NCBI GenBank assembly: GCA_963845185.1
Contig: CAWJRG010000006.1
Location: 32,709-96,708 of the forward strand
Reading direction: 5' to 3'
Source: an uncultured bacterium
Lineage (GTDB): Bacteria; Oederibacteriota; PGYV01; CAWJRG01
DNA: 64,000 bases
In this document: positions 1 through 64,000 of the stretch, piece after piece
Layout of the letters: the number at the start of each line of letters is the position of its first letter
Numbering within the stretch: position 1 is the first letter of the stretch
Position numbers and translations under genes: made by a program
The notes under the pieces: generated by a model
Databases searched by the model: none
Told to the model about the DNA's origin: nothing
What the model saw: the letters and a program-made list of their open reading frames with translations, nothing else

Positions 1-170
1 AAAATGATTGACATTTCCTATTTTTGATATATATTTGTCCAAAATAAATCCGTATAGCAATTGCAACGGATATTTCTTTTGGCACAGGAGTGCCTGATAT
101 TTGCTGAAAAATTCAAATTGAAAGTTATATTTTAAAAGGATGCTGAAATATTATTGAGGAGAAAAATTTT

Positions 171-2417
171 ATGAAGAAAGAAAATCTGATAAACCCGGAA
201 ATTTCTGAAAATGCCTTAACCGTGCTTAAGAGAAGGTATTTTATAAAAAACGACAAAGGCGATCCGATAGAGGATGCGAAAGATTTATTCTGGCGCGTCG
301 CGAATAATATTGCGCAGGCAGACGCGATTTATGACAAAAAGGCAGATATAGAAAAACAGGCTCTGGAATTCTATGATGTAATGGCAGGCCTTGATTTCCT
401 GCCGAACTCACCGACACTCATGAACGCCGGCAGGGATCTGCAGCAGCTTGCGGCTTGTTTTGTTTTGCCCATAGAGGATTCAATAGAAGAGATATTCGAA
501 GCGGTAAAATATGCTGCACTTATCCATAAAAGCGGCGGGGGAACCGGATTTTCTTTTTCACGTTTAAGGCCTAACAGGGACAAAGTCAAGACAACAAATG
601 GAATATCTTCGGGGCCGGTTTCTTTTCTGAAGGTTTTTAATGCGGCAACCGAAGCAATAAAGCAGGGCGGCACAAGGCGAGGCGCCAACATGGGCATACT
701 CAGGGTAGACCATCCGGATATAAAGGAGTTTATAACATCAAAAGCCGATAACAAGGAAATAAACAATTTTAACATATCTGTTGCTTTGACCGAAGATTTC
801 ATGCAGACGCTGCGCAATGGCAAAAAATACAGGCTTATAAACCCACGAAACGGCGAAACAGTGGCGGAAGAGGATGCCGAAGAGATTTTCAACATGATTA
901 TTGAATACGCATGGAAAAACGGAGAGCCTGGAATAGTTTTTATAGACAGAATAAACAAAGAAAACCCCACTCCAAATGCAGGTGAAATTGAAGCGACCAA
1001 CCCGTGCGGAGAACAGCCGTTGCTCGCCTATGAAGCCTGTAACCTCGGCTCAATCAATCTCGCCCATATGGTCACACCTGACAAAAAAATAAATTATGAC
1101 AAACTTTCAAAAACAGCGGCAATAGCAACTCGTTTCCTTGACAACGTCATTGATATGAGCAAATATCCCATGGAAAAGATAACCAATATGGTAAGAGCGA
1201 ACAGGAAAGTAGGAGTTGGCGTTATGGGATGGGCAGACATGTTAATACAGCTTGAAATTCCCTATGACTCTCAAGAAGCAATAAGGACAGGTGAAGAAGT
1301 AATGGCATTTATTCACAAGGAAGCTGAAAATGCTTCACTGGCAATTGCCAGACAGCGCAGTGTTTTTCCCAACTATAAAGGCTCCATTTATGATAAAAAG
1401 AATCTTAAATTAAGGAATTCAACCCTGACCACTGTAGCGCCAACAGGAACTTTAAGCATAATAGCGGGGTGTTCCTCCGGAATAGAGCCGATTTTTGCGG
1501 TTGCATATACAAAAAATGTAATGGATAACGACAAGCTGCCTGAAATTAACAATTATTTTCTTCAAACAGCAAGGCAAAGAGGTTTTTACAGCGATGAACT
1601 TATTAAGGAAATAAGCAAGACGGGGCATGTAACAGGAATTAAGGAAATACCGGACGATATAAAAAAGGTTTTTGTGACAGCCCACGATATAAAGCCGGAG
1701 TGGCATATTAAAATGCAGGCAGCCTTCCAGAAATCCACGGACAACGCCGTATCAAAAACCGTTAACTTCAGTAATAGCGCAACACAGGAAGACGTAAGAA
1801 AAGTTTATTTACTTGCCTACGAGCTTGGGTGCAAGGGCGTTACAATATACAGGGACGGCTCAAGGGAAGAGCAGGTATTGACAACATCGTTGTCCAGTAA
1901 AGAGCCGGCGAACATGCCGGTGTCAATGCAGTATCTCCATGAAATAGAGCCAAGGAAGAGGCCTGAAACAACCATAGGAAAGACAATAAAAATGAGGACA
2001 GGATGCGGAAATCTTTATGTGACAATAAACGAAGATGAAAACGGGCTTTGCGAAGTATTTACAGCCATGGGCAAGTCCGGAGGCTGCGCGGCAGCACAGT
2101 CAGAAGCAATAAGCAGGCTTGTTTCGGTGGCCTTAAGGGCAGGCGTAAAACCTGACGTATTAATAAAGCATTTGCGCGGCATAAGATGCCCGGCACCAGC
2201 ATGGCAAGAGGGCGGTATGGTACTGTCGTGCCCGGATGCAATAGGAATAGCGCTTGAAAAATACATACATGAAAAAAAGGAGGGTAACGAGAAATTTATA
2301 TTCAAACTTGTTGAAAAAGGAGCGGCAGGTGAAACATGCCCGGAATGCGGGGCTCATCTGGAACATGAGGGTGGATGCAATATATGTAAAATTTGTGGAT
2401 ATTCCAAATGCCTGTGA
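171..2417 (+). CDS. nrdJ: Class II (adenosylcobalamin-dependent) ribonucleotide reductase with C-terminal TSCPD/Zn-ribbon region
   Basis: PNSPTLMNAG, GGTRRGANM, TNPCGEQ catalytic loop, APTGT, KGVTIYRDG; C-terminal CPECG...CKICGYSKC; GAGGAG RBS. Confidence 0.95.
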   Translation: MKKENLINPEISENALTVLKRRYFIKNDKGDPIEDAKDLFWRVANNIAQADAIYDKKADIEKQALEFYDVMAGLDFLPNSPTLMNAGRDLQQLAACFVLPIEDSIEEIFEAVKYAALIHKSGGGTGFSFSRLRPNRDKVKTTNGISSGPVSFLKVFNAATEAIKQGGTRRGANMGILRVDHPDIKEFITSKADNKEINNFNISVALTEDFMQTLRNGKKYRLINPRNGETVAEEDAEEIFNMIIEYAWKNGEPGIVFIDRINKENPTPNAGEIEATNPCGEQPLLAYEACNLGSINLAHMVTPDKKINYDKLSKTAAIATRFLDNVIDMSKYPMEKITNMVRANRKVGVGVMGWADMLIQLEIPYDSQEAIRTGEEVMAFIHKEAENASLAIARQRSVFPNYKGSIYDKKNLKLRNSTLTTVAPTGTLSIIAGCSSGIEPIFAVAYTKNVMDNDKLPEINNYFLQTARQRGFYSDELIKEISKTGHVTGIKEIPDDIKKVFVTAHDIKPEWHIKMQAAFQKSTDNAVSKTVNFSNSATQEDVRKVYLLAYELGCKGVTIYRDGSREEQVLTTSLSSKEPANMPVSMQYLHEIEPRKRPETTIGKTIKMRTGCGNLYVTINEDENGLCEVFTAMGKSGGCAAAQSEAISRLVSVALRAGVKPDVLIKHLRGIRCPAPAWQEGGMVLSCPDAIGIALEKYIHEKKEGNEKFIFKLVEKGAAGETCPECGAHLEHEGGCNICKICGYSKCL

Positions 2418-2493
2418 TATAATATACTATATACATTGCCAAGCAAGAGTGGGCAAAGTAAAATTTTTAACCGTCAAATGAGGGAGGCAAAAA

Positions 2494-2940
2494 ATGAGTC
2501 TTGAAAGGGAAAAGGGGGAACTTTTGGTTCCCGGTTCGGAAAAGAGGGAATATCCCCGCTTGGCAATGCGCGTAAAAGTCAGGTACAGAATTCTTGACGG
2601 GGAAACGGCTCAAAAGGCGCTTACAAAAAATTTTGAAGCTGAAAAATTACTCGCCGAATACAATACAGGAGAATCTATTGATGTTTCCAAAACAGGGCTG
2701 CTTATGTTTACGGAAAAAGAAATCCCTCTGAAAAGTTACCTGGCAATCAATATGTATATTTCAATACCAGGCATAGCATGCGCATGCAGGGCGCTGGCTG
2801 AGGTAGTAAGACGGGAACGGGATGGGGATAATTTCAAGGTGGCGCTAAAGTTTTTGAAAGTCATGCATCACAACCTTAAAAACTATAAATTCGCAGCTTT
2901 ACAGACACTGTTGGATATAAAAGAACCAGGGATAGAGTAA
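2494..2940 (+). CDS. PilZ-domain (c-di-GMP receptor) protein 1
   Basis: RxxxR (REYPR) and DxSxxG (DVSKTG) motifs; GGAGG RBS. Confidence 0.85.
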   Translation: MSLEREKGELLVPGSEKREYPRLAMRVKVRYRILDGETAQKALTKNFEAEKLLAEYNTGESIDVSKTGLLMFTEKEIPLKSYLAINMYISIPGIACACRALAEVVRRERDGDNFKVALKFLKVMHHNLKNYKFAALQTLLDIKEPGIE

Positions 2941-3008
2941 ATTTAAATATTATTTTTCATGTAATATACTTATAATTTAATCCAAAACAAAAATGAGGAA
3001 AAGAACAC

Positions 3009-3464
3009 ATGGAGAAAGAAAAAAAAGAAGGAGAACTTTTACTGCCTGAAGAGAGAAGGGAATATCCAAGGGTAGCCATGACTATTAAAATTTTATACAG
3101 GATACTCGATGGTTCGGACGAAGATCAGAATTTAATAAAAAATTTTAACGCTGAAACAATATTGACACATTACAAAGAAGGAGAATCAGTAAATCTCTCC
3201 AAATCGGGCATTCTTATGTTTACAGACGAGGAGATAAAAATAAAGAATTTTGTTTCGACCAGCATGTACATACCACTGCCTGGTTTTTCCTGCAATGTAA
3301 GAGCACTGGCTGAAGTTGTTAGATGCGACAAGGATGAAAAAAAAGGAAAATATCTTGTTGCCCTGAAGTTCTTAAAATTGCTGCATCACAACCTGAACAA
3401 GTTTAAGTATGTTTCGTTAAAGGATATACTTGCTATTGACGGAGAGAATATTAAAATAGACTGA
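3009..3464 (+). CDS. PilZ-domain protein 2
   Basis: REYPR and NLSKSG motifs; paralog of both neighbours. Confidence 0.85.
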   Translation: MEKEKKEGELLLPEERREYPRVAMTIKILYRILDGSDEDQNLIKNFNAETILTHYKEGESVNLSKSGILMFTDEEIKIKNFVSTSMYIPLPGFSCNVRALAEVVRCDKDEKKGKYLVALKFLKLLHHNLNKFKYVSLKDILAIDGENIKID

Positions 3465-3489
3465 ATATTTTTTTAGGGAGGGTGCGAAA

Positions 3490-3972
3490 ATGGCAGATGA
3501 ACAAAAGGGTGAAGAAAAAGAGGCAAAAAGCGCTGAATTAATAATTTCAGGCGAGCGCAGGATATATCCCCGAATTGCTCTTACTGTCCCAGTTAAATAC
3601 AGTATAGTAAAGGAAGCGGAACCTGCCGAAGCTGAGCAGGATGAACTGCTGCAAAAAGGTTTGGATAATATTTATTCAGACAAATACGCTGCAACGCAAA
3701 CAGTAAATATAAGTACAGGCGGATTACTTATAACAACGGATGATTTAATCAAACCTAAAACGACATTGCACCTTACCATGTATATACCCCTTCCAGGGAT
3801 AGCATGCAACTGTTCAATACTTGGGGAAGTAGTAAGGTGTGAAAAAACAGAAAAGGGCTATAATACAGGCATAAAATTTATCAAGATTATCCATCATAAC
3901 CTTAACAAGTATAAATATGCCACATTAAAGGATATTTTAAAAATAGATGGACCGAAATTCAGGATGGATTAA
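3490..3972 (+). CDS. PilZ-domain protein 3
   Basis: RIYPR and NISTGG motifs; GGAGG RBS. Confidence 0.85.
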   Translation: MADEQKGEEKEAKSAELIISGERRIYPRIALTVPVKYSIVKEAEPAEAEQDELLQKGLDNIYSDKYAATQTVNISTGGLLITTDDLIKPKTTLHLTMYIPLPGIACNCSILGEVVRCEKTEKGYNTGIKFIKIIHHNLNKYKYATLKDILKIDGPKFRMD

Positions 3973-3997
3973 TAATTCATCTTTTAAATGCTTTTTT

Positions 3998-4009
3998 GGG
4001 GGGGGGGGG
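3998..4009 (+). repeat. Poly-G homopolymer (12 G) following T6
   Basis: Read directly: cttttttggggggggggggc. Confidence 0.9.
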
Positions 4010-4344
4010 CAATAAAACCTTTTAAATCAGCCTATTTTAAGCATTTGTTAAGTTTAATGCTAGATTTTATCATCAGTATAAATAAAGGTTTTGTATTGAA
4101 GATTTTCTGGCAGCGGCTACAAGGGTTTAATAAGAAAAAAGCAAAAGCATGCGAAAAAAAGGGATTAAAATGGAAAATGGCTGTAAAACAATTAGGAAAA
4201 ATTAATTTATACTACTTTAATGCAGACAATGCCTCAGGTGTTTTTAATATTGACAAAATATCTGAAAGTAGTATATACTATTAAATATATATAATGAAAA
4301 TGAGAAATATGTGCGAAATATTACTTTTTAAGGAGGAGCTTGAT

Positions 4345-4650
4345 ATGGGCATGACGCAGCCAGAAGCAATCGCAGAGAGGTTAAGAGCTGAAGCAAAAAG
4401 ACTTTATCCTGGGGTATTGGTAAGAGTTTCACTAGAAGCATTTCCCAATGATGACGGAGCGGATATATATATTTATGCTCCAAGAAAATATTCTGATATG
4501 CTGTTATCAAGATTAAAAACAGCCAGGCAGCAATTTGTAAAAAACACCAAAGTTGACGTAACGAAATTACGTATCATAATGGAAGACGCTGAAAATATGT
4601 CAGCGGAACTAAAACAGAGGTTACTAGCGGAACAGGGAGGAACACAATAG
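4345..4650 (+). CDS. Hypothetical protein (about 101 aa)
   Basis: ORF 4294-4650; AAGGAGG RBS points to the ATG at 4345; TTGACA promoter at 4250; first gene of the operon with the M23 peptidase and bactofilin. Confidence 0.65.
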   Translation: MGMTQPEAIAERLRAEAKRLYPGVLVRVSLEAFPNDDGADIYIYAPRKYSDMLLSRLKTARQQFVKNTKVDVTKLRIIMEDAENMSAELKQRLLAEQGGTQ

Positions 4651-4684
4651 TTTTACAAGTTACAGGAGAAAGGTTGTTGTTAGA

Positions 4685-5608
4685 ATGAAAAAATTTAAAA
4701 GAAAAAAGCACATTACAGTTTTATGTGTCCCTGACGACAGTTCAAGAGTGTTTAGCGTTAAAATGAGAAGTTTTGTTTTTTATTCACTGGCAATTTTGTG
4801 GCTAGTCGGGCTTGCATTTTCTATATTTATTATTTCCCGCCATACTAATTACAGAGCAACCCTTGAATATAATAAATACCTTATTAATAAAAACAGAGAA
4901 TTCGCAAAAGACGTTTTAGACATGAAGGAAACAGTCGATAGGGTAGCTCAAATAGACAAACAAATGAGAGAACTTTTACAGCTTAAGAGCAAGAATGGGA
5001 TGATAAAATACACGGGGTTGGGCGGGCCATCCTACGTTGACGACGCGAGCATGCTTGAAAAATGCTTAAAAAACGAAAAAGATACAATAAGCAAAAGCGC
5101 GTTTGACCTTGCTGTAAAATGCGTTAACGAGAAAGCAAAAGATAAAGAAAAAAGTTTTCAGGAAATTATAAAATACATAACGGACCAGAGAGCAAAATTG
5201 ACCGCGGTGCCTGCCGGCTGGCCTTTAAAAGGCTGGATTACAAGCGGATTTGGCTCGCGGCTTGACCCTTTTACCGGTGCTTTGACTTTTCACGAAGGCG
5301 TTGATATAGTCAATGACCTTGGAACTCCGGTAAAAGCAACTGCCGATGGAGTGATCAGTACAGCAGGATGGGAAAAAAGCTTTGGATATGTTGTCGCAAT
5401 TAATCACGGCAATGGTTATTCCACGAGATATGGACATCTTCTTAAATATAGCTGCAGTTTGGGGCAGTGCGTTAAAAAAGGACAGGTTATAGGATACCTC
5501 GGAAATTCGGGGCGCAGCACGGCACCACATCTGCACTATGAAGTCCGACTGAACGGTGTCGCAGTTAATCCGGTAAAATATCTCAACAAAGAAATTGCTT
5601 TAAAGTAA
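4685..5608 (+). CDS. M23-family (LytM) peptidoglycan endopeptidase with N-terminal TM helix and coiled coil
   Basis: HEGVD and STAPHLHYEV zinc motifs; ITSGFGSR. Confidence 0.92.
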   Translation: MKKFKRKKHITVLCVPDDSSRVFSVKMRSFVFYSLAILWLVGLAFSIFIISRHTNYRATLEYNKYLINKNREFAKDVLDMKETVDRVAQIDKQMRELLQLKSKNGMIKYTGLGGPSYVDDASMLEKCLKNEKDTISKSAFDLAVKCVNEKAKDKEKSFQEIIKYITDQRAKLTAVPAGWPLKGWITSGFGSRLDPFTGALTFHEGVDIVNDLGTPVKATADGVISTAGWEKSFGYVVAINHGNGYSTRYGHLLKYSCSLGQCVKKGQVIGYLGNSGRSTAPHLHYEVRLNGVAVNPVKYLNKEIALK

Positions 5609-5618
5609 AAGGAGAAAA

Positions 5619-5969
5619 ATGCTCGGCAGCATGGAAACACTAATAGGTAAGGATTGTGAAACAAAGGGGAATATATATTCCAAAGGAAATATAAGAATAG
5701 ACGGTAAAATTGAAGGCAATATTCAGAGTGAAGAAAACGTAATTATGGGAGAAAACGCGTCAATCAAAGGAAATGTTTATGGTAAACATCTCACAATAGG
5801 GGGAAAAATAATCGGCGATGTCACAGCTAAGGCAAAACTTGAGATTCTAAATACAGGAAAAATATACGGGGATATAAAAACACCAAGGCTAATAATGGCG
5901 GAAGGCGTAATTTTTGAAGGCAACTGCGAAATGGAAAAAATAATAGAAGAAACAACGCCTAAAAAATAA
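5619..5969 (+). CDS. Bactofilin (polymer-forming cytoskeletal protein)
   Basis: TLIG...IRIDGKIEG...GVIFEGNCEM beta-helix repeats; typical M23-bactofilin gene pairing. Confidence 0.92.
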   Translation: MLGSMETLIGKDCETKGNIYSKGNIRIDGKIEGNIQSEENVIMGENASIKGNVYGKHLTIGGKIIGDVTAKAKLEILNTGKIYGDIKTPRLIMAEGVIFEGNCEMEKIIEETTPKK

Positions 5970-6088
5970 ATTGATTCTTTATATTTATATATCCGAAGAC
6001 AGGGATAAAACAAAAATTTATTATTGTTTACTATAATTTAAGATATTCTTAAAAATCAAAATACTACCTTCCGGTTTATATAATGCCT

Positions 6089-6117
6089 TTGACAATTAGC
6101 GCACACGGTAATATAAT
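6089..6117 (+). promoter_or_regulatory. Sigma70 promoter of gltX
   Basis: TTGACA-17 nt-TATAAT, perfect consensus. Confidence 0.8.
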
Positions 6118-6192
6118 TAAACAAAAATAAATACTAGAAAAATTTTATTTTTATAAAATTATATTTGGTGAAAATAAGGAGACGGATAAACA

Positions 6193-7632
6193 ATGGTTAG
6201 AGTAAGATTTGCACCAAGTCCGACTGGGTATTTGCATATAGGAGGTGCTCGTACGGCGCTTTATAATTATTTGTTCGCAAAAAAGAACAAAGGTAAATTC
6301 ATATTGCGGATAGAAGACACCGACGCGGAGAGGTCCACCGAAGAATCGCTAAATACCATACTTGACTCATTGCGTTGGATGGGGCTTGACTGGGACGAGG
6401 GACCGGGAGTGGGTGGAGAACACGGGCCATATTTCCAAACGCAAAGGATAAAAATTTATACGGAGTACGCCGAAAAACTTTTAAAAGAAGGTAAGGCATA
6501 TAAATGTTTCTGCACAAAGGAAGAACTTGACGCAGAAAGAAAAAAAGCAGAAAGCCAAAAGAGAGCTTTTAAATACGACGGCAGGTGCAAGAACCTTTCG
6601 GCTACAGAAGCAGAAAAAAAAGAAGCAGAAGGCAAACGCTGTACTATACGAATAAAAATCGACAGCGAAGGCGAAACTATAATTAACGACATTATAAGGG
6701 GCGAGGTGAGATTTCAAAATTCCGTTCTTGACGACATGATAATCATAAGGGCAGACGGCATGCCTGTTTATAATTTTACGGTTGCTATCGATGACGCACT
6801 GATGAAAATAACGCATGTAATAAGAGGTGAGGACCATCTTTCCAATACGCCGAAACAGGTGCATATTTACAAGGCGCTCGGATTTAATTTGCCTTTTTTT
6901 GCACACATACCTTTGATCCTAGGTCCGGATAAATCAAAATTGTCAAAAAGGCACGGCGAAACAAGCGTAGCCGAATACAGAAAAAAAGGTTATTTAAAAG
7001 AGGCTCTTTTGAATTATCTCGCTATGCTAGGCTGGTCAGCGGAATCGGGCGAGGATGTATTATCAATGGAACAACTCGTAGAAAAATTCGATCTTGACAG
7101 GGTTCATAAAGCAGGGGCAATGTTTGATAACCAGAAATTACTTTGGATGAACGGGGTTTATATCAGGAATACCAATATTGATGAACTGACAAGACTGTGT
7201 GTGCCATATTTGAAAGATTCGGGATTAATAACAGATGGTGATATTAAAGACAAATATGATTATATAAAACGAGTCGTTTTGCTGCAACAGGAAAAAATAA
7301 AAACACTGTCGGAAGTTGTTGAGCTTTCAGCCTATTTTTTTAAGCAGGAAATAGATTTCGATGAAAAGGCAAAAGAAGTAATAGAAAAAACAGAAAATAA
7401 GAGCAAAGTGCTTGAAATATTTAAAAACGTTATAGACACTGTTGGTGTTGATAAAAATAAATTGGAAGAGAGTTTAAAAGTGGATATGGAAACAGCTGGT
7501 ATAAAACCAAAAATATATATGCACCTGATTAGGGCAGTTATTTCCGGAACTACCGCAGGTCCGGGGTTATTTGATATTATAGAAACATTGGGTAAAGATG
7601 TAGTATTGGACAGAGCAGGAAGATTTTTGTAA
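6193..7632 (+). CDS. gltX: Glutamate--tRNA ligase
   Basis: RFAPSPTGYLHIG (HIGH) and KLSKR (KMSKS) motifs. Confidence 0.97.
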   Translation: MVRVRFAPSPTGYLHIGGARTALYNYLFAKKNKGKFILRIEDTDAERSTEESLNTILDSLRWMGLDWDEGPGVGGEHGPYFQTQRIKIYTEYAEKLLKEGKAYKCFCTKEELDAERKKAESQKRAFKYDGRCKNLSATEAEKKEAEGKRCTIRIKIDSEGETIINDIIRGEVRFQNSVLDDMIIIRADGMPVYNFTVAIDDALMKITHVIRGEDHLSNTPKQVHIYKALGFNLPFFAHIPLILGPDKSKLSKRHGETSVAEYRKKGYLKEALLNYLAMLGWSAESGEDVLSMEQLVEKFDLDRVHKAGAMFDNQKLLWMNGVYIRNTNIDELTRLCVPYLKDSGLITDGDIKDKYDYIKRVVLLQQEKIKTLSEVVELSAYFFKQEIDFDEKAKEVIEKTENKSKVLEIFKNVIDTVGVDKNKLEESLKVDMETAGIKPKIYMHLIRAVISGTTAGPGLFDIIETLGKDVVLDRAGRFL

Positions 7633-7678
7633 TACAGCGTAATGCCGACATAATTATGTAAATACTGAAAGGAATAAA

Positions 7679-7978
7679 ATGAAAAAAATTATTGTTAGCA
7701 GCATTATTTTGCTTTTTGTATGCCAGCCTATTTTTGCCGACGCGATATTTAAGAAAAATGGAGAGGTAATAGAAGGGAAAATAGTGGCAGAAACCCAGAC
7801 GGAGATAGGAATAAAAACACTAGATAAGTCCTTTTTTGTAAAAAAAGATGAAATTGAAAGACTTGTATATTCGCCGGCAGAAGAGAATAAGCCGTTTATC
7901 GACTGGCCAATTGTAATTCCCGGGGTGATATGCGCGGCATTGTTTTTATTTGTATTATTTTGGCACCAGACATTATGA
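7679..7978 (+). CDS. Small exported protein with C-terminal membrane anchor
   Basis: Signal peptide; D.I.KKNG.VIEGKI small beta domain; hydrophobic C-terminus. Confidence 0.7.
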   Translation: MKKIIVSSIILLFVCQPIFADAIFKKNGEVIEGKIVAETQTEIGIKTLDKSFFVKKDEIERLVYSPAEENKPFIDWPIVIPGVICAALFLFVLFWHQTL

Positions 7979-8046
7979 AATTTAAATTTGAAGTGATTGA
8001 TGTTGTTTTGCCCTTGCGCACTTTTTTAGTATAATCCCGACTATAA

Positions 8047-9849
8047 TTATTCTACTTTGAGTATTGCCAAAAATGCTTCCTGCGGAATTTCTACGGAACC
8101 AATTTGTTTCATACGTTTTTTGCCTTCTTTTTGTTTTTCCAGCAATTTTCTTTTCCTTGTAATATCGCCGCCGTAACATTTTGCGAGCACATTTTTTCTC
8201 ATGGCACGGACATCCTCGCGTGCTATTATACTGCCGCCTATCGCGGCCTGAATAGGCACAACGAACATCTGGCGGGGGATTACTTCCTTTAATTTCTCAC
8301 ATAAGGCTTTTGCCTTACTGAAGGCAAAATCTTCATGTGTGATAAAGGACAGGGAATCGACTTTTTCGGCATTTACAAGTATGTCCACTTTTTTTAGATT
8401 GCCTGGCCTGTAATCTATAATTTCGTAATCCATAGAGGCATAGCCCTTTGACACAGATTTTAATTTGTCGTAAAAATCCCATATTATTTCGGATAATGGG
8501 AGTTCGTAGGTAAGCAAAGCACGGTTGACCGATAAATATTCTGTGTTCTGATAAATCCCGCGCCTGCCCTGGCACAGTTGCATCAGGCTACCGACATATT
8601 CCGAAGGGGTTATTATCGAAAGCCTTACATAAGGCTCTTCAATTATGGATATACGGCCCGCGTCCGGAAATTTTGACGGGCTATCGCACATATAGACTTC
8701 TTCATTCCCGGTTATTATTTTATACTCAACGTTTGGCGCCGTGGCAATCAGGTTCAGGTTATATTCGCGTTCAAGGCGTTCCTGGACTATTTCCATATGC
8801 AATAATCCCAAAAAACCACAGCGGTATCCAAAGCCAAGGGCATCGGAAGACTCGGGCTCGTAAAATAATGACGAGTCGTTTAACTGCAGTTTTTGCAGGG
8901 CATCTTTCAGTTCGTTATACTGCTCGGAAATGACGGGGAATAAGCCACAAAAAACCATTGGCTTCACTTCTTTATAGCCTGGTAGCGCAATATCACAGGA
9001 TTTATTTTTTTCGGTAATAGTATCTCCGATTTTTACATCGATTAAGTTTCTTATTCCGGCAACTATGTAACCAACTTCGCCTGCTTTTAACTCGTCGGCG
9101 TCGAGCATGCCGGGCTTGAATATGCCGATGTTTGTCACTTCCCAGTTTGTATTTGACGCCATCATATGTATAGCAAAGCCTTTTTTTATTATGCCGTCAT
9201 ATAAGCGTACAAAAACTATGACGCCTTTGTAATAATCGAAAGTGGCATCCATTACAAGAGCTTTTAAAGGAGCGTTTGGGTCCCCTTTGGGCGAGGGAAT
9301 CCTTTTTATGATTGCTTCAAGTATTTTTTCTATGCCTATACCTTCCTTGGCGCTGGCAAGAATCGAATCTTCAGCAGGCAGGCTTAGGAGTTCCTCAAGC
9401 TGGATTTTTACGTTGTCGGGGTTAGCACTGGGCATGTCAATTTTATTTATGACGGGTATTAAAAAAACATTATGGTTTATCGCTATATGGGCGTTTGCCA
9501 TTGTCTGTGCCTCGACACCCTGCGTGGCATCAATAACCAGCAAAGCACCTTCCGAGGCTATCAAACTGCGTGAAACTTCATAGGAAAAGTCAACATGGCC
9601 GGGCGTGTCTATGAGATTTAAAGTATAATTATGGTTTTCAAAAGTGTATTTAAGCTGTACGGCCTTTGCCTTGATTGTAATGCCTCGCTCACGCTCCAGG
9701 TCCATGCTGTCAAGAACCTGTTCTTTCATTTTCCTTTTCTCTATCGTATGCGTGATGTCGAGCAGCCGGTCGGCGAGCGTGGACTTGCCATGATCAATAT
9801 GAGCAATTATGCTGAAATTCCGGATATATTCTAAATATGAATTGTCCAT
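8047..9849 (-). CDS. lepA: Elongation factor 4 (LepA)
   Basis: [53 protein letters not shown]. Confidence 0.98.
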
Positions 9850-9851
9850 AT

Positions 9852-11705
9852 TTATTCTACTTTTATATATTTGTAATCAAAGTATCTCTGCTGGGTGTCA
9901 GCGCCGTCGTACTGGAGTAAGATAGCAACCATCTGCATGCTGCCTTTTTTTCTGTCTCTTCTCATTACCTTGATCTGGAAAGTCAGGGTTCTTTCCTCGC
10001 CCGGTTCCAGAGAAAATTTCTGGGTAATATCGCCGAACATTTCGAGGTTTGTCAGCTTTAATAATTTAAGGTAGAAATCTGTAACATTATTGGAAGTGTT
10101 TTTAACCGTGGCATCAACCGTAAAAATATCATTTTCGCGGACTTTATCGGGAATTTCCCACTCAACTTTAAAAGGGAAAACACCCTGCTCTTTCCTCAAA
10201 TATGTGAATGTAGCTCCGCCAGCTATTGCCCATTCTAGAGCAGAATAAGGACCGCGAACCACTTTAAATGCCCTTGTCAGGTCGTGCCAGAAAAGACCCA
10301 ACGACGGGTTGATCGGCAAGAAAGCGTCAACTGCCTGTTTTTGTCTGATAAAATGTTCGTCGGGTCCAGTGGGAACTATTGTTTTTCCAAGCAGATTCCA
10401 GTCAACGCACTGGCCGACAACCAGGGAAGTGTTGCATCGCCTGAGATAATCCGTCCAGTCATCAATCATATCCGGCAAAGTTTTTTTGTCTATTGAATAA
10501 AACATTGCGGCATTTATTGAAAGACCGGCGTCAATTAGCATAAGCGGATCCTGACCGTGCTGCTTTGCCTCTTTCCAGCCGAGATTGAAGACCCATAATG
10601 GTTTTTTAACTCCGGATTTTGTTACCATCTCGTGGATTATTATGGCCATTTTATGTGCGCGCCACCACTGCCACATTTCAACTATCTGGGGGTCATGCTC
10701 AACTTCGAGTTTTTTGGCCAGCCATACCATTTTTTCTTTATCATCAAGGTTTTCCCAATTTTCAGGTATATTATATACAGGCATATCATTTATAAAATCA
10801 ATGGCATATTCATAACCACCGAAATCAGTCCTCATGTAATCAAGGCCGATGTAATCAACATCAGGGCTTGCGTCCAGTTTTTTTATCAATTCTATTATGT
10901 CTGATTCACGCTTCTGGTCGTATATAGAAATATAAATAAGGGGGTGTAACTCGCCCGTATCCTTATCATAGCCTATCGTCTGCCTGTATGGTGAAAGGTC
11001 TTTCCTATTGCCGAGAAGTACATAGCCCGACATCCATGCGCCATATTTTATATTATATTTATGGCATTCCCTACCTATAAGCGGGAACTGCTGCATTGCT
11101 ATCTGGCTCCAGGGGAAATCATAAGGTTTAAAAGAATCCCATATCTGCGATTGGCCTACGCAATGCCATAGAGCGTTGGCGCCCATGAATTTTGCCCAGA
11201 GCACGTAATTTTCCCAGGTTTTGACGCTCCTGCCTCCGAGGCCAGGAACCTGTTTTATTATAACGCCATCTGGTTCCTCTATATCCATGACACAGAATCC
11301 TTTGGGAAGAGAAGGAGGGATGCGTTTTGTGATATTAAAAGTTGCAGTGCCAGCCTGTTTTTTACCGCCTGCTTCAATTATTACCACGGCATTATAGGTG
11401 CCTATATGCGGGTTCCATGGAATAGGCCATTTTCCAACCCATTTGTTTAAGACAGGGTTATAAAGTATAAACAGCCTCGAAGTATTACCAACTGTATTAA
11501 TTAGTCTTTTATTTGAGAAAACCTCCACTGTTGCAGTTGCTGATTTCGGGGAAAAAGCGGTTTCAGTATTTATCGGTTTGCAAAAAATGGTTACAATTTC
11601 GTAACGGAGATATTCTTTTTTGTCCGTGGATACCTTTATGTTGAAGGCTCTTAAACTTGAAATAAAAATAAAAAAGAGTATAATGCTGACGCAATATTTT
11701 TTCAT
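9852..11705 (-). CDS. Secreted hypothetical protein, possibly glycoside-hydrolase-like barrel with Ig-like flanking domains
   Basis: Signal peptide; Trp/Asp-rich core ([10 protein letters not shown]); stop codon 2 nt before the lepA start. Confidence 0.6.
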
Positions 11706-11895
11706 GACTGTCCTTAAATTTGTGCAATATTTGTGTAATTTGACCTATAGATTTAAGTTTAGATTATATAGGCAATTTTTTAAGTGTCAAGGGGAAATTG
11801 AAAAGCTAATAATACATTAAGTTCGATAAAGGCAAGTATCTCACTTTTTAAAAGAAGCATATGACAAGGAGGCGGAAAGTGAAAGGCAAATTTAA

Positions 11896-12510
11896 ATGTT
11901 GAAAATATGTGAAATTTTTGAAGATATTGAAGGAGAAGGAAAATTTCAAGGTTATCCTACTTTTTTCGTCCGGGTCACAGGATGTAATTTAAGATGCTCG
12001 TGGTGTGATACTAAATATGCATATTATAAAGGCAAAATAATAAGTTTGAAAAGCATACTTAAAAGAGTCGCAAAAAGTCCTTATAAATTTGTCAGCATAA
12101 CTGGCGGCGAGCCGTTGTTATATAAAAAAGAAATAGCAAGATTAATCAAAAAAATAAGGGAAAAATATAAAAAAAATGTGACTATAGAGACAAATGGTTC
12201 AATTACAATAGAAGGAGTTCCTGCGGATAATATAAGCATGGATTTGAAGCTGCCGTCATCGGGAGAGCATAAAAAAATGCTTTTTTCAAATCTAAATCTT
12301 CTTAAGCCGAAAGACCAGATTAAACTTGTTATAGGCAGCAAAAAAGACATGGTCTACGCAAAGAAAATCCTTGATAAATATAAGGTAAAAACAGCAATAA
12401 TTGTGCAGCCGGTTTTTGGGAAATTCCCGTTAAGGAAAATAAGAGATTTTGTTATGAAAAATAAGCTTAACTGGAAAGTATCAGTACAGTTGCATAAGAT
12501 TATAAAGTGA
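11896..12510 (+). CDS. queE: 7-carboxy-7-deazaguanine synthase (radical SAM)
   Basis: EIF..IEGEG, CNLRCSWCDT, ITGGEP, IETNG, VQLHK. Confidence 0.9.
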   Translation: MLKICEIFEDIEGEGKFQGYPTFFVRVTGCNLRCSWCDTKYAYYKGKIISLKSILKRVAKSPYKFVSITGGEPLLYKKEIARLIKKIREKYKKNVTIETNGSITIEGVPADNISMDLKLPSSGEHKKMLFSNLNLLKPKDQIKLVIGSKKDMVYAKKILDKYKVKTAIIVQPVFGKFPLRKIRDFVMKNKLNWKVSVQLHKIIK

Positions 12511-12663
12511 CAAGGTAAAGATATGTAGCACGTTACTCCATGAAACCTGGATGTTTTTCAGCGAATAGGATATTTCTATTTTACCTTGACAAAAGTTTGG
12601 AAGTATTGACAGGTAGTTTTTATATTGATATAATATTTCAAAATATAAAACAGGAGGCGACAA

Positions 12664-13242
12664 GTGTTCAAGCTAAAAATGTACATGCTTTTTATTATTG
12701 GCGTGGCAATAGGCGGTGCTATAGGATTTATTGCGTATAATATGCTTTTTGAAACGGAATTCAGCAATCTCCAGCGGAATATTGAAACAGATTGGGATAA
12801 GGTCATTACCAACTTGAATATGACTACTGATCAGGTAATAAACCTGAAAAAGCTTTTAATTCAGGATAAAGAAAAATTCGACGTTAAAAAGTTTGACGAA
12901 GTAATTTCTTTGAGGGCAGAGATTCTGGGTACTGATAAATGGGAAGAAAGAACTGAGTTACTAAACCAGATTGAGGAAGCAATGAACAGGGTAATTGAGT
13001 TTTACAATGATCGCATGGATTTAAGGGCAAAAAGGTTTTATTATGTGGAATGGGGAATGCTCACGGACAAATATAAAGAACAGTATAATGAAGCAAAGAA
13101 TGAATATATAGATGAAGTGCATGAGTATAATGTTAAATTGAAAAGATTGCCCTACAGCATGATAGCAAAAAGAAAAAAACTGGTGGAAATATCGCAGCCT
13201 GAACAAAGCAGGATAACGACAGTGCAGGTAGCTACCGAATAA
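12664..13242 (+). CDS. Divergent LemA-family protein
   Basis: N-terminal TM helix, helical body, YN..K..Y...V.EYN......PYSMIA LemA-type C-terminal pattern; AGGAGG RBS with GTG start. Confidence 0.6.
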   Translation: MFKLKMYMLFIIGVAIGGAIGFIAYNMLFETEFSNLQRNIETDWDKVITNLNMTTDQVINLKKLLIQDKEKFDVKKFDEVISLRAEILGTDKWEERTELLNQIEEAMNRVIEFYNDRMDLRAKRFYYVEWGMLTDKYKEQYNEAKNEYIDEVHEYNVKLKRLPYSMIAKRKKLVEISQPEQSRITTVQVATE

Positions 13243-13603
13243 CTTTGAGTTATCCGGAGGAAAGTCCGGACTCCATGAAGCACGGTGCCCGGTAACGCCG
13301 GGGCGAGGCAGTCATAATGGCTGCTTCGACGGAAAGTGCAACAGAAAGCAGGTAGCCTCGGAAAGTGCCGTTTTTACGGCATCCGGGGTAATAGTGAAAA
13401 GGCGAGGTAAGAGCTCACCGCATACTTCGAAAGGAGTATGGCATGGCAAACCCCACCGGGAGCAAGGCCAAATAGGGAATAAAGCCGATAAGGCGAAGCA
13501 GCTTCAGCTTCATTATTCCGGGTAGGCCGCATAGATTAATGGCTGCCAGCCCGTGAAATATTACGGGCGCACAGAATCCGGCTTATGCACTGTCGTTATC
13601 CTG
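13209..13603 (+). ncRNA. rnpB: RNase P RNA (type A-like, P18 absent)
   Basis: GAGGAAAGTCCGG, GGAAAGTGCAACAGAAA, GGCAAACCCC..GGAGCAAGG, ACAGAATCCGGCTTA; 18-bp P1 helix 13209-13226/13586-13603; P2 13227-13234/13540-13547. Confidence 0.96.
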
Positions 13604-13692
13604 TTTTTATTTTAAATCACTTTTGACCAAAATAAATTTAAAAACAATTGCCGCGGCGTTTTCTTCCGTGCTGATAAAAAATAGAGGATGAA

Positions 13693-14499
13693 ATGTATAA
13701 TTATATAGATTTACACCTTCATACAAAGTTTTCCTGGGATGCAGAGCAAACAATGGAAGATGTAGTAAAGAAAGCTAAGGGAAAAAATATTAAAATTATG
13801 GGTTTCACCGAGCACATCGACCTGATGGATAAGCATCATAAAAATTATTTAAAATTTGATTATAAAAAGTACACAGAGGAATTCAAAAAAAACAAGGAAC
13901 AATTTCCGGGATTATTGAAAGGCATAGAAGTAGGTGAAATGCATGTATACAACGACAGATTCGTAAAATTTGCAGAAAACAAGGAATTTGATTATTTTAT
14001 CGGCTCGCTGCATTTTATAGGCGAATATACTCCGGTTTTTGACAATTATTTCAAGCAGCATAAACTCCTTGACGTGTATAAAGCTTATTTTGAAGAGGAA
14101 TATAAATTAATAGAACACGGTGGCTTTGAGGTTGCGGCGCATATAACTCTTGTCCACAGGTACGGGGCAAAATATTTTAAAGAGCCTGTTTATGAGACAT
14201 TCAAGGCAGAAATAGGCGATATTTTAAAACTTTTAATAAACAAGAAGATAGCCATTGAAGTAAACACCTCAGGATTACATTTTCCTGCAAATGATTTCAT
14301 ACCGGATAAAGAAATAATCAGGGCTTATATTTTACTTGGTGGAGACATGATAACAGTAGGTTCTGATGCTCATATGATAGAAGATTCTTTTACCGGATTA
14401 AAAGCAGCCTATGAAATGCTGGAAGAGTTAGGGGTAAAAGAACTGACTGCATTTGAAGGACATAAGCCGATAAAGATAAGGATGAAACAAAACGAATAG
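13693..14499 (+). CDS. PHP-family histidinol-phosphatase-like protein
   Basis: DLHLHT, FTEH, GSLH, IEVNTSG, TVGSDAH. Confidence 0.88.
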   Translation: MYNYIDLHLHTKFSWDAEQTMEDVVKKAKGKNIKIMGFTEHIDLMDKHHKNYLKFDYKKYTEEFKKNKEQFPGLLKGIEVGEMHVYNDRFVKFAENKEFDYFIGSLHFIGEYTPVFDNYFKQHKLLDVYKAYFEEEYKLIEHGGFEVAAHITLVHRYGAKYFKEPVYETFKAEIGDILKLLINKKIAIEVNTSGLHFPANDFIPDKEIIRAYILLGGDMITVGSDAHMIEDSFTGLKAAYEMLEELGVKELTAFEGHKPIKIRMKQNE

Positions 14500-14588
14500 A
14501 TAATTTAACTCTGATAAATTCCGTCTGCAAGATATTGTGAGATTTGTTTTAAGAAAAGCTTTCCGGAAAAAATTATACGGAGAAAAAA

Positions 14589-15602
14589 ATGAAAATTTAC
14601 AAACACAACCTAAAAGATGCAAAACCTTTTGTCACAAAAGATAATTCAATAATCCGCTCGATACTTGACCGGACAAACTCGCCGGTAAAAAATGAATCCA
14701 TGGCAGAGGCGGTTTTAAGAAAAGGCAAATCTACTATTGAACATGTCCATAAAAAGTCTGAAGAAATCTATTATTTTACTCAGGGAACGGGAGTTATATA
14801 TTTAAATGATAAAAAGATAAAAGTAAAAACAGGAGACGGAGTGCTTATAAGTCCGGGCGAGCGACACAGGCTTGTAAACACCGGCGGGTATGATATAAAA
14901 ATATTGTGTCTTTGCTCACCGCCTTACTCGCACGAAGACACACTTATAACAAGGCACAATTTTGAAATGGTGATTTTTGATTTTGACGGTACGCTTGTAG
15001 ATAGCGCGCCTGGAATATGGAAAACCGCAAATGAAATGGCAAAATTATATGGGGTAAAACCGATTACAATGAATCAGGTAACAACTTCTGTTGGAACGGG
15101 CTTGGATAATTTTATTGAGGATTTGTTTCCGGAACAGTTGGAAAAATACCCCATGAAAACAATGATAAAAACTTACAGAAAAATATATTTGAGAAGTTTT
15201 GCTTTTGGCTTAAAAATTTTTAAAAATGTGGTAACGGTACTTAAATACTTAAAAAAGCGGAAAATTAAGGCAGCAATTGTATCAAACAAGCTGAAAAAGT
15301 ATGTGGATGAAATAAATAAATACACGGGCATTGACAAGTATTTTAATATAACGCTCGGCAGCGAAAGCGTAAAAAAAATGAAACCTGATCCGGAGGCTGT
15401 TTTTTATATAATGAGAAAATACGGACTTAATAAAGAAAACATACTTTTGGTAGGAGATAGTCAGTACGACATAGAAACTGCAAAAAACGCCGGTGTAACT
15501 TCGGTTTTCATTACTCAGGGCTACGCCGATATTAAAAAAGTAAATAGACTTTCGCCTGATTATTGTTTTAATGATATAGGGAAATTGATGGAAATACTCT
15601 GA
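14589..15602 (+). CDS. Cupin + HAD phosphatase (phosphoglycolate-phosphatase-like) fusion
   Basis: N-terminal HVH..SEEIY...H cupin ending PPYSHEDT; FDFDGTL, KPDP and GDSQYD HAD motifs. Confidence 0.88.
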   Translation: MKIYKHNLKDAKPFVTKDNSIIRSILDRTNSPVKNESMAEAVLRKGKSTIEHVHKKSEEIYYFTQGTGVIYLNDKKIKVKTGDGVLISPGERHRLVNTGGYDIKILCLCSPPYSHEDTLITRHNFEMVIFDFDGTLVDSAPGIWKTANEMAKLYGVKPITMNQVTTSVGTGLDNFIEDLFPEQLEKYPMKTMIKTYRKIYLRSFAFGLKIFKNVVTVLKYLKKRKIKAAIVSNKLKKYVDEINKYTGIDKYFNITLGSESVKKMKPDPEAVFYIMRKYGLNKENILLVGDSQYDIETAKNAGVTSVFITQGYADIKKVNRLSPDYCFNDIGKLMEIL

Positions 15603-16525
15603 TGGAACTGATAGCAAACGCAATTATTCCAGTATTTTTGCTTATTGGAATGGGATATTTTTTAAAAAAAAGAAAAATAATTGCGGCCGAAACTGAAAAT
15701 TTTATAAACAATCTCGCCTATTACCTTGTGCTGCCTGCGATGATTTTCATTAGCATATATAAATCCCCGTTTGATAAAATATTCAGCATTAAAATGGTGT
15801 TAGGGTGTTACGCAGCAGCATTTGCGGTTTTTTTAATCGCCATTGCACTGTCTAGATTTTACTTACAGCGGCAAAGGGGAGCCATGGTACTTACAACTTT
15901 TAGGACAAATATAGCGTACTTAGGATTTCCCCTGATATTAAACGCTTACGGCCAACTTGCGCTCGCGCAGTGCAGTGTGCTTACGGGCTTTATAGCACCT
16001 TTTACAATAACGCTTTCCATATTATATCTGAATATGGAATACAGGGGAAACAATAAAGAAAAGAATAAAATACTATATTACGTTTTTTCAGACCCGCTTG
16101 TTTTAAGTTCCATCGCAGGTATTATTTTTTCCTATTTCAGAATTTCTTTGCCGACTTTCATAATCAATACCATTGACATGATTTCATCCATGGGTTCGCC
16201 GCTGATGCTAATAGCTGTAGGCAGCGGATTGAAGTTTTCAACCATAAAAAGGGATAAATCCGCGATAGTAATAAGCACTTTCTTAAAATTAATAATAATG
16301 CCGCTATTGACGCTTTTGATTTTTAGATGTTTTATGCCTTTGGATAGCCACATGGAATTAATAATTGCAGTAATGACATTTGCTTTTCCCAGTGCATTAT
16401 CAACTTATATGATGGTGAAACAATATAAAAGCAACGCTGAATTGTGCAGTTCCATTATCATGTTTACAACAGTACTTTCAATATTTTCTATATCTTTTTG
16501 GATAATTGTTTTAACAAAAGTATAG
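15602..16525 (+). CDS. AEC (auxin efflux carrier) family transporter
   Basis: About 10 TM helices; N.AYLGFP, P..L..G, KLIIMP and FPSA motifs. Confidence 0.88.
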   Translation: MELIANAIIPVFLLIGMGYFLKKRKIIAAETENFINNLAYYLVLPAMIFISIYKSPFDKIFSIKMVLGCYAAAFAVFLIAIALSRFYLQRQRGAMVLTTFRTNIAYLGFPLILNAYGQLALAQCSVLTGFIAPFTITLSILYLNMEYRGNNKEKNKILYYVFSDPLVLSSIAGIIFSYFRISLPTFIINTIDMISSMGSPLMLIAVGSGLKFSTIKRDKSAIVISTFLKLIIMPLLTLLIFRCFMPLDSHMELIIAVMTFAFPSALSTYMMVKQYKSNAELCSSIIMFTTVLSIFSISFWIIVLTKV

Positions 16526-16894
16526 CTATTCACAAATTTTTACGAAACTTTAACGAAAATGTTGATAATTGATGTTAAAATCATAAAAAGCCAATAAAAT
16601 AAGGAATTTTTAAGAAAAAAATAATGTGAGTTGAATGGGGATATTAGCATAATTTTGGCCACAATAAAGCAGAATAAATAAAGGCATTTTAATAGAAATA
16701 CACATAATTAACATTATTAACATTAGCAGCGTCTGCATAGGTATAAAAAGAGAAATTGAATACGAAAGAATTTAAGAAAGAAAAATAACTACAAAAACTG
16801 ATGAACAGAAGATTTTAAGCATTAATTCAAAAATAATTTGAAATTGACGGGTTTATTAAAATATGATACTTTAAATAGAAAGGAGGCAAAACAA

Positions 16895-18385
16895 ATGATT
16901 CCCAAAGTTATGCAAATTGGAAGCAAGAAAGTACTGAAAGAGGCGCTGACATTTGACGATGTTTTGATTATTCCCCAAAAATCCCATGTACTGCCGAAGG
17001 ACGTGGAAACAAAAACCAAATTCAGTAAAAACATTGAAATCAGCATACCGCTTGTAAGCGCAGCCATGGACACTGTTACCGAATCAAAACTTGCGATAGC
17101 AATGGCCCAGGAAGGCGGCATTGGGGTTATACATAAAAATTTGACGATAAATGAACAGGCACGGGAAATTGACAAAGTAAAAAGGTATGAAAGCGGTATG
17201 ATCCTAGAACCGGTTACTCTTCCGCCAGATTCGACAATTAGCAACGCGGTCGATATAATGAACAAATATCATATATCCGGCCTTCCTATTTGTGAGGGTA
17301 AAAAGCTGACTGGTATACTCACTAACAGAGACCTGCGTTTTGTGAAAAATAAAAAGCAAAAAGTCTCAGAACTTATGACACCAAAAGAAAGGCTTATTAC
17401 TGCCACAAGCGAAATAACTTTTGACAAGGCAAAAGAAATACTTCATAAAAACAGGATTGAAAAGCTTCCTATAGTAAATAAAAATTTTGAGCTAAAAGGT
17501 TTAATCACCATCAAAGATATAGAAAAAAAGCTTAAATTTCCAAACGCAACAAAAGATAAATTCGGCAGGCTACGCGTAGCTGCCGCAGTCGGGCCGTCCG
17601 ATGATATGGAACAGAGGGCAGATGCGCTGGCAAAAGCCGGGGTTGACGCACTTGTTGTGGATACAGCTCATGGACATACAGAAAGCGTGATGCGGGCGGT
17701 TAAATTATTAAAGAAAAAATTCAAGAACATTGATATACTGGCCGGCAATGTGGCTACTGAAGAAGGGGCAAAAGATTTAATAAAAGCAGGTGCCGATGGT
17801 GTTAAAGTTGGTATGGGGCCAGGTTCAATCTGCACCACAAGGGTTATAGCAGGTATAGGCATGCCCCAGATAACAGCAATAATGGACGCTTGCAGAGCCA
17901 CGCTGCGATATAAAATACCTTTAATAGCCGACGGCGGGATAAAATATTCGGGCGACGTGACAAAAGCAATTGCCGCAGGCGCGGATTGTGTAATGATAGG
18001 AAGCCTTTTTGCGGGTACAGAGGAAAGCCCGGGCCAGATAATATTGCTTGAGGGAAGAAGCTTCAAGGTTTACCAGGGTATGGGTTCAATGGCTGCCATG
18101 AAAAAGCGCGGTGCAAGGGAAAGATATTTCCAGTGGGAAGAGGAAGAGGATAAGCTGGTGCCGGAAGGAATTGAAGGAAGAGTGCCATTTAAAGGCACGC
18201 TTTCGTCAATTGTATACCAGCTTGTCGGCGGGCTTAAGGCAGGCATGGGTTATTCGGGAGTGAAGAATATAAAGGAACTTAAAACACGGACATATTTTGT
18301 GCAGGTGTCGTTTGCAGGCCTGCGTGAAAACCATCCACACGATGTAATTATAACAAACGAAGCACCTAATTACAGAGTGCTTTAA
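16895..18385 (+). CDS. guaB: IMP dehydrogenase with CBS pair
   Basis: [24 protein letters not shown]; AGGAGG RBS at 16881 favours the 16895 start. Confidence 0.97.
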
Positions 18386-18399
18386 TATAATCTGGTTAT

Positions 18400-19938
18400 A
18401 TGATGAAAAACGATACCATAATTATCCTTGATTTTGGGTCTCAGTATACGCAACTCATTGCGAGGAGAATCAGGGAGCTAAATGTTTATTCTGAAATACA
18501 TCCTTTCAACGCGGCTTTTGAAAAAATAAAAGCAAGCGAGCCCAAAGGAATTATACTGTCCGGCAGCCCGGCAAGCATTTACGACAAAAAACCACCTTTG
18601 ACAGACAAAAGAATATTCGGTATGGGTATACCGGTGCTGGGCATATGTTACGGTTTACAGATAATAAGCAAATACTTCGGCGGAAAAGTGGAAAAAGGCG
18701 ATCACAGGGAATACGGTTTTACTGAGCTTATAATAAAACAACCTGATTTGCTTTTACGCGGGCTCAAGGGAAAAGAGACAGTGTGGATGAGCCACGGGGA
18801 TAAGCTAATAAAAAAACCAGCAGGATTCGCAACGCTCGCGCGTACAAAAAGCTCGGAATTTGCTGTAATAATGAATGAAAAGGAAAAGATATGGGGAATT
18901 CAGTTTCACCCGGAAGTTGTACATACAAAAAACGGCAAAAGAATTCTAAAAAATTTTGCCGTAGATATATGCGGGGCGCGCAGGAACTGGACGCCTGGAT
19001 CATATATCAAATCGACAATTGAAAATATAAGGAAGCAAACCAAGGGCGAAAAAATACTTTGCGCGGTAAGCGGAGGGGTCGACTCTACAGTTGCATCTGT
19101 CCTGATAAGCAGGGCGATAGGCAAAAATCTGACGTGCGTATTTGTAAATAACGGGCTTTTGCGGCTTGAAGAAGAAAAAAAAGTACTTGCCATGTTTAAA
19201 AAACTTAGAATTAAAGTTGATTATCTTGACGAGGAAAAAGGATTTCTTACGCGTCTGGCTGGAATCACTGACCCGGAGAGAAAAAGAAAAATAATAGGCA
19301 ATTATTTTATAAGGGCTTTTGAAAAGCATGCGAAAAAAACAGGAAGTTTTAAATTTCTGGGCCAGGGAACCCTGTACCCGGACCTTATCGAGAGCGTGTC
19401 GGTAAAAGGGCCTTCTGCTACGATAAAGTCGCATCATAACGTAGGCGGCCTGCCTGAAAAAATGAAAATGAAACTCATAGAGCCTTTGAAATACCTTTTC
19501 AAGGACGAAGTCAGGAAAATAGGAAAAAAACTCGGAATCCCGAAAGATGTATTGTGGAGGCAGCCTTTCCCGGGGCCAGGCCTGGCAGTCAGGATACTGG
19601 GTGAAATAACAAAAGACAGGCTTGATATTTTAAAAAAGGCCGATGATATAATAGTTGATGAAATCAAAAAATCGGGTTATTATTATGCGGTATGGCAGTC
19701 TTTCGGCGTATTACTTCCCGTGAAAACAGTCGGTGTGATGGGAGATTTACGCACTTATGAGAACGTGATTGCGCTGCGAGCCGTAGATTCAAAAGACGGC
19801 ATGACTGCAGAATGGGTAAAATTACCATATAATTTACTGACAACTATAAGTTCCAGAATAATAAATGAAGTTAAAGGCGTAAACAGGGTAGTTTATGATA
19901 TTTCCAACAAACCGCCAGCTACCATAGAATGGGAGTAA
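18400..19938 (+). CDS. guaA: GMP synthase
   Basis: [31 protein letters not shown]. Confidence 0.98.
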
Positions 19939-19942
19939 AGCA

Positions 19943-21973
19943 ATGATTTCGTTCGGCAGGCATGTATGCAATAATTTCAGTGTAGCCACAGAGAAGGAAT
20001 GGATAATAACGAATTCAAAAGGCTCATACGCCTCGTCTACCATACTGATGACCAATACCAGGAGACACCACGGACTTCTTGTGACAAGGTGCAGCGAAGT
20101 CGACGACAGGATAGTTATGTTTCCGGGTTTTGAGGAAGAACTCGAGATAGCCGGCAATATATACCATATATCTACTCATGAATATAGAAAAACTATTTAC
20201 CCCAAGGGTTATTATTTCTTAGAGCAATTCACTTTTAATGAGGATATGGTTACACAGATATTCCTTGTAGAAAACATACGCCTGAAAAAAGAAATATTCC
20301 TGATGAAAGATACAAATACCGTGGTTATTACATATACGATACTCACACCGGATAGTTATGCGAAACTACACATCAGACCGTTTATTTCTTTCAGGGAAAT
20401 AGATGGTTTGCTGCGGGAAATGTCTGTTTTTGACCCGGATTTAAAAGTATTATCCGAAAAGAAGATAAGTGTCCAGCCATATAAAAATTTGCCGCCAGCA
20501 TATATTTATAACCCCGACGGAGGCAAAGTCAAAATAGGCGGCGTATGGTACAGAGAATTTTATTATGCAAAAGATGAACATGACGGGGGCGACAGCATAG
20601 AAGATCTTTACCTGATAGGCACAATAACTTTTGAGCTTACAAGCAATGAACCCAAAGCCATAATCCTATCCACCGAGGATAAGGATGTTATTGAAAGGGC
20701 GGAGATAAAAAGCCTTTTTTATAAACAAATAAGAAAAATCAAGGAAATATGTTCGGAAACAAAGAAATGCGTCGAGAACGAGAGAGACAGTGAGACCATA
20801 GAACAGCTTATTTACGCAGCCGATTCTTTTATCGTAAAGGACGACGCAGAAAAACCGTGCGTGCTTGCGGCTTACCCATGGCCGTGCCATATATATTTCA
20901 GGGATTTATTCGGCGCTTTCCCCGGGCTGTTCCTTGTATCAAACAGGTTCGAAGAGGCAAAGGAATTACTGAAAACCAAAATAAATTTCGAATACAACGG
21001 CCTTTTGCCGTTAAGCATGACATTTAACAAGCTGAACGTGTCATATGCATCGGCCGACGTGGCACTGTGGTTTTTTTACGCGCTTTACAAATACCTGGAA
21101 TACACAAAAGACTTCAGCTTAGTAAAATCAGACGGCGATTTTTTCAAGCGCATAAGCTGGATTATAAATATGCATATAAACGGAATAAACAACGAAAACA
21201 TGACATACAGGATATATAAAGACACTGACGGGCTTATATATGCGGCCCATAAAACAGAGCCAATTACTTGGATGAATAGAAAAGTAAACGCTGTGCCTGT
21301 AACTCCCAGAAAGGGAAAAGCAGTGGAGGTTAATGCCCTGTGGTATAACGCGATAAGGACAATGCAGTTTATTACCGGGCATAACGGCCAAAAAGAAAAA
21401 CACAATTCATATAAAGAACTTGGCGACAGCGTTTATAAAAGTTTTAACGAGGCATTTTGGAACCAGAAAGAGGATTGCCTATATGACTATATTGACGGAC
21501 AGTTTAAAGATGAAACCATCAGGTCGAATCAAATACTGGCTTTAAGCCTTCCTTTTCCGGTTGTAGACGAAAAAGAAAAAATGGAAAAGATAATGAATAC
21601 AGCAATAAAGGAGCTTTACACTTCATTTGGGCTGCGTACATTAAGCAACATGAATGTGCAATTCAAGCCAAAATGTGAAGGCGACAGAAATGCGAAGGAG
21701 ACAGCCGCGCATCAGGGATCGGTATGGACGTGGACCATGGGGCATTTTGTTACAGCTTATATAAAAACATTCGGCAAACGCAAAGAAACAATGCAGTTTA
21801 TCAGGACCGCGTATGAACCATTTTTTGAGTCCATTAAAAACGGCGCGCTGGGAACAATAGCCGAAATGGCTGACGGAGATTTTCCTTATAAAGAAAGGGG
21901 AAAGCTTTCTCACGCGTGGGCCGTCGCGGAAATATTAAGATCTTATTTTGAAGACTTTCTGGCAGATGAATAA
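19943..21973 (+). CDS. Glycogen-debranching (amylo-alpha-1,6-glucosidase-like) family protein with divergent active site
   Basis: EWIITN..G.YASST, RRHHGLL, PRKGKAVEVNALWYN, HQGSVW, HAWAVAE; TWMN in place of TWMD. Confidence 0.85.
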   Translation: MISFGRHVCNNFSVATEKEWIITNSKGSYASSTILMTNTRRHHGLLVTRCSEVDDRIVMFPGFEEELEIAGNIYHISTHEYRKTIYPKGYYFLEQFTFNEDMVTQIFLVENIRLKKEIFLMKDTNTVVITYTILTPDSYAKLHIRPFISFREIDGLLREMSVFDPDLKVLSEKKISVQPYKNLPPAYIYNPDGGKVKIGGVWYREFYYAKDEHDGGDSIEDLYLIGTITFELTSNEPKAIILSTEDKDVIERAEIKSLFYKQIRKIKEICSETKKCVENERDSETIEQLIYAADSFIVKDDAEKPCVLAAYPWPCHIYFRDLFGAFPGLFLVSNRFEEAKELLKTKINFEYNGLLPLSMTFNKLNVSYASADVALWFFYALYKYLEYTKDFSLVKSDGDFFKRISWIINMHINGINNENMTYRIYKDTDGLIYAAHKTEPITWMNRKVNAVPVTPRKGKAVEVNALWYNAIRTMQFITGHNGQKEKHNSYKELGDSVYKSFNEAFWNQKEDCLYDYIDGQFKDETIRSNQILALSLPFPVVDEKEKMEKIMNTAIKELYTSFGLRTLSNMNVQFKPKCEGDRNAKETAAHQGSVWTWTMGHFVTAYIKTFGKRKETMQFIRTAYEPFFESIKNGALGTIAEMADGDFPYKERGKLSHAWAVAEILRSYFEDFLADE

Positions 21974-22565
21974 AATAAAAGCGTTAATAATAACCGCAAG
22001 CGCCAGGAAACAAAGCAATTCAAAAGCAGCCGCAGTTTTTTTAATTAGAACCTTAAAGCAGCGCAATGATTTAATAATCAGCGAAAAATGGGTGGATATC
22101 AACAAACTCAATATAAGCCACTGTAAGGGCTGCGAAAAATGCTCCAAAAATTTAAAATGCAAAATCATTGATTCTGCCGCGGGGCTGCTGAAAAAAATCA
22201 AGGATGCGGATCTTGTAATTGCGGCTTCGCCAGTATATTTTATGGGATCACCTTCGAGGCTTAAAGCGTTTATTGACAGGAACCTGGTGAAATGGCAAAT
22301 TATCAATTTCAAACCCGGAATACAGAACAGTAAATCCGGGAAAAAGAAAAAAGGCATAATAATACTTACCGCAGAAGAAGCCACGCGCAATAACTTCATT
22401 GGCGCAGAAAACGAAATAAGGGCAATGTTTGCGGTGAACGACATTAAAACATACGCGGCCTTAAAACTGCCGGCAATGCACAAGCAAGGGAAGTTTATAA
22501 AAGACACCGGCGCAAAGACTAAAGTAGAAAGAATTGCCGGGCTTTTATCATTTGAAAAGGAATAA
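21966..22565 (+). CDS. Flavodoxin-fold NAD(P)H-dependent FMN reductase / iron-sulfur flavoprotein
   Basis: SARKQSNS, CKGCEKC....C, ASPVY, KAFIDR. Confidence 0.85.
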   Translation: MNKIKALIITASARKQSNSKAAAVFLIRTLKQRNDLIISEKWVDINKLNISHCKGCEKCSKNLKCKIIDSAAGLLKKIKDADLVIAASPVYFMGSPSRLKAFIDRNLVKWQIINFKPGIQNSKSGKKKKGIIILTAEEATRNNFIGAENEIRAMFAVNDIKTYAALKLPAMHKQGKFIKDTGAKTKVERIAGLLSFEKE

Positions 22566-22567
22566 AT

Positions 22568-23461
22568 ATGGCTACGGTATCAGATATCGAAAGGAACAAA
22601 GAAGCATTCATAAATTTTATCCTGTTCGAAAAAGGGCTGGCGCAAAATACGGCCTCAGCCTATAAAAGCGATATTGCTCTTTTTACGGTTTATTTAAAAG
22701 ATGGTAAACTGCAGAAAATAACCGAGGAAACCTTAATTGATTTTATATTCAGCTTAAAATCAAAAAATTACTCTTCGCTTTCCATTGCCAGAATAATAGT
22801 CAGCATCAAAAGCATATTTAAATTCATGCTCAAAGAAAAGGCGATAACAGCAAATCCTTTTGAGGATATGGAGTCATTTAAGACGAGGAAAAAAATACCC
22901 GAGGCACTCGCCGAGGTGGAAATTGAGAAACTCCTTGCGCAACCCGATTTATCGTCAAGAGAAGGATTGCGCGACAGGGCAATAATGGAGCTTTTATATT
23001 CATCCGGCGTGAGGGTAAGCGAACTTACGGGAATGGAGCTTACAGATATAAATCTTGACGACAAGATGGTCAGGTGTTTCGGCAAGGGCTCAAAAGAAAG
23101 GATAGTGCCGCTCGGCGATTACGTCATTGACGCGCTGAAAAATTACCTGAACGCAAGAAACGGATTTTTAAAAAAAGAATTCACGCCGTCGCTGTTTTTA
23201 ACGCGGCTTGGAAGGAAATTCACGCGTACCGGCATCTGGAGCATGCTGAAAGTATATGCTAAAAAGGCAGGCATAGTGAAAAACGTTTATCCGCATATTT
23301 TCAGGCATTCATTTGCCACGCATTTACTTGCAGGCGGGGCAGATTTGCGCAGCGTCCAGGAAATGCTCGGCCATGCGGACATATCAACAACACAGATTTA
23401 TACGCATGTAGACAGGAGCAGGCTGAAAAAAATACATAAACTTTTTCATCCGCGGGGATGA
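22568..23461 (+). CDS. xerD: Site-specific tyrosine recombinase XerD
   Basis: RDRAIMELLYSSGVRVSEL, GKGSKER, PHIFRHSFATHLL, LGHADISTTQIYTHV; housekeeping context. Confidence 0.9.
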   Translation: MATVSDIERNKEAFINFILFEKGLAQNTASAYKSDIALFTVYLKDGKLQKITEETLIDFIFSLKSKNYSSLSIARIIVSIKSIFKFMLKEKAITANPFEDMESFKTRKKIPEALAEVEIEKLLAQPDLSSREGLRDRAIMELLYSSGVRVSELTGMELTDINLDDKMVRCFGKGSKERIVPLGDYVIDALKNYLNARNGFLKKEFTPSLFLTRLGRKFTRTGIWSMLKVYAKKAGIVKNVYPHIFRHSFATHLLAGGADLRSVQEMLGHADISTTQIYTHVDRSRLKKIHKLFHPRG

Positions 23462-23574
23462 AAGTTGGCTATGGAAACCTGGAACGGGAATAAGGAAGGA
23501 CAGGGGCAAACTACATGGCATGCCAAAAAATGTAGGGAAATTTTTTAAAACGTTCTCATAATAAAATTAAGGGT

Positions 23575-24315
23575 GTGAAAATGAATATAGGGTTTATATC
23601 GGATATACACAGCAACTTTGAAGCATTGCGTGCCGTGCTTTCCTTTTTTAAAAAGGAAAAAGTGGAACAGGTGATATGCGCAGGCGACATTATAGGCTAC
23701 GGCGCTGAACCTAACGAGTGTATCGAGACAATAAAAAATGTCTCCGTCCTCAATGTTTACGGCAACCATGAAGCGGCATTAACAGGGCTTTTGCCCGAAG
23801 AGAATTTCAACACTTACGCCAAAGAAGCCATTGACTGGCACAGGAATAAAGTAAAAACTGATAATTTTGATTTTATACACGAATTAAAACTGGAGGCTGT
23901 TTTTGACAAGTTTATAAAGATTGTCCATGCTTCGCCTGTCAGGCCGCAGCAATTCCCCTATCTTATTACCGAGAGGGAATACGCCGAGGCGCTGATAAGC
24001 TACCGGGAGAAGATATGCATCGTGGGGCACACGCACGCGCCGGCTGTGTTTTATTATGACGCAGAAAGGTATCATTTTGGCGAAATATCGAACGATACTT
24101 TTTTAATAGAAGGCGATTTCAAATATATCATAAACGTGGGAAGCGTAGGCCAGCCAAGGGACGGAGACAAGAGGGCCTGTTGCGGCATATACGACTACGA
24201 AACAAACATATTTAAAATAAGAAGGGTAGAATACGATTTTATGGCGGCAAGGAATAAAATAATCAAAGCGGGGCTTCCGCCTTTTTTAGGCGAAAGGCTT
24301 ATGTACGGCACTTGA
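23575..24315 (+). CDS. Calcineurin-like metallophosphoesterase
   Basis: SDIHSN, GDIIGYG, GNHE, GHTH, NVGSVGQPRDG. Confidence 0.92.
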   Translation: MKMNIGFISDIHSNFEALRAVLSFFKKEKVEQVICAGDIIGYGAEPNECIETIKNVSVLNVYGNHEAALTGLLPEENFNTYAKEAIDWHRNKVKTDNFDFIHELKLEAVFDKFIKIVHASPVRPQQFPYLITEREYAEALISYREKICIVGHTHAPAVFYYDAERYHFGEISNDTFLIEGDFKYIINVGSVGQPRDGDKRACCGIYDYETNIFKIRRVEYDFMAARNKIIKAGLPPFLGERLMYGT

Positions 24316-24342
24316 ATCAAAACCGGAATTTCAGGAGCAACC

Positions 24343-24945
24343 ATGGGAAAAAATAAAAGGCTTGTAATGACTATAACGGTAGTGGCACTTATTATACTGG
24401 GGTCGGTGGTTTTTTTGGCAAAAAGGCTGGCAAATCAGAGCGCAAAATTACAAGACAAGCAGCCCCGGCAGGAACAGCAAAATATTGAAGACAATAAAAT
24501 AAACGATATTATGCAGCAGTATTCCAGCCTGCCGCCTGAAGGAAAAAAGAAATTTGAAGAGATGCTGCAGCAGCTTGAAAAGCAATATTTTGCAAAAAAA
24601 ACGGATAAAAGTTCAGCAGCAGGACCGGTTAAAACAAACTTAAAAAAGCAGGGTATTCAAATAAAGTGGCAGGACGCAGCTAAATATGTCGGAAAATACG
24701 TTATCGTGCAGGGTGAAATAGTTTCTTCCTACAATAACGGGGATGTATGCTTTATGAATTTTGACAAGAATTTCGACAAATCCCTTTCGCTTACTATTTT
24801 TGGCTATAACCTCGGCAAGTTTCATGAACATCCTGAAAAATATTATTACGATAAAACAGTGAGCGCATGCGGGACAATAAAGGAATACAAAGGCAGGCTG
24901 GAGATAATACTAAGCGAGCCGAACCAGATAGAGGTTGAAAAATGA
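24343..24945 (+). CDS. Membrane-anchored protein with C-terminal OB-fold domain
   Basis: N-terminal TM helix; A.KYVGK..VQG.I...F.NF...G.IKEYKGR.EII...P.QI pattern. Confidence 0.65.
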   Translation: MGKNKRLVMTITVVALIILGSVVFLAKRLANQSAKLQDKQPRQEQQNIEDNKINDIMQQYSSLPPEGKKKFEEMLQQLEKQYFAKKTDKSSAAGPVKTNLKKQGIQIKWQDAAKYVGKYVIVQGEIVSSYNNGDVCFMNFDKNFDKSLSLTIFGYNLGKFHEHPEKYYYDKTVSACGTIKEYKGRLEIILSEPNQIEVEK

Positions 24946-24976
24946 CACGAATATCATCCGCGAAAAGGAATATATC

Positions 24977-25135
24977 ATGAATTTCTGGCGCAAATTAAAG
25001 GACAATTTTTTCAAGTTAATAATAAAACTGGACAACGGTTTTCTTTGCGACACATGCAGATATAATCACCCCAATACATGCTACCAACCGGACAGGCCGA
25101 ATGCAAAAAAATGCAAAGAATATGCAAAAAAATGA
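24977..25135 (+). CDS. Small Cys-rich protein (52 aa)
   Basis: AAGGA RBS; CDTC...C...RPNA..C four-Cys arrangement. Confidence 0.6.
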   Translation: MNFWRKLKDNFFKLIIKLDNGFLCDTCRYNHPNTCYQPDRPNAKKCKEYAKK

Positions 25136-25168
25136 AAACATACGGATTACAAAGGAGTTTTATTATAC

Positions 25169-26449
25169 ATGAATAATATTACAGCCATAATTCTTGCAGC
25201 CGGGAAGGGCACAAGGATGAAATCGGAAAAGACAAAAGTTTTGCACGAAGTCGCGGGTAAAGCCATGATTAGCCATGTGCTTGATACATGCTTTAATGCC
25301 GGCATAAAAGATTTAGTCGTAGTTGCAGGGGACAATTACAATCAACTCAGGGGCTTCATAGAAAAGCGCTATGGCCGGGTAAAATACGTAATCCAGAAAC
25401 CACAGCTTGGAACAGCACACGCGGTTTTAAAAGTTTTTCAGGCAAAAACGCCTTTAAAGAGCGGCGTATTAATAATAAACGGCGACGTGCCTCTTGTTGA
25501 GCCGGGGACCCTGCGGAATTTAATAAAGTGGTTTACAAAAAAGGAGGTAAATGGTATAATTTGCACCGCAAAAATTAATAATCCCTTCGGCTACGGAAGA
25601 ATCATAAAAAACAACCAGGGCAGTATCATTAAAATTGTCGAAGAAAAAGACGCGGGCATTGAAGAAAAAGCCATCAAGGAAATCAACGGCGGCATTTATG
25701 TTTTCAAAAGCGAAGATATTGCAAATTATGCAGGAAAAATAAGGAAAAACAGAATAAAGCAGGAATATTACCTTACGGATATTGTTGAGTTAATGTCTTC
25801 GGACGGAAAGAAAATTGAAAGTTTCAATATAAATCCCGAAGAAATTAAAGGCATAAACGACAGGATACAATTAATGGAAATGTCAAAGCTGAAAAACAGG
25901 AAAATTCTTGAAAAGCTCGCGCGCGAGGGAGTTACCGTGGATGATTTTGACACGGTTTTTATAGATGAGAACGTGAGCGTGGGCAGGGATACCGTAATAA
26001 GGCCTTTTACAGTAATAAGAGGAAAGACGCGCATAGGAAAGAAATGTGTCATAGGGCCGTTTTCTCATATCAGGCCGGATACAATTATTGGCGACAACTG
26101 CAATATCGGCAATTACGTAGAGATAAAAAAATCTGAAATCGGCAACCATGTACATGTGGCGCATTTGAGTTACATAGGCGATACTAAAATCGGCGACGGC
26201 ACAAACATAGGCGCGGGAACAATAACGGCGAACTTTGACGGAGTAAAAAAGAACAAGACTTTTATAGGCAGGAAAGTTTCGGTGGGCAGCGACGTGGTAT
26301 TCCGTGCGCCTGTCAGGATAGGCGACAACGCGGTGATAGGCGCAGGTTCCATTATAACTGAAAATGTACCGGCCGGCGCTCTTGCAATAGCGAGGGCAAG
26401 GCAGGTAATAAAAAAAGACTGGGTTAAAAAAAGGAGATATAAAAAATGA
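25169..26449 (+). CDS. glmU: Bifunctional UDP-GlcNAc pyrophosphorylase / GlcN-1-P acetyltransferase
   Basis: LAAGKGTRMKS, QLGTAHAV, EYYLTD, hexapeptide repeats, HLSYIGD. Confidence 0.95.
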   Translation: MNNITAIILAAGKGTRMKSEKTKVLHEVAGKAMISHVLDTCFNAGIKDLVVVAGDNYNQLRGFIEKRYGRVKYVIQKPQLGTAHAVLKVFQAKTPLKSGVLIINGDVPLVEPGTLRNLIKWFTKKEVNGIICTAKINNPFGYGRIIKNNQGSIIKIVEEKDAGIEEKAIKEINGGIYVFKSEDIANYAGKIRKNRIKQEYYLTDIVELMSSDGKKIESFNINPEEIKGINDRIQLMEMSKLKNRKILEKLAREGVTVDDFDTVFIDENVSVGRDTVIRPFTVIRGKTRIGKKCVIGPFSHIRPDTIIGDNCNIGNYVEIKKSEIGNHVHVAHLSYIGDTKIGDGTNIGAGTITANFDGVKKNKTFIGRKVSVGSDVVFRAPVRIGDNAVIGAGSIITENVPAGALAIARARQVIKKDWVKKRRYKK

Positions 26450-27384
26450 ACGGTAAAATGCAGCTTTTTGCCGGCAATTCAAACATGAAGCTTGCAAAGG
26501 AAATTTCAAAATATATAGGCGTAAAACTTGGAGACGCAATGGTGAACAAATTCCCTGAGGGCGAGATAAGGGTGAAAATAAACGATAATGTCAGGGGATC
26601 CGATGTTTTTATAGTCCAATCCACCTGCCCTCCAGCAAACGACAACCTCATGGAAATGCTTATAATGATAGACGCCATCCGCAGGGCCTCGGCAAAAAGA
26701 ATAACCGCAGTGCTTCCTTTTTACGGATATGCGCGCCAGGACAGGAAAGACCAGCCCAGGGTGCCGATTACCGCAAAACTGGTGGCGAACTTGCTGGTCA
26801 AAGCAGGCGCAGACAGGGTGCTTACCATGGACCTGCACGCAGGCCAGATACAGGGTTTTTTTGACATACCGCTGGACCATTTGCTTGCCGCACCCGTGTT
26901 TATAAATTATTTTAAAAAGAAAAAACTGAGAAATTTCGTGATCGCTACTGCTGATATCGGCGGCATCAAACTGGCCTGGTATTTCGCGGAAAAATTAGGC
27001 GCGGAACTTGCCATAGTTGACAAAAAAAGGCTCAGTCCGGAGTCGGTCGATGCCATGCATTTAATCGGCGACATAAAAGACAAGAACGTAATAATACCCG
27101 ATGACATGCTCGCTACGGGAGGCACATTTGTCCAGGCTGCGAAGTTTTTAAAGAAAAGAGGGGCAAAGGATATTTACGGGTGCATGACACACGGGCTTTT
27201 TTCGGGCAACGCCATGGAAAAAATAAACGATGCGCCCATAAAGGAAGTGGTTGTCACGGATACCATACCGCAGCGCGAAAGAGAGAGCAACAAAAAGGTA
27301 ACCGTGCTTTCGGTCGGGAGCATGTTCGGCGAGGCGATAAAGAGGATTCATAACGAGCAGACAATAACAGCGTTATTCAAGTAA
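26446..27384 (+). CDS. prs: Ribose-phosphate pyrophosphokinase
   Basis: PFYGYARQDRK, DLHAGQIQGFF, DDMLATGGT. Confidence 0.97.
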   Translation: MNGKMQLFAGNSNMKLAKEISKYIGVKLGDAMVNKFPEGEIRVKINDNVRGSDVFIVQSTCPPANDNLMEMLIMIDAIRRASAKRITAVLPFYGYARQDRKDQPRVPITAKLVANLLVKAGADRVLTMDLHAGQIQGFFDIPLDHLLAAPVFINYFKKKKLRNFVIATADIGGIKLAWYFAEKLGAELAIVDKKRLSPESVDAMHLIGDIKDKNVIIPDDMLATGGTFVQAAKFLKKRGAKDIYGCMTHGLFSGNAMEKINDAPIKEVVVTDTIPQRERESNKKVTVLSVGSMFGEAIKRIHNEQTITALFK

Positions 27385-27429
27385 ATATTTGTATCCACGC
27401 TGCATAAAAAAACAGGAGGAATTTGCGAA

Positions 27430-28185
27430 ATGGATAAAGTAACAATAGAGGCAAAAGTGAGGAAAGAAGGGGAATCAACCCCCCAAAAAATAAGGAAGGA
27501 AGGCAATATACCCGCGGTGGTATACGGCAAGGAAACAAAATCGCTGCCGATTGAGATTAAAATAAAGGATATTCAAAAGACCGTGAAAACGGTATCCGAG
27601 GGCACGATTCTTATCACCCTTAAATTAATAGACAGGGAAAAACAGGAAGAGAAAACCGTGGTTATCCAGGAAATTCAGCGGGACCCGGTTACGGACGAGA
27701 TTATACATGCCGATTTCCACCAGATAGCCGAGAACGAAAAGACGGTATTTAAGGTGCCTGTTATAATAAAGGGCATTTCGGAAGGCGTAAAAGAGGGGGG
27801 AGTAATTGAGCATATATTGAGGGAAGTGGAAGTCAGGTGCATGCCAAAGGACCTGCCTCCAACCATTGATATAGATTCGACCCTGTTAAAAATAGGCGAC
27901 GACCTGACAGTCAAAGATTTAACAGTCAAAGAAGGCGTCGAGATACTTGATAATCCGGGAGCTGTAGTGCTTACGCTGCTTGCACCGCATGTATATGAGG
28001 AAGCTGCGCCTGCTGCTACTGCTGCCGCACCTGAAGCGGCTGCTGCCCAGCCTGAACTGATCAAGAAGGAAAGGGCTGTTGAGGAAGGCGAAGAAGGCGC
28101 TGAGAAAGCTGCGGAGCCGGCCGGAGCCAAGAAAGAAGAGAAAAAGGAAGGCAAAAGGGAAGCCAAAAAAGAAGCCAAGAAGTAA
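27430..28185 (+). CDS. rplY: 50S ribosomal protein L25 (Ctc form)
   Basis: IPAVVYG, IIHADF, GVKEGG; low-complexity A/E/K tail; prs-rplY-pth synteny. Confidence 0.95.
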   Translation: MDKVTIEAKVRKEGESTPQKIRKEGNIPAVVYGKETKSLPIEIKIKDIQKTVKTVSEGTILITLKLIDREKQEEKTVVIQEIQRDPVTDEIIHADFHQIAENEKTVFKVPVIIKGISEGVKEGGVIEHILREVEVRCMPKDLPPTIDIDSTLLKIGDDLTVKDLTVKEGVEILDNPGAVVLTLLAPHVYEEAAPAATAAAPEAAAAQPELIKKERAVEEGEEGAEKAAEPAGAKKEEKKEGKREAKKEAKK

Positions 28186-28232
28186 AATTTTAAACTGTAA
28201 GCTGTAAAGTCTAATTAAAAACCGTGGTCTTG

Positions 28233-28796
28233 ATGAAACTCATTATCGGCTTGGGCAATATCGGCGAAGAGTATGACGGGACAAGGCATAACATCGGTTT
28301 TGAATTTATTGATTATTTTGCTTCAAATGCGGGGTTAAAAATAAACAAAAAATCAGGATACGGCCTAATTTCCCTGAAAGCAATAGCCGGCGAGGAAATA
28401 ATCCTTTTAAAACCAACCACTTATATGAATGAATCCGGAAAAGCGGCAAATTTTTTTAAAAATAAATACGGGATACCCCCGGAAAACACGCTGGTAATAC
28501 ACGACGATGTTGACCTGCCGCCCGGCAGGATAAAAATAAAAAAAGGCGGCGGTGACGCCGGGCACAAGGGCATAGCATCCATAATAAAAGCATTAAACAG
28601 CGGGGATTTTATAAGGCTGCGCATCGGCATTGGCAAAGCACAAAGCAAAAGGGAAATGGTTGATTATGTTCTGGGTAAATTTACCCGCGACGAAACCGCG
28701 GAGTTTGAAAAGAAATTTCCGGTTGTTGAAAAATTCATATATGATTTTATTACAATGGGTTATGAAAAAGCAGCGGGAAAATTTAAAGCTGATTAA
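28233..28796 (+). CDS. pth: Peptidyl-tRNA hydrolase
   Basis: IGLGNIG, TRHNIGF, KPTTYMNESG, HDDVD, GHKG, RLRIGIG. Confidence 0.96.
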   Translation: MKLIIGLGNIGEEYDGTRHNIGFEFIDYFASNAGLKINKKSGYGLISLKAIAGEEIILLKPTTYMNESGKAANFFKNKYGIPPENTLVIHDDVDLPPGRIKIKKGGGDAGHKGIASIIKALNSGDFIRLRIGIGKAQSKREMVDYVLGKFTRDETAEFEKKFPVVEKFIYDFITMGYEKAAGKFKAD

Positions 28797-28836
28797 TTCA
28801 TAAAACGAAGGATTTTTTAGCCAAAAAAGGTGTGAG

Positions 28837-29184
28837 ATGAAATTCTCAAGGGAAGAAAAAATAATACTGCTGGCCATAATTATAGCCGCTATTGTCGGGT
28901 TTCTTGCCAATATATTTTTTTCATACGGAAAAAAAGTCCATGTTACAACCCTTGCGGCAAGCGCAGAAAAAATCAATATAAACACTGCACAGGCCGCTGA
29001 GCTTGAAAAACTGCCAGGCATAGGCAGGGTAACAGCCGAAAGGATAATGGAATACAGGCAGAAATCAGGCGGTTTTAAAACAACTGAAGAGATAATGAAA
29101 ATAAAGGGCATGAGCAGCAAGAAATATGAAAGAATAAAGAATTATATAACAAGCGTAACAAATACGGGCAATGCAGTTAAATAG
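28837..29184 (+). CDS. comEA: ComEA-like helix-hairpin-helix DNA receptor
   Basis: N-terminal TM helix; ININTA...LEKLPGIG...AERI..YR...GGF. Confidence 0.88.
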   Translation: MKFSREEKIILLAIIIAAIVGFLANIFFSYGKKVHVTTLAASAEKININTAQAAELEKLPGIGRVTAERIMEYRQKSGGFKTTEEIMKIKGMSSKKYERIKNYITSVTNTGNAVK

Positions 29185-31390
29185 GCCGATATTTTTTGTT
29201 TGCCTTTTTTACATGGCGGGCATATTTGCCGCAGCAATAGCCCCGATAAGCTGGCTGGTTTCGTTATTAATACTTCTCGCCGCACTTATAATTTATTTAT
29301 TGTTTTTCTTACATAAGGATAAAGCAGACTTTCTTGTTTTTATTCTTTTTTTCATGCTCGGCATGCTTTGCTACAGCATGTATACCGCATATTTCCCGCC
29401 AAACCATATATCCAAATACATTGCGAAAAACGGGAATAATATAAATGCCGTGGATGTCGTTGTCGGGGAAGACCCGGCAATAGCAGACAACAGGGTATAT
29501 TTCAGCGCCGATATAATAAACGCTTACGGAGACAACAAGAAAATTGAAAACCTTTCCGGCAAAATCAGGGTCACGATTGAAGAAAAACTTGGAACGGGAA
29601 TAGAGTACGGCGATGTGCTTAACATAAAAGGCGTGCTGCGGGAGCCCGGAGGTATAAAAAACGCTGGAGAATTTGACTATAAAAAATACCTGGAAAACAG
29701 GAAAATTTATTACACGATTTACGCAAAACAGGATAATGTACTGAAGATAGGCAAGAAAACCGGGAATTACCTTTATTATTTTTCGTACAGGATAAAACAC
29801 AGGCTCGTTGATATCATGTACTCGAGCATACCTTTTGATGAAGCGAAAATTCTCGACGGCATAATGCTGGGCAACGAGCGGAGGATACCGTACGAAGTTT
29901 ACGACAGGTTCAATACGACAGGCACGGTGCATATACTCGCGGTTTCCGGCCTGAAAGTGGGCCTCATAGCCCTGTTTGTTTTTCTCGTGCTTAAGGCAGC
30001 CAGGGTAAACAGGAAAATATCGGCGCTGGTAACCGTAATAATAATCACGGTTTTTACCATTATAACAGGCATGGCCGCTTCGGCTGTAAGAGCCACAATA
30101 ATGTCTTATGCCGTGCTCTTATGCCTTGCCATGGAAAGGGACGCAGATGTATTTGCTTCGATCGCCGCGGCAGCCATGGTTATCCTGCTTGTAAAACCCG
30201 TGGATTTATTCGATATAGGCTTTCAGCTTTCGTTCCTCGCGACCTTCGGGCTGATATACTGCAATAAATATTTTATGGGATTCTTTAAATTCATGCCGGA
30301 ATATGCGGCAGAACCGCTGGCCATAACCTTGACGGCACAGATATTTCTTGTGCCGCCGCTCGCCTACACTTTCCACATGATTTCTCTGGTATCCTTGATA
30401 GCGAATTTTTTTATAGTGCCGCTGACGAGCCTTATAATAATGATAGGGCTTGTTATGTGGTCCTTTGGGACTGTAAGCATGTGGGCCGCGCGGGTTTTCG
30501 GGGCCAGCATCTGGCTTATCGTGAAATCAATGATGTTTATCGTTAATTTTCTGGCGTCCGTGCCATTTGCCGCAATATCGGTAAAGACGTTTAACCCCGG
30601 GTTTGTTGTTTTTTATTACATATTTTTTTTGATACTGCCGCACTCCGACATTGACATAAAATTAAGGAAAATAAGCTTAAAGGCAGTTCTGGGCTTTGCC
30701 CTCCTTGCATGGGCTGGAATCCATATTATTTACGGAGGCAGCGACTTTAAATTCTACGGGCTTGACACGCGCGGCATTAACGCGGCGTTTGTAAAAACGC
30801 AGGACAATAAAAAAATACTCATGATATGCGGCGCTGCAAATGCAAGGGCTGAATCAGGGCTATACAGCCTGCGGAATACAGTGATACCTTTTTTGAAGCA
30901 CGAAGGCGTAAATACCATTGATTACCTTATACTGCTTTCGGCAGGGAAAAATACAGAATACATAAACAAGAATTTCCGCGTAATGAAAACAATATACGGC
31001 CACGGGATAATGCTGGAAAAACTCGGGGAAAACACGGATATTGAAATCAACACAAACGGGGTTAACATAAATTATAACGGCCGCAGGATTATATTTGCCA
31101 GGCATTTTGACAGCGGATTCAGGTATGAGCAAAACGCGGTTATTTACCTGTGCTCCCTTCCCGGGGAAAGCCTGGTTTTGCCTGCGGGGGACAGCATATA
31201 TTTTGTAAACAGCAATGGCCTTAAGTTTTCTAATGAAAAAGAGCCAGGCGCAAACTGGGCCGGCCATATGATTGACCTCGCAAAGACCGGCATGGCCGAA
31301 GTTATACTAACCGGGCATGGCAAAAAATACAGATTGCTTCTATCTTCCGGGCAACGTCAATTTTGTAAATACAACCAAAGGCAGGGATAA
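29171..31390 (+). CDS. comEC: ComEC/Rec2 DNA-uptake channel with degenerate C-terminal MBL-like domain
   Basis: N.GEFDY..YL, HILAVSG, SAVRA, DIGFQLSF, ANFFIVP. Confidence 0.92.
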   Translation: MQLNRPIFFVCLFYMAGIFAAAIAPISWLVSLLILLAALIIYLLFFLHKDKADFLVFILFFMLGMLCYSMYTAYFPPNHISKYIAKNGNNINAVDVVVGEDPAIADNRVYFSADIINAYGDNKKIENLSGKIRVTIEEKLGTGIEYGDVLNIKGVLREPGGIKNAGEFDYKKYLENRKIYYTIYAKQDNVLKIGKKTGNYLYYFSYRIKHRLVDIMYSSIPFDEAKILDGIMLGNERRIPYEVYDRFNTTGTVHILAVSGLKVGLIALFVFLVLKAARVNRKISALVTVIIITVFTIITGMAASAVRATIMSYAVLLCLAMERDADVFASIAAAAMVILLVKPVDLFDIGFQLSFLATFGLIYCNKYFMGFFKFMPEYAAEPLAITLTAQIFLVPPLAYTFHMISLVSLIANFFIVPLTSLIIMIGLVMWSFGTVSMWAARVFGASIWLIVKSMMFIVNFLASVPFAAISVKTFNPGFVVFYYIFFLILPHSDIDIKLRKISLKAVLGFALLAWAGIHIIYGGSDFKFYGLDTRGINAAFVKTQDNKKILMICGAANARAESGLYSLRNTVIPFLKHEGVNTIDYLILLSAGKNTEYINKNFRVMKTIYGHGIMLEKLGENTDIEINTNGVNINYNGRRIIFARHFDSGFRYEQNAVIYLCSLPGESLVLPAGDSIYFVNSNGLKFSNEKEPGANWAGHMIDLAKTGMAEVILTGHGKKYRLLLSSGQRQFCKYNQRQG

Positions 31391-31429
31391 AGGCCGGCGG
31401 TTCAAAATTCTACAAATCCTACAAAAAAT

Positions 31430-31458
31430 TTGACAAACATCGAATTGTAGGTTATACT
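31430..31458 (+). promoter_or_regulatory. Sigma70 promoter of the surface-protein cluster, with an inverted repeat around the -35
   Basis: TTGACA-17 nt-TATACT; CCTACAA (31418-31424) ... TTGTAGG (31445-31451). Confidence 0.7.
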
Positions 31459-31686
31459 TTATATATATCAATTAAAAAACGCGCACTCATCTAAGAAAAC
31501 CGGGGAAAGAGGAGATGGTTTTTATGATGAGGTTGTTAAAAAAGGGAATAGGGTTTGGAAAGCCCTCTCTGAATCAAACAATTCAAATAAACCGCCATAT
31601 ATAAAATTAAAATATTGCATTTGGCAAAATTTCAGTGAAAAACAACTCATTTTTATAAAAATATAAATTAAACACGGGAGGGCATT

Positions 31687-34600
31687 ATGAAAAAAATCCT
31701 TACATTGGTTTTCACCATTTTATTTTTTATGCCTGTTTTTGTTTTTGCAGACGTCTGGTCGGATTTTCACGGCACAAACAGCACCGCGGGTAATATTGAT
31801 ACAGGGACAAGGTATAACCCTGATTCAACATTAAATCCTTCCTGTTTGGGGTTATTATTGTCGCAAACAAACTGGGACGGCGCGGGCGTAAATGTTATAC
31901 AGGAGTCATCGCCGGCGGTGGCAAATGGGATTGTATATTTAGGGTCAACAGATGGCAAATTATACGCATGGAACGCGGCAACAGGAGTTGCTATTTCTGG
32001 ATTTCCAACAAACACAAACACATACGCGGCTATTTCATCAACTCCGGCAATAGCAAATGGAATTGTATATGTGGGGTCGGACGATGGCAATTTATACGCA
32101 TGGAATGCGGCAACAGGAGCGGCTATTACAGGATTTCCTGTAAGTACCGGAGCATATCTTACATCATCACCGGTAATAGCAAATGGGATTGTATATATTG
32201 AATCGAATTATCCGGATAATAAATTATACGCGTTTAATGCGGCAACAGGCGTTGCCATTTCGGGATTCCCTGTAAGTGCAGGAGGAGCTCAACTATCATC
32301 GCCGGCAATAGCAAATGGAATTGTATATGCCGGGTCATACAATGGTAATGTATACGCGTTTAACGCGTTAACAGGCGCTGCTATTTCTGGATTTCCCGTA
32401 AGTACAGGAGGAGGCATTGACTCATCGGTTGCAATATCAAACGGAATAATATATGTTGGTTCTTATGACGGCAAATTATACGCATGGGACGCAGCGACAG
32501 GTGTTGCTATTTCAGGATTCCCGGTAAGCACAGGCGGGGAAATTGCATCGTCGCCGGCCATAGCAAATGGGAACGTATATGTTCAGTCTTATGACGGCAA
32601 ATTATACGCATGGAACGCGGCAACAGGCGTTGCCATTTCGGGATTCCCTGTAACTGTAACTCTAAATTTGCTTAATAACCTGAGATCGTCACCGGCAGTA
32701 GCAAATGGTTATGTCTATGTTGGAACAAATGATAATGAAATATACGCTTATAATGCTGCAAATGGAAATTTAGCATGGCAATATCAATTACCATCGAATT
32801 ATGACAGCGAAGGAGTTGATTTTTGTTCTCCTGCAATAGTAGGTAACGAATTGTTTGTTTCATCAGACCAGGGCAACGGCATATTTGTTTTCGCGCAGTG
32901 CACGCCGACACCCACAGATACTCCAACAGCAACCCCGACATATACATACACTCCGACGCCGACAAACACGCCCATAGTGACGCCGTCAATAGCAGTAGTA
33001 GGCATAAAAGACAGCGCCATAGACTGGCTGCACACGATGCAGATGCTGACGCCTACATATTCTGCCGCAGTTGACGGGGCATGGGGCTTCACAAATAACC
33101 AGTGGGGCTCGAATACGGGCTATCCTACTCCGCCGCCTACCCCCGCGGCCGACTGCCAGGCAAACGGTGAGAACACGTCATCGACCGCGGAAGTGGGCGT
33201 AACAGGGCTTGCCGTGCTTGCCCTGCTCAACGAGGGCGCTTATTTTTATTTTACGACCATTCCGCCCGCGGTCACTGACACGCCTGTAATCGGCCTGAGC
33301 GTGAACGACCCTGCCGTGCTCAGGGGCATAGGGTACATACTCAGCAATGCGCAAATAACAAATGTTTTTCCCGATGGAAGCGTAGAAGGCCCTATAACAG
33401 ACAGGAAAGTGCCGGCAGTGGAGGGGGTAACCGACGTGTACGACACGTCCAGCGCCCTGGTCGCGCTGGCGGCGTTCAGGAGAGTGGCAAGAAACACGGG
33501 CCTATGGGGCAATATCGCGCATTTCCAGGCCATAGATTCGGATTTGCCGAATGATTTCTTTGACCGGATAGAGAAGGCCATGGAACAAGGCTGGAGGTAT
33601 TTGATGAACGTGCAGATGATAGAACTCGGAACCAGCCTTGATACGTCCAGGGAAATAGACCTTTTCGGGACAGGTACTTTTACAGAAACAACATGCTTTT
33701 ATGGCGGTTGGGGATACCCGAGAATTAACTGGGCAGATATGAGCAATACTCAGTTCGCTGTCTGGGCGCTGGAAGTATTGGATACAGAGACGAGGACGTA
33801 TACAGTGTATACTACTACGGGGAATCCTATATTACCTGATGCCATAGCGGCGCCATTGACAGTAGGAGTTCCGTATCAGACACTGGAATTTTATATTGCC
33901 CGGCGCGACAAGGCGCATATTTTTATAAGCAGGGATAACCAGGCTTATTTAAATTACATACTCTCGCAAAACTGGCCGTTATTCAGCGCCATGCCCACGC
34001 CTGCGCCGGGCCCTGAGGGCGGATATTACGGCCCATGCGCCGGCCAGTACACAATACACACGCAAAACCCGCCTTATGGCAGCATAACAGCGGCAGGTAT
34101 CTGGTCCCAGTATTGCGCAAATTATCCATGGACATCAATTCCACCGGGTCCATCTGTAGGTAGTTCAGACCCGGTTGCGTGGGATGAATATTTATGGTTG
34201 CAAAATGCCAATATGTATAACAATAATCCCGGCCTAGCCGGCCAATTTTATTTTTATTATGTGATGACCATGACAAAGGCGTTTTTAATGAGTAATGTAA
34301 CTACTATAGACTGGGGTTCTGACTGGTATGCTGATTTTGTAAGCGCATTATTGCCGCCCAGAGCTACTTTAGTAAGCGTACCATGGCCGGTTTATCCGAA
34401 TTGCGCGCAAAAATATTATTGGCACGATGTGGGCACATATTTTCCGACTGGTTATGCGCAGACTGAAAAAGACGTGTTCGGGACAATATGCGCCATACTC
34501 GGCATAGAGACAAAGCTTGGCCCAGCTCCATATAATATAGCCGGCACAACGCCTGTTAACAGGTTATATATCGAGCTAATGAGCCCGGGCGAGCTTCTCG

Positions 34601-36099
34601 CGATTGATGAAAATAACCAGCAAACAGGTTGTCAAAACGAGGCAAATTATATCCAGATACCAAGCTCTACGTTCACGGGTTGTGGGACCGAGCCTCAGAG
34701 AATAGAAGTAAACAGCCCGGCTGGCGTATACAGGGTGAAGATAAAAGCCATTAGTAACGCATTTGTTACCTTAAAGGCCGGAACAATATTTTACGGCAAT
34801 ACAATGAGCGAATATTCCAAAGGCATAACAATGACAGCAGGACAGACCCTTGAATACCGTGTGAGCGTAGGGAACGTATTCTGGCCATTGACTTTATCAT
34901 GCAGTTTCAGCCATGGAATAAGCGCGCCGACGCCGGCCTATACGCCTACGGAAACATTAACAGAAACACTAACTTATACCGCAACCCAAACCCCGTCCCG
35001 TAGCTTTACCCCAACTTTTACTTACACAAATACTCCGACAGCTACGGCAACATATACCGCAACGCCCACTCCGACAAATACGGAAATACCGGGCTTGTGC
35101 TATAGGCTGAAATACAGGCCAGTGATTGAAAAAATCCACACAAACACAATCAATCCTGAGATTGTCGTGAAGAATTGCTCGAAAAAGGACGTTGATTTGA
35201 GCGGCGTGGTAATAAGGTATTTCTATACTTCTGACGGTTACTCAGGCGATGAGATTACAGGGATTATCAAGGCGTTTAAGACAGGAAAAACCGGCAACAG
35301 GGATAATAAATACAGGGGGATGAGACAGGGGGATGAGGCAGGGGGAGAGTTATTGGATGATGAGGATTTTGAAAAGGATGAGAACATAGGATTTGACATG
35401 GACAAGGAAAAAGGAAAACACAATATATCAGGCTGCGTGAACGTAAATGTAATAAAAGTTCCGGGATTCTGCCAGGACAGGATACTCGAAATAACATTCA
35501 ACGATTGCGCCGGGATTTTGGAGCGCGACGGTAAAATATCGTTGAGCGTGTTTGTAAGAAGAAAAGACGGCAGTTTATATGACCAGTCGAATGATTATTC
35601 GTTTGGAAAGTTTGAGGAATGGAAAAACTGGGACAGGATATGCGTATATGACAGCGGATACCTTGCATGGGGCAAGGAACCTGAATGCATATCGCCTTCG
35701 GCGAGTGCTACGTGGGGAGTGGTAAGTGCTACGTTAACTGCAACTACAACACCTACACGAGAGCAGGTATGCGAAGACAATGCAAAGACAACGCCGCAGG
35801 AAATATCAATTGAACCAAACGATAAAAACGTATATAATTATCCCAATCCTTGTAAGGGACAGACAAGCATAAGATTCCCTTTGCCTGAGCAGCAGCAAGT
35901 AAAGATAGTTATTTATGACATTAACGGAAGGATAATATGGCGGAAAGAATTAAGCCCTGCGGAGACAATACAGGGAATAAACAGCGTAAGCTGGAACGGA
36001 GAAAACGACTTGGGACAGGAAACGGCGAACGGCGTATATTTTTGCAGGGTGGTTTTTAGGGACATAACAATAACTAAAAAAATAGCGGTAATTCGCTGA
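31687..36099 (+). CDS. Large secreted modular protein: PQQ-like propeller, prenyltransferase/terpene-cyclase-like (alpha/alpha) domain, Ig-like domain, CBM3, T9SS-CTD/FlgD-like tail
   Basis: Signal peptide; about 7 SSPAIANGIVY..S.DG.LYAWNAATG repeats; GGWGY...DMSNTQFAVWAL and YGSITAAG; TNTINP...DLSGVVIRYFYT.D...YDQSNDYSF; YNYPNP...ANGVY...KIAVIR. Confidence 0.85.
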   Translation: MKKILTLVFTILFFMPVFVFADVWSDFHGTNSTAGNIDTGTRYNPDSTLNPSCLGLLLSQTNWDGAGVNVIQESSPAVANGIVYLGSTDGKLYAWNAATGVAISGFPTNTNTYAAISSTPAIANGIVYVGSDDGNLYAWNAATGAAITGFPVSTGAYLTSSPVIANGIVYIESNYPDNKLYAFNAATGVAISGFPVSAGGAQLSSPAIANGIVYAGSYNGNVYAFNALTGAAISGFPVSTGGGIDSSVAISNGIIYVGSYDGKLYAWDAATGVAISGFPVSTGGEIASSPAIANGNVYVQSYDGKLYAWNAATGVAISGFPVTVTLNLLNNLRSSPAVANGYVYVGTNDNEIYAYNAANGNLAWQYQLPSNYDSEGVDFCSPAIVGNELFVSSDQGNGIFVFAQCTPTPTDTPTATPTYTYTPTPTNTPIVTPSIAVVGIKDSAIDWLHTMQMLTPTYSAAVDGAWGFTNNQWGSNTGYPTPPPTPAADCQANGENTSSTAEVGVTGLAVLALLNEGAYFYFTTIPPAVTDTPVIGLSVNDPAVLRGIGYILSNAQITNVFPDGSVEGPITDRKVPAVEGVTDVYDTSSALVALAAFRRVARNTGLWGNIAHFQAIDSDLPNDFFDRIEKAMEQGWRYLMNVQMIELGTSLDTSREIDLFGTGTFTETTCFYGGWGYPRINWADMSNTQFAVWALEVLDTETRTYTVYTTTGNPILPDAIAAPLTVGVPYQTLEFYIARRDKAHIFISRDNQAYLNYILSQNWPLFSAMPTPAPGPEGGYYGPCAGQYTIHTQNPPYGSITAAGIWSQYCANYPWTSIPPGPSVGSSDPVAWDEYLWLQNANMYNNNPGLAGQFYFYYVMTMTKAFLMSNVTTIDWGSDWYADFVSALLPPRATLVSVPWPVYPNCAQKYYWHDVGTYFPTGYAQTEKDVFGTICAILGIETKLGPAPYNIAGTTPVNRLYIELMSPGELLAIDENNQQTGCQNEANYIQIPSSTFTGCGTEPQRIEVNSPAGVYRVKIKAISNAFVTLKAGTIFYGNTMSEYSKGITMTAGQTLEYRVSVGNVFWPLTLSCSFSHGISAPTPAYTPTETLTETLTYTATQTPSRSFTPTFTYTNTPTATATYTATPTPTNTEIPGLCYRLKYRPVIEKIHTNTINPEIVVKNCSKKDVDLSGVVIRYFYTSDGYSGDEITGIIKAFKTGKTGNRDNKYRGMRQGDEAGGELLDDEDFEKDENIGFDMDKEKGKHNISGCVNVNVIKVPGFCQDRILEITFNDCAGILERDGKISLSVFVRRKDGSLYDQSNDYSFGKFEEWKNWDRICVYDSGYLAWGKEPECISPSASATWGVVSATLTATTTPTREQVCEDNAKTTPQEISIEPNDKNVYNYPNPCKGQTSIRFPLPEQQQVKIVIYDINGRIIWRKELSPAETIQGINSVSWNGENDLGQETANGVYFCRVVFRDITITKKIAVIR

Positions 36100-36109
36100 T
36101 AAAACATAC

Positions 36110-36156
36110 AAAAGGCAAAGGAACGATGAAAAATTCTTTTGCCTTTTTATTTTTTT
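36110..36156 (+). terminator. Hairpin followed by a T-tract (putative intrinsic terminator)
   Basis: AAAAGGCAAAGGAA...TTCTTTTGCCTTTT then T-rich tract. Confidence 0.6.
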
Positions 36157-36168
36157 GAAGGAGTAGGT

Positions 36169-38064
36169 GTGAAAAAAATAAAATCTATTTATATACTTTT
36201 TATATCGTTAATATCTTTATCAATACAAATAAAAGCTGGAAACATATGGATAGATGCGCATGGCACAAGCGATACAAGCGGGACGTGGAATAGCGGCATA
36301 AGGTCGGATACCCTGACAACAATATATCCGCCGTATGTGAAAAGATGGGAAAAATATGCGTGGAGCGTAACACCCAGTGCAAATGTAGTACCAACAGATA
36401 ATTTTTCTTTAATTTATAATGGATATGTATACTTTGGTCAAGGAGATCAAGATACCGGAGGAGTGCATTGGGACGACCCGGGCTATGTTTGGGCATGGGA
36501 TATACAAACAGGGGTGACTAAAACAGGATATTCTTTAGGACCGTTAGATAGTGGAATAATCTCAGTAGGGGGGGGGCTCGTAATTGGAAATAATAATATA
36601 TATGCGATAACACAGCATAAAGTATATGGTTGGAGTTTGAATACTTTAAATTTAATATCCGGATTTCCTGTAGATATAACAGAAACAGTTGGACAAACAT
36701 TGTGGGTATTACCTGAAGATGGAATAATATATTGGCAAAATAAATTATATTTCGTAGTTGGTGATTTTAGGGGAAATACAGCGGATATGAGAAGTTATTT
36801 ATTCGTAAAAGACGCGAATAATGGAAGTGAATTATGGAGGAAACAATTAAGCATGGGGGGTGGGCAGACTCCTGCGATTTGGAATGGCCGTGTATATGTA
36901 GCAGGAAGGACAGACCAGCAAATTCATTGCTGGGACGCGAATACAGGAGCTGACTGCGCGAATTTTCCCGTAAGTGTAACTGGAACAATGCGGGCAATGC
37001 CGGTAATAGAAAACGGCATAATATATATTGGTGATGAATCAGGATATTTTTATTCGATAGACGCGACAACAGGGAATATAAATTGGACATATACGACCAT
37101 AGGCAGCGAGCACATAGACAGCACGGCAAGCATATGGCAGGACAAGATATATTTTGGCGGGGATAATGGAAACTTGTATGGGCTGTATAAAGTGACAGGG
37201 AATCTTGTGAGCGGGTTTCCAGTCGGCAATGCCGGCGGTTCTGGGCCAATGAGCACCGCAAATGGCGTAATATACAACGCTGGTTATGGGGGCCTGGCAA
37301 TTAACGCAAATAACGGCGCTTTGTTATGGACTGGAAATCCAGATACATCACATGGCGGTGGAGTCTCTTTTCAATATAATTATCAATCAGCAACTATAGG
37401 ACAGAATGAGGTAGTAATGGTGTATTCGGGATTTAATGGAATTGTAGTATACTGCATGCCGTCGCCAACAACCTCGCCGACAGCTTCGCCCACAATAACC
37501 GGAACACCACCGACACAGACCATGACCGAAACCATAACGCCGACGATGACTTACACAAGCACGCAGACAATGACAAGTACTTATACGATAACAGTCACAA
37601 TCACGCAGACATTTACATCCTCTTCGACAGCTTCGACTTCGGCTACACCTTCGCTCACTGGTACAAGCTCAGTGTCCAACACTCCTACTGCGACTATGAC
37701 ATTGACAATAACTCAAACATTGACGCCATCGGCTACATATACCATAACGCCGACAGTAACAGCGATTCCAGCCTCTTTTTATTTTAAACTCATAGCAAAC
37801 TCCCCAAACCCTGCCAGTGGATATACTTACATTATCTATGAACTCGGCACGGGAGCGGATGTAAAAGTCAAAATATACACAATAAGCGGGGAAAAAGTAA
37901 CCACATTTGAACAACAAGGCTCGGCTGGAAGAAATAGCATCCGATGGAACTGCAAAAATTTTGCGAATAAAGACGTAGCCAGCGGAGTATACATATACAG
38001 AATTGAAGCGGTGTCAGGCAGCAATAAAGCAAAAGCGTGGAGCAAACTGGCGGTAATAAGATGA
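36169..38064 (+). CDS. Secreted PQQ-like (BamB-type) propeller protein with Thr-rich linker and CTD; paralog B
   Basis: GAAGGAG RBS with GTG start; signal peptide; propeller repeats; NSPNP...ASGVY...KLAVIR. Confidence 0.85.
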   Translation: MKKIKSIYILFISLISLSIQIKAGNIWIDAHGTSDTSGTWNSGIRSDTLTTIYPPYVKRWEKYAWSVTPSANVVPTDNFSLIYNGYVYFGQGDQDTGGVHWDDPGYVWAWDIQTGVTKTGYSLGPLDSGIISVGGGLVIGNNNIYAITQHKVYGWSLNTLNLISGFPVDITETVGQTLWVLPEDGIIYWQNKLYFVVGDFRGNTADMRSYLFVKDANNGSELWRKQLSMGGGQTPAIWNGRVYVAGRTDQQIHCWDANTGADCANFPVSVTGTMRAMPVIENGIIYIGDESGYFYSIDATTGNINWTYTTIGSEHIDSTASIWQDKIYFGGDNGNLYGLYKVTGNLVSGFPVGNAGGSGPMSTANGVIYNAGYGGLAINANNGALLWTGNPDTSHGGGVSFQYNYQSATIGQNEVVMVYSGFNGIVVYCMPSPTTSPTASPTITGTPPTQTMTETITPTMTYTSTQTMTSTYTITVTITQTFTSSSTASTSATPSLTGTSSVSNTPTATMTLTITQTLTPSATYTITPTVTAIPASFYFKLIANSPNPASGYTYIIYELGTGADVKVKIYTISGEKVTTFEQQGSAGRNSIRWNCKNFANKDVASGVYIYRIEAVSGSNKAKAWSKLAVIR

Positions 38065-38145
38065 CGCTCAAAGTTCAAAGCTCAAGGCAACAGGAGAGGC
38101 AAAAACGTGATAAAATTTTTTCAGACATATAAAGACGATATAATA

Positions 38146-38230
38146 ACAGGAGACGGCGAACGGCGTATATTTTTGCAGGGTGGTTTTCAGAGACATAACG
38201 ATAACCAAACGAATTGCTGTTATCCGCTGA
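38146..38230 (+). pseudogene. Orphan 3' end of a paralog of the 31687-36099 gene
   Basis: Reads QETANGVYFCRVVFRDITITKRIAVIR*, versus ...KKIAVIR* at 36016-36099. Confidence 0.85.
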
Positions 38231-38247
38231 TAGATTTTGTGCGATTA

Positions 38248-38279
38248 GCAAAGGGAACGGGTTTAGCCGTTCCCTTTGC
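38248..38279 (+). terminator. Perfect 13-bp hairpin
   Basis: GCAAAGGGAACGG-GTTTAG-CCGTTCCCTTTGC, directly after the remnant stop codon. Confidence 0.6.
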
Positions 38280-38308
38280 ATTATTGAAAAAGAAAAAGGG
38301 GTATAAAT

Positions 38309-40213
38309 TTGATAAGTTGTAATAAAAAATCAGTAATCAGAATTTGCTTAATCATAATGGGCTTGTTTTTATTTATGAATGTGAAAGCAGGTAATATCTG
38401 GATAGATAACTATGGGACAAGCAGCACAGCAGGGACGTGGAATAGCGGTATAAGGTCGGATACAACAACTACAATACAACCGCCTTATGTAAAAAGATGG
38501 GAAAATTATGCGTGGAGCGTAACACCCGGTGCGAATGTAGTGCCTTATACTAATTTTGCTTTAATTTATAATGGATATGTATATTTTGGTCAAGGAAATG
38601 CGGACACAGGAGGGGTATATTGGGACAACCCGGGGTATGTATGGGCATGGGACATACAGACGGGCGTGACAAAAACAGGGTATCCGCTCGGGCCGATTGA
38701 CAGCGGAATAATATCAATAGGTGGATTAGTAATAGGAAATAATAATGTGTATGCAATAACACAGCATAGAGTATATGGATGGGATTTAAATACTCTGAAT
38801 TTAATATCAGGATTTCCTATAGATATAACAGAAACAGCTGGACAAACATTATGGGTTAGACCTGAAGATGGGATAACATACTGGCAGAATAAATTATATT
38901 TTGTAATTGGTGATCTGAGAGGAAATACAGCGGATATGAGAAGTTATTTATTCGTAAAAGACGCGAATAATGGAAGTGAATTATGGAGGAAACAATTAAG
39001 CATGGGGGGTGGGCAGACTCCTGCAATATGGAATGGACGGGTATATGTAGGAGATAGACAAAATCAGCAAATTCATTGCTGGGACGCGAATACAGGAGCT
39101 GACTGCGCAAATTTTCCCGTAAGTGTAACTGGAACAATGCGGGCAATGCCTGTAATAGAAAATGGGACAATATACATCGGAACAGAATCGGGATATTTTT
39201 ACTCGATAGACGCGACAACAGGGAATATAAACTGGACATATGCGACCGTTGGCAACGAGCACATAGACAGCACGGCAAGTATCTGGCAGGATAAGATATA
39301 TTTTGGCGGCGATAATGGAAACCTGTATGGGCTGTATAAAGCGACAGGGAATCTTGTGAGCGGGTTTCCAGTCAGCAATGCCGGCGGTTCTGGGCCAATG
39401 AGCACCGCAAATGGCGTAATATATAACGCTGGTTACGGAGGCCTGGCAATTAACGCAAATAACGGCGCTTTGTTATGGACTGGAAATCCAGATGCAACGC
39501 ATGGCGGTGGAGTCTCTTTTCAATATAATTATCAATCAGCAGCTATAGGCCAGAATGAGGTAGTAATGGTGTATCCGGGATTTAATGGAATTGTGGTTTA
39601 CTGTATGCCATCACCCACAGCCTCGCCGACAGTTTCGCCCACCATAACCGGAACTCCGCCGACACTTACAATGACGGAAACCATAACGTCTACCATGACT
39701 TTCACAAGCACGCAGACAATGACAAGTACTTATACGATAACAGTCACAATCACGCAGACATTTACATCCTCTTCGACAGCTTCGACTTCGGCTACACCTT
39801 CGCTCACTGTTACAAGCTCGGTGTCCAACACTCCTACTGTAACTATGACATTGACAATAACTCAAACCTTGACACCTCAGCCTACATATACCATAACGCC
39901 GACAGTAACAGCGATTCCAGCCTCTTTTTATTTTAAGCTCATAGCAAACTCCCCAAACCCTGCCAGTGGATATACTTACATTATCTATGAACTCGGCACG
40001 GGAGCGGATGTAAAAGTCAAAATATACACAATAAGCGGGGAAAAAGTAACCACATTTGAACAACAAGGCTCGGCTGGAAGAAATAGCATCCGATGGAACT
40101 GCAAAAATTTTGCGAATAAAGACGTAGCCAGCGGAGTATACATATACAGAATTGAAGCGGTGTCAGGCAGCAATAAAGCAAAAGCGTGGAGTAAGCTGGC
40201 GGTTTTGCGATAG
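38309..40213 (+). CDS. Secreted PQQ-like propeller protein with Thr-rich linker and CTD; paralog B'
   Basis: Near-identical to 36169-38064 after the signal peptide. Confidence 0.85.
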   Translation: MISCNKKSVIRICLIIMGLFLFMNVKAGNIWIDNYGTSSTAGTWNSGIRSDTTTTIQPPYVKRWENYAWSVTPGANVVPYTNFALIYNGYVYFGQGNADTGGVYWDNPGYVWAWDIQTGVTKTGYPLGPIDSGIISIGGLVIGNNNVYAITQHRVYGWDLNTLNLISGFPIDITETAGQTLWVRPEDGITYWQNKLYFVIGDLRGNTADMRSYLFVKDANNGSELWRKQLSMGGGQTPAIWNGRVYVGDRQNQQIHCWDANTGADCANFPVSVTGTMRAMPVIENGTIYIGTESGYFYSIDATTGNINWTYATVGNEHIDSTASIWQDKIYFGGDNGNLYGLYKATGNLVSGFPVSNAGGSGPMSTANGVIYNAGYGGLAINANNGALLWTGNPDATHGGGVSFQYNYQSAAIGQNEVVMVYPGFNGIVVYCMPSPTASPTVSPTITGTPPTLTMTETITSTMTFTSTQTMTSTYTITVTITQTFTSSSTASTSATPSLTVTSSVSNTPTVTMTLTITQTLTPQPTYTITPTVTAIPASFYFKLIANSPNPASGYTYIIYELGTGADVKVKIYTISGEKVTTFEQQGSAGRNSIRWNCKNFANKDVASGVYIYRIEAVSGSNKAKAWSKLAVLR

Positions 40214-40356
40214 ATGTATTTCTCTCTTTTTCCTGTAAGGGAAGAAAGAAAAGATGAAATAAAGCGCAGGCCGGAATTAAAAAATTTGATTTTGAAAGAA
40301 GAAAAGTCTATAATTTAAGCATAAGGCAAAATCAACGGACTATTAGGAGGATAAAA

Positions 40357-41015
40357 ATGAGGCACACCTTAACACCAACAAATACAAATATCCCCGCAAT
40401 TACATTGACCGCGAGCCCGGCATTTACGATAACGCCGACACCTACATTTACGAATACCGAGGTCCTGACTTACACAAATACTCCGACAGGCACGCCGACG
40501 AATACGCCGACGTGGACACCGACATGGACGCAGACATTAATACCCAGTACCCCAACATTTACATCGACGGCCACCACAATTAATATAAGTTACGACAGTT
40601 CTTCAAAAGCAACCCGCAGCAACGGGTTCTCATCCACGACCTTGTCCTGGACGCACACCTGCGCGGCTGCGCCCAACATACTTATTGTGACTTTAAGCAC
40701 GAACGGTACTGCTACGGTGAGTTCAGTGGCTTTTGGCGGCTCAAGCATGGTTTTGTCCGGTTCCCAGACTTCAGGCAACGTAAAAATTTATAAGTATTAT
40801 TTATTGAACGCGCCTACAGGCGCATTTAACATAACGGCGACTACGTCCGCAAGAAGCGACCTGGCCTGCGCTGCAGTCAGCTATAAAGGCGTATACGGCA
40901 TTGCAACGCCTGCAATGAGCCTGAATACAGGAAAAGGCGTTACCCTTACCGGCACAACAGGCTGGAAAGGGTCGTATATTGACGGAGGGTTCGGCAATGC
41001 CCTGGCCCTGTCGAA
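40357..41015 (+). pseudogene. Internal fragment of a Thr-linker surface protein (linker plus beta-sandwich domain), truncated at the IS110 junction
   Basis: AGGAGG RBS and ATG run straight into a TPT linker with no signal peptide; the frame continues into antisense transposase sequence (ORF ends 41103); the right boundary is approximate. Confidence 0.6.
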
Positions 41016-42136
41016 CACTTCCTCTCTTCTGCTCTTCCATTTCCTTTGCCTTCCGCTACCTTTGACTTTGAACTTTTACCATAGGCAAGATAACGCAATC
41101 TAACAAGTTTGGTATGAGTATTTTTCGGAAGGATATAGCGGTAGTCCTCTTTGCGTTTCAGCATAAACCACACAATCCTTGTCATTTTTGCCGCAACTGC
41201 GATAATTGCCTTGTTCCGTCCTTTCCTTGCGTATAACCGGCGGAAGAACGCACGCAATGGCGATGGATACCTAACAACCGTCTGTGCCGCCTGGACCAGG
41301 GCAGAGCGGGCGTGTATATTGCCTCGTTTTGTTATCCGGCCCGTATGGCAGGTATCGGCACTCTGGTAAATGGCAGAACCTAATCCAAAATAACCAACAA
41401 GTTTCTTGGGAGAGTCAAAGCGCTGGATATTGCCGATTGCAGATTTCAAAGTTACAGCATTGAAAAGGCCAATGCCGGTTATAGTCAATAATCTGCGAAC
41501 ATCTGCGTCATTAACAACCCTTTTAGCGATTCGTTTCATGATCGCGCCGGTTCGTTTTTCAAGGCAGTCAAGCAAGGCAATTTCCTCTTTCATTTGTTGC
41601 TTTTCGTCCTGTGGCAAAGAAACATTCAAAAGATATTTGCGTGCCTTCCGGCAAAACCTATCGTAATAATCAGCGTCAGGCACAAGGTTGCGCTGGAGGA
41701 CAGCGTGGATACGATTCTTGACCAGAACCTTTTGCCTGGAGATAGACTGGTGATAGGCAATTAATCTTCGCAGGGCGGCAATTTCAAAATCAGGCTGCCA
41801 AATATCCGGAATATAATTTACAGCGTGCAGATTTGCAAGAGACAAGGCATCCACCTTATCTGTCTTTACCTTGGATGTGGATATGACCTTATTCGCCATA
41901 GGATTCGATATGGTGATTCTTGCCTTTGTATTTTCTTTAAGCAGGGCAGCAATGCCGTGAGCGTTTCCCGAATTTTCAAGGACAACAGAATCTTCAGGCG
42001 ATAAAGACCTGGCAAAGCTGCGTATAGCGTCTTTGTCAGTGCGTATGGCATATGACCTGTCCGCAGACTTTGACGGCCTGGCAACTGTTGCAACCTGTAT
42101 AAACCGCTTATGACAATCAAGGCCAATAAATGCCAA
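40946..42136 (-). mobile_element. IS110-family DEDD recombinase/transposase
   Basis: FIGLDCHK (RuvC-like D), LENSG, KTDKVDA, RFDSPKKLVGYFGL, YQSA...GRITKRG, A.IAVAAK. Confidence 0.93.
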
Positions 42137-42220
42137 GAATTTCCACCCCGGATATAAGTCCCAAAGGGGCGGCCAGTTACGACGACAGGCTCGCAGCCCA
42201 TAGTAATATTCAGCCTATCC
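42137..42220 (-). ncRNA. Candidate IS110 non-coding end / bridge-RNA-like structured leader
   Basis: GGCT-GCG-AGCC hairpin and CCGCCCC...GGGGTGG stem with an internal loop, immediately upstream of the TTG start. Confidence 0.45.
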
Positions 42221-42324
42221 CCTTTGTTTTCTGTTGAATCTTTTATCTTGAAATAAGTTTTTTTAGGGCTATAATATTATGAACAATAGGAAATCATAAG
42301 GTGATTTGATAAAGGAGACGAAGT

Positions 42325-42645
42325 ATGGAAGAGTTAAATGAGATAAAAGCAGTAATCGGAAAAATTTTATCCCGGTTCGGGCAGGAGATTGAAAAAATAA
42401 TACTCTTCGGCTCCCGTGCTGCTGGAACCCAGACAAAATACAGTGATTATGATTTACTTGTAGTAATTAAAGCGACAATTCCCATAGAAAAAAAGATTGA
42501 AATTTCGGCGCAGATAAGGAGTGAACTGGCGAAAGAAAAAATCGACGCTGATATAATCATAAAATCCGGGGAAGAAACCGAAACTTACAAGGAATATATC
42601 GGGACCATTGTGAGGGAAGCCCTGAAAGAAGGGGTTGTTATATGA
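42325..42645 (+). CDS. Minimal nucleotidyltransferase (MNT) protein
   Basis: LFGSRAAG....SDYDLLVV; AGGAG RBS; TTGAAA-16 nt-TATAAT promoter at 42248-42275. Confidence 0.88.
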   Translation: MEELNEIKAVIGKILSRFGQEIEKIILFGSRAAGTQTKYSDYDLLVVIKATIPIEKKIEISAQIRSELAKEKIDADIIIKSGEETETYKEYIGTIVREALKEGVVI

Positions 42646-42710
42646 TAGAAGCTAAAATCAAGAACTGGCTCATAAAAGCAGTCCGTGATTTTATACGAGG
42701 TGATAAATGA
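42642..42710 (+). pseudogene. Truncated HEPN-domain gene (22 codons)
   Basis: MIEAKIKNWLIKAVRD matches the W..KA..D start of HEPN partners; ATGA-coupled to the MNT gene. Confidence 0.6.
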
Positions 42711-42994
42711 GTCCGTCAATTAAACAAATATCAAAGAAAATTATGCCAATTTTAAAAAGGCATCATGTAAGCAGGGCCGGTGTTTTTGGCTCTGCTGCCA
42801 GGGGTGAAAGTACAGCAAAAAGTGATATTGATGTGCTGGTTGAAATACCTGGAAATATAAGCCTGCTTGAATTTGCCGGAATAAAAATCGAGCTGGAAGA
42901 GGCTCTCGGCAGGAAGGTTGACCTGGTGGAGTACGCCGCCATAAAGCCTGTAATAAAGGATAATATATTAAAAGAACAGGTTGCCATATTGTGA
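42707..42994 (+). CDS. MntA-type antitoxin (adenylyltransferase)
   Basis: FGSAARGE....SDIDVLVE (GSx10DxD), LGRKVDLV. Confidence 0.9.
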   Translation: MSPSIKQISKKIMPILKRHHVSRAGVFGSAARGESTAKSDIDVLVEIPGNISLLEFAGIKIELEEALGRKVDLVEYAAIKPVIKDNILKEQVAIL

Positions 42995-43326
42995 AGAATG
43001 TCAAACTGTATTTGACCGATATCTTGGAATCAATAACAAAAATAGAAGAATATATTTCGAATGTTTCAGAAAAGGATTTTTTAAACAATACCCAGCTTCA
43101 GGATTCGGTGATAAGAAGGTTTGAGATAATAGGCGAGGCTGTGAAACGCATACCGGCAGATTTTAAGAAAAAGCATGCCGAAATTGAATGGAAAAAAGTG
43201 GCGGGAATGCGTGACATATTGGCCCATGAATACGAAAGTGTCCTGATGAACAGGATTTGGAAAGTGGCCAAAGAAGATGCAGTGACATTAAAAGCACAAA
43301 TTGAAAAAATATTCAAATCAATCTAA
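42991..43326 (+). CDS. HepT/DUF86 HEPN ribonuclease toxin
   Basis: EIIGEA, GMRDILAHEY (Rx4HxY); GTGA overlap with the MNT gene. Confidence 0.9.
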   Translation: MKNVKLYLTDILESITKIEEYISNVSEKDFLNNTQLQDSVIRRFEIIGEAVKRIPADFKKKHAEIEWKKVAGMRDILAHEYESVLMNRIWKVAKEDAVTLKAQIEKIFKSI

Positions 43327-43345
43327 TGTAAAAAGAGGGGAACGG

Positions 43346-43483
43346 ATGAAATCCGGCATAACCACAAGATACTACTACGACGGTTCACTCATTCCCGCAA
43401 AAAAAGACTCCTCAAACAATCTACAGAAAATCTACGTCAATGACGGTTTTGGAATTGTAGCTATGGTGAGGAACGTGGATTAA
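43346..43483 (+). pseudogene. RHS/YD-repeat core fragment
   Basis: TTRYYYDG..I...D.S....K.YV.D..G.VAMVR resembles an RHS core repeat. Confidence 0.55.
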
Positions 43484-43631
43484 TCAAGATGCTATGCCGA
43501 AGGAAAAAATGCAACAACTTTTACATTCATAAAAACAGATTTTAAAGGAATATTAGGCGGGGCAAAATGAATTGCATTTTCAGGAATATCTGATATAATA
43601 ATTTAAAAGTTATATAATCCCGCTACGCGAA

Positions 43632-43830
43632 AATCCCCCGCCGGTAGAGGCGGGGATTGATAGCGCTCCGGTACCGCTTGTCCTCGGCTAAAGCCTCGGA
43701 CTAGAGCGGGTACCTGAGAGCGTAATATTTTGTTGTCGCCTTCGGCTTGACAAAACAAACGCTATCAAGGGAGGGAGCATATTAGAGAATTTTTTAAAGG
43801 TGCTCCGCCTTTACAGGCGGGGGCTCCACA
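43632..43830. mobile_element. Non-autonomous palindromic element resembling IS200/IS605 ends (PATE/MITE-like)
   Basis: Terminal hairpins AATCCCCCGCC-GGTAGA-GGCGGGGATT and GCTCCGCCT-TTAC-AGGCGGGGGC; nested internal stems. Confidence 0.6.
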
Positions 43831-43850
43831 TCACATAAAGGGGTGATACT

Positions 43851-44231
43851 ATGGAAAAAGAGATTATATTTACAAACGACGCGCCGCCTCCCCAGGGAGC
43901 ATATTCGCAGGCAGTTAAGTACGGCAATTTTATTTTTCTTGCCGGGCAGATACCGATAGACATGAATACAGGAATTATCAATACCGAAGGCATACACAAG
44001 GAAATGCGTATTATAATGCACAATATAAGTACAGTTTTGAATGCTGCGGGAAGCTCGCTGGCAAAAATAGTAAAATTTACCGTTTATTTAAAAGCAATAG
44101 ACGACAGCAAATGGGTGGATGAAATATTAAAGGAAACTATCGGTGATAATTTTCCTGCCAGGGCAATTGTCGCGGTCTCAAACCTGCCTAAAAATGTCAA
44201 TATAGAGATCGACGTAATATCCGGGATATGA
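43851..44231 (+). CDS. ridA: RidA/YjgF-family enamine/imine deaminase
   Basis: AP...GAYSQA, AGQIP, PARA.V.VSNLP....IEI. Confidence 0.88.
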   Translation: MEKEIIFTNDAPPPQGAYSQAVKYGNFIFLAGQIPIDMNTGIINTEGIHKEMRIIMHNISTVLNAAGSSLAKIVKFTVYLKAIDDSKWVDEILKETIGDNFPARAIVAVSNLPKNVNIEIDVISGI

Positions 44232-44363
44232 TTAAAACAAGGTTGCAAGTTTAATGTTTAAAGTTTCAGGTTTGAAAACAGATTGCTTCGACACGTCGCT
44301 TCCCGCAATGATACCGACACCACAAAATAGTTTTTTACCACCCAACCAAAAGGATTTTAAAAA

Positions 44364-47300
44364 ATGAAAAAAGTAATTTTTTTTGCTTTGGTTTTTATGC
44401 TGGTGAAAGCCGTGCCTCTTTTTGCGGTTTACGGGCAAACCTCGCTTGTCGCCGGAGAAGGAGCCTATTACGGGGACAACAGCACATACCTTGACGCCAC
44501 TTTTAACGGGCCGATGGATATCGTTATAGACCCGGCAACAGGCAATAAATATATTGCGGATACATATAACAACGTAATAAGGGAAATAAGCGCTTCCGGT
44601 ATAGTGACGACACTGGCAGGAAACGCCGCGGCAGGTTATGCCGAAGGCATAGGAGCAGCCGCAAGTTTTAACAATCCCTACGCTATATGCCTTGACAGCC
44701 AGGACGGCATCATATTTGTGGCCGACACCATAAACAGCAGGATCAGGGGGATTTACCTTTCGAATTCGCAGACTTTCCTTGTCGCAGGCCTGAGTAATAG
44801 CGGCGCGTCGGACGGTGCGAATACTGTAAACGCCAGGTTTTACAGCCCGATGGGCATAGCGTACGACGGGTCAGGGCCTGTTCATTATATTTATGTCAGC
44901 GACTCGTATAATTACAAGATAAGGAGAATCGACCTGACCGCCAACACAACCACAACCATAGCAGGGGCAAGCTATGGCTACAAAGAAGGGACGGGCGCCG
45001 GAGCTTTATTCAACGCGCCCAGGGGCATTGATATAGACACTGTCAACCAGATATTATATATAGCGGATACGGGGAATAACAGGATAAGGGGGCTCAACCT
45101 TTCTACAAAAGCTTCTTTTTACGTCGCAGGAGGCTCTGCCGGCTGGCAGGACGGCAACAGCACCACGGCAATGTTTTCGGCGCCGGCTGACGTGAGCCTT
45201 AATACAATCAACGCTGAATTATACGTGGCAGACCAGAACAATTATGACATAAGGGCAGTCAATCTTGCGGCAGGCACGGTCGCTACGCTTGCGGGAAATC
45301 ACCTGGCTTCGGGCTATAAGGAGGCCACGGGCACGGCAGCGCTTTTCAACAAGCCGCAGGGAAACGCGTATAATTATATCGACAATAAAATTTATGTCGC
45401 AGATACGGGGAACTCGAGGATCAGGACAATTGACCCTGCAAATAACAGCCAGACCGCGCTTTTTTCCGGCATGAGCAGCTATGGCGGGGACGGGAATATG
45501 GCCCCAAACGCCACTTTTTACGCGCCGAACGACGTGGCTTTAAATACAGTAACAAGCAGGAAATATATTGCGGACACGGGCAACAGCGCGATAAGGATGA
45601 TTGATGAAGGCAGCATGATATCTACAATCGCCGGCAACGGGTCCGCAGGATACGCCGAAGGATTGGGCACATCAGCCGTGTTTTCAAGCCCGCAGGGGCT
45701 GGCCGTGGATTCAATAAGAAACCTGCTATATATTTCAGACTCAGGCAACCATGCAATAAGAAAGCTTGACCTTTCCACTTACCAGACTTCGCTGGTGGCC
45801 GGCAGCCCCGGGGTTTCAGGATATGCCGACGGCATCGGCAGCAACGCGAAATTTTACAACCCGGGAGGGATTGACATCGATGCGCAAAATAACATTCTTT
45901 ACGTGGCTGACACCGGGAACCAGGTTATTAGAGAAATTAATTTGAACACGGACCAGACTTCCTTTATAGCCGGGCATATGACCACAACCGCCAGCTACGC
46001 CGAAGGCACAGGCGCCAGCGCTTATTTTCACAGTCCGTACGGGGTCTTATATTACGGCACTTATAACATTTTATTTGTGACAGACACCGGCAATGATGTA
46101 GTAAGGTACATTGAGCTCGGCACGCAGCAAACCGTGCTTCTTTCAGGCACGCCCCAGACCCCCGGCGATGTTCTTGTGCCGACGGGAGGCGGAATGTTGT
46201 CAGCCAAATTTAAAAATCCCACGGGGCTGGCTCTTGACTATAACGCCCAGTTATTATATGTAAGCGATTCGGGAAACGAGAAGGTAAAGGCAATCGACCT
46301 CGCAGGAAACGGGGTTTACGAGGTCTCGGGAAGCAGCACAGCCGGTTACGCGGAAGGCATAGGAACAGCAGCGCTTTTTACCAGCCCGTACGGGATGGGG
46401 ATTGATGTGAATAACCAGGCGGTATATATAGCCGACTCCGGGAACAGCAGGATAAGGAAGATAGATGTAACCATGCCGACGCCTACAGTGACCATAACCC
46501 AGACAGGCACAATTACTTTAACGCCAACCATATCCCCGACCATGAATGGTACGGCAACCGTAACCCCCACTCTCACTACATTTTTGAGCGCAACAATAAC
46601 GCCGACTTACAGCCAGTCTTTTACGCAGACACAGACATTTACGATAACAGAAACATTGACCATAAGCCCGACGGATACTGCCACGCAAACCGGAACAAAC
46701 ACAGGAACAGCAACGCCGACAATGACAATAACCCAAACGCCGACCATAAGCCCTACAGATACAACAACAGCTACCAATACCGTTACCTCGACAGAAACGC
46801 CGACATACACAATCACTGAGACCATAACTTCGAGCCCGACTTACACATACACCTGCACATATACGGAAACAATGACATGCACGGAAACACCCACAATCTC
46901 ACAGACACCCACGCCGAGCCCTTATGTTTCAAACACTCCGACTTATACAATAAGCGAAACTCTAACACAGTCGGCAACTTTTACGGAAACAATGACTTTT
47001 ACGGATACGCAGACAGCAACGGCAACCGGTACGGTCTCTCTTACAACGACGATTACGGAAACACTGACGGCAACGGCACCGGAAACAGCAACGCCTACTG
47101 CCACGGCTTCCCTTTATTTAACATCATTTACACCCACCCCTGCGCTGACAATCACGGCCACAAGCACGCCTGTGGAATATATAGAACTGGATCCCAATTT
47201 TATAAAAGGCCAGATTGTAATACCAAACCCGTCAAGCGGGAATTTCAGAATAAGATTTACCACAACGCAGCAGGCAAAAACAATAAATGTAAAAATTTAT

Positions 47301-47480
47301 ACTTCCGGGTTCAGGCTTATCAGGATGCAGCAATATATTGATGTGATTACGGGCATTCATGATATGCAGATAGAAGACATGAACAATGCCGCAAGCGGCT
47401 GGTATTATTATTCGATTGACGGCGAAAGCGATTATGGGGACAAGACGCTGGTTTACGGCGGGTTCATTATAATCAAATAA
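44364..47480 (+). CDS. Secreted NHL-repeat (two propellers) protein with long Thr-rich linker and CTD
   Basis: Signal peptide; about 12 F..P.G....LY.AD.GN..IR.I repeats; about 230-aa T/P linker; PNP...IYTSGFRLIR...ASGWYYY. Confidence 0.88.
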   Translation: MKKVIFFALVFMLVKAVPLFAVYGQTSLVAGEGAYYGDNSTYLDATFNGPMDIVIDPATGNKYIADTYNNVIREISASGIVTTLAGNAAAGYAEGIGAAASFNNPYAICLDSQDGIIFVADTINSRIRGIYLSNSQTFLVAGLSNSGASDGANTVNARFYSPMGIAYDGSGPVHYIYVSDSYNYKIRRIDLTANTTTTIAGASYGYKEGTGAGALFNAPRGIDIDTVNQILYIADTGNNRIRGLNLSTKASFYVAGGSAGWQDGNSTTAMFSAPADVSLNTINAELYVADQNNYDIRAVNLAAGTVATLAGNHLASGYKEATGTAALFNKPQGNAYNYIDNKIYVADTGNSRIRTIDPANNSQTALFSGMSSYGGDGNMAPNATFYAPNDVALNTVTSRKYIADTGNSAIRMIDEGSMISTIAGNGSAGYAEGLGTSAVFSSPQGLAVDSIRNLLYISDSGNHAIRKLDLSTYQTSLVAGSPGVSGYADGIGSNAKFYNPGGIDIDAQNNILYVADTGNQVIREINLNTDQTSFIAGHMTTTASYAEGTGASAYFHSPYGVLYYGTYNILFVTDTGNDVVRYIELGTQQTVLLSGTPQTPGDVLVPTGGGMLSAKFKNPTGLALDYNAQLLYVSDSGNEKVKAIDLAGNGVYEVSGSSTAGYAEGIGTAALFTSPYGMGIDVNNQAVYIADSGNSRIRKIDVTMPTPTVTITQTGTITLTPTISPTMNGTATVTPTLTTFLSATITPTYSQSFTQTQTFTITETLTISPTDTATQTGTNTGTATPTMTITQTPTISPTDTTTATNTVTSTETPTYTITETITSSPTYTYTCTYTETMTCTETPTISQTPTPSPYVSNTPTYTISETLTQSATFTETMTFTDTQTATATGTVSLTTTITETLTATAPETATPTATASLYLTSFTPTPALTITATSTPVEYIELDPNFIKGQIVIPNPSSGNFRIRFTTTQQAKTINVKIYTSGFRLIRMQQYIDVITGIHDMQIEDMNNAASGWYYYSIDGESDYGDKTLVYGGFIIIK

Positions 47481-47489
47481 AAATCAGTA

Positions 47490-48431
47490 TCAGCACAATA
47501 TCTTTCCCTTAAGGTCTTTATGCCCAATGCAATAATCCCAGGCCTGCATTTTTTTGCCGGATTGTTCCTGAACCCCGGTTATTAATATGCAGCCGCCACC
47601 CGTCTTTACTGCAAAACCCTTATTTTTAACAAGGCATATTATCATGCCGGCAGGGCACGCTGAAATATCTTCAGCTGCACTGTAAATTTCAGATTTCCAC
47701 AGTTTGAGCACAATGCCGTCAAGAGAACAATAAGCCACGGGCCAGGGGACAAGCGCGCGTATCTTATTAAAAATATTTACAGCCGAATCGTTAAAATCTA
47801 TTTTCCCTGTCTCTTTTTTTAAAACACCCACATAAGTTGCGTCTGCCTCGCTTTGCTTTATCCTTCTGGCCTTTCCGTTTTCAATTGTTTCAAGGACTTC
47901 AAGCACGGTATCTGCGGCAAGACAGGAGAGCTTGTCGTGCATGGTAACTGCGTCGTCCGAATCGTCTATTTTAATTTTTTCCGCGCATATGATATCGCCT
48001 GAATCGAGTTTTTTTTCTATGAACTGGTAGGTTATCCCGGTCTCATGGTCGCCGGCCATGATTGCGTGGTTTATGGGTGAGGCACCGCGGTATTTCGGAA
48101 GCAGGGAAGCGTGTATGTTCACGCTGAGATATCTGGGGAAAAAAATGAGTTCCTCGGGCAGTATCTGGCCAAAGGCAACTATCAGGTTAATGTCTATTGG
48201 TTGTTTTTTGTATTCATCAAGGAAAGGCCTTTCTTTGGCTTTTTCAGGCTGGAGTATTTTAATATTGTGTTTTATCGCGAGCTCCTTGACCGGCGGGAGA
48301 GAGAGTTCCTGTTTCCTGCCAACGGGCCTGTCAGGCTGCGTTACCACTAAAACCACTTTGTGGCGCGAGCTGACGAGCTTTTCCAGCACGGGCACGGCAA
48401 ATTTTGGCGTGCTAAAAAATGCTATGTTCAT
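47490..48431 (-). CDS. fmt: Methionyl-tRNA formyltransferase
   Basis: TQPDRP.GR, NIHASLLPKYRGASPI, LDSGDI; real start MNIAFF at 48431 (ATGA overlap with def). Confidence 0.95.
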   Translation of the reverse strand: MNIAFFSTPKFAVPVLEKLVSSRHKVVLVVTQPDRPVGRKQELSLPPVKELAIKHNIKILQPEKAKERPFLDEYKKQPIDINLIVAFGQILPEELIFFPRYLSVNIHASLLPKYRGASPINHAIMAGDHETGITYQFIEKKLDSGDIICAEKIKIDDSDDAVTMHDKLSCLAADTVLEVLETIENGKARRIKQSEADATYVGVLKKETGKIDFNDSAVNIFNKIRALVPWPVAYCSLDGIVLKLWKSEIYSAAEDISACPAGMIICLVKNKGFAVKTGGGCILITGVQEQSGKKMQAWDYCIGHKDLKGKILC

Positions 48432-48952
48432 TTTTTGCTCTTGTTCAGTTTTTTTAGTTCCCTTAATTTCTTTGAATGCAGCATCCTGCGCACAGGCGTC
48501 ATCCTTTCTATGAATAATACGCCGTTTATGTGGTCTATCTCGTGCTGGCATACCCTTGCAAGCAGGCCCTCGGCTTCGAATTCAATATTTTTGGCATTAA
48601 GGCCCTGCGCGCGAACTTTTACCTTTGCGGAGCGCTCTATTTTTTCGAATATTTCGGGAAAACTCAGGCAGCCCTCTTCCGCAAGAACGGTTTCTTTTGA
48701 CTTTTCTATTATTTCGGGGTTTATCAGGATATAAAGCTTTGAATTTTCCTCCCTGGGGCCGGTATCTATGACTACTATCCTTTTCAGGATGCCTACCTGG
48801 TTTGCTGCCAGGCCCGCGCCGTTATGCGCATACAGGGTTTCCAGCATATCTTCAATAATCTTTTTTAATTCATCGCCGTTGAATTCTGTGATTGGCATTG
48901 TTTTCTTTTTCAGTATTTCATTGCCGTACTGTTTTATTTCCAGTTTTGCCAC
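48428..48952 (-). CDS. def: Peptide deformylase
   Basis: GAGLAANQVG, EGCLS, QHEIDHING. Confidence 0.96.
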   Translation of the reverse strand: MAKLEIKQYGNEILKKKTMPITEFNGDELKKIIEDMLETLYAHNGAGLAANQVGILKRIVVIDTGPREENSKLYILINPEIIEKSKETVLAEEGCLSFPEIFEKIERSAKVKVRAQGLNAKNIEFEAEGLLARVCQHEIDHINGVLFIERMTPVRRMLHSKKLRELKKLNKSKK

Positions 48953-49043
48953 AACTACACCTCTTTTTAATGGATGCTGTAAATTATAACAGATAAACCT
49001 TGATTTTCAAGGGAAATGAAATTCTGTGGAAAAGACAAAAATA

Positions 49044-49072
49044 TTGACAAAACCTCAAAAAATCTATATATT
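49044..49072 (+). promoter_or_regulatory. Sigma70 promoter of the PDO/Trx-trxB operon
   Basis: TTGACA-17 nt-TATATT. Confidence 0.65.
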
Positions 49073-49096
49073 CTTTAAGAATTGAGGTGACTTTCC

Positions 49097-50179
49097 ATGG
49101 CAAAATTTATCAATGAGGAAACAGAAAAGCAGTTAAGGGAGCAGTTCGGGCTGCATATGAAAAACGACGTGGATATAAAAATATTCACGCGCAGCATTAT
49201 ACTGGCGCCGGCAGGAGCATCGGCTCTCGAGGGTGAAAAAGAGCTGAATGAATTTGCAGTCTCATTTATCAATGAACTGGCCGCTATCGAGCCGAGGATA
49301 AAAGTCGAGCAGGCTGGCTTTGACAGCGAACTGGCGAAGAAATTCAACTTGACCGTAAGCCCGTCAATACTTATCGGCAGCGACAAGGGATATAAAATAA
49401 TATACAGCGGAGCGCCCTACGGCTATGAAGGGGCGTCTTTTATAGAGACAATATTCGGCGTGTCCGCGGGCGAGACCCCTTTGCTGGCAGAAAACAAGGA
49501 ACTCATCAAATACATCGAGAAAGAGACAAAAATACAGACCTTTGTGACTGCGGAATGCCCGTATTGCCCGACATCGGTAATACTCGCGAACCGGATAGCC
49601 ATAGAGTCAAAAGGCATGGTAATTTCCGAGTGCGTGGAGTCATACGAAAACCAGGCGCTTGCGCAGAAGTATAAAGTTTCTGCCGTGCCGGAGTATGTGG
49701 TAAACGGCAGGGAAGATTCGATACTCGTAGGCGTCCAGCCGGAGAAGCTGTTTATCCTGTACCTGCTGCAGTACTCGGCGCCGGAAAAATACAATTCAAT
49801 AGTGGCCGGGCTTGAAGCAAAAAGAAAAGTATTGGAAATCCTGCCCGACAAGCCGGAAAAGACAATTTACATATCGGACAATAATTTCAAGGAAGCGGTA
49901 AAAAAATACCCGAACCTGATAGTGGACTGCTGGGCGGACTGGTGCGGGCCGTGCAAGATGATGGCACCCATACTCGAGGAACTTGCGGCGGAATACAAGG
50001 ACAAGATTGTTATGGGAAAAATGAACGTGGATGAAAACCCTGCGACCTCGCAGGAATACGCGGTCAAGTCCATACCGACAACCCTGGTGTTTAAAAACGG
50101 GGAAAAAGCCGGCGAGATTGTCGGCGCCATGGCAAAAGTCAATTTTTGGGATGAAATAAGAAAATATTACGGGATATAA
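49097..50179 (+). CDS. Protein disulfide oxidoreductase (AhpF-NTD-like) fused to a C-terminal thioredoxin
   Basis: G.P.GYE..S.IE, CPYC and WCGPC motifs. Confidence 0.85.
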   Translation: MAKFINEETEKQLREQFGLHMKNDVDIKIFTRSIILAPAGASALEGEKELNEFAVSFINELAAIEPRIKVEQAGFDSELAKKFNLTVSPSILIGSDKGYKIIYSGAPYGYEGASFIETIFGVSAGETPLLAENKELIKYIEKETKIQTFVTAECPYCPTSVILANRIAIESKGMVISECVESYENQALAQKYKVSAVPEYVVNGREDSILVGVQPEKLFILYLLQYSAPEKYNSIVAGLEAKRKVLEILPDKPEKTIYISDNNFKEAVKKYPNLIVDCWADWCGPCKMMAPILEELAAEYKDKIVMGKMNVDENPATSQEYAVKSIPTTLVFKNGEKAGEIVGAMAKVNFWDEIRKYYGI

Positions 50180-50190
50180 GGGCTAAAATA

Positions 50191-51180
50191 ATGGATATCA
50201 AAGTAAACCTGGAAATGCCGGGGCACGGCGGCGAGCTCGTGCCTCAGGAATTCGACGTGGTCATCATAGGCGGCGGGCCCGCAGGGCTGACAGCCGCCAT
50301 TTATAATTCAAGGGCACGCTTAAGGACCCTTGTGATAGAGAAACTCGCAATAGGCGGGCAGGTAATCCTGACAAACGAGGTGGAGGATTACCCGGGTTTT
50401 GAGCGCGTGAAAGGCATAGACCTGATCCAAAACATGGAAAAGCAGGCCAGGAATTTCGGCACTTATATAATAAACGACGGGATTGAAAAAATAGAGGACA
50501 GGGAAAACGGCACAAAGACCATAAAGACAACCTCGGGGAAAAATTTTACAGCGTACGCCGTGATAATAGCGACCGGCGCAGAGCATAAAATGCTCGGCGT
50601 GCCGGGGGAAATAAAGCTCAGGGGAAAAGGCGTGTCTTACTGCGGAACCTGCGACGGCGCTTTTTTCAGGAACATGGAAATCGCGGTCATAGGCGGAGGC
50701 GATACCGCGGCCGAAGAATCGGTTTTTTTGACGCGGTTTGCAAAAAAGGTTTACCTGATACACAGGAGGGACAGGCTGCGCGCGACAAAGGTCCTGCAGG
50801 AACGCGCCCTGTCAAATACCAAAATCCAGCCTGTTTTTGACACTGTGGTCGGGGAAATCATCGGCGAAAAAGCGGTTGAAAAAATAAGATTAAAAAACAT
50901 CAAGACAAACGAAACCAGGGACCTTGCGGTCAGCGGGGTTTTTATATTCGTGGGGCTCACGCCGAACACCGAGTTTTTGGCAGGATACCTTGACATGACC
51001 GATGAGGGATATATAAAAACCAGCGCTGAAATGAAGACTTCAAAAGCCGGGATTTTCGCCGCAGGCGACTGCGTAGACAAGAAATTCAGGCAGATAATCA
51101 CCGCTGCCGGCGACGGGGCGACTGCCTCATATTTCGCGCAGCATTACGTTGAGCACCTGAAAGGCACGGAATACGTATAA
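50191..51180 (+). CDS. trxB: Thioredoxin reductase
   Basis: GGGPAGLTAA, GVSYCGTCDG, GGGDTA, HRRD, FAAGD. Confidence 0.95.
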   Translation: MDIKVNLEMPGHGGELVPQEFDVVIIGGGPAGLTAAIYNSRARLRTLVIEKLAIGGQVILTNEVEDYPGFERVKGIDLIQNMEKQARNFGTYIINDGIEKIEDRENGTKTIKTTSGKNFTAYAVIIATGAEHKMLGVPGEIKLRGKGVSYCGTCDGAFFRNMEIAVIGGGDTAAEESVFLTRFAKKVYLIHRRDRLRATKVLQERALSNTKIQPVFDTVVGEIIGEKAVEKIRLKNIKTNETRDLAVSGVFIFVGLTPNTEFLAGYLDMTDEGYIKTSAEMKTSKAGIFAAGDCVDKKFRQIITAAGDGATASYFAQHYVEHLKGTEYV

Positions 51181-51303
51181 ATACAGGCTCCTGCTCCGCG
51201 CATTTTTTTTTAACCCGTTAATTTATCCATAACCTATCCGGCAAATAATTGGAACATTTTTCCATAAAAATTGTCTAATTATCAACAGGAGAGTGTATCA
51301 GGA

Positions 51304-52032
51304 ATGATTAATAAGAAGGCATTTGCAATAATCTTATTTTTTACCGCTGTTTTTTCATTATGCCTATACGCCGGCAATTACAAATTCGGGTTCCCTTTGC
51401 CGGGCACTGCTGCGCCGGATTCCGTGCCCCTGGATGCCATGAGAAAAATAGCCGCGGATTCAGCCGTGTCCGTATGGGGGCAGGCTTTACCGGTGGCGGA
51501 AATACCGTGCTGCGGCATGGACGGCGCAGAATCTTTTTATTATTTTGTCTTCAGGATAGACGGCGGCGCGCCGGGGGATTACCCGTCAATCACATCTGAA
51601 ATCATGCAGGGAAGGGCCGATTACAAAGAAATAATAAATTCCCCCGTGAATAACACGAAAGAATATTACGCTAAATTCCTGGACGCGAAAAAAAGGAAGT
51701 GGGGCATAGGCAGGTACGGGACCGTCGTAGTTTCATGCAGGCTGTCGTTCCCGCCGGTGCCAGAGTTTATACACGGCCTGCCGCCTTTTTATACCATGCT
51801 TGATATTATGGCGTCGCAGTGCCCTGCAGGGGCAACGCTTACGAGGATTTATTATATTACGCCCATGGACCAGTTTTATGAATTTTCCTCAGGCAGCAAA
51901 AGCACGGTAATTGACGGGCTGTCGCTGAAAGTTGAGGACATGGACGGCCTGAAGAAAAGATACCCGGGCTCATTTGCCTCCAATGCAAATGAAAAAAATT
52001 TTGAAAAGGAATGGGCCCGCTATGGCCGCTAA
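51304..52032 (+). CDS. Secreted protein resembling a cysteine-protease prodomain/inhibitor (Spi/I69-like)
   Basis: Signal peptide; FYYFVF...GTVVVS....PPV.EF and terminal N...EW pattern; overlaps the start of the protease gene. Confidence 0.55.
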   Translation: MINKKAFAIILFFTAVFSLCLYAGNYKFGFPLPGTAAPDSVPLDAMRKIAADSAVSVWGQALPVAEIPCCGMDGAESFYYFVFRIDGGAPGDYPSITSEIMQGRADYKEIINSPVNNTKEYYAKFLDAKKRKWGIGRYGTVVVSCRLSFPPVPEFIHGLPPFYTMLDIMASQCPAGATLTRIYYITPMDQFYEFSSGSKSTVIDGLSLKVEDMDGLKKRYPGSFASNANEKNFEKEWARYGR

Positions 52033-55000
52033 AAAAACCCTCCTCATATCAGCCTTTATATTATGCGTATTTTCACTGCATGCGGCTTATCATTATGTTC
52101 CTTACATGGACGGGGCAGACATGACGCGCATGCCTGCTTTTTTGTGGTATGCGGGCTGCGCCCCGACATCAGCGTGCATGGTACTGGGTTACTGGGATAA
52201 TTACGGCGCCATGGGCGGCGGGACTTATGGCAAGAACATCAATTACGGCAAACTTTTGCAGTATTATATGGACAAGACCGCAATGCTTACGCTGAAGGGG
52301 TACAACGGGACGATTTTTTCGTGGAGTTATTACGACGCGGACGTGCCAAAGGCAAAAACACAGTACGAGCTGGCGTATTATATGCACACCGATTCCGGCG
52401 GCGGCACAACCACCAATATGGCGCCGGTGGGAATAGCAACGGTCGCGGCATCCAGGGGCTATACCGACGCGACCAGCGAAGATTTGCAGGGAACCGCGGC
52501 CAATGACTGGTCGTGGCAAAACCTTGTGAATTCCATCAACAGCGGGCAGCCGTGCATATGGTACAACATCATATCCAGCCAGGGGCATGCCATGGCGGCA
52601 TGGGGATACAATGACAACAAGTATGTCATGGTTTACAACACATGGGATGAAATGCGCCATGATTATTATTACCAGTATTACACCGGAGTGACAGGCATGG
52701 CTAATGTGCTTGCAGGCGTGACCACGTTCAATCCCGGGACCATGGGCATGGATTCGGACGCGGAGCTTTTTTCGCCTGACGGCGGCGAGGCATGGGCCGA
52801 TAACATACCGCAAAGCATACACTGGCAGCAGTACGGGCCAAGCATAGATACAGTGAACATATTTTATTCCCAGGACGGCGGGCTGGACTGGACGCAAATA
52901 ACTTCAACTGCGGGCGCAACAGGCGACAATTATTTTACATGGACCCCTCCGGGTACAGTGAACTCAACGAGAATGAGGGTCAGGATAGAGGGGTGGTCCG
53001 GAGGCGGGAGCGGCCTGCATTACGGCGACGACGGCAGCAGGCAGAATTTCTCGTGCACGGCACCTACATTTACATGCACACCGACGCCGACATTTACAGG
53101 CACGCCGACAATAACGCAGACATATACAGTAACGCCTTTAGTGTCGCCGACGGGCACCCCGATAATAACCAGTGTTCCCACCATAATTCCGGGGTCAACG
53201 CCCTGCTTTATAACGCAATGGGGCGGTTTAGGAACCGGCAACGGGCAGTTTTATAATCCTTACGGAGTAGCAGCAGACAGCAGCGGAAACGTGTATGTTT
53301 CAGACACTTATAACAACAGGATACAAAAATTCAGCAGCACAGGCACATATATAACGCAGTGGGGCGGTTTAGGAACAGGCAACGGGCAGTTTGAATACCC
53401 CAATGGAATAGCGGCAGACAGCAGCGGGAACGTGTATGTTGCAGACACTGATAATAACAGGATACAAAAATTTGACAGTACAGGCACATATATAACGCAA
53501 TGGGGAAGTCCGGGAACCGGCAACGGGCAGTTTAGCTGGCCCTATGGAGTAGCAGCAGACAGCAGCGGAAGCGTGTATGTTTCGGATGCTGATAACAGCA
53601 ACATCCAGAAATTCAGCAGTACAGGCACATATATAACGCAATGGGGAAGTCCGGGAACCGGCAACGGGCAGTTTAGCTGGCCCTATGGAGTAGCAGCAGA
53701 CAGCAGCGGAAGCGTGTATGTTTCGGATGCTGATAACAGCAACATCCAGAAATTCAGCAGTACAGGCACATATATAACACAGTGGGGAAGTTACGGAACA
53801 GGCAACGGGCAGTTTGATTATCCTGAAGGATTGGCTGCAGACAGCAGCGGAAACGTGTACGTTATAGACGATGGCAATGACAGGGTACAGGAGTTCAGCA
53901 GTACAGGCACATATATAACACAATGGGGAAGTTCCGGGACAGGCAACGGGCAGTTTGATTTTCCTTATGGAGTGGCAATGGACAGCAGCGGAAACGTGTA
54001 TGTTTCAGACACTGAAAATAATATAATCCAGAAATTCGGCGCGTGCCTCAGCCCTACGCCGACTCCGACATCCGGGCCGACGCCCTGTTTTATAATGCAG
54101 TGGGGAAGTTACGGGACAGGCAACGGGCAGTTTAACGGTCCTGTAGGAATAGCAATAGACAGCAGCGGAAATGTGTATGTTTCAGACAATGAAAGAATCC
54201 AGAAATTCAGCAGCACAGGCGCATACATAACGCAATGGGGCAGCCTAGGAAACGGAATTGGGCAGTTTAACGGCCCTACCGGAATAGCAACAGACAGCAG
54301 CGGAAACGTGTACGTTGTGGACACTTATAATGACAGGATCCAGATATTCAGCAGCACAGGCGCATACATAACCCAGTGGGGAGGTTTTGGATTTGGCCCC
54401 GGGCAGTTTTACTGGCCCGGTGACATAGCATTGGACAGCAGCGGAAACGCATATGTTGCAGATTCCAGCAACAGCAGAATTCAGGTGCTGAGCAGTACAG
54501 GCGCATATTTAACCCAGTGGGGAAGTTATGGGACAGGCAACGGGCAGTTTAACTCGCCTTATTTCCTGGCGCTGGACAGCAGCGGAAACGTGTACGTTGC
54601 AGACGATGTTAACGACAGAATACAAAAATTCAACAGTGCAGGCACATACATAACGCAATGGGGCAGTGCCGGGACCGGCCCGGGGCAGTTTAATAACCCG
54701 TGGGGGCTGGCGGCAGACAGCAGCGGGAACGTGTATGTTGCGGACAATTCCAACGGCAGAATCCAGGAATTCAGCAGTACAGGCGCATACATAACGCAAT
54801 GGGGCAGCATAGGAAACGGCATAGGGCAGTTTATTTATCCTGATTCCGTGGCAATAGACAGGAGCGGAAACATATATGTTACGGACGAAGGCAATAACAG
54901 GATCCAGAAATTCGGCGCGTGCGGTAACCCGACGCTTACTTTAACGGCAATACCTGCAATAACACAAACCATAACTGAAACAACGACGGGCACTCCTACG

Positions 55001-56743
55001 ATGACACAGACAAGGACGCCGGTCCCGTCGCAAACACAGACGTACACGGCAACGCCTGTCGTATCTTTGACAAACACATTGACAACAACACTGACAAGCA
55101 CAATGACACCTACGCCGACAATGACGCCGACTTTAACAACAACGCCTGTAGTGTCAATGACAGATACTGCGACAGCGACGCCGACATATACGGCAACACC
55201 TGTAGTATCGGCGACAGAGACCCCTACAGCGACACAGACGTTTACAGCAACGCCTGTTGTGTCAGCCACAGACACGCCGACAATAACGCCGACATATACT
55301 GCCACTTTAGTGTCCGGGCCTACGCCCTGTTACATACTTAACTGGGGAACATTCGGGGCCTCCAGCGCGCAGTTTAATAATCCATATGGAGCAGCAGCGG
55401 ACAGCGCCGGAAACGTGTATATCGCTGACACTGATAACAACAGGATCCAAAAATTCGACAGCACAGGCACATATATAACCCAGTGGGGAAGTTCAGGAAC
55501 AGGCATTGGCCAGCTTAACAGCCCCATGGGAATAGCAACAGACAGCAGCGGAAACGTATATGTTTCGGATTCGGGCAATTACAGGATCCAAAAGTTCAAC
55601 AGCACAGGCACTTATATAACCCAGTGGGGAAGTTTAGGAACGGGCATTGGGCAGTTTAGCTGGCCTTATGGAATAGCGGTTTACAGCAATGGAAATGTGT
55701 ATGTTGTAGATACAGGCAACAACAGGATAGAAGAATTCAGCAGCACAGGCGCATATATAACCCAGTGGGGAAGCGCCGGCAGCGGCACAGGGCAGTTTTA
55801 CAGCCCCATGGGAGCAGCCATGGACAGCAGCGGGGACGTGTATATAGTGGATACCAATAATAACAGGATAGAAGAATTCAGCAGTACAGGCGCGTATATA
55901 ACCCAGTTTGGCGGCGCAGGAATCGGCAACGGCCAGCTTTTTTATCCGGAAGGGATAGCGGTGGACAACAGCGGAAACGTGTATGTTTCAGACAGCATGA
56001 ACAACAGAATCGAAGAATTCGGCAGCAATGACATTTATTTTACACAGTGGGGCGCTTACGGGACCGGCGCAGGCCAGTTTAACGGGCCTGGCGGAGTAGC
56101 AGTGGACAGCAGCGGGGACGTGTATGTTGCAGACGTCAGTAATTTCAGGATACAAAAATTCGGAGCGTGCACCAGCCCGACGCCGACTTTTACAAACACA
56201 GTATCGCAGACGCCTACATATACAAACACGCCGAGCCCGACGCCGACGTTTACGGTGACTCCAACATCGACATGCACAAATACAGCCACGGCTACCGGCA
56301 CAACAACGCTCACTTTTACTTATACCGCCACGATTACCCCTTCCCGGACAGCACTGGTTTTTACAGCCACGCCAACTTATACGGCGACATACGCCGGGAC
56401 CGTGACGCCGACTGTTATCCCGACCGAATCCACGGCAAGAATAATCAATCCTGTAATTTACCCCAACCCGTATGACCCGGCAGGTAACGGGGACTTGCGG
56501 ATAAGGCTGCAGATTACGCAGGTATTTAAGAATATCAGGCTGAGGATATACACCGTGGCTTTCAGGCTGATAAGGGAAGAAACCTGGGACGGGGAATTCC
56601 AGGCAGGCGGAATAAACATAGACGTCGCGCAGGACAAGCTTTATAACATGGCAAACGGCACATATTATTTCCTGATAACGGCTGAAACATGGGACGGGAA
56701 GACAATAAAAGGCAAGCCGGAAAACGTCATTATATTAAGATAA
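52022..56743 (+). CDS. Secreted papain-like (C39/C10-type) cysteine peptidase + Ig-like domain + three NHL propellers + Thr linkers + CTD
   Basis: Signal peptide from 52022; WYAGCAPTSACMVLGYW (Cys), GHAMAAWGY (His), YNTWD; 18 QWG..G.G.GQF..P.G.A.DSSGNVYV.D..N.RIQ.F repeats; IYPNP...IYTVAFRLIR...ANGTY. Confidence 0.87.
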   Translation: MAAKKTLLISAFILCVFSLHAAYHYVPYMDGADMTRMPAFLWYAGCAPTSACMVLGYWDNYGAMGGGTYGKNINYGKLLQYYMDKTAMLTLKGYNGTIFSWSYYDADVPKAKTQYELAYYMHTDSGGGTTTNMAPVGIATVAASRGYTDATSEDLQGTAANDWSWQNLVNSINSGQPCIWYNIISSQGHAMAAWGYNDNKYVMVYNTWDEMRHDYYYQYYTGVTGMANVLAGVTTFNPGTMGMDSDAELFSPDGGEAWADNIPQSIHWQQYGPSIDTVNIFYSQDGGLDWTQITSTAGATGDNYFTWTPPGTVNSTRMRVRIEGWSGGGSGLHYGDDGSRQNFSCTAPTFTCTPTPTFTGTPTITQTYTVTPLVSPTGTPIITSVPTIIPGSTPCFITQWGGLGTGNGQFYNPYGVAADSSGNVYVSDTYNNRIQKFSSTGTYITQWGGLGTGNGQFEYPNGIAADSSGNVYVADTDNNRIQKFDSTGTYITQWGSPGTGNGQFSWPYGVAADSSGSVYVSDADNSNIQKFSSTGTYITQWGSPGTGNGQFSWPYGVAADSSGSVYVSDADNSNIQKFSSTGTYITQWGSYGTGNGQFDYPEGLAADSSGNVYVIDDGNDRVQEFSSTGTYITQWGSSGTGNGQFDFPYGVAMDSSGNVYVSDTENNIIQKFGACLSPTPTPTSGPTPCFIMQWGSYGTGNGQFNGPVGIAIDSSGNVYVSDNERIQKFSSTGAYITQWGSLGNGIGQFNGPTGIATDSSGNVYVVDTYNDRIQIFSSTGAYITQWGGFGFGPGQFYWPGDIALDSSGNAYVADSSNSRIQVLSSTGAYLTQWGSYGTGNGQFNSPYFLALDSSGNVYVADDVNDRIQKFNSAGTYITQWGSAGTGPGQFNNPWGLAADSSGNVYVADNSNGRIQEFSSTGAYITQWGSIGNGIGQFIYPDSVAIDRSGNIYVTDEGNNRIQKFGACGNPTLTLTAIPAITQTITETTTGTPTMTQTRTPVPSQTQTYTATPVVSLTNTLTTTLTSTMTPTPTMTPTLTTTPVVSMTDTATATPTYTATPVVSATETPTATQTFTATPVVSATDTPTITPTYTATLVSGPTPCYILNWGTFGASSAQFNNPYGAAADSAGNVYIADTDNNRIQKFDSTGTYITQWGSSGTGIGQLNSPMGIATDSSGNVYVSDSGNYRIQKFNSTGTYITQWGSLGTGIGQFSWPYGIAVYSNGNVYVVDTGNNRIEEFSSTGAYITQWGSAGSGTGQFYSPMGAAMDSSGDVYIVDTNNNRIEEFSSTGAYITQFGGAGIGNGQLFYPEGIAVDNSGNVYVSDSMNNRIEEFGSNDIYFTQWGAYGTGAGQFNGPGGVAVDSSGDVYVADVSNFRIQKFGACTSPTPTFTNTVSQTPTYTNTPSPTPTFTVTPTSTCTNTATATGTTTLTFTYTATITPSRTALVFTATPTYTATYAGTVTPTVIPTESTARIINPVIYPNPYDPAGNGDLRIRLQITQVFKNIRLRIYTVAFRLIREETWDGEFQAGGINIDVAQDKLYNMANGTYYFLITAETWDGKTIKGKPENVIILR
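53476..53778 (+). repeat. Perfect 141-bp tandem duplication (one NHL blade)
   Basis: 53476-53616 is identical to 53617-53757, and the match continues 21 nt further. Confidence 0.9.
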
Positions 56744-56768
56744 CGCTGCCTGCCAGGGAAGATTAAGT

Positions 56769-59053
56769 TCATTCCCGGTAAAACAAATAAACCGCGCCGA
56801 GGGCCAGGAAAATAAACACGATAAAATAAAATAAAATCATATACAGCTCAATGTTCAGGGGATGGTATTTAAAGATAAGGTCGTGCGTCCCTTTTGCGAG
56901 CTTTACGCCCATGTATATGCCGAAACATTTTTCAAGTTCAGCGGACTTGTTGTCCACGTACACTTTCCAGCCGGGATAAAAATTATTCGAAAAAATAAAA
57001 TATCCGTCCTCGTCTATTGTGGCATTTACCTTATAAAAGGTAAAATCATATACTTTCCTCGACCAGGAAGACTGGGAAATAAGCAGGTCCGGGACATCCC
57101 TGCTTTTTGAGGCGAAAAACATGGGAAGGGCACCGTGGTTTTTGTATATCTTGAAATACGGTCCGTCGTACATCTTGTCGTAATCGGGCGCAGACATATC
57201 CGAGAGCGAAACAAGGTATTTGACGTTCAATAAATTAAGCTTGCCGGGTCCAGGATTTCGTCGTCCCTGAATATCCCGGACATGAAGTCGTGGTAACTTT
57301 TCAGCTCCAGGGCATCGTACCCGCCGGCTTCGGATATTTCAAAAAGCATGCCTGTGTTTGACGGTATCTGCATGAAGAAATTTTTGTCCGAGTCAAAAAC
57401 ACTGGTTCCGGGTATGACCCTGTCCCTGTCGGCAGCGTCCGTGTGCATGATTTTATAATTATTTGATTTAACCATGGAAACGGCAGGAATGGAAAGCGAG
57501 GCAGTGTCATATATTTTGTTCCCGACAACCGGGTTTATGCCGGATATAAAATAAAGGGACTCAAAAAACATGAAAAACACCAGGATGACCGAATAAAAAC
57601 CCGTCGAAATCCTGCCTTTTTCCTTGAAAAAGAAAAGCGCGATATTAAAGCCGAAAATAAGAAAAAATACCAGGCAGCCGTAAATGAATTTCAGGAAAAC
57701 GGGGTAATCCATGCCGTAAACTTTCATCAGCTGCAGCCGGTTGAGGATTACAAGGGCAAAAACCAGGACCATAAACAAAAACACCTTAAAAAGGCGGCTT
57801 GAAAATTTAAGGCTGAAATAACTGCTTACGCGGGAAAAAGGCGTCAGCTTGTCGAAAAGCGAAAGCTGGACCTCGTTTATGAAATTAATATTCTCCAGCG
57901 AAAAGGCAGCCATTATTGCGAACGGGAGTATAACCAGCGTCATTGCGAACGCGGGATGGCGCATGGCCGAGAAAAATGGGATAAAAGTGAAAAACCAGGA
58001 GTAAACCGGCGTGTTCCTGCCCATGGCCATGAGCAGGCCGGCGCACAATACAAGCGCACTCCACACGTAAAGCCTGTTTTTCGGGTAAAAGAAGGATACG
58101 GTAACCAGGAACAGGGCGGTTATTGTAAAAAAGTTCATTGTGCCCATGGCATAAGAAAGCCAGTCAGTTAAATAATTCATATCAACGCCTTTTATGCCCG
58201 CAGGCATCATGAAAGCCAGCAGGTTTTCGAAAGACACGGAATAAGCGGAGACTGCCCTGTAATCAAGGCCGGCCATCCTGGAAGAATTTTTCATTAATTC
58301 GAGGAACAGGCCAAGCTGGGGCAGCACAAGCAGGGCGAATGCAAATGAACTTATAAGAAAAAAAAGCAGGATTTTCATTATATAAGGCCATGAAAACCTG
58401 AATTCTTTTGTCGCGGAAAGGTGGTAAAGCCAGAAAGCGGACAACAGCAGCAGGGTATATATAAATACAGGAGGATGGCCGGACAAGAAACTTAAAGCAA
58501 GCAGGCATATAAACAGAACCCAGTAAACAACTTTTTTTTCTGCCAGGAATTTTTTGAAAACAAGTATTATCAGGGGCAAAAAAGCCAGAGCACCCAGCGC
58601 GCTGAGAAAATCAATTTTTGTCACGGTGAAAGAATTGAACAAAAAGACAAAAGAACCGGCTATCGAGGGCAGCGGGGAAAAGTTAAAAGCGCGCAAAAGA
58701 AAGTAGATGGACACGCCCATTATAACGAAATGCGCGAGCACATATATTTTCAAGGCCGGCGAAAAGTCAAGAAAATAGAAAACTATGCCCAAGGGATAAA
58801 AGGCGCCCTTTTGTATATCGGCAAGATACGGCATGCCTGAAAATACAAACGGGTTCCAGAAAGGCACGGCCCTGTTTTCAATTGACTGCTTCAGGAAATT
58901 TTTCCACGGGAAAAACTGGGTGTATATGTCGCCGATAAAGAAATTGTCCTTAAAAAAAACAGTTTTATAAAAGTAAACAAAAACTGCCAGTATTATAAAT
59001 ACGCATGCCAGGAAATCCGGGTTTATTTTACGGGGTTTGTCTGTTCCGTACAT
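56769..59053 (-). pseudogene. YfhO-like GT-C membrane glycosyltransferase, split by a 1-nt frameshift near 57241
   Basis: D...QF.PW, PFWNP..FSG.P, FYP, GHP, GYD; C-terminal LNVKY and YPGWKVYVD; one extra A restores D-P-A-K-L-N-L-L-N-V-K-Y. Confidence 0.75.
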
Positions 59054-62000
59054 TATTTTTTCTCCATCGCGCAAACCGCGTCCATTTCGGTTTTTATTTT
59101 TTTGTCTTTTGTCAGATCAAAATAACGGCCGTAATAATAACATGATTCTGAATATTTTTCCATATCTTTGAGAAGGCCGGCTTTATTGAGGTAAAGCTCG
59201 CTCACGGGGAAAGAAACCAGCTCTTTTTCAGGAGGGGATAGGGGATTTGCGGAAGGCATGCCTTTTTCTATCCCGTCGTATTCAGCCAGCGCCGCGCTGT
59301 AATTTTTGTCTTTCCAGTAAAGCACGGCAATGTTATTCCTTGCCGTGAAATAATACGGCTCGAGTTCCACCGCGGCCTTCAGGTATTTTTTGGAGAAGGT
59401 CCTCGTCATTCAAACAGGAGTAGCAAAATCCGGCGAACTCATTGTAAGTAAAAGCCCTGTAAGGGTTAAATTTTACCGCAAGATTATAATATGAGCGGGC
59501 TTCCTTATACATGTGCATTTTTGTGTAAATGCGGGCTAGGTGCAGGCAGTATGTTTCATTATGACTGTCATATTTCATGGCCAGTTCCAGGTAAAAAATT
59601 GCGGATTTTGAATCGTAAATCCCCTCGAAATATTTCCCGAGCTCAAAAAGGTATTTGTCGTTGAACTGTTCGGCAAGATACGCGTCATAAAGCGCCCCGT
59701 AATCCTTATTTTTTTCATACTGGCTGAACAAAAAACGCGACAATCCGGGGCGGAGCACAAAAACAAAAAGCAAAAAAGCGAGTATGAGCGCGGGGAAATA
59801 AGAAATGCGGGTAAAAAGCAGCAGTTCCTTGCGCACGGTCCTTAAGACGTATTTTTCCTTTACCACCATTGAGGCGGCTATCGCCATGGTATAAAGTATG
59901 CCGGGGTCGTGAAGATTAAAGTCAAAAAGAGAGTAAAATAACATGCCTATAACCGCAAAATACGCGCCTGTGCACGAGGCCCATAATTTGTTATGGCCTT
60001 CATATACGGGAGGATGTTTCAAAAGGTTAAAGGCAAGGATTATAAACAAAATAAGCCCGGGTATGCCGGTGGCGGCGCCTATCTGAAGCAGTTCATTGTG
60101 GGCAAAAGGCGTATTCATCTGGTACCTGTACACCGAGTCAACCGGGAAATTATAAAGAGGAAAAACCCGCTCGAAACTTCCTATGCCATACCCGGTCAGG
60201 GGCCTGGCCAGGATCATTTTAAAAGCGGATTTGTAAATAAGCAGCCTGTTAAAATAAAACGGGTTTTCCGAAACACCGGTTATTTTTCTGCCTGACGGCA
60301 GCAGTTTTGTGAAAGACAGCGCTATCAGGAGCAGCAAAAGGCCTGCGATAATGAAGTATTTTATCCTGGCCGCGCCGGGCGTATCCCTTGAAGCGGCGAA
60401 CTTTAACCTGTAGTAAAGCGCAACAGCCAATAAAATCACGATAAGCGTGAGTATCCCCCCCCTTGAACCGGTACAGGCATTTACGAGAATAAAAAGCGCG
60501 GCTGCGGCTGTTTTTGCCGCGAGGTTCTTGAGGTTTTTTCCAAAGAGCATTTTTGAAAGTATAAAGGCGAAAGGTATTGTCATATAACTCGCGAAAAGGT
60601 TGGCATTCGGGAAAAAGGCATCGATGGAATGGGTGTCATGAGAAAAAAACCTGTAAGCAAGCTGCATAATACCCACAGCAGACAATATAATTCCAAGAGC
60701 CACAATAAAATTGGAAAGTATTATTTTGTAAACATATTTTTTCAGGAACTGCGAAGAAAGGTAAAAAATAAGCACGGCGCCCAAAACCAGGATTAAATAC
60801 AACAGGCCCTGGTAAAGGTAGCTACTGTAGTACAGTGAAAAGGCAAACCAGGCTAGCATAAGAAGCATGGGTATGTCGACAGGCGTGCGCCTTATATTTT
60901 CCTTGCTTATAGACCACAGCGCAAAGCCTGCAACTACAAGGATGTCCATAAGGGATAAAATATAAGCCTGTTTGCCGCCGGTTATTATTGAAAGCACAAG
61001 AATGCCGCAGATAATCCAGAATATCATGTCGCGCCTTTTGCCCGGGTTTATGCCGAGCATGTAGGTGAGCCTTAGCTTTTTTATTTCGATAAGGCCTATC
61101 TTCATCTGGCTCATGAGTATGGAAATCAGCGCCACAAATACCACGGTTATTTCAAAATTATAAACGTCAAAATCAACGAGGTTGTGTATCAAAAACGCAG
61201 AAGCGCCGGTCACAAGGGAGATTACAAGTATTTTATTATGGGGTTCCCTCAAAAAATAAAAGTTTTGCATTATTGTTTTATACGCGTAAATTACCACTGC
61301 CGCAAACAGGGCCAGGCCGACAAGGCCGCTCTCCACGGTTATCTGCAAAATCACATTATGCGCGTATTTCAGATACATGGCAGGCGTGACAAGCGCCGAA
61401 TTGTAAACTTCCTCGAAACTGCCCGGGCCCGAGCCGAAAAACAAGTGCTTTTTTATTATGCCCAGCATCAGGAGGTAATCCGCGAGCCTGCCGCGCAAAT
61501 CGGGAATAATGCTGTGAAAACCCCGGAAATATAAAACAGCGGACAAAACAGCAAGAAAACATGCGATACAAACCAGGATTATTTTTTTAAAATCCCTTAT
61601 TTCAGGGTCCGAGATAAAGAATAAAATGATTAAATAAGCAAGCACCAGGGAAACAACCGCGCCTATTGATTTTGTCAGGAATAAATTAACAACCAGCAGG
61701 AGAAAAAAAGGCGCGAGAACCGGCCTGAATTTTTTTTCGTTTTTCAAAAAGCCGAGCGCTAAAGGAATTATTAATATAAGAAAGCCGGCATAGGCGTTCG
61801 GGTAAATAAAAGTGGAAAAAATACGCTTGCTCTCAAGCCGTGATTTTATATCCTCGAAATTCGCCATGGGGTGCGCGGATATAGACTGCAGGGCATCATT
61901 GAATCCGATAAAATACTGGTAAAGCCCGTATAAAGCCAGGACACCCGCAATGGCAAATATGAAATAAATGAAGTATTTATGGTAAATGCGGGAGTAATTG

Positions 62001-62326
62001 TAAATGAGGTAATAAAGAAGGAGAAAGGTGCAAAACACTACGATCGCGTTTAAAGCGCTGAATTTATTTACGGCAAAGAAAAAAGACAATATATAAAAAC
62101 AAAAAAGGAGGAAAAGGTAAGTGTCTATAGGGGTCTCAATGACGTTTTCTTCCTTTAATAATTTATTGCTCATTACGAATAAAAATCCGGCGATAACAAT
62201 CAGCGTTTTATAAAGCATGAGCAAATCAGGGTGCAAAAACGTAGGGAGAAAAAGCGACAAAGCTATAGTGAGTCCCAGTATAAAAAGCGTAACGGAGTCT
62301 ATTATTTTTAGGATTTTCTCGGTCAT
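59053..62326 (-). CDS. Tandem double O-antigen-ligase (Wzy_C/O-OTase-like) protein with C-terminal TPRs; 1-nt frameshift near 59390
   Basis: Two copies of F..PN..A / T.S.G. / G.G.GSF / AHN..LQ...E/T.G..G; the TPR tail continues in ORF 59053-59409. Confidence 0.8.
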
Positions 62327-62757
62327 TTTGCTATTTTTGCAGCTGCCTCAAGCGCCAGGTAATAACTGTTTTCCCCAAAGCCGGTAATCTGGCCAACGAC
62401 AACAGGAGCGATAAACGACTTTTGCCTGAAATCCTCCCTTTTATATATGTTGGAAAGGTGGACTTCTATGGTGGGAATATTTACCGAAGCCAGGGCGTCC
62501 CTTATTGCCACGGATGTGTGGGTATAGGCGCCGGGGTTTATTATAATGCAGTCTGCCCAGTTCAAGCCGTGCTGTATGGTGTCCACAATCTCGCCTTCAT
62601 GGTTGCTTTGAACTGTTTTAATCTCCATATCAAGCTCTTTTGCCTGTATTTCAAGGTTTTTATTTATTTTTGCAAGGTCGGTATTGCCGTATATATCAGG
62701 CTCTCTCTGGCCGAGCAGGTTTAAATTCGGGCCGTGTATAACAAGGACCTTTTTCAT
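62323..62757 (-). CDS. aroQ: Type II 3-dehydroquinate dehydratase
   Basis: GPNLNLLGQREPDIYG, QSNHEG, INPGAYTHTS, EVHLSN; GGAGG RBS places the start at 62757. Confidence 0.97.
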   Translation of the reverse strand: MKKVLVIHGPNLNLLGQREPDIYGNTDLAKINKNLEIQAKELDMEIKTVQSNHEGEIVDTIQHGLNWADCIIINPGAYTHTSVAIRDALASVNIPTIEVHLSNIYKREDFRQKSFIAPVVVGQITGFGENSYYLALEAAAKIAK

Positions 62758-62880
62758 GATTATGCCTCCGTGGTTGCTTGATTTTTTTAAGTATAACAGA
62801 AAAGCACGCGATTTCAACAGATTTTTCAGTTGAAGTTTTTGAATATAGGTTGTAAAATTGTGAAAATACGGATCCAGGAA

Positions 62881-62958
62881 GGGCTGGTAACTCAGTTTGG
62901 TTAGAGTGCCATCTTCACAGGATGGAAGTCGCCAGTTCAAATCTGGCCCAGCCCACCA
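62881..62958 (+). tRNA. tRNA-Val (anticodon CAC)
   Basis: GGGCTGG/CCAGCCC acceptor stem plus ACCA; anticodon arm CCATC-TTCACAG-GATGG; T-loop GTTCAAAT. Confidence 0.93.
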
Positions 62959-62991
62959 TGATTTTTCTTTTCCATACAAAAGCGGAGCAGA

Positions 62992-63020
62992 TTGACTATT
63001 CGCTGGACAGACTGAATAAT
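62992..63020 (+). promoter_or_regulatory. Promoter of the sORF-hypA-hypB operon
   Basis: TTGACT-17 nt-AATAAT. Confidence 0.55.
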
Positions 63021-63055
63021 GTGAAGTTCAAAATTTCAAACCGGAGGCAGTAATT

Positions 63056-63124
63056 ATGTGCAAAACGTGCGGTTGCGGCATGCCCAAGAAAACAAAAAAG
63101 AAAAAAACCAAAAAAGGCAAATAA
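63056..63124 (+). CDS. 22-aa peptide MCKTCGCGMPKKTKKKKTKKGK (CxxCGC nickel motif plus poly-Lys tail)
   Basis: GGAGG RBS at 63043-63047, ATG at 63056, TAA at 63122-63124; below the size cutoff of the ORF track. Confidence 0.7.
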   Translation: MCKTCGCGMPKKTKKKKTKKGK

Positions 63125-63152
63125 CTTTAGAACAATATTTACGGAGTAAATC

Positions 63153-63494
63153 ATGCATGAAGTCTCAATAGCCGAAGAAATCAGGGATATAGTCCTGGAA
63201 AAATTAAAGGAACATAAGGCAAGCAAGGTGAGTAAAATAAAATTAATGATAGGCGAGCTCACCACCATAGTACCTGAAGCACTTAAGTTTGCCCTTGAAA
63301 TAGTTTCGGACAAGACAGCAATGCAGGGCGCAAAAATACAGATAAAGACTGTAAAAACAAAAGTAAAATGCCTAAAATGCAAAAGGAAATTTAAAGCCGT
63401 TGATTTTGATTATGCCTGCCGGGCTTGCAAAAGCCAGGATGTCAGAATCATTGAAGGAAAAGAAATGATAATAAAGACTATTGATATGGAGTAA
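63153..63494 (+). CDS. hypA: Hydrogenase nickel incorporation protein HypA
   Basis: MHE.SIA, IGELT...PEAL.F, CxxC...CxxC, GKEM. Confidence 0.95.
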   Translation: MHEVSIAEEIRDIVLEKLKEHKASKVSKIKLMIGELTTIVPEALKFALEIVSDKTAMQGAKIQIKTVKTKVKCLKCKRKFKAVDFDYACRACKSQDVRIIEGKEMIIKTIDME

Positions 63495-63498
63495 CGAT

Positions 63499-64000
63499 AT
63501 GGCCAAAATCGATGTTTTTGAAAATATCATGAAGCGCAACGAGGCTAATGCCGCGAAAAACAAGAAAATAATAGGAAAGTCCCTGTGCATCAATATTATG
63601 AGCTCGCCGGGCGCAGGCAAGACAACCATACTTGAGCGCACAATGGAAATACTCGGAAAAAAATATAAAATTGCCGTAATTGAAGGGGATGTGGCAACAT
63701 CCAATGACGCGAAAAGAATCAAGAAATACAAAATACCAGTGTACCAGATAAAGACGGAGAACTACGGTGGCGGCTGCCACCTGGACGCGGCCATGGTAAA
63801 CAGCGCGCTTAAAAAATTAGGCGCTGGAAAGAAAAGGTATGATATTATTATAATTGAAAATGTAGGCAACCTTATATGCCCGGCTGATTTCGCGCTTGGC
63901 GAGGATAAAAAGGTGGTTGTGCTTTCCGTTACCGAAGGGGAAGACAAGCCGCTTAAATACCCTCTGATGTTTCAGGTGGCGGATGCGATGGTACTTAATA
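63499..64000 (+). CDS. hypB: Hydrogenase nickel incorporation GTPase HypB (runs off the window end)
   Basis: MSSPGAGKTT, IEGD, GGCHLDA, ENVGNLICPA.F.LGE, TEGEDKPLKYP. Confidence 0.95.
   Translation, partial: MAKIDVFENIMKRNEANAAKNKKIIGKSLCINIMSSPGAGKTTILERTMEILGKKYKIAVIEGDVATSNDAKRIKKYKIPVYQIKTENYGGGCHLDAAMVNSALKKLGAGKKRYDIIIIENVGNLICPADFALGEDKKVVVLSVTEGEDKPLKYPLMFQVADAMVLN

Follow-up and report, generated by a model that had tools for sequence, protein, structure and literature searches.

[quoted passage not shown] This raises the question of whether these proteins belong to an undescribed secretion and display system or to a relative of the T9SS. As anticipated, open reading frames with a shared plan are found at 31687, 36169, 38309, 44364 and 52022, and these five are the only ones in the window that carry the tag domain. 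A basic segment, then a hydrophobic one and an end of the Ala-X-Ala type, read from the translations, supports the assignment of a Sec-type signal peptide to all five proteins, in agreement with starts at 36169 (GTG) and 52022 (ATG) in frames that open at 36139 and 51974. Each protein contains beta-propellers identified by Pfam (PQQ_2/BamB-like in genes 1-3, NHL in genes 4 and 5), one to three Thr/Pro-rich segments of 38-139 aa and a C-terminal domain (CTD) of 89-97 aa running to the last residue, which is either Arg or Lys.

31687..36099, + strand: candidate cargo gene 1, 1470 aa; putative signal peptide, PQQ_2/BamB-like beta-propeller, CBM3-like module, tag
aa 395-442 and 1079-1141, + strand: gene 1 Thr/Pro linkers
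35830..36096 (aa 1382-1470), + strand: gene 1 putative T9SS type A CTD, FlgD-like subtype; custom HMM 86 bits
36169..38064, + strand: candidate cargo gene 2; putative signal peptide, PQQ_2 propeller, Thr/Pro linker, tag; likely GTG start
37792..38061 (aa 552-641 of the ORF), + strand: gene 2 putative T9SS type A CTD; TIGR04183 39.2, PF18962 28.8 bits
38309..40213, + strand: candidate cargo gene 3, tandem paralogue of gene 2, 89% identical
39941..40210 (aa 545-634), + strand: gene 3 putative T9SS type A CTD; TIGR04183 39.1, PF18962 28.8 bits
44364..47480, + strand: candidate cargo gene 4, 1038 aa; putative signal peptide, NHL-repeat propellers, tag
aa 697-937 (about 240 aa), + strand: gene 4 Thr-rich linker
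47211..47477 (aa 950-1038), + strand: gene 4 putative CTD, 'IYT..FRLIR' subtype; PF18962 20.7 bits, custom HMM 49 bits
52022..56743, + strand: candidate cargo gene 5; putative signal peptide, marginal C39-like domain, tag; likely ATG start
gene 5, + strand: three NHL propeller blocks with Thr/Pro linkers between them
56450..56740 (aa 1493-1589 of the ORF), + strand: gene 5 putative CTD, 'IYT..FRLIR' subtype; custom HMM 72 bits

Of the propeller or enzyme modules initially proposed, the propellers are well founded and the enzymes weak, with a marginal Peptidase_C39_2 match (18 bits, below cut-off) and one CBM3 module as the two exceptions to an otherwise exclusive detection of propellers by Pfam, which gave no match for the large central module of gene 1. 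An organization of the five genes as an operon encoding the system was considered and rejected, as they lie dispersed, with housekeeping genes and a transposase of the IS110 type in between.

Identity and distribution of the C-terminal domain

The proposed resemblance of the tags to the type A CTD of the T9SS is borne out by profile searches, in which the tags of genes 1, 2 and 3 reach 41.8, 39.2 and 39.1 bits with TIGR04183 (cut-off 23) and 34.5, 28.8 and 28.8 bits with PF18962 (cut-off 27). The tag of gene 4 stays below the threshold of the latter (20.7 bits) and that of gene 5 has no direct match in Pfam or NCBIfam. Two subtypes, FlgD-like and 'IYT..FRLIR', had been distinguished and are real, with 43 of the 157 tags containing the motif IY[TDN]..[FYL]R[LR][IV]. 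Starting an HMM from one or the other subtype leads to one and the same set (166 and 163 ORFs, 163 in common), and the first-round sets, mutually exclusive with 89 and 41 members, yield profiles that hhalign aligns over their whole length (98.9%, E 2.6e-17, 89 columns). As judged from these comparisons, the 'IYT..FRLIR' tags represent a diverged form of the domain found in type A tags. In a search of the PDB, a profile dominated by this second subtype found the CTD of Porphyromonas gingivalis PorU as best match (6za2, residues 1055-1153, E 5e-6), besides the cargo CTD 8glj_D (E 0.027), the PorZ CTD (5m11) and, weakly, structures of FlgD. The modelled CTD of gene 5 is an eight-strand beta-sandwich (pLDDT 91.5), for which Foldseek places PorU 6za2 at rank 13 (TMq 0.68, rmsd 3.1 A) behind unrelated sandwich domains, the fold being a generic Ig-like sandwich. 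The Ig-like domain of FlgD (PF13860) shares the fold class, and tags score 19-28 bits on FlgD_ig; however, Por_Secre_tail outscores it in all four window proteins that match both, and FlgD_ig is internal to the flagellar hook-cap protein instead of forming a terminal tag. The profile matches thus support the assignment of the window tags as true homologues of the T9SS type A sorting domain, far beyond chance.

Counted over the genome, TIGR04183 gives 88 matches, 84 of which are above cut-off, and the custom HMM finds 157 ORFs that end in the tag domain (at most 10 aa from the end), together 166,393 aa or about 14% of the genome. The last residue is Lys or Arg in 126 of the 157, and 121 contain a Thr/Pro linker, as do 30 of the 1220 remaining ORFs with a length of 300 aa or more. 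A signal-peptide heuristic separates poorly (113/157 tagged ORFs vs 514/1192 controls). The assembly, probably a MAG, comprises 11 contigs and shows apparent frameshifts in places; the start positions of ORFs are not certain, and a number of ORFs seem to be fragmentary. An internal position of the domain or its occurrence in proteins without signal peptides had been named as evidence against a sorting tag, which in our judgement does not describe the family: the domain is always C-terminal, except in eight PorV-like fusion proteins and in extra tandem copies located just ahead of the terminal one (28 matches in 16 proteins). These exceptions imply that its use goes beyond that of a terminal signal. 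It also terminates membrane-anchored anti-sigma-like proteins that lack a signal peptide.

Outer-membrane components and their linkage to cargo

Searches for SprA and PorV by HMM found both. The SprA-like protein of the genome (2145 aa) matches TIGR04189 with an E-value of 3.6e-54 and 183.7 bits, just below the curated cut-off of 200, in an alignment limited to roughly positions 98-1471 of the 2319 in the model. It is very divergent and carries N-terminal fn3 repeats. Homologues labelled FCPU426 and Elusimicrobia exceed the cut-off (224.5 and 205.8 bits), and all 31 genomes sampled from the phylum contain a homologue. The family profile matches Flavobacterium johnsoniae SprA (6h3i_A, E 1.6e-20), while a PDB search with the single sequence found nothing. 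The PorV-like family comprises 38 ORFs corresponding to 37 genes. Among 12 proteins tested, 11 pass NF033709 (109-191 bits, cut-off 90), and one barrel matches F. johnsoniae PorV (6h3i_F, E 8e-6). The expansion is phylum-wide: five genomes, each from a different family, have 22, 31, 26, 32 and 8 matches.

In Bacteroidota, tags of this kind are bound by PorV/PorQ-type barrels. In the genome studied here, the immediate upstream same-strand neighbour of 25 of the 37 PorV-like genes is a tagged gene (expected 2.0, binomial P 2.5e-23), and in four other genomes, two of four TIGR04183 matches are located about 100-140 bases upstream of PorV-family matches on the same strand. Conversely, nearly all cargos of the 'IYT..FRLIR' subtype lack an adjoining barrel gene, as does each of the five window genes, whose receptor is therefore a guess. 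A complex of one cargo tag with its neighbouring barrel was predicted with a score of 0.74 (best of three controls 0.00); the runs share at least 95% of contacts, and the pLDDT of the partner is 77 or higher. Of 157 solved complexes, 116 attain the mark applied, as do 2 of 215 mismatched pairs, rates that hold only roughly since we used our own alignments. This pair is thus predicted to bind via conserved tag motifs, although PorV and a cargo CTD are both represented among solved entries, so that the pass may mirror similarity to these instead of demonstrating binding by this copy.

A SprA-like translocon together with 37 PorV/PorQ-family barrels characterizes the system as a reduced or divergent T9SS, and on the strength of these homologies the five genes probably encode cargo of such a type IX-like pathway in a Goldbacteria/FCPU426 bacterium. 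Of the two options left by the sequence-only reading, a divergent T9SS-like or an analogous pathway, the former thus applies, the system being homologous and not analogous to the T9SS, and the idea of a wholly undescribed system has to be given up in light of the T9SS outer-membrane homologues. Alternatively, the tag might be a FlgD/Ig-like docking module for PorV-like barrels or the cell surface and not a secretion signal, with the outer membrane being crossed otherwise (by a secretin-based type II system or in vesicles) and the SprA-like protein serving a different role. We assign a low probability to this possibility. It would account for the generic fold, for the internal, tandem and anti-sigma-like occurrences of the domain and for the failure to find the known motor and a conserved sortase, and the genome contains two secretin genes; the latter, however, are in keeping with type IV pili plus one T2SS and leave the tag shared by 157 proteins unexplained. 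The exactly C-terminal location in these ORFs and the basic last residue are as in T9SS cargo, and tag, SprA homologue and PorV family co-occur throughout the phylum, three components that, in the part of PMC12618676 cited here, form one transport pathway in Bacteroidota.

Motor, ring and host lineage

Searches for GldKLMN and PorU argue against a canonical T9SS. GldL is found above cut-off in none of 99 genomes of the phylum and GldN in none of 31; for GldM, the 99 genomes, of which 60 have a completeness of 90% or more, yield no match whatsoever at E <= 0.01. All three were detected, in clusters, in two Bacteroidota genomes used as positive controls. PorP/SprF has no match in three phylum genomes and 12 in one of the two controls, and PorU-type Peptidase_C25 is present in just 3 of 31 phylum genomes. 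GldK retrieves only sulfatase-domain-type matches (28-45 bits, cut-off 350), which originate from five FGE-sulfatase-type proteins.

These absences are called from sequence models, which very divergent proteins may escape, and it could be argued that the system is a complete, ordinary T9SS with motor and ring equivalents that have diverged past the reach of NCBIfam models. The SprA-like protein itself falls below its curated cut-off, so that other parts could be missed, and GldL and GldN are short with weak sequence signal. Still, we consider this scenario quite unlikely. GldM reaches 389 and 167 bits in the Bacteroidota controls and yet has no match in the 99 genomes, and the weak GldK-type signal is also raised by three control genomes free of a T9SS. 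A conserved single-pass membrane protein (P0007), encoded upstream of the SprA-like gene in five of seven related loci, could be a candidate, but its modelled periplasmic part is a YmcC/LolA/RseB-like half-barrel and not a GldM-like rod, and no gldKLMN-like cluster was seen adjoining the SprA-like gene.

Finally, an FCB-group genome with a canonical T9SS, as might be suspected from the many TIGR04183 proteins and the SprA homologue, is highly improbable and refuted as far as sequence tools reach, since relatives from its order bear the labels Candidatus Goldbacteria and FCPU426, both filed in the NCBI taxonomy under 'Bacteria candidate phyla' and hence outside FCB, the phylum's nearest neighbours are Firestonebacteria and Elusimicrobia in the portion of Doud 2019 cited here, Shine-Dalgarno (SD)-led starts are common and GldL, GldM and GldN escaped detection despite positive controls. 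The host is thus, as initially assumed, not a member of Bacteroidota, nor does it belong to classical FCB; it is a Goldbacteria/FCPU426-type bacterium. The SD-led translation noted initially is seen as well, with an SD-like core ahead of 18 of 24 window genes compared to 13% of random 17-mers, and the window contains 60 sigma-70-like sites (40.2 +/- 5.7 in shuffled sequence). The host phylum is flagellated.

Relation to known systems and proposed pathway

With the T9SS of Bacteroidota the putative pathway shares large multidomain cargo with Sec signal peptide and C-terminal beta-sandwich tag (TIGR04183/PF18962), a giant SprA-family outer-membrane protein and PorV/PorQ-family barrels. It differs in its host, which belongs to a candidate phylum outside FCB that has flagella and uses SD sequences, in the very divergent SprA with its fn3 repeats, in the GldL/M motor, GldK/N ring and PorP/SprF not being found, in a PorU-type sortase that is not conserved, and in the number of PorV-like barrels, about 37 in place of a single general PorV, which in the excerpt of PMC12618676 cited here is used by all type A CTDs. 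The same excerpt (Paillat et al. 2025) describes type B cargo genes of F. johnsoniae linked to their own PorP/SprF-like shuttle or anchor, with orphan cargos sharing one shuttle. This linkage of cargo to its own outer-membrane barrel resembles the arrangement found here, where, in contrast, the tag is type A-like, 25 of 37 barrels are linked and the barrel belongs to the PorV/PorQ family, with no matches to PorP. Repeat proteins (WD40, PQQ, fn3) with tags of the T9SS type are described from a non-Bacteroidota candidate phylum, the Poribacteria, where, in the sections of Kamke et al. (2014, PMC3909097) cited here, Por structural genes were not found and the pathway was left open, whereas the Goldbacteria-type genome has a SprA homologue and a PorV family as its likely machinery.

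In a reduced type IX-like pathway, cargo would first be exported by Sec and the folded protein then be recognized through its tag, leave the periplasm via the SprA-like channel and be handed over to a PorV-like barrel. Many cargos would own a dedicated barrel, which probably also retains them at the surface. For such pairs, a model is offered by the attachment complex of P. gingivalis, where retained CTDs are bound to barrels in the PorU-PorV and PorZ-PorQ pairs and anchoring is non-covalent; there, it concerns two machine components only, whereas here it would be a general mode for dozens of cargos. OmpA or TPR extensions found on several barrels could tie these to the cell wall, and a common barrel might serve the cargos that lack an adjoining one, among them the five of the window and almost every member of the 'IYT..FRLIR' subtype. 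As spacers, the Thr/Pro segments would keep the propeller modules off the membrane; the initially proposed display of enzymes on mucin-like stalks is conjectural.

With GldL/M, GldK/N and a conserved PorU missing, energization and the fate of the tag must differ from Bacteroidota. We know of no precedent for a secretion machine composed of SprA and PorV only, because in Bacteroidota motor and ring are required for secretion, and such a machine might not transport or might rely on unrecognized parts. The pathway would thus constitute a simpler, hitherto undescribed version of the T9SS, in which the known motor, the ring and a conserved sortase are not found and the outer-membrane half has apparently been kept.

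Tagged cargo proteins and the identity of the tag

The five genes of the window that the sequence-only reading had singled out as encoding exported proteins with a common C-terminal tag (genes 1–5) turned out to be real open reading frames (ORFs), each with a classical signal peptide at its N-terminus. These five N-termini were read directly from the translations in place of a genome-wide signal-peptide heuristic, which was crude (43% of control ORFs positive), and the proposed internal starts at 36169 and 52022 agree with the signal peptides of genes 2 and 5. Pfam searches identified PQQ_2/BamB-type propellers in genes 1–3 and NHL-repeat propellers in genes 4–5, gene 1 additionally carries a CBM3 module, and gene 5 matches a C39-like domain marginally. 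The modules are separated by Thr/Pro-rich segments of 38–139 aa, and all five proteins terminate in the tag domain. Genes 2 and 3 share 89% identity. Since the intervals between the five genes hold housekeeping functions (fmt, def, thioredoxin, thioredoxin reductase and RidA) and an IS110 transposase, the five are dispersed cargo genes and do not form a machine operon.

Several features of the surroundings were recorded in passing. The IS110-family transposase (window 40946–42136, minus strand), located between the gene 2/3 pair and gene 4, overlaps the end of a 248-aa ORF of no assigned family. Directly past gene 5 (window 56769–62326, minus strand) follow a 153-aa YfhO-like C-terminal piece and a 615-aa ORF of no assigned family, which may be parts of one split glycosyltransferase-type membrane protein, and next a 997-aa Wzy_C protein of the O-antigen ligase or O-oligosaccharyltransferase type; these proteins are candidates for glycosylation of the Thr/Pro linkers or for surface polysaccharide synthesis. 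A class II ribonucleotide reductase is followed by three small PilZ-domain genes in succession (window 2494–3972, plus strand). On contig 10 of the same genome (about 175000–187000), the gene set of window 31687–40213 occurs a second time in partly fragmented form; the ORFs there carry tails near-identical to those of genes 1–3, and several are devoid of N-termini.

[quoted passage not shown] Genes 4 and 5 carry a second subtype with the signature 'IYT..FRLIR'; gene 4 stays below the PF18962 cut-off (20.7 bits) and gene 5 is without a direct family match. The earlier claim that this second subtype is also homologous to the type A family is upheld by three lines of evidence. Hidden Markov models seeded from either subtype converge genome-wide on 166 and 163 ORFs, with 163 in common, and hhalign joins profiles of the mutually exclusive first-round sets of 89 and 41 sequences (98.9%, E 2.6e-17, 89 columns). 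Finally, a profile of 23 sequences, most of them of the second subtype, finds as its best match in the PDB the CTD of Porphyromonas gingivalis PorU (6za2, residues 1055–1153, E 5e-6), followed by the cargo CTD 8glj_D from a SprA complex entry (E 0.027) and, more weakly, by FlgD and PorZ. AlphaFold predicts the gene-5 tag as a sandwich of eight strands (pLDDT 91.5). In the Foldseek list of this model, generic sandwich domains come first and PorU appears at rank 13 (TMq 0.68, an overlap among the best listed); the predicted fold is thus compatible with a CTD without discriminating it from other sandwiches, and homology rests on the sequence profiles, by which the tags are true T9SS type A CTDs. 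Single-linkage clustering was of no use for the definition of subtypes, as it lumped 150 of 157 tags together.

The five window proteins belong to a much larger set. In the genome (3.50 Mb, 99.4% complete), TIGR04183 gives 88 matches, 84 of them over its cut-off, and a custom model built from its own tags finds 157 ORFs with the domain at most 10 residues from the stop. The last residue is lysine or arginine in 126 of the 157, and 121 contain a Thr/Pro linker, compared to 30 of 1220 other long ORFs. Together, the tagged ORFs amount to 166,393 residues, which corresponds to about 14% of the genome DNA. Internal copies account for 38 further matches; 28 of these are additional copies in tandem, spread over 16 proteins with a terminal tag as well. 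Nine ORFs contain an internal copy only: eight are fusions to PorV-like barrels, and in the ninth 21 residues separate the domain from the stop. A first look with TIGR04183 gave 39–77 candidates in relatives versus 136 in this genome; at E ≤ 1e-9, a threshold that was too strict, five relatives had 1, 1, 1, 0 and 1 matches.

The host and its SprA-like translocon candidate

A search with the SprA-like protein alone, a divergent relative of the SprA/Sov translocon, had found no relative; an alignment of six homologues was required. In this way, we obtained full-length homologues in metagenome-assembled genomes (MAGs) titled Candidatus Goldbacteria and candidate division FCPU426. Genomes of the same order as the host match these records, with the same coordinates in genomes G005 and G033 and identical rows for locus L095 (genome G019) and locus L100. 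NCBI taxonomy lists Goldbacteria and FCPU426 under 'Bacteria candidate phyla', and the accessible text of Doud et al., 2019 places Goldbacteria inside FCPU426 with Firestonebacteria and Elusimicrobia as nearest neighbours, and also ascribes flagellar genes to them. An SD-like core ahead of 18 of the 24 window genes bears out the SD-led translation starts noted before. Based on the labels of its kin, the NCBI lineage, the neighbours in the literature and these SD-like cores, the host is thus placed outside Bacteroidota, as the sequence-only reading had held, and outside the classical FCB group. LepA was uninformative as taxonomic marker, with 53–62% identity to many phyla. Full-length SprA-like proteins with 37–41% identity to that of the host were also found in MAGs titled Candidatus Methylomirabilis sp. 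and uncultured Spirochaetia (loci L097 and L099), whose labels may be wrong or whose bins may be mixed.

The translocon candidate of the host is encoded at the following location:

contig 9, 181574–188011: SprA-like protein, 2145 aa, identified with TIGR04189

TIGR04189 aligns to this protein in four collinear segments (E 3.6e-54), and the score of 183.7 bits is just short of the cut-off of 200. Of the other homologues, one labelled FCPU426 (224.5 bits) and one labelled Elusimicrobia (205.8 bits) exceed the cut-off, and a Longimicrobiales homologue and a Rhodothermia SprA reach 455 and 1834 bits, respectively. Although phmmer with the single protein found no match in the PDB, the family profile detects Flavobacterium johnsoniae SprA (6h3i_A, E 1.6e-20). 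On these profile matches we regard the protein as a SprA homologue of marginal equivalog status. Full-length homologues are found in all 31 genomes sampled from the phylum. Among the matches listed, each named homologue as far down as the Longimicrobiales entry is annotated as 'hypothetical protein', which applies to records of Goldbacteria, FCPU426, Elusimicrobia and Longimicrobiales and to those of an unclassified 'bacterium'; only distant Bacteroidota-type matches are called SprA. The 205.8-bit match, from a record labelled Elusimicrobia bacterium (P0063), is a homologue of 1843 aa, and the reduced system may extend into this neighbouring phylum.

Across the phylum, the SprA-like gene is preceded by a heptosyltransferase gene, a gene for a single-pass membrane protein of about 220 aa (P0007) and, in some genomes, a chemoreceptor gene, and it is followed by a gene for a multi-fn3 protein of about 1100 aa that is itself tag-ended. 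The conserved position of P0007 made it a candidate for a motor component, which we dismissed because its model provides no link to a motor: the periplasmic part resembles a YmcC/LolA/RseB-like half-barrel with a low TM-score of 0.40, and in an atlas comparison no score exceeded 0.84.

PorV-like barrels and their linkage to cargo

The genome encodes 38 ORFs, corresponding to 37 genes, of PorV-like barrels. Eleven of twelve tested members pass the PorV/PorQ family model NF033709 (109–191 bits, cut-off 90), and none reaches the equivalog models for PorV (NF033710, best 89 bits versus a cut-off of 250) or PorQ (NF033711, best 128.5 bits versus 220). In the PDB, one of the proteins matches F. johnsoniae PorV (E 8e-6). 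Many carry C-terminal additions, either TPR, FlgD_ig combined with OmpA, or fn3. The expansion is phylum-wide: one good genome from each of five families gave 22, 31, 26, 32 and 8 strong matches, respectively. The conservation of both the SprA-like gene and the PorV family across the phylum, at 27–45% identity, led us to reject the idea that the cargo genes were recently acquired from Bacteroidota.

The barrel genes are linked to those of tagged cargo. For 25 of the 37 PorV-like genes, the immediate upstream neighbour on the same strand is tagged, where 2 would be expected (binomial P 2.5e-23); a looser count gives 26 of 38 ORFs. Linkage extends to 22 of 109 cargos with FlgD-like tags versus 2 of 42 with the 'IYT..FRLIR' tag (Fisher P 0.024). 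A strong tag match located about 100–140 bases upstream of a PorV-family match, on the same strand, was also seen in two further families of the phylum. Complex prediction was carried out for one pair, consisting of an NHL/DUF11 cargo and the barrel encoded 3 bases downstream. The complex of tag and barrel scored 0.74, compared to 0.00 for the best of three controls, and passes a mark that 116 of 157 solved complexes attain, compared to 2 of 215 mismatched pairs; as our own alignments were used, these counts apply only approximately here. Contacts agree between runs to at least 95%, with a partner pLDDT of at least 77, and are predicted to fall on conserved motifs of the tag, namely the PNP region, the IYT strand, the G.Y.Y strand and the last strand. 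Since PorV and a cargo CTD are found in solved entries, this pass may reflect likeness to them and not binding of this particular copy.

Further arrangements of tags and barrels were observed at several places in the genome. Five barrels, at contig 6 114190–116163 (L118), contig 5 773336–775657 (L121), contig 10 689147–691120 and 781060–783159, and contig 9 786483–788417, carry in the same polypeptide a CTD-like FlgD_ig domain and an OmpA domain for peptidoglycan binding, and would by sequence be barrels with a built-in tag-like domain and wall anchor. On contig 9 (454680–464016 and 476283–497798), two giant ORFs of 1989 and 6262 aa share a C-terminal sequence that differs from the CTD. Behind each of them come genes for a small tagged protein and a TPR-bearing PorV-like barrel, in what looks like a three-gene module. 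Two proteins of about 320 aa, L163 (contig 10, 234130–235119) and L164 (contig 5, 181226–182158), have a tag-like C-terminal domain according to the custom model, for which Pfam assigns FlgD_ig to L163 (37 bits) and nothing to L164. By eye, their N-termini are membrane anti-sigma-factor-like, rich in Cys and His and without signal peptide. Both adjoin PorV-like genes and may serve trans-envelope signalling via the barrel.

Motor and sortase searches and a possible minimal pathway

Profile searches for the motor and ring components GldL, GldM and GldN found none in the 99.4% complete genome of the host, whereas the same searches recovered them as clusters in the positive controls Niabella and Chitinophaga. 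Three relatives, namely a MAG labelled Goldbacteria, one labelled FCPU426 and a third genome, were likewise negative. GldM was absent from the matches in all 99 phylum genomes, as was GldL over its cut-off (five weak matches, E 7e-4 to 7e-3), and GldN from those in 31 relatives. For GldK, we obtained only partial matches of the sulfatase-domain type (28–45 bits versus a cut-off of 350), which are equally found in T9SS-free controls. Searches for PorP/SprF gave 0 matches in three phylum genomes (G000, which carries the window, G019 and G027), with 12 in Chitinophaga and 0 in Niabella as controls. The alternative considered at the outset, of an FCB-group host with a canonical T9SS, fails within the reach of these searches: the same-order kin are labelled Candidatus Goldbacteria and FCPU426, SD-led starts are common, and GldL, GldM and GldN were found in the positive controls only.

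As for a sortase, the genome encodes a 1657-aa protein with a Peptidase_C25 domain (129 bits) and a CTD, which scores 65 bits on the PorU model NF033707 (cut-off 420); the search with this equivalog returned almost only CTD matches, and the C25 region found no meaningful match in the PDB. Its gene (contig 5 17878–22851; L089 3879–9030) also encodes a CBM3 module and no in-frame signal peptide. Overlapping the 5' end, a different reading frame encodes a typical signal peptide, which would reflect either a frameshift or an assembly error. The C25 domain is found in only 3 of 31 phylum genomes, and a second copy is gingipain-like with a propeptide. We read these proteins as cargo or lineage-specific extras and not as a conserved sortase.

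The genome contains four loci of the MotA/ExbB family, two of which are clusters of TPR, TonB-dependent-receptor-like barrel, ExbB and TonB genes. On contig 9 (133001–149000, L128), a cluster with a Big_1 protein contains a 116-aa tagged ORF, a PorV-like gene that is split and two TPR proteins and, 4 kb downstream of these, an ExbB gene that is likewise split in this assembly. Here, at 136–143 kb, a TonB-ExbB-type cluster adjoins a pair of tag and PorV-like genes. It is the only site with a proton-channel-type gene near tag and PorV-like genes, and as possible energy source it offers a lead only.

Collectively, homology searches suggest that a divergent form of the outer-membrane half of a T9SS is conserved in the phylum. 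Its inner-membrane motor, periplasmic ring and a conserved sortase are undetectable by sequence models. The most economical mechanism to account for transport and anchoring would combine Sec, the SprA-like channel and capture by PorV-like barrels. Cargo would be exported by Sec, pass the SprA-like channel in a tag-dependent manner and be caught by PorV-like barrels, many of which would be dedicated to one cargo and may double as its anchor, and cargos without a partner, including all five of the window, would use a shared barrel. The tag would be left uncleaved and the Thr/Pro linkers would act as spacers.

In the accessible text of reviews and primary papers, the T9SS is confined to Bacteroidota or the FCB group and needs a proton-driven motor (PMC11205867, PMC10202324, PMC7906972, PMC12398890). 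According to the available part of Paillat, 2025 (PMC12618676), type A CTDs of Bacteroidota all use PorV, and type B cargos have linked PorP/SprF shuttles; compared to this rule, the combination of a type A-like tag with linked barrels in this genome is a mix of both schemes. Our literature search for Goldbacteria or FCPU426 and T9SS, which covered few subscription journals, returned no paper describing T9SS parts in these groups; the sole paper found was that of Doud et al., 2019, whose accessible text has the term only in a reference. We put forward tentatively, and with more doubt than confidence, that Goldbacteria, and probably Elusimicrobia-like neighbours, possess a minimal type IX-like pathway of SprA and dozens of cargo-specific PorV/PorQ-type receptor-anchors without GldLM, PorKN and sortase, which would be either the ancestral core of the Bacteroidota machine or powered otherwise, and which would also explain orphan tags in other non-FCB phyla.

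In this non-FCB candidate phylum, proteins with T9SS tags take up about one seventh of one genome, and the phylum as a whole appears to retain no more than the outer-membrane translocon together with a PorV family that is vastly enlarged. The recognition of its SprA-like proteins, now hidden among hypothetical ones, is relevant for annotation. As the accessible text of Doud et al., 2019 links Goldbacteria to cellulose degradation, the way in which their surface proteins are exported has a bearing on their attack of polymers. If functional, the set would define a minimal core of type IX transport and offer a natural test of the purpose of the motor. It would also provide a candidate route for the orphan tags of other phyla such as Poribacteria, for which the available part of Kamke, 2014 (PMC3909097) describes TIGR04183 domains without Por structural genes and leaves the pathway open.

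Follow-up and report, generated by a model that had tools for sequence, protein, structure and literature searches.

A conserved short gene upstream of hypA encodes a candidate free peptide with a HypB-type metal-binding motif

Introduction

The hyp locus described here raises the question of what a short open reading frame (sORF) bearing the metal-binding motif of one form of HypB could do in a genome whose own HypB does not carry that motif. According to the available portion of PMC13202556, GTPase-type HypB proteins occur in three forms: with no N-terminal metal site, with CxxCGC, and with CxxCGC plus a His-rich region. The same text gives the metal site of the G-domain as CHX30-34C and states that the MHE of HypA must be N-terminal. 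The CxxCGC site of E. coli HypB is described, in the sections of PMC12284835 available to us, as a picomolar, square-planar Ni(II) site formed by the N-terminal amine, Cys2, Cys5, and Cys7. Those sections also state that hydrogenase maturation in E. coli depends on this high-affinity site, that its nickel stays bound and is not passed to the G-domain, and that small peptide models of CxxCGC change conformation with Ni(II) and with Zn(II).

The sORF lies in a 64,000-nt stretch of DNA from an uncultured bacterium, referred to here as the window, and was first pointed out in an initial annotation made from the letters of that stretch. We describe the locus, its conservation among relatives, and a wider set of similar sORFs, and we weigh what the encoded peptide may do.

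Results

A 22-codon sORF precedes hypA

The sORF occupies positions 63056..63124 on the forward strand (22 codons plus TAA), starts with ATG, and encodes MCKTCGCGMPKKTKKKKTKKGK, which confirms the separate, unannotated 22-aa peptide with a HypB-type M-C-x-x-C-G-C motif that the initial annotation had proposed. C-x-x-C-G-C follows immediately after the initiator Met, and the MCKTCGCG head is succeeded by a Lys-rich tail (10 Lys in 14 residues). The three Cys residues of the head are the only ones in the peptide, the Fe(Cys)4 motif of desulforedoxin (C-x-x-C...C-C) is absent, and the number of His residues is zero. A Pfam search with the peptide returned no family.

A promoter, a GGAGG ribosome-binding site, and a distance of 28 nt to hypA had also been claimed for this locus. 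The Shine-Dalgarno sequence GGAGG is found at 63043-63047 on the same strand, 8 nt 5' of the sORF ATG, and the 28-nt spacer at 63125..63152 (+ strand) holds hypA's own GGAG at 63143-63146. The promoter, at 62992..63020 of the forward strand (TTGACT, 17 nt, AATAAT), is a sigma-70-like consensus match only, with 10/12 matching positions, and taken by itself it is weak evidence, as the region has 6 such sites, compared with 3.5 ± 2.1 in shuffled sequences. Upstream of it on the same strand lies tRNA-Val(CAC) at 62881..62958, detected by ARAGORN and, at 62.6 bits, by the tRNA model of Rfam, which gave the only match in an Rfam search of the region. The window also contains a class II dehydroquinase gene 5' of the locus, a feature common to 3 of the 13 hyp- or kinase-linked contexts described below.

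A tRNA-Val gene precedes the sORF at other loci as well (L012-L015 and L027). At L012 and L015, the GGAGG of the sORF follows the tRNA after only about 12-15 nt (and the ATG after about 25 nt), too short a distance to hold a promoter. This may mean that tRNA and operon are transcribed together and that tRNA processing makes the 5' end of the operon's mRNA.

The host HypB has a short N terminus

Downstream of the sORF, hypA (63153..63494, + strand) encodes a 113-aa protein that matches Pfam HypA with an E value of 3.5e-32 and shows an N-terminal MHE and two CxxC pairs. It is followed by hypB (63499..64000, + strand), which leaves the window; its product matches the cobW/HypB family with an E value of 7.9e-18 and has a short N terminus without CxxCGC. 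In full (locus L001), HypB has 225 aa if it starts at the ATG (MAKIDVFENI...) and 231 aa if it starts at a TTG further upstream, and neither form contains CxxCGC. The earlier statement that HypB begins with MAKIDVFENI and lacks CxxCGC thus holds here, and the motif is likewise missing from HypB in every relative examined. HypB is the single cobW-family match above cut-off in the genome, where hypC and genes for [NiFe]-hydrogenase large subunits are also present. As judged from its translation, HypB keeps the G-domain site as C-H-32 residues-C, which fits the CHX30-34C given in the available portion of PMC13202556. By this comparison the host HypB belongs to the first of the three forms outlined there, and what the second form carries as its head would be supplied by the sORF on a chain of its own.

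The end of hypB is overlapped by 16 nt by the gene for a 719-aa PocR-GAF-PAS histidine kinase, which is followed by a gene for a 137-aa response regulator. This arrangement lies just past the end of the window, at 870-3454 of L149 (G000:C6). The response regulator after the PocR-GAF-PAS kinase has a single domain, and the kinase still adjoins the sORF where hypAB has moved (L027, L071).

The exact DNA motif ATGTGY-N6-TGYGGNTGY has 14 matches in the host genome, of which 13 are copies of a repeat and one is this sORF. The repeat is an identical 21-mer, ATGTGT...TGTGGCTGC, which reads MCLLCGC and occurs on both strands of G000 (e.g., C1:79611-79631 and C6:134684-134704); presumably, it is the start of a repeated mobile-element gene.

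The sORF is conserved in relatives that carry hypA

We retrieved hypA loci of relatives by HypA homology alone, which yielded matches in 17 of 41 genomes searched; in the order to which the window belongs, 10 of 24 genomes gave a HypA match. The arrangement tRNA-Val, sORF, hypA recurs in four of the nine order relatives that carry hypA, with peptides that consist of MCK[TN]CGCG and a Lys tail and include MCKNCGCGVNKKKKKK, MCKTCGCGTKTKKTKKSKKTKK, and MCKTCGCGVTKKTKKKKKVKK. In a further genome (G006), hypE is followed by a gene whose 45-aa product is a variant, MCGVCECGCGCG with a tail rich in Lys (written MCGVCECGCGCGDVKRKK...KKKKQDA), and then by hypA, the start of which is overlapped by the stop of the variant by 8 nt; a homology search with this variant found only itself. 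In G003 (L027), tRNA-Val and MCAACGCGAKKKVKKKKK are followed directly by the PocR-GAF kinase gene, and hypAB is located beside hypE on another contig. The metagenome locus L071 likewise holds tRNA-Val, sORF, and sensor kinase together. Three genomes of the order (G007, G013, and G014) have hypAB and no sORF, which indicates that HypAB works without it.

In total, 7 of 10 hypA-positive and 0 of 14 hypA-negative genomes of the order had the sORF, a contrast that overstates the independence of the observations because the genomes are interrelated; one of the hypA-negative genomes is 61% complete. With metagenome contigs adding to these seven genomes, the conservation check that the initial annotation had suggested came out in favor of the sORF. 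The peptides of the two closest metagenome relatives are MCETCGCGMPKKAKKKKAKKGK and MCETCGCGMPKKAKKKKPQKGK. The tRNA-sORF and sORF-hypA spacers at these two loci are rich in indels, and the sORF still has 22 codons in frame. At one of them, L113, the sORF-hypA spacer contains a 117-nt insertion with several GC-rich inverted repeats, and both sORF and hypA are undisturbed.

Codon-level comparison of the 13 hyp- or kinase-linked sORFs points to constraint on the peptide. Among the invariant Cys and Gly codons (C2, C5, G6, C7, and G8), all five show third-position changes and none of the five shows a change at position 1 or 2; this invariance is partly circular for loci found by the motif pattern, and it is not circular for the four found through hypA. 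Peptide positions 3 (K/E/R/Q/A) and 4 (T/N/S/A) vary. The tails contain 105 Lys and 2 Asn, and G is concentrated at codon position 3 (43 occurrences, compared with 17 and 4 at the first and second positions), so the tail represents Lys coding and not merely A-rich DNA. We conclude that the sORF is a conserved, separate, unannotated gene, that it is under coding constraint and linked to hyp genes, and that it has a HypB-type motif.

A split of the motif from HypB is not supported in this phylum

The initial annotation suggested that the metal site had been split off from HypB. In a sample of 99 genomes of the phylum, the motif pattern matched in six, all of them these sORFs (a control pattern gave one match), so no HypB in these genomes starts with the motif. 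Further points against the proposal are the position of the sORF, which precedes hypA and not hypB, the lineage that keeps the sORF although hypAB has moved, and the presence of this peptide type in genomes without a HypA match. HypB lacks the motif in 10 of 10 sORF-positive, HypA-positive genomes looked at, so that the anticorrelation predicted by the initial annotation holds trivially. The NCBIfam models of the HypB prefix scored the sORF peptide below their cut-offs: HypB_prefix_1 at 17.1 bits over positions 1-18 (cut-off, 30) and HypB_prefix_2 at 12.9 bits (cut-off, 35).

Two other genetic derivations were considered and rejected. A split of hypB by a stop codon does not fit, since hypA sits between sORF and hypB. 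A frameshift fusion of sORF and hypA does not fit either, because the spacers do not agree in length modulo 3, runs of A stay short, and the MHE of HypA must be N-terminal, as stated in the available part of PMC13202556.

Position and composition speak against a cis-acting leader

We considered whether the sORF acts in cis, either through termination and reinitiation onto hypA or by sensing Ni, Cys, or Lys, with the released peptide having no role. The spacing between sORF and hypA bears on this directly: the spacers measure 2, 3, 9, 12, 15, 28, 37, 145, and -8 nt and fall between 2 and 37 nt in 10 of 11 unique hyp-linked contexts. In 4 of these 11, only 2-3 nt come between the stop and the hypA ATG, which leaves no space for a separate Shine-Dalgarno sequence; together with the 8-nt overlap in G006 and the fact that the sORF is always the first cistron of its operon, this would suit a cis-acting upstream ORF. 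Translational coupling to hypA is plausible in these four contexts and is compatible with a functional peptide. In the window, however, hypA has its own GGAG, and at L113 the spacer is 145 nt long.

The region also lacks the structures that such a device might use. We found no terminator-like site there and no Rfam match apart from the tRNA, and the fold of 63022-63175 is no better than those of shuffled sequences (z-score, -0.29). Conservation acts at the amino acid level, the tail varies in length from 5 to 16 residues, which is ill-suited to an arrest peptide of fixed geometry, and other members of the family described below follow a gene or stand before one that is encoded on the other strand. 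Taken together, these observations make a purely cis-acting role improbable.

The A-rich Lys codons deserve separate mention, as they had been proposed to modulate hypAB translation as part of a leader peptide. Poly(A)-track regulation depends on uninterrupted A runs of about 11 or more. The longest run in the window sORF is 7, and across 60 sORFs with Lys tails none exceeds 8 (none has 9). When AAA and AAG codons were shuffled within each sORF, a mean of 8 sORFs had runs of at least 11; the mean longest run was 5.5 as observed and 6.98 ± 0.23 after shuffling, with 0 of 1,000 shuffles as low. AAG codons thus break up the A runs, which fits faithful translation of the peptide and speaks against a poly(A)-track device. 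With the variable spacer (-8 to 145 nt) and the lack of a terminator, an Rfam match beyond the tRNA, or a stable fold, the leader-peptide proposal is disfavored.

Similar micropeptides occur in many other gene contexts

We scanned public collections with the pattern ATGTGY-N6-TGYGGNTGYGGN, 0-18 nt, AARAARNNNAARAAR, which finds MCxxCGC heads followed by Lys-rich tails. The scan returned 28 loci in the genome collection, 77 in metagenome contigs, and 8 in viral contigs (113 in all), and none of these Lys-tailed loci is the start of a HypB. Genome and metagenome loci were pooled with the window into a set of 106 loci with 89 unique contexts. A Shine-Dalgarno core lies 4-18 nt upstream in 76 of the 89 contexts, compared with 630 of 4,639 other ATGs at the same loci (13.6%). 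The ORFs are short, with at most 45 aa in 83 contexts and at most 25 aa in 67, and 58 of the 89 are short with a tail that has at least 50% Lys/Arg and less than 10% acidic residues. A composition-matched control pattern, in which the Cys codons were replaced by GTY, found 0 viral loci where the pattern itself found 8, and a backwards control matched 0 of 401 genomes in the phylum of one non-Goldbacteria carrier, compared with 4 of 401 for the pattern. In an exact look-up among approximately 15 billion proteins, all six peptides of 39 aa or less that were queried, including that of the window, were absent, and four of 40-45 aa were present.

These controls also bear on whether the window sORF is a chance ORF without function. 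It has only 22 codons and was reported by no gene caller; yet given its conservation, the Shine-Dalgarno enrichment, the codon-phase pattern, and the control results, this explanation is scarcely credible.

Contexts of the window's type make up 13 of the 89, with hypA next to the sORF in 11 and the PocR kinase gene next to it in 2. To characterize the remaining neighbors, we used Pfam on 51 of 136 ORFs plus two sORFs in the genome set and on 95 of 123 nearest-neighbor ORFs in the metagenome set, the ORFs left out being mostly exact or near duplicates or not adjoining the sORF. A peptide of the form MCG[ST]CGCGKKKPKK is encoded 5' of ribonucleotide reductase in several records. Other family members follow genes for CysRS or HisRS in small archaeal genomes, follow arginine decarboxylase and agmatinase genes, lie between a Prismane-family gene and a desulfoferrodoxin gene, or precede rubrerythrin-like and superoxide dismutase genes; RuBisCO is also among the neighbors. 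Some sit after genes or ahead of opposite-strand genes. Among 10 carriers outside Goldbacteria, HypA was found above cut-off in three and not in the other seven; these carriers have genomes of 0.6-2.4 Mb and of uncertain completeness. The three HypA-positive carriers have five motif matches, all on contigs other than that of hypA. Given these non-hyp contexts and HypA-less carriers, the peptide type is not specific to hydrogenase maturation, and the hyp linkage is a property of the window's lineage.

The head also occurs beside cupredoxin genes and in fusions. At L104, L109, L132, and L136, MCxxCGCG sORFs lie at most 64 nt 5' of cupredoxin-family genes, and that of L104 overlaps its neighbor by 4 nt; in three of the four, the tail is acidic or mixed and a Shine-Dalgarno core is missing, and L136 has a Lys tail and a core. 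At a further set of loci (L034, L035, L039, L053-L055, L076, L085, L095, L108, and L115), an MCKSCGCG-KKEKKK head is fused to a desulforedoxin-like Y-x-CxxC...CC domain in proteins of 39-49 aa, whose neighbors include genes for one-domain desulfoferrodoxin (superoxide reductase), rubrerythrin, peroxiredoxin, and FMN reductase; the arrangement looks like a split desulfoferrodoxin. An 88-aa NifU-domain protein encoded at 2001-2264 of L041 begins with MCENCGCG, i.e., the head fused to an Fe-S scaffold domain.

The diversity of contexts raises the possibility that the product is a general-purpose metal or thiol micropeptide, used for Zn, Fe, or Cu buffering or for redox purposes, and that its place before hypA is an accident of gene order. 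The low share of hyp- and kinase-linked contexts (13 of 89) would be expected on this account, as would the other neighbors (ribonucleotide reductase, Prismane with desulfoferrodoxin, rubrerythrin with superoxide dismutase, cupredoxin, CysRS, HisRS, agmatinase, RuBisCO, and phage genes), the 7 of 10 non-Goldbacteria carriers with no HypA match above cut-off, the fusion of the same prefix to desulforedoxin-like domains in superoxide-reductase operons and to a NifU domain, and the retention of the sORF where hypAB has relocated. Within the order, however, the sORF is confined to hypA-positive genomes (7 of 10, compared with 0 of 14), it abuts hypA at 2-37 nt in 10 of 11 contexts or overlaps it by 8 nt in G006, and its motif is that of a known Ni site. 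We regard the general-purpose account as unlikely, although it ranks first among the alternatives.

On eight viral contigs (L141-L148), there are MCxxCGCG ORFs with Lys tails and Shine-Dalgarno sites; they span 15-50 aa and include one for the 15-aa peptide MCKSCGCGKKHKKKK. Such loci, together with tails that are mostly Lys, could suggest a polycationic, protamine-like binder of nucleic acids or other polyanions in which the head serves for crosslinking through metal or disulfides. This would leave the hyp linkage and the exact match to the HypB site unexplained, and the variants beside cupredoxin genes have acidic tails; we consider it very improbable.

Discussion

We see about an even chance that the sORF product is a free peptide with a Ni- or Zn-binding head that provides the high-affinity site of HypB in trans and belongs to an undescribed micropeptide family. 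Of the readings weighed, that of a micro-metallochaperone is the best supported, although we would not put it above an even call. We infer several of its steps for the sORF peptide, namely, translation, Met removal, metal binding, the identity of the metal, and hand-off to HypA/HypB. Removal of Met1 before Cys is expected from the specificity of methionine aminopeptidase, and translation of the sORF would then give a free 21-residue peptide. Its C-x-x-C-G-C head could bind metal through the N-terminal amine and three thiolates, just as E. coli-type HypB does at its high-affinity Ni(II) site. The poly-Lys tail may provide solubility or anchor the peptide to an anionic partner; recognition of positively charged proteins by SlyD is the topic of PMC11198818, as far as its available part indicates, and offers a lead for the role of the tail. 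In the Goldbacteria-type lineage, the peptide would be co-produced with HypA and a HypB of short N terminus from the head of the operon, and it might capture or hold nickel in trans for [NiFe]-hydrogenase maturation. In place of Ni, the putative site may bind Zn, Fe, or Cu.

The arrangement has a possible rationale in the chemistry of the two partners. Since the HypB-type site and the MHE site of HypA both need a free N terminus, the head cannot be fused in front of HypA, and a separate cistron is then the only way to encode the head at the start of the operon.

In the wider family, MCxxCGCG micropeptides with charged tails also occur beside other metalloprotein genes. Tentatively, and with the likelihood tilted against it, we suggest that these free "metal-hook" micropeptides of 13-25 aa form a widespread class that has so far escaped annotation, with members in bacteria, DPANN-type archaea, and phages, and that they provide portable, high-affinity metal capture for neighboring metalloproteins (Ni for HypA/HypB; other metals beside cupredoxin, superoxide reductase, and ribonucleotide reductase). 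If true, classical HypB would carry a fused copy of such a module as its N-terminal extension, and the peptide would not be a HypB fragment.

The initial annotation knew of no earlier description of such a free peptide, and we likewise found no description of a free CxxCGC peptide gene in the literature searched, mostly without subscription journals. The head has known chemistry; what appears undescribed is its stand-alone gene, the Lys tail, and the spread across bacteria, archaea, and phages. A HypB site in the form of a separate 21-residue peptide would be a natural system for studies in trans, in which the site can be added, removed, or titrated, and the sORF peptide would be a natural candidate, of very small size, for a role in chaperoning or holding metal. 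Because such peptides cost little to synthesize, the central claim lends itself to an immediate test. The family also shows that gene callers systematically miss recurring Cys-headed micropeptides with strong Shine-Dalgarno sequences. In a search of public sequencing runs for the stretch, no RNA run matched, and three DNA runs did, with word shares of 0.05-0.06.

Several known systems resemble parts of this locus. The peptide shares with E. coli-type HypB (NF053667) the M-C-x-x-C-G-C-G at the extreme N terminus, the link to hypA/hypB, and an expected site of N-terminal amine plus three thiolates, as described in the available sections of PMC12284835. It differs in being encoded by a separate cistron 5' of hypA, with a TAA after codon 22 and no connection to the G3E GTPase domain, and in having a Lys tail where E. 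coli-type HypB has a linker and a His-rich region. The short HypB of the H. pylori type (subgroup 1) in PMC13202556 is like the host HypB in its short N terminus, its lack of an N-terminal metal site, and its G-domain C-H...C, and the available part of that paper mentions no free CxxCGC peptide. Hpn and Hpn-2 of gastric Helicobacter are, in the available text of PMC4671568, small stand-alone nickel-binding proteins that serve Ni enzymes; they are His-rich, whereas the 22-aa sORF peptide contains three Cys but no His and is predicted to offer a single site.

In attenuators, too, an operon is headed by a short leader-peptide ORF in which one amino acid abounds, but here alternative hairpins and a terminator are missing, the spacer measures 2-37 nt, and the operon is unrelated to lysine. 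The 39-49-aa desulforedoxin-like proteins, some of which are named "desulfoferrodoxin" by NCBI, have an identical MCK[ST]CGCG head and a Lys-rich KKEKKK; they differ in their Y-x-C-x-x-C...C-C-G domain and in their location in rubrerythrin, superoxide-reductase, and peroxiredoxin operons. Finally, the Ni-hook of nickel superoxide dismutase is a short N-terminal peptide that holds square-planar Ni through a free amine and Cys thiolates; its sequence differs from that of the sORF peptide, and it is part of a folded enzyme.
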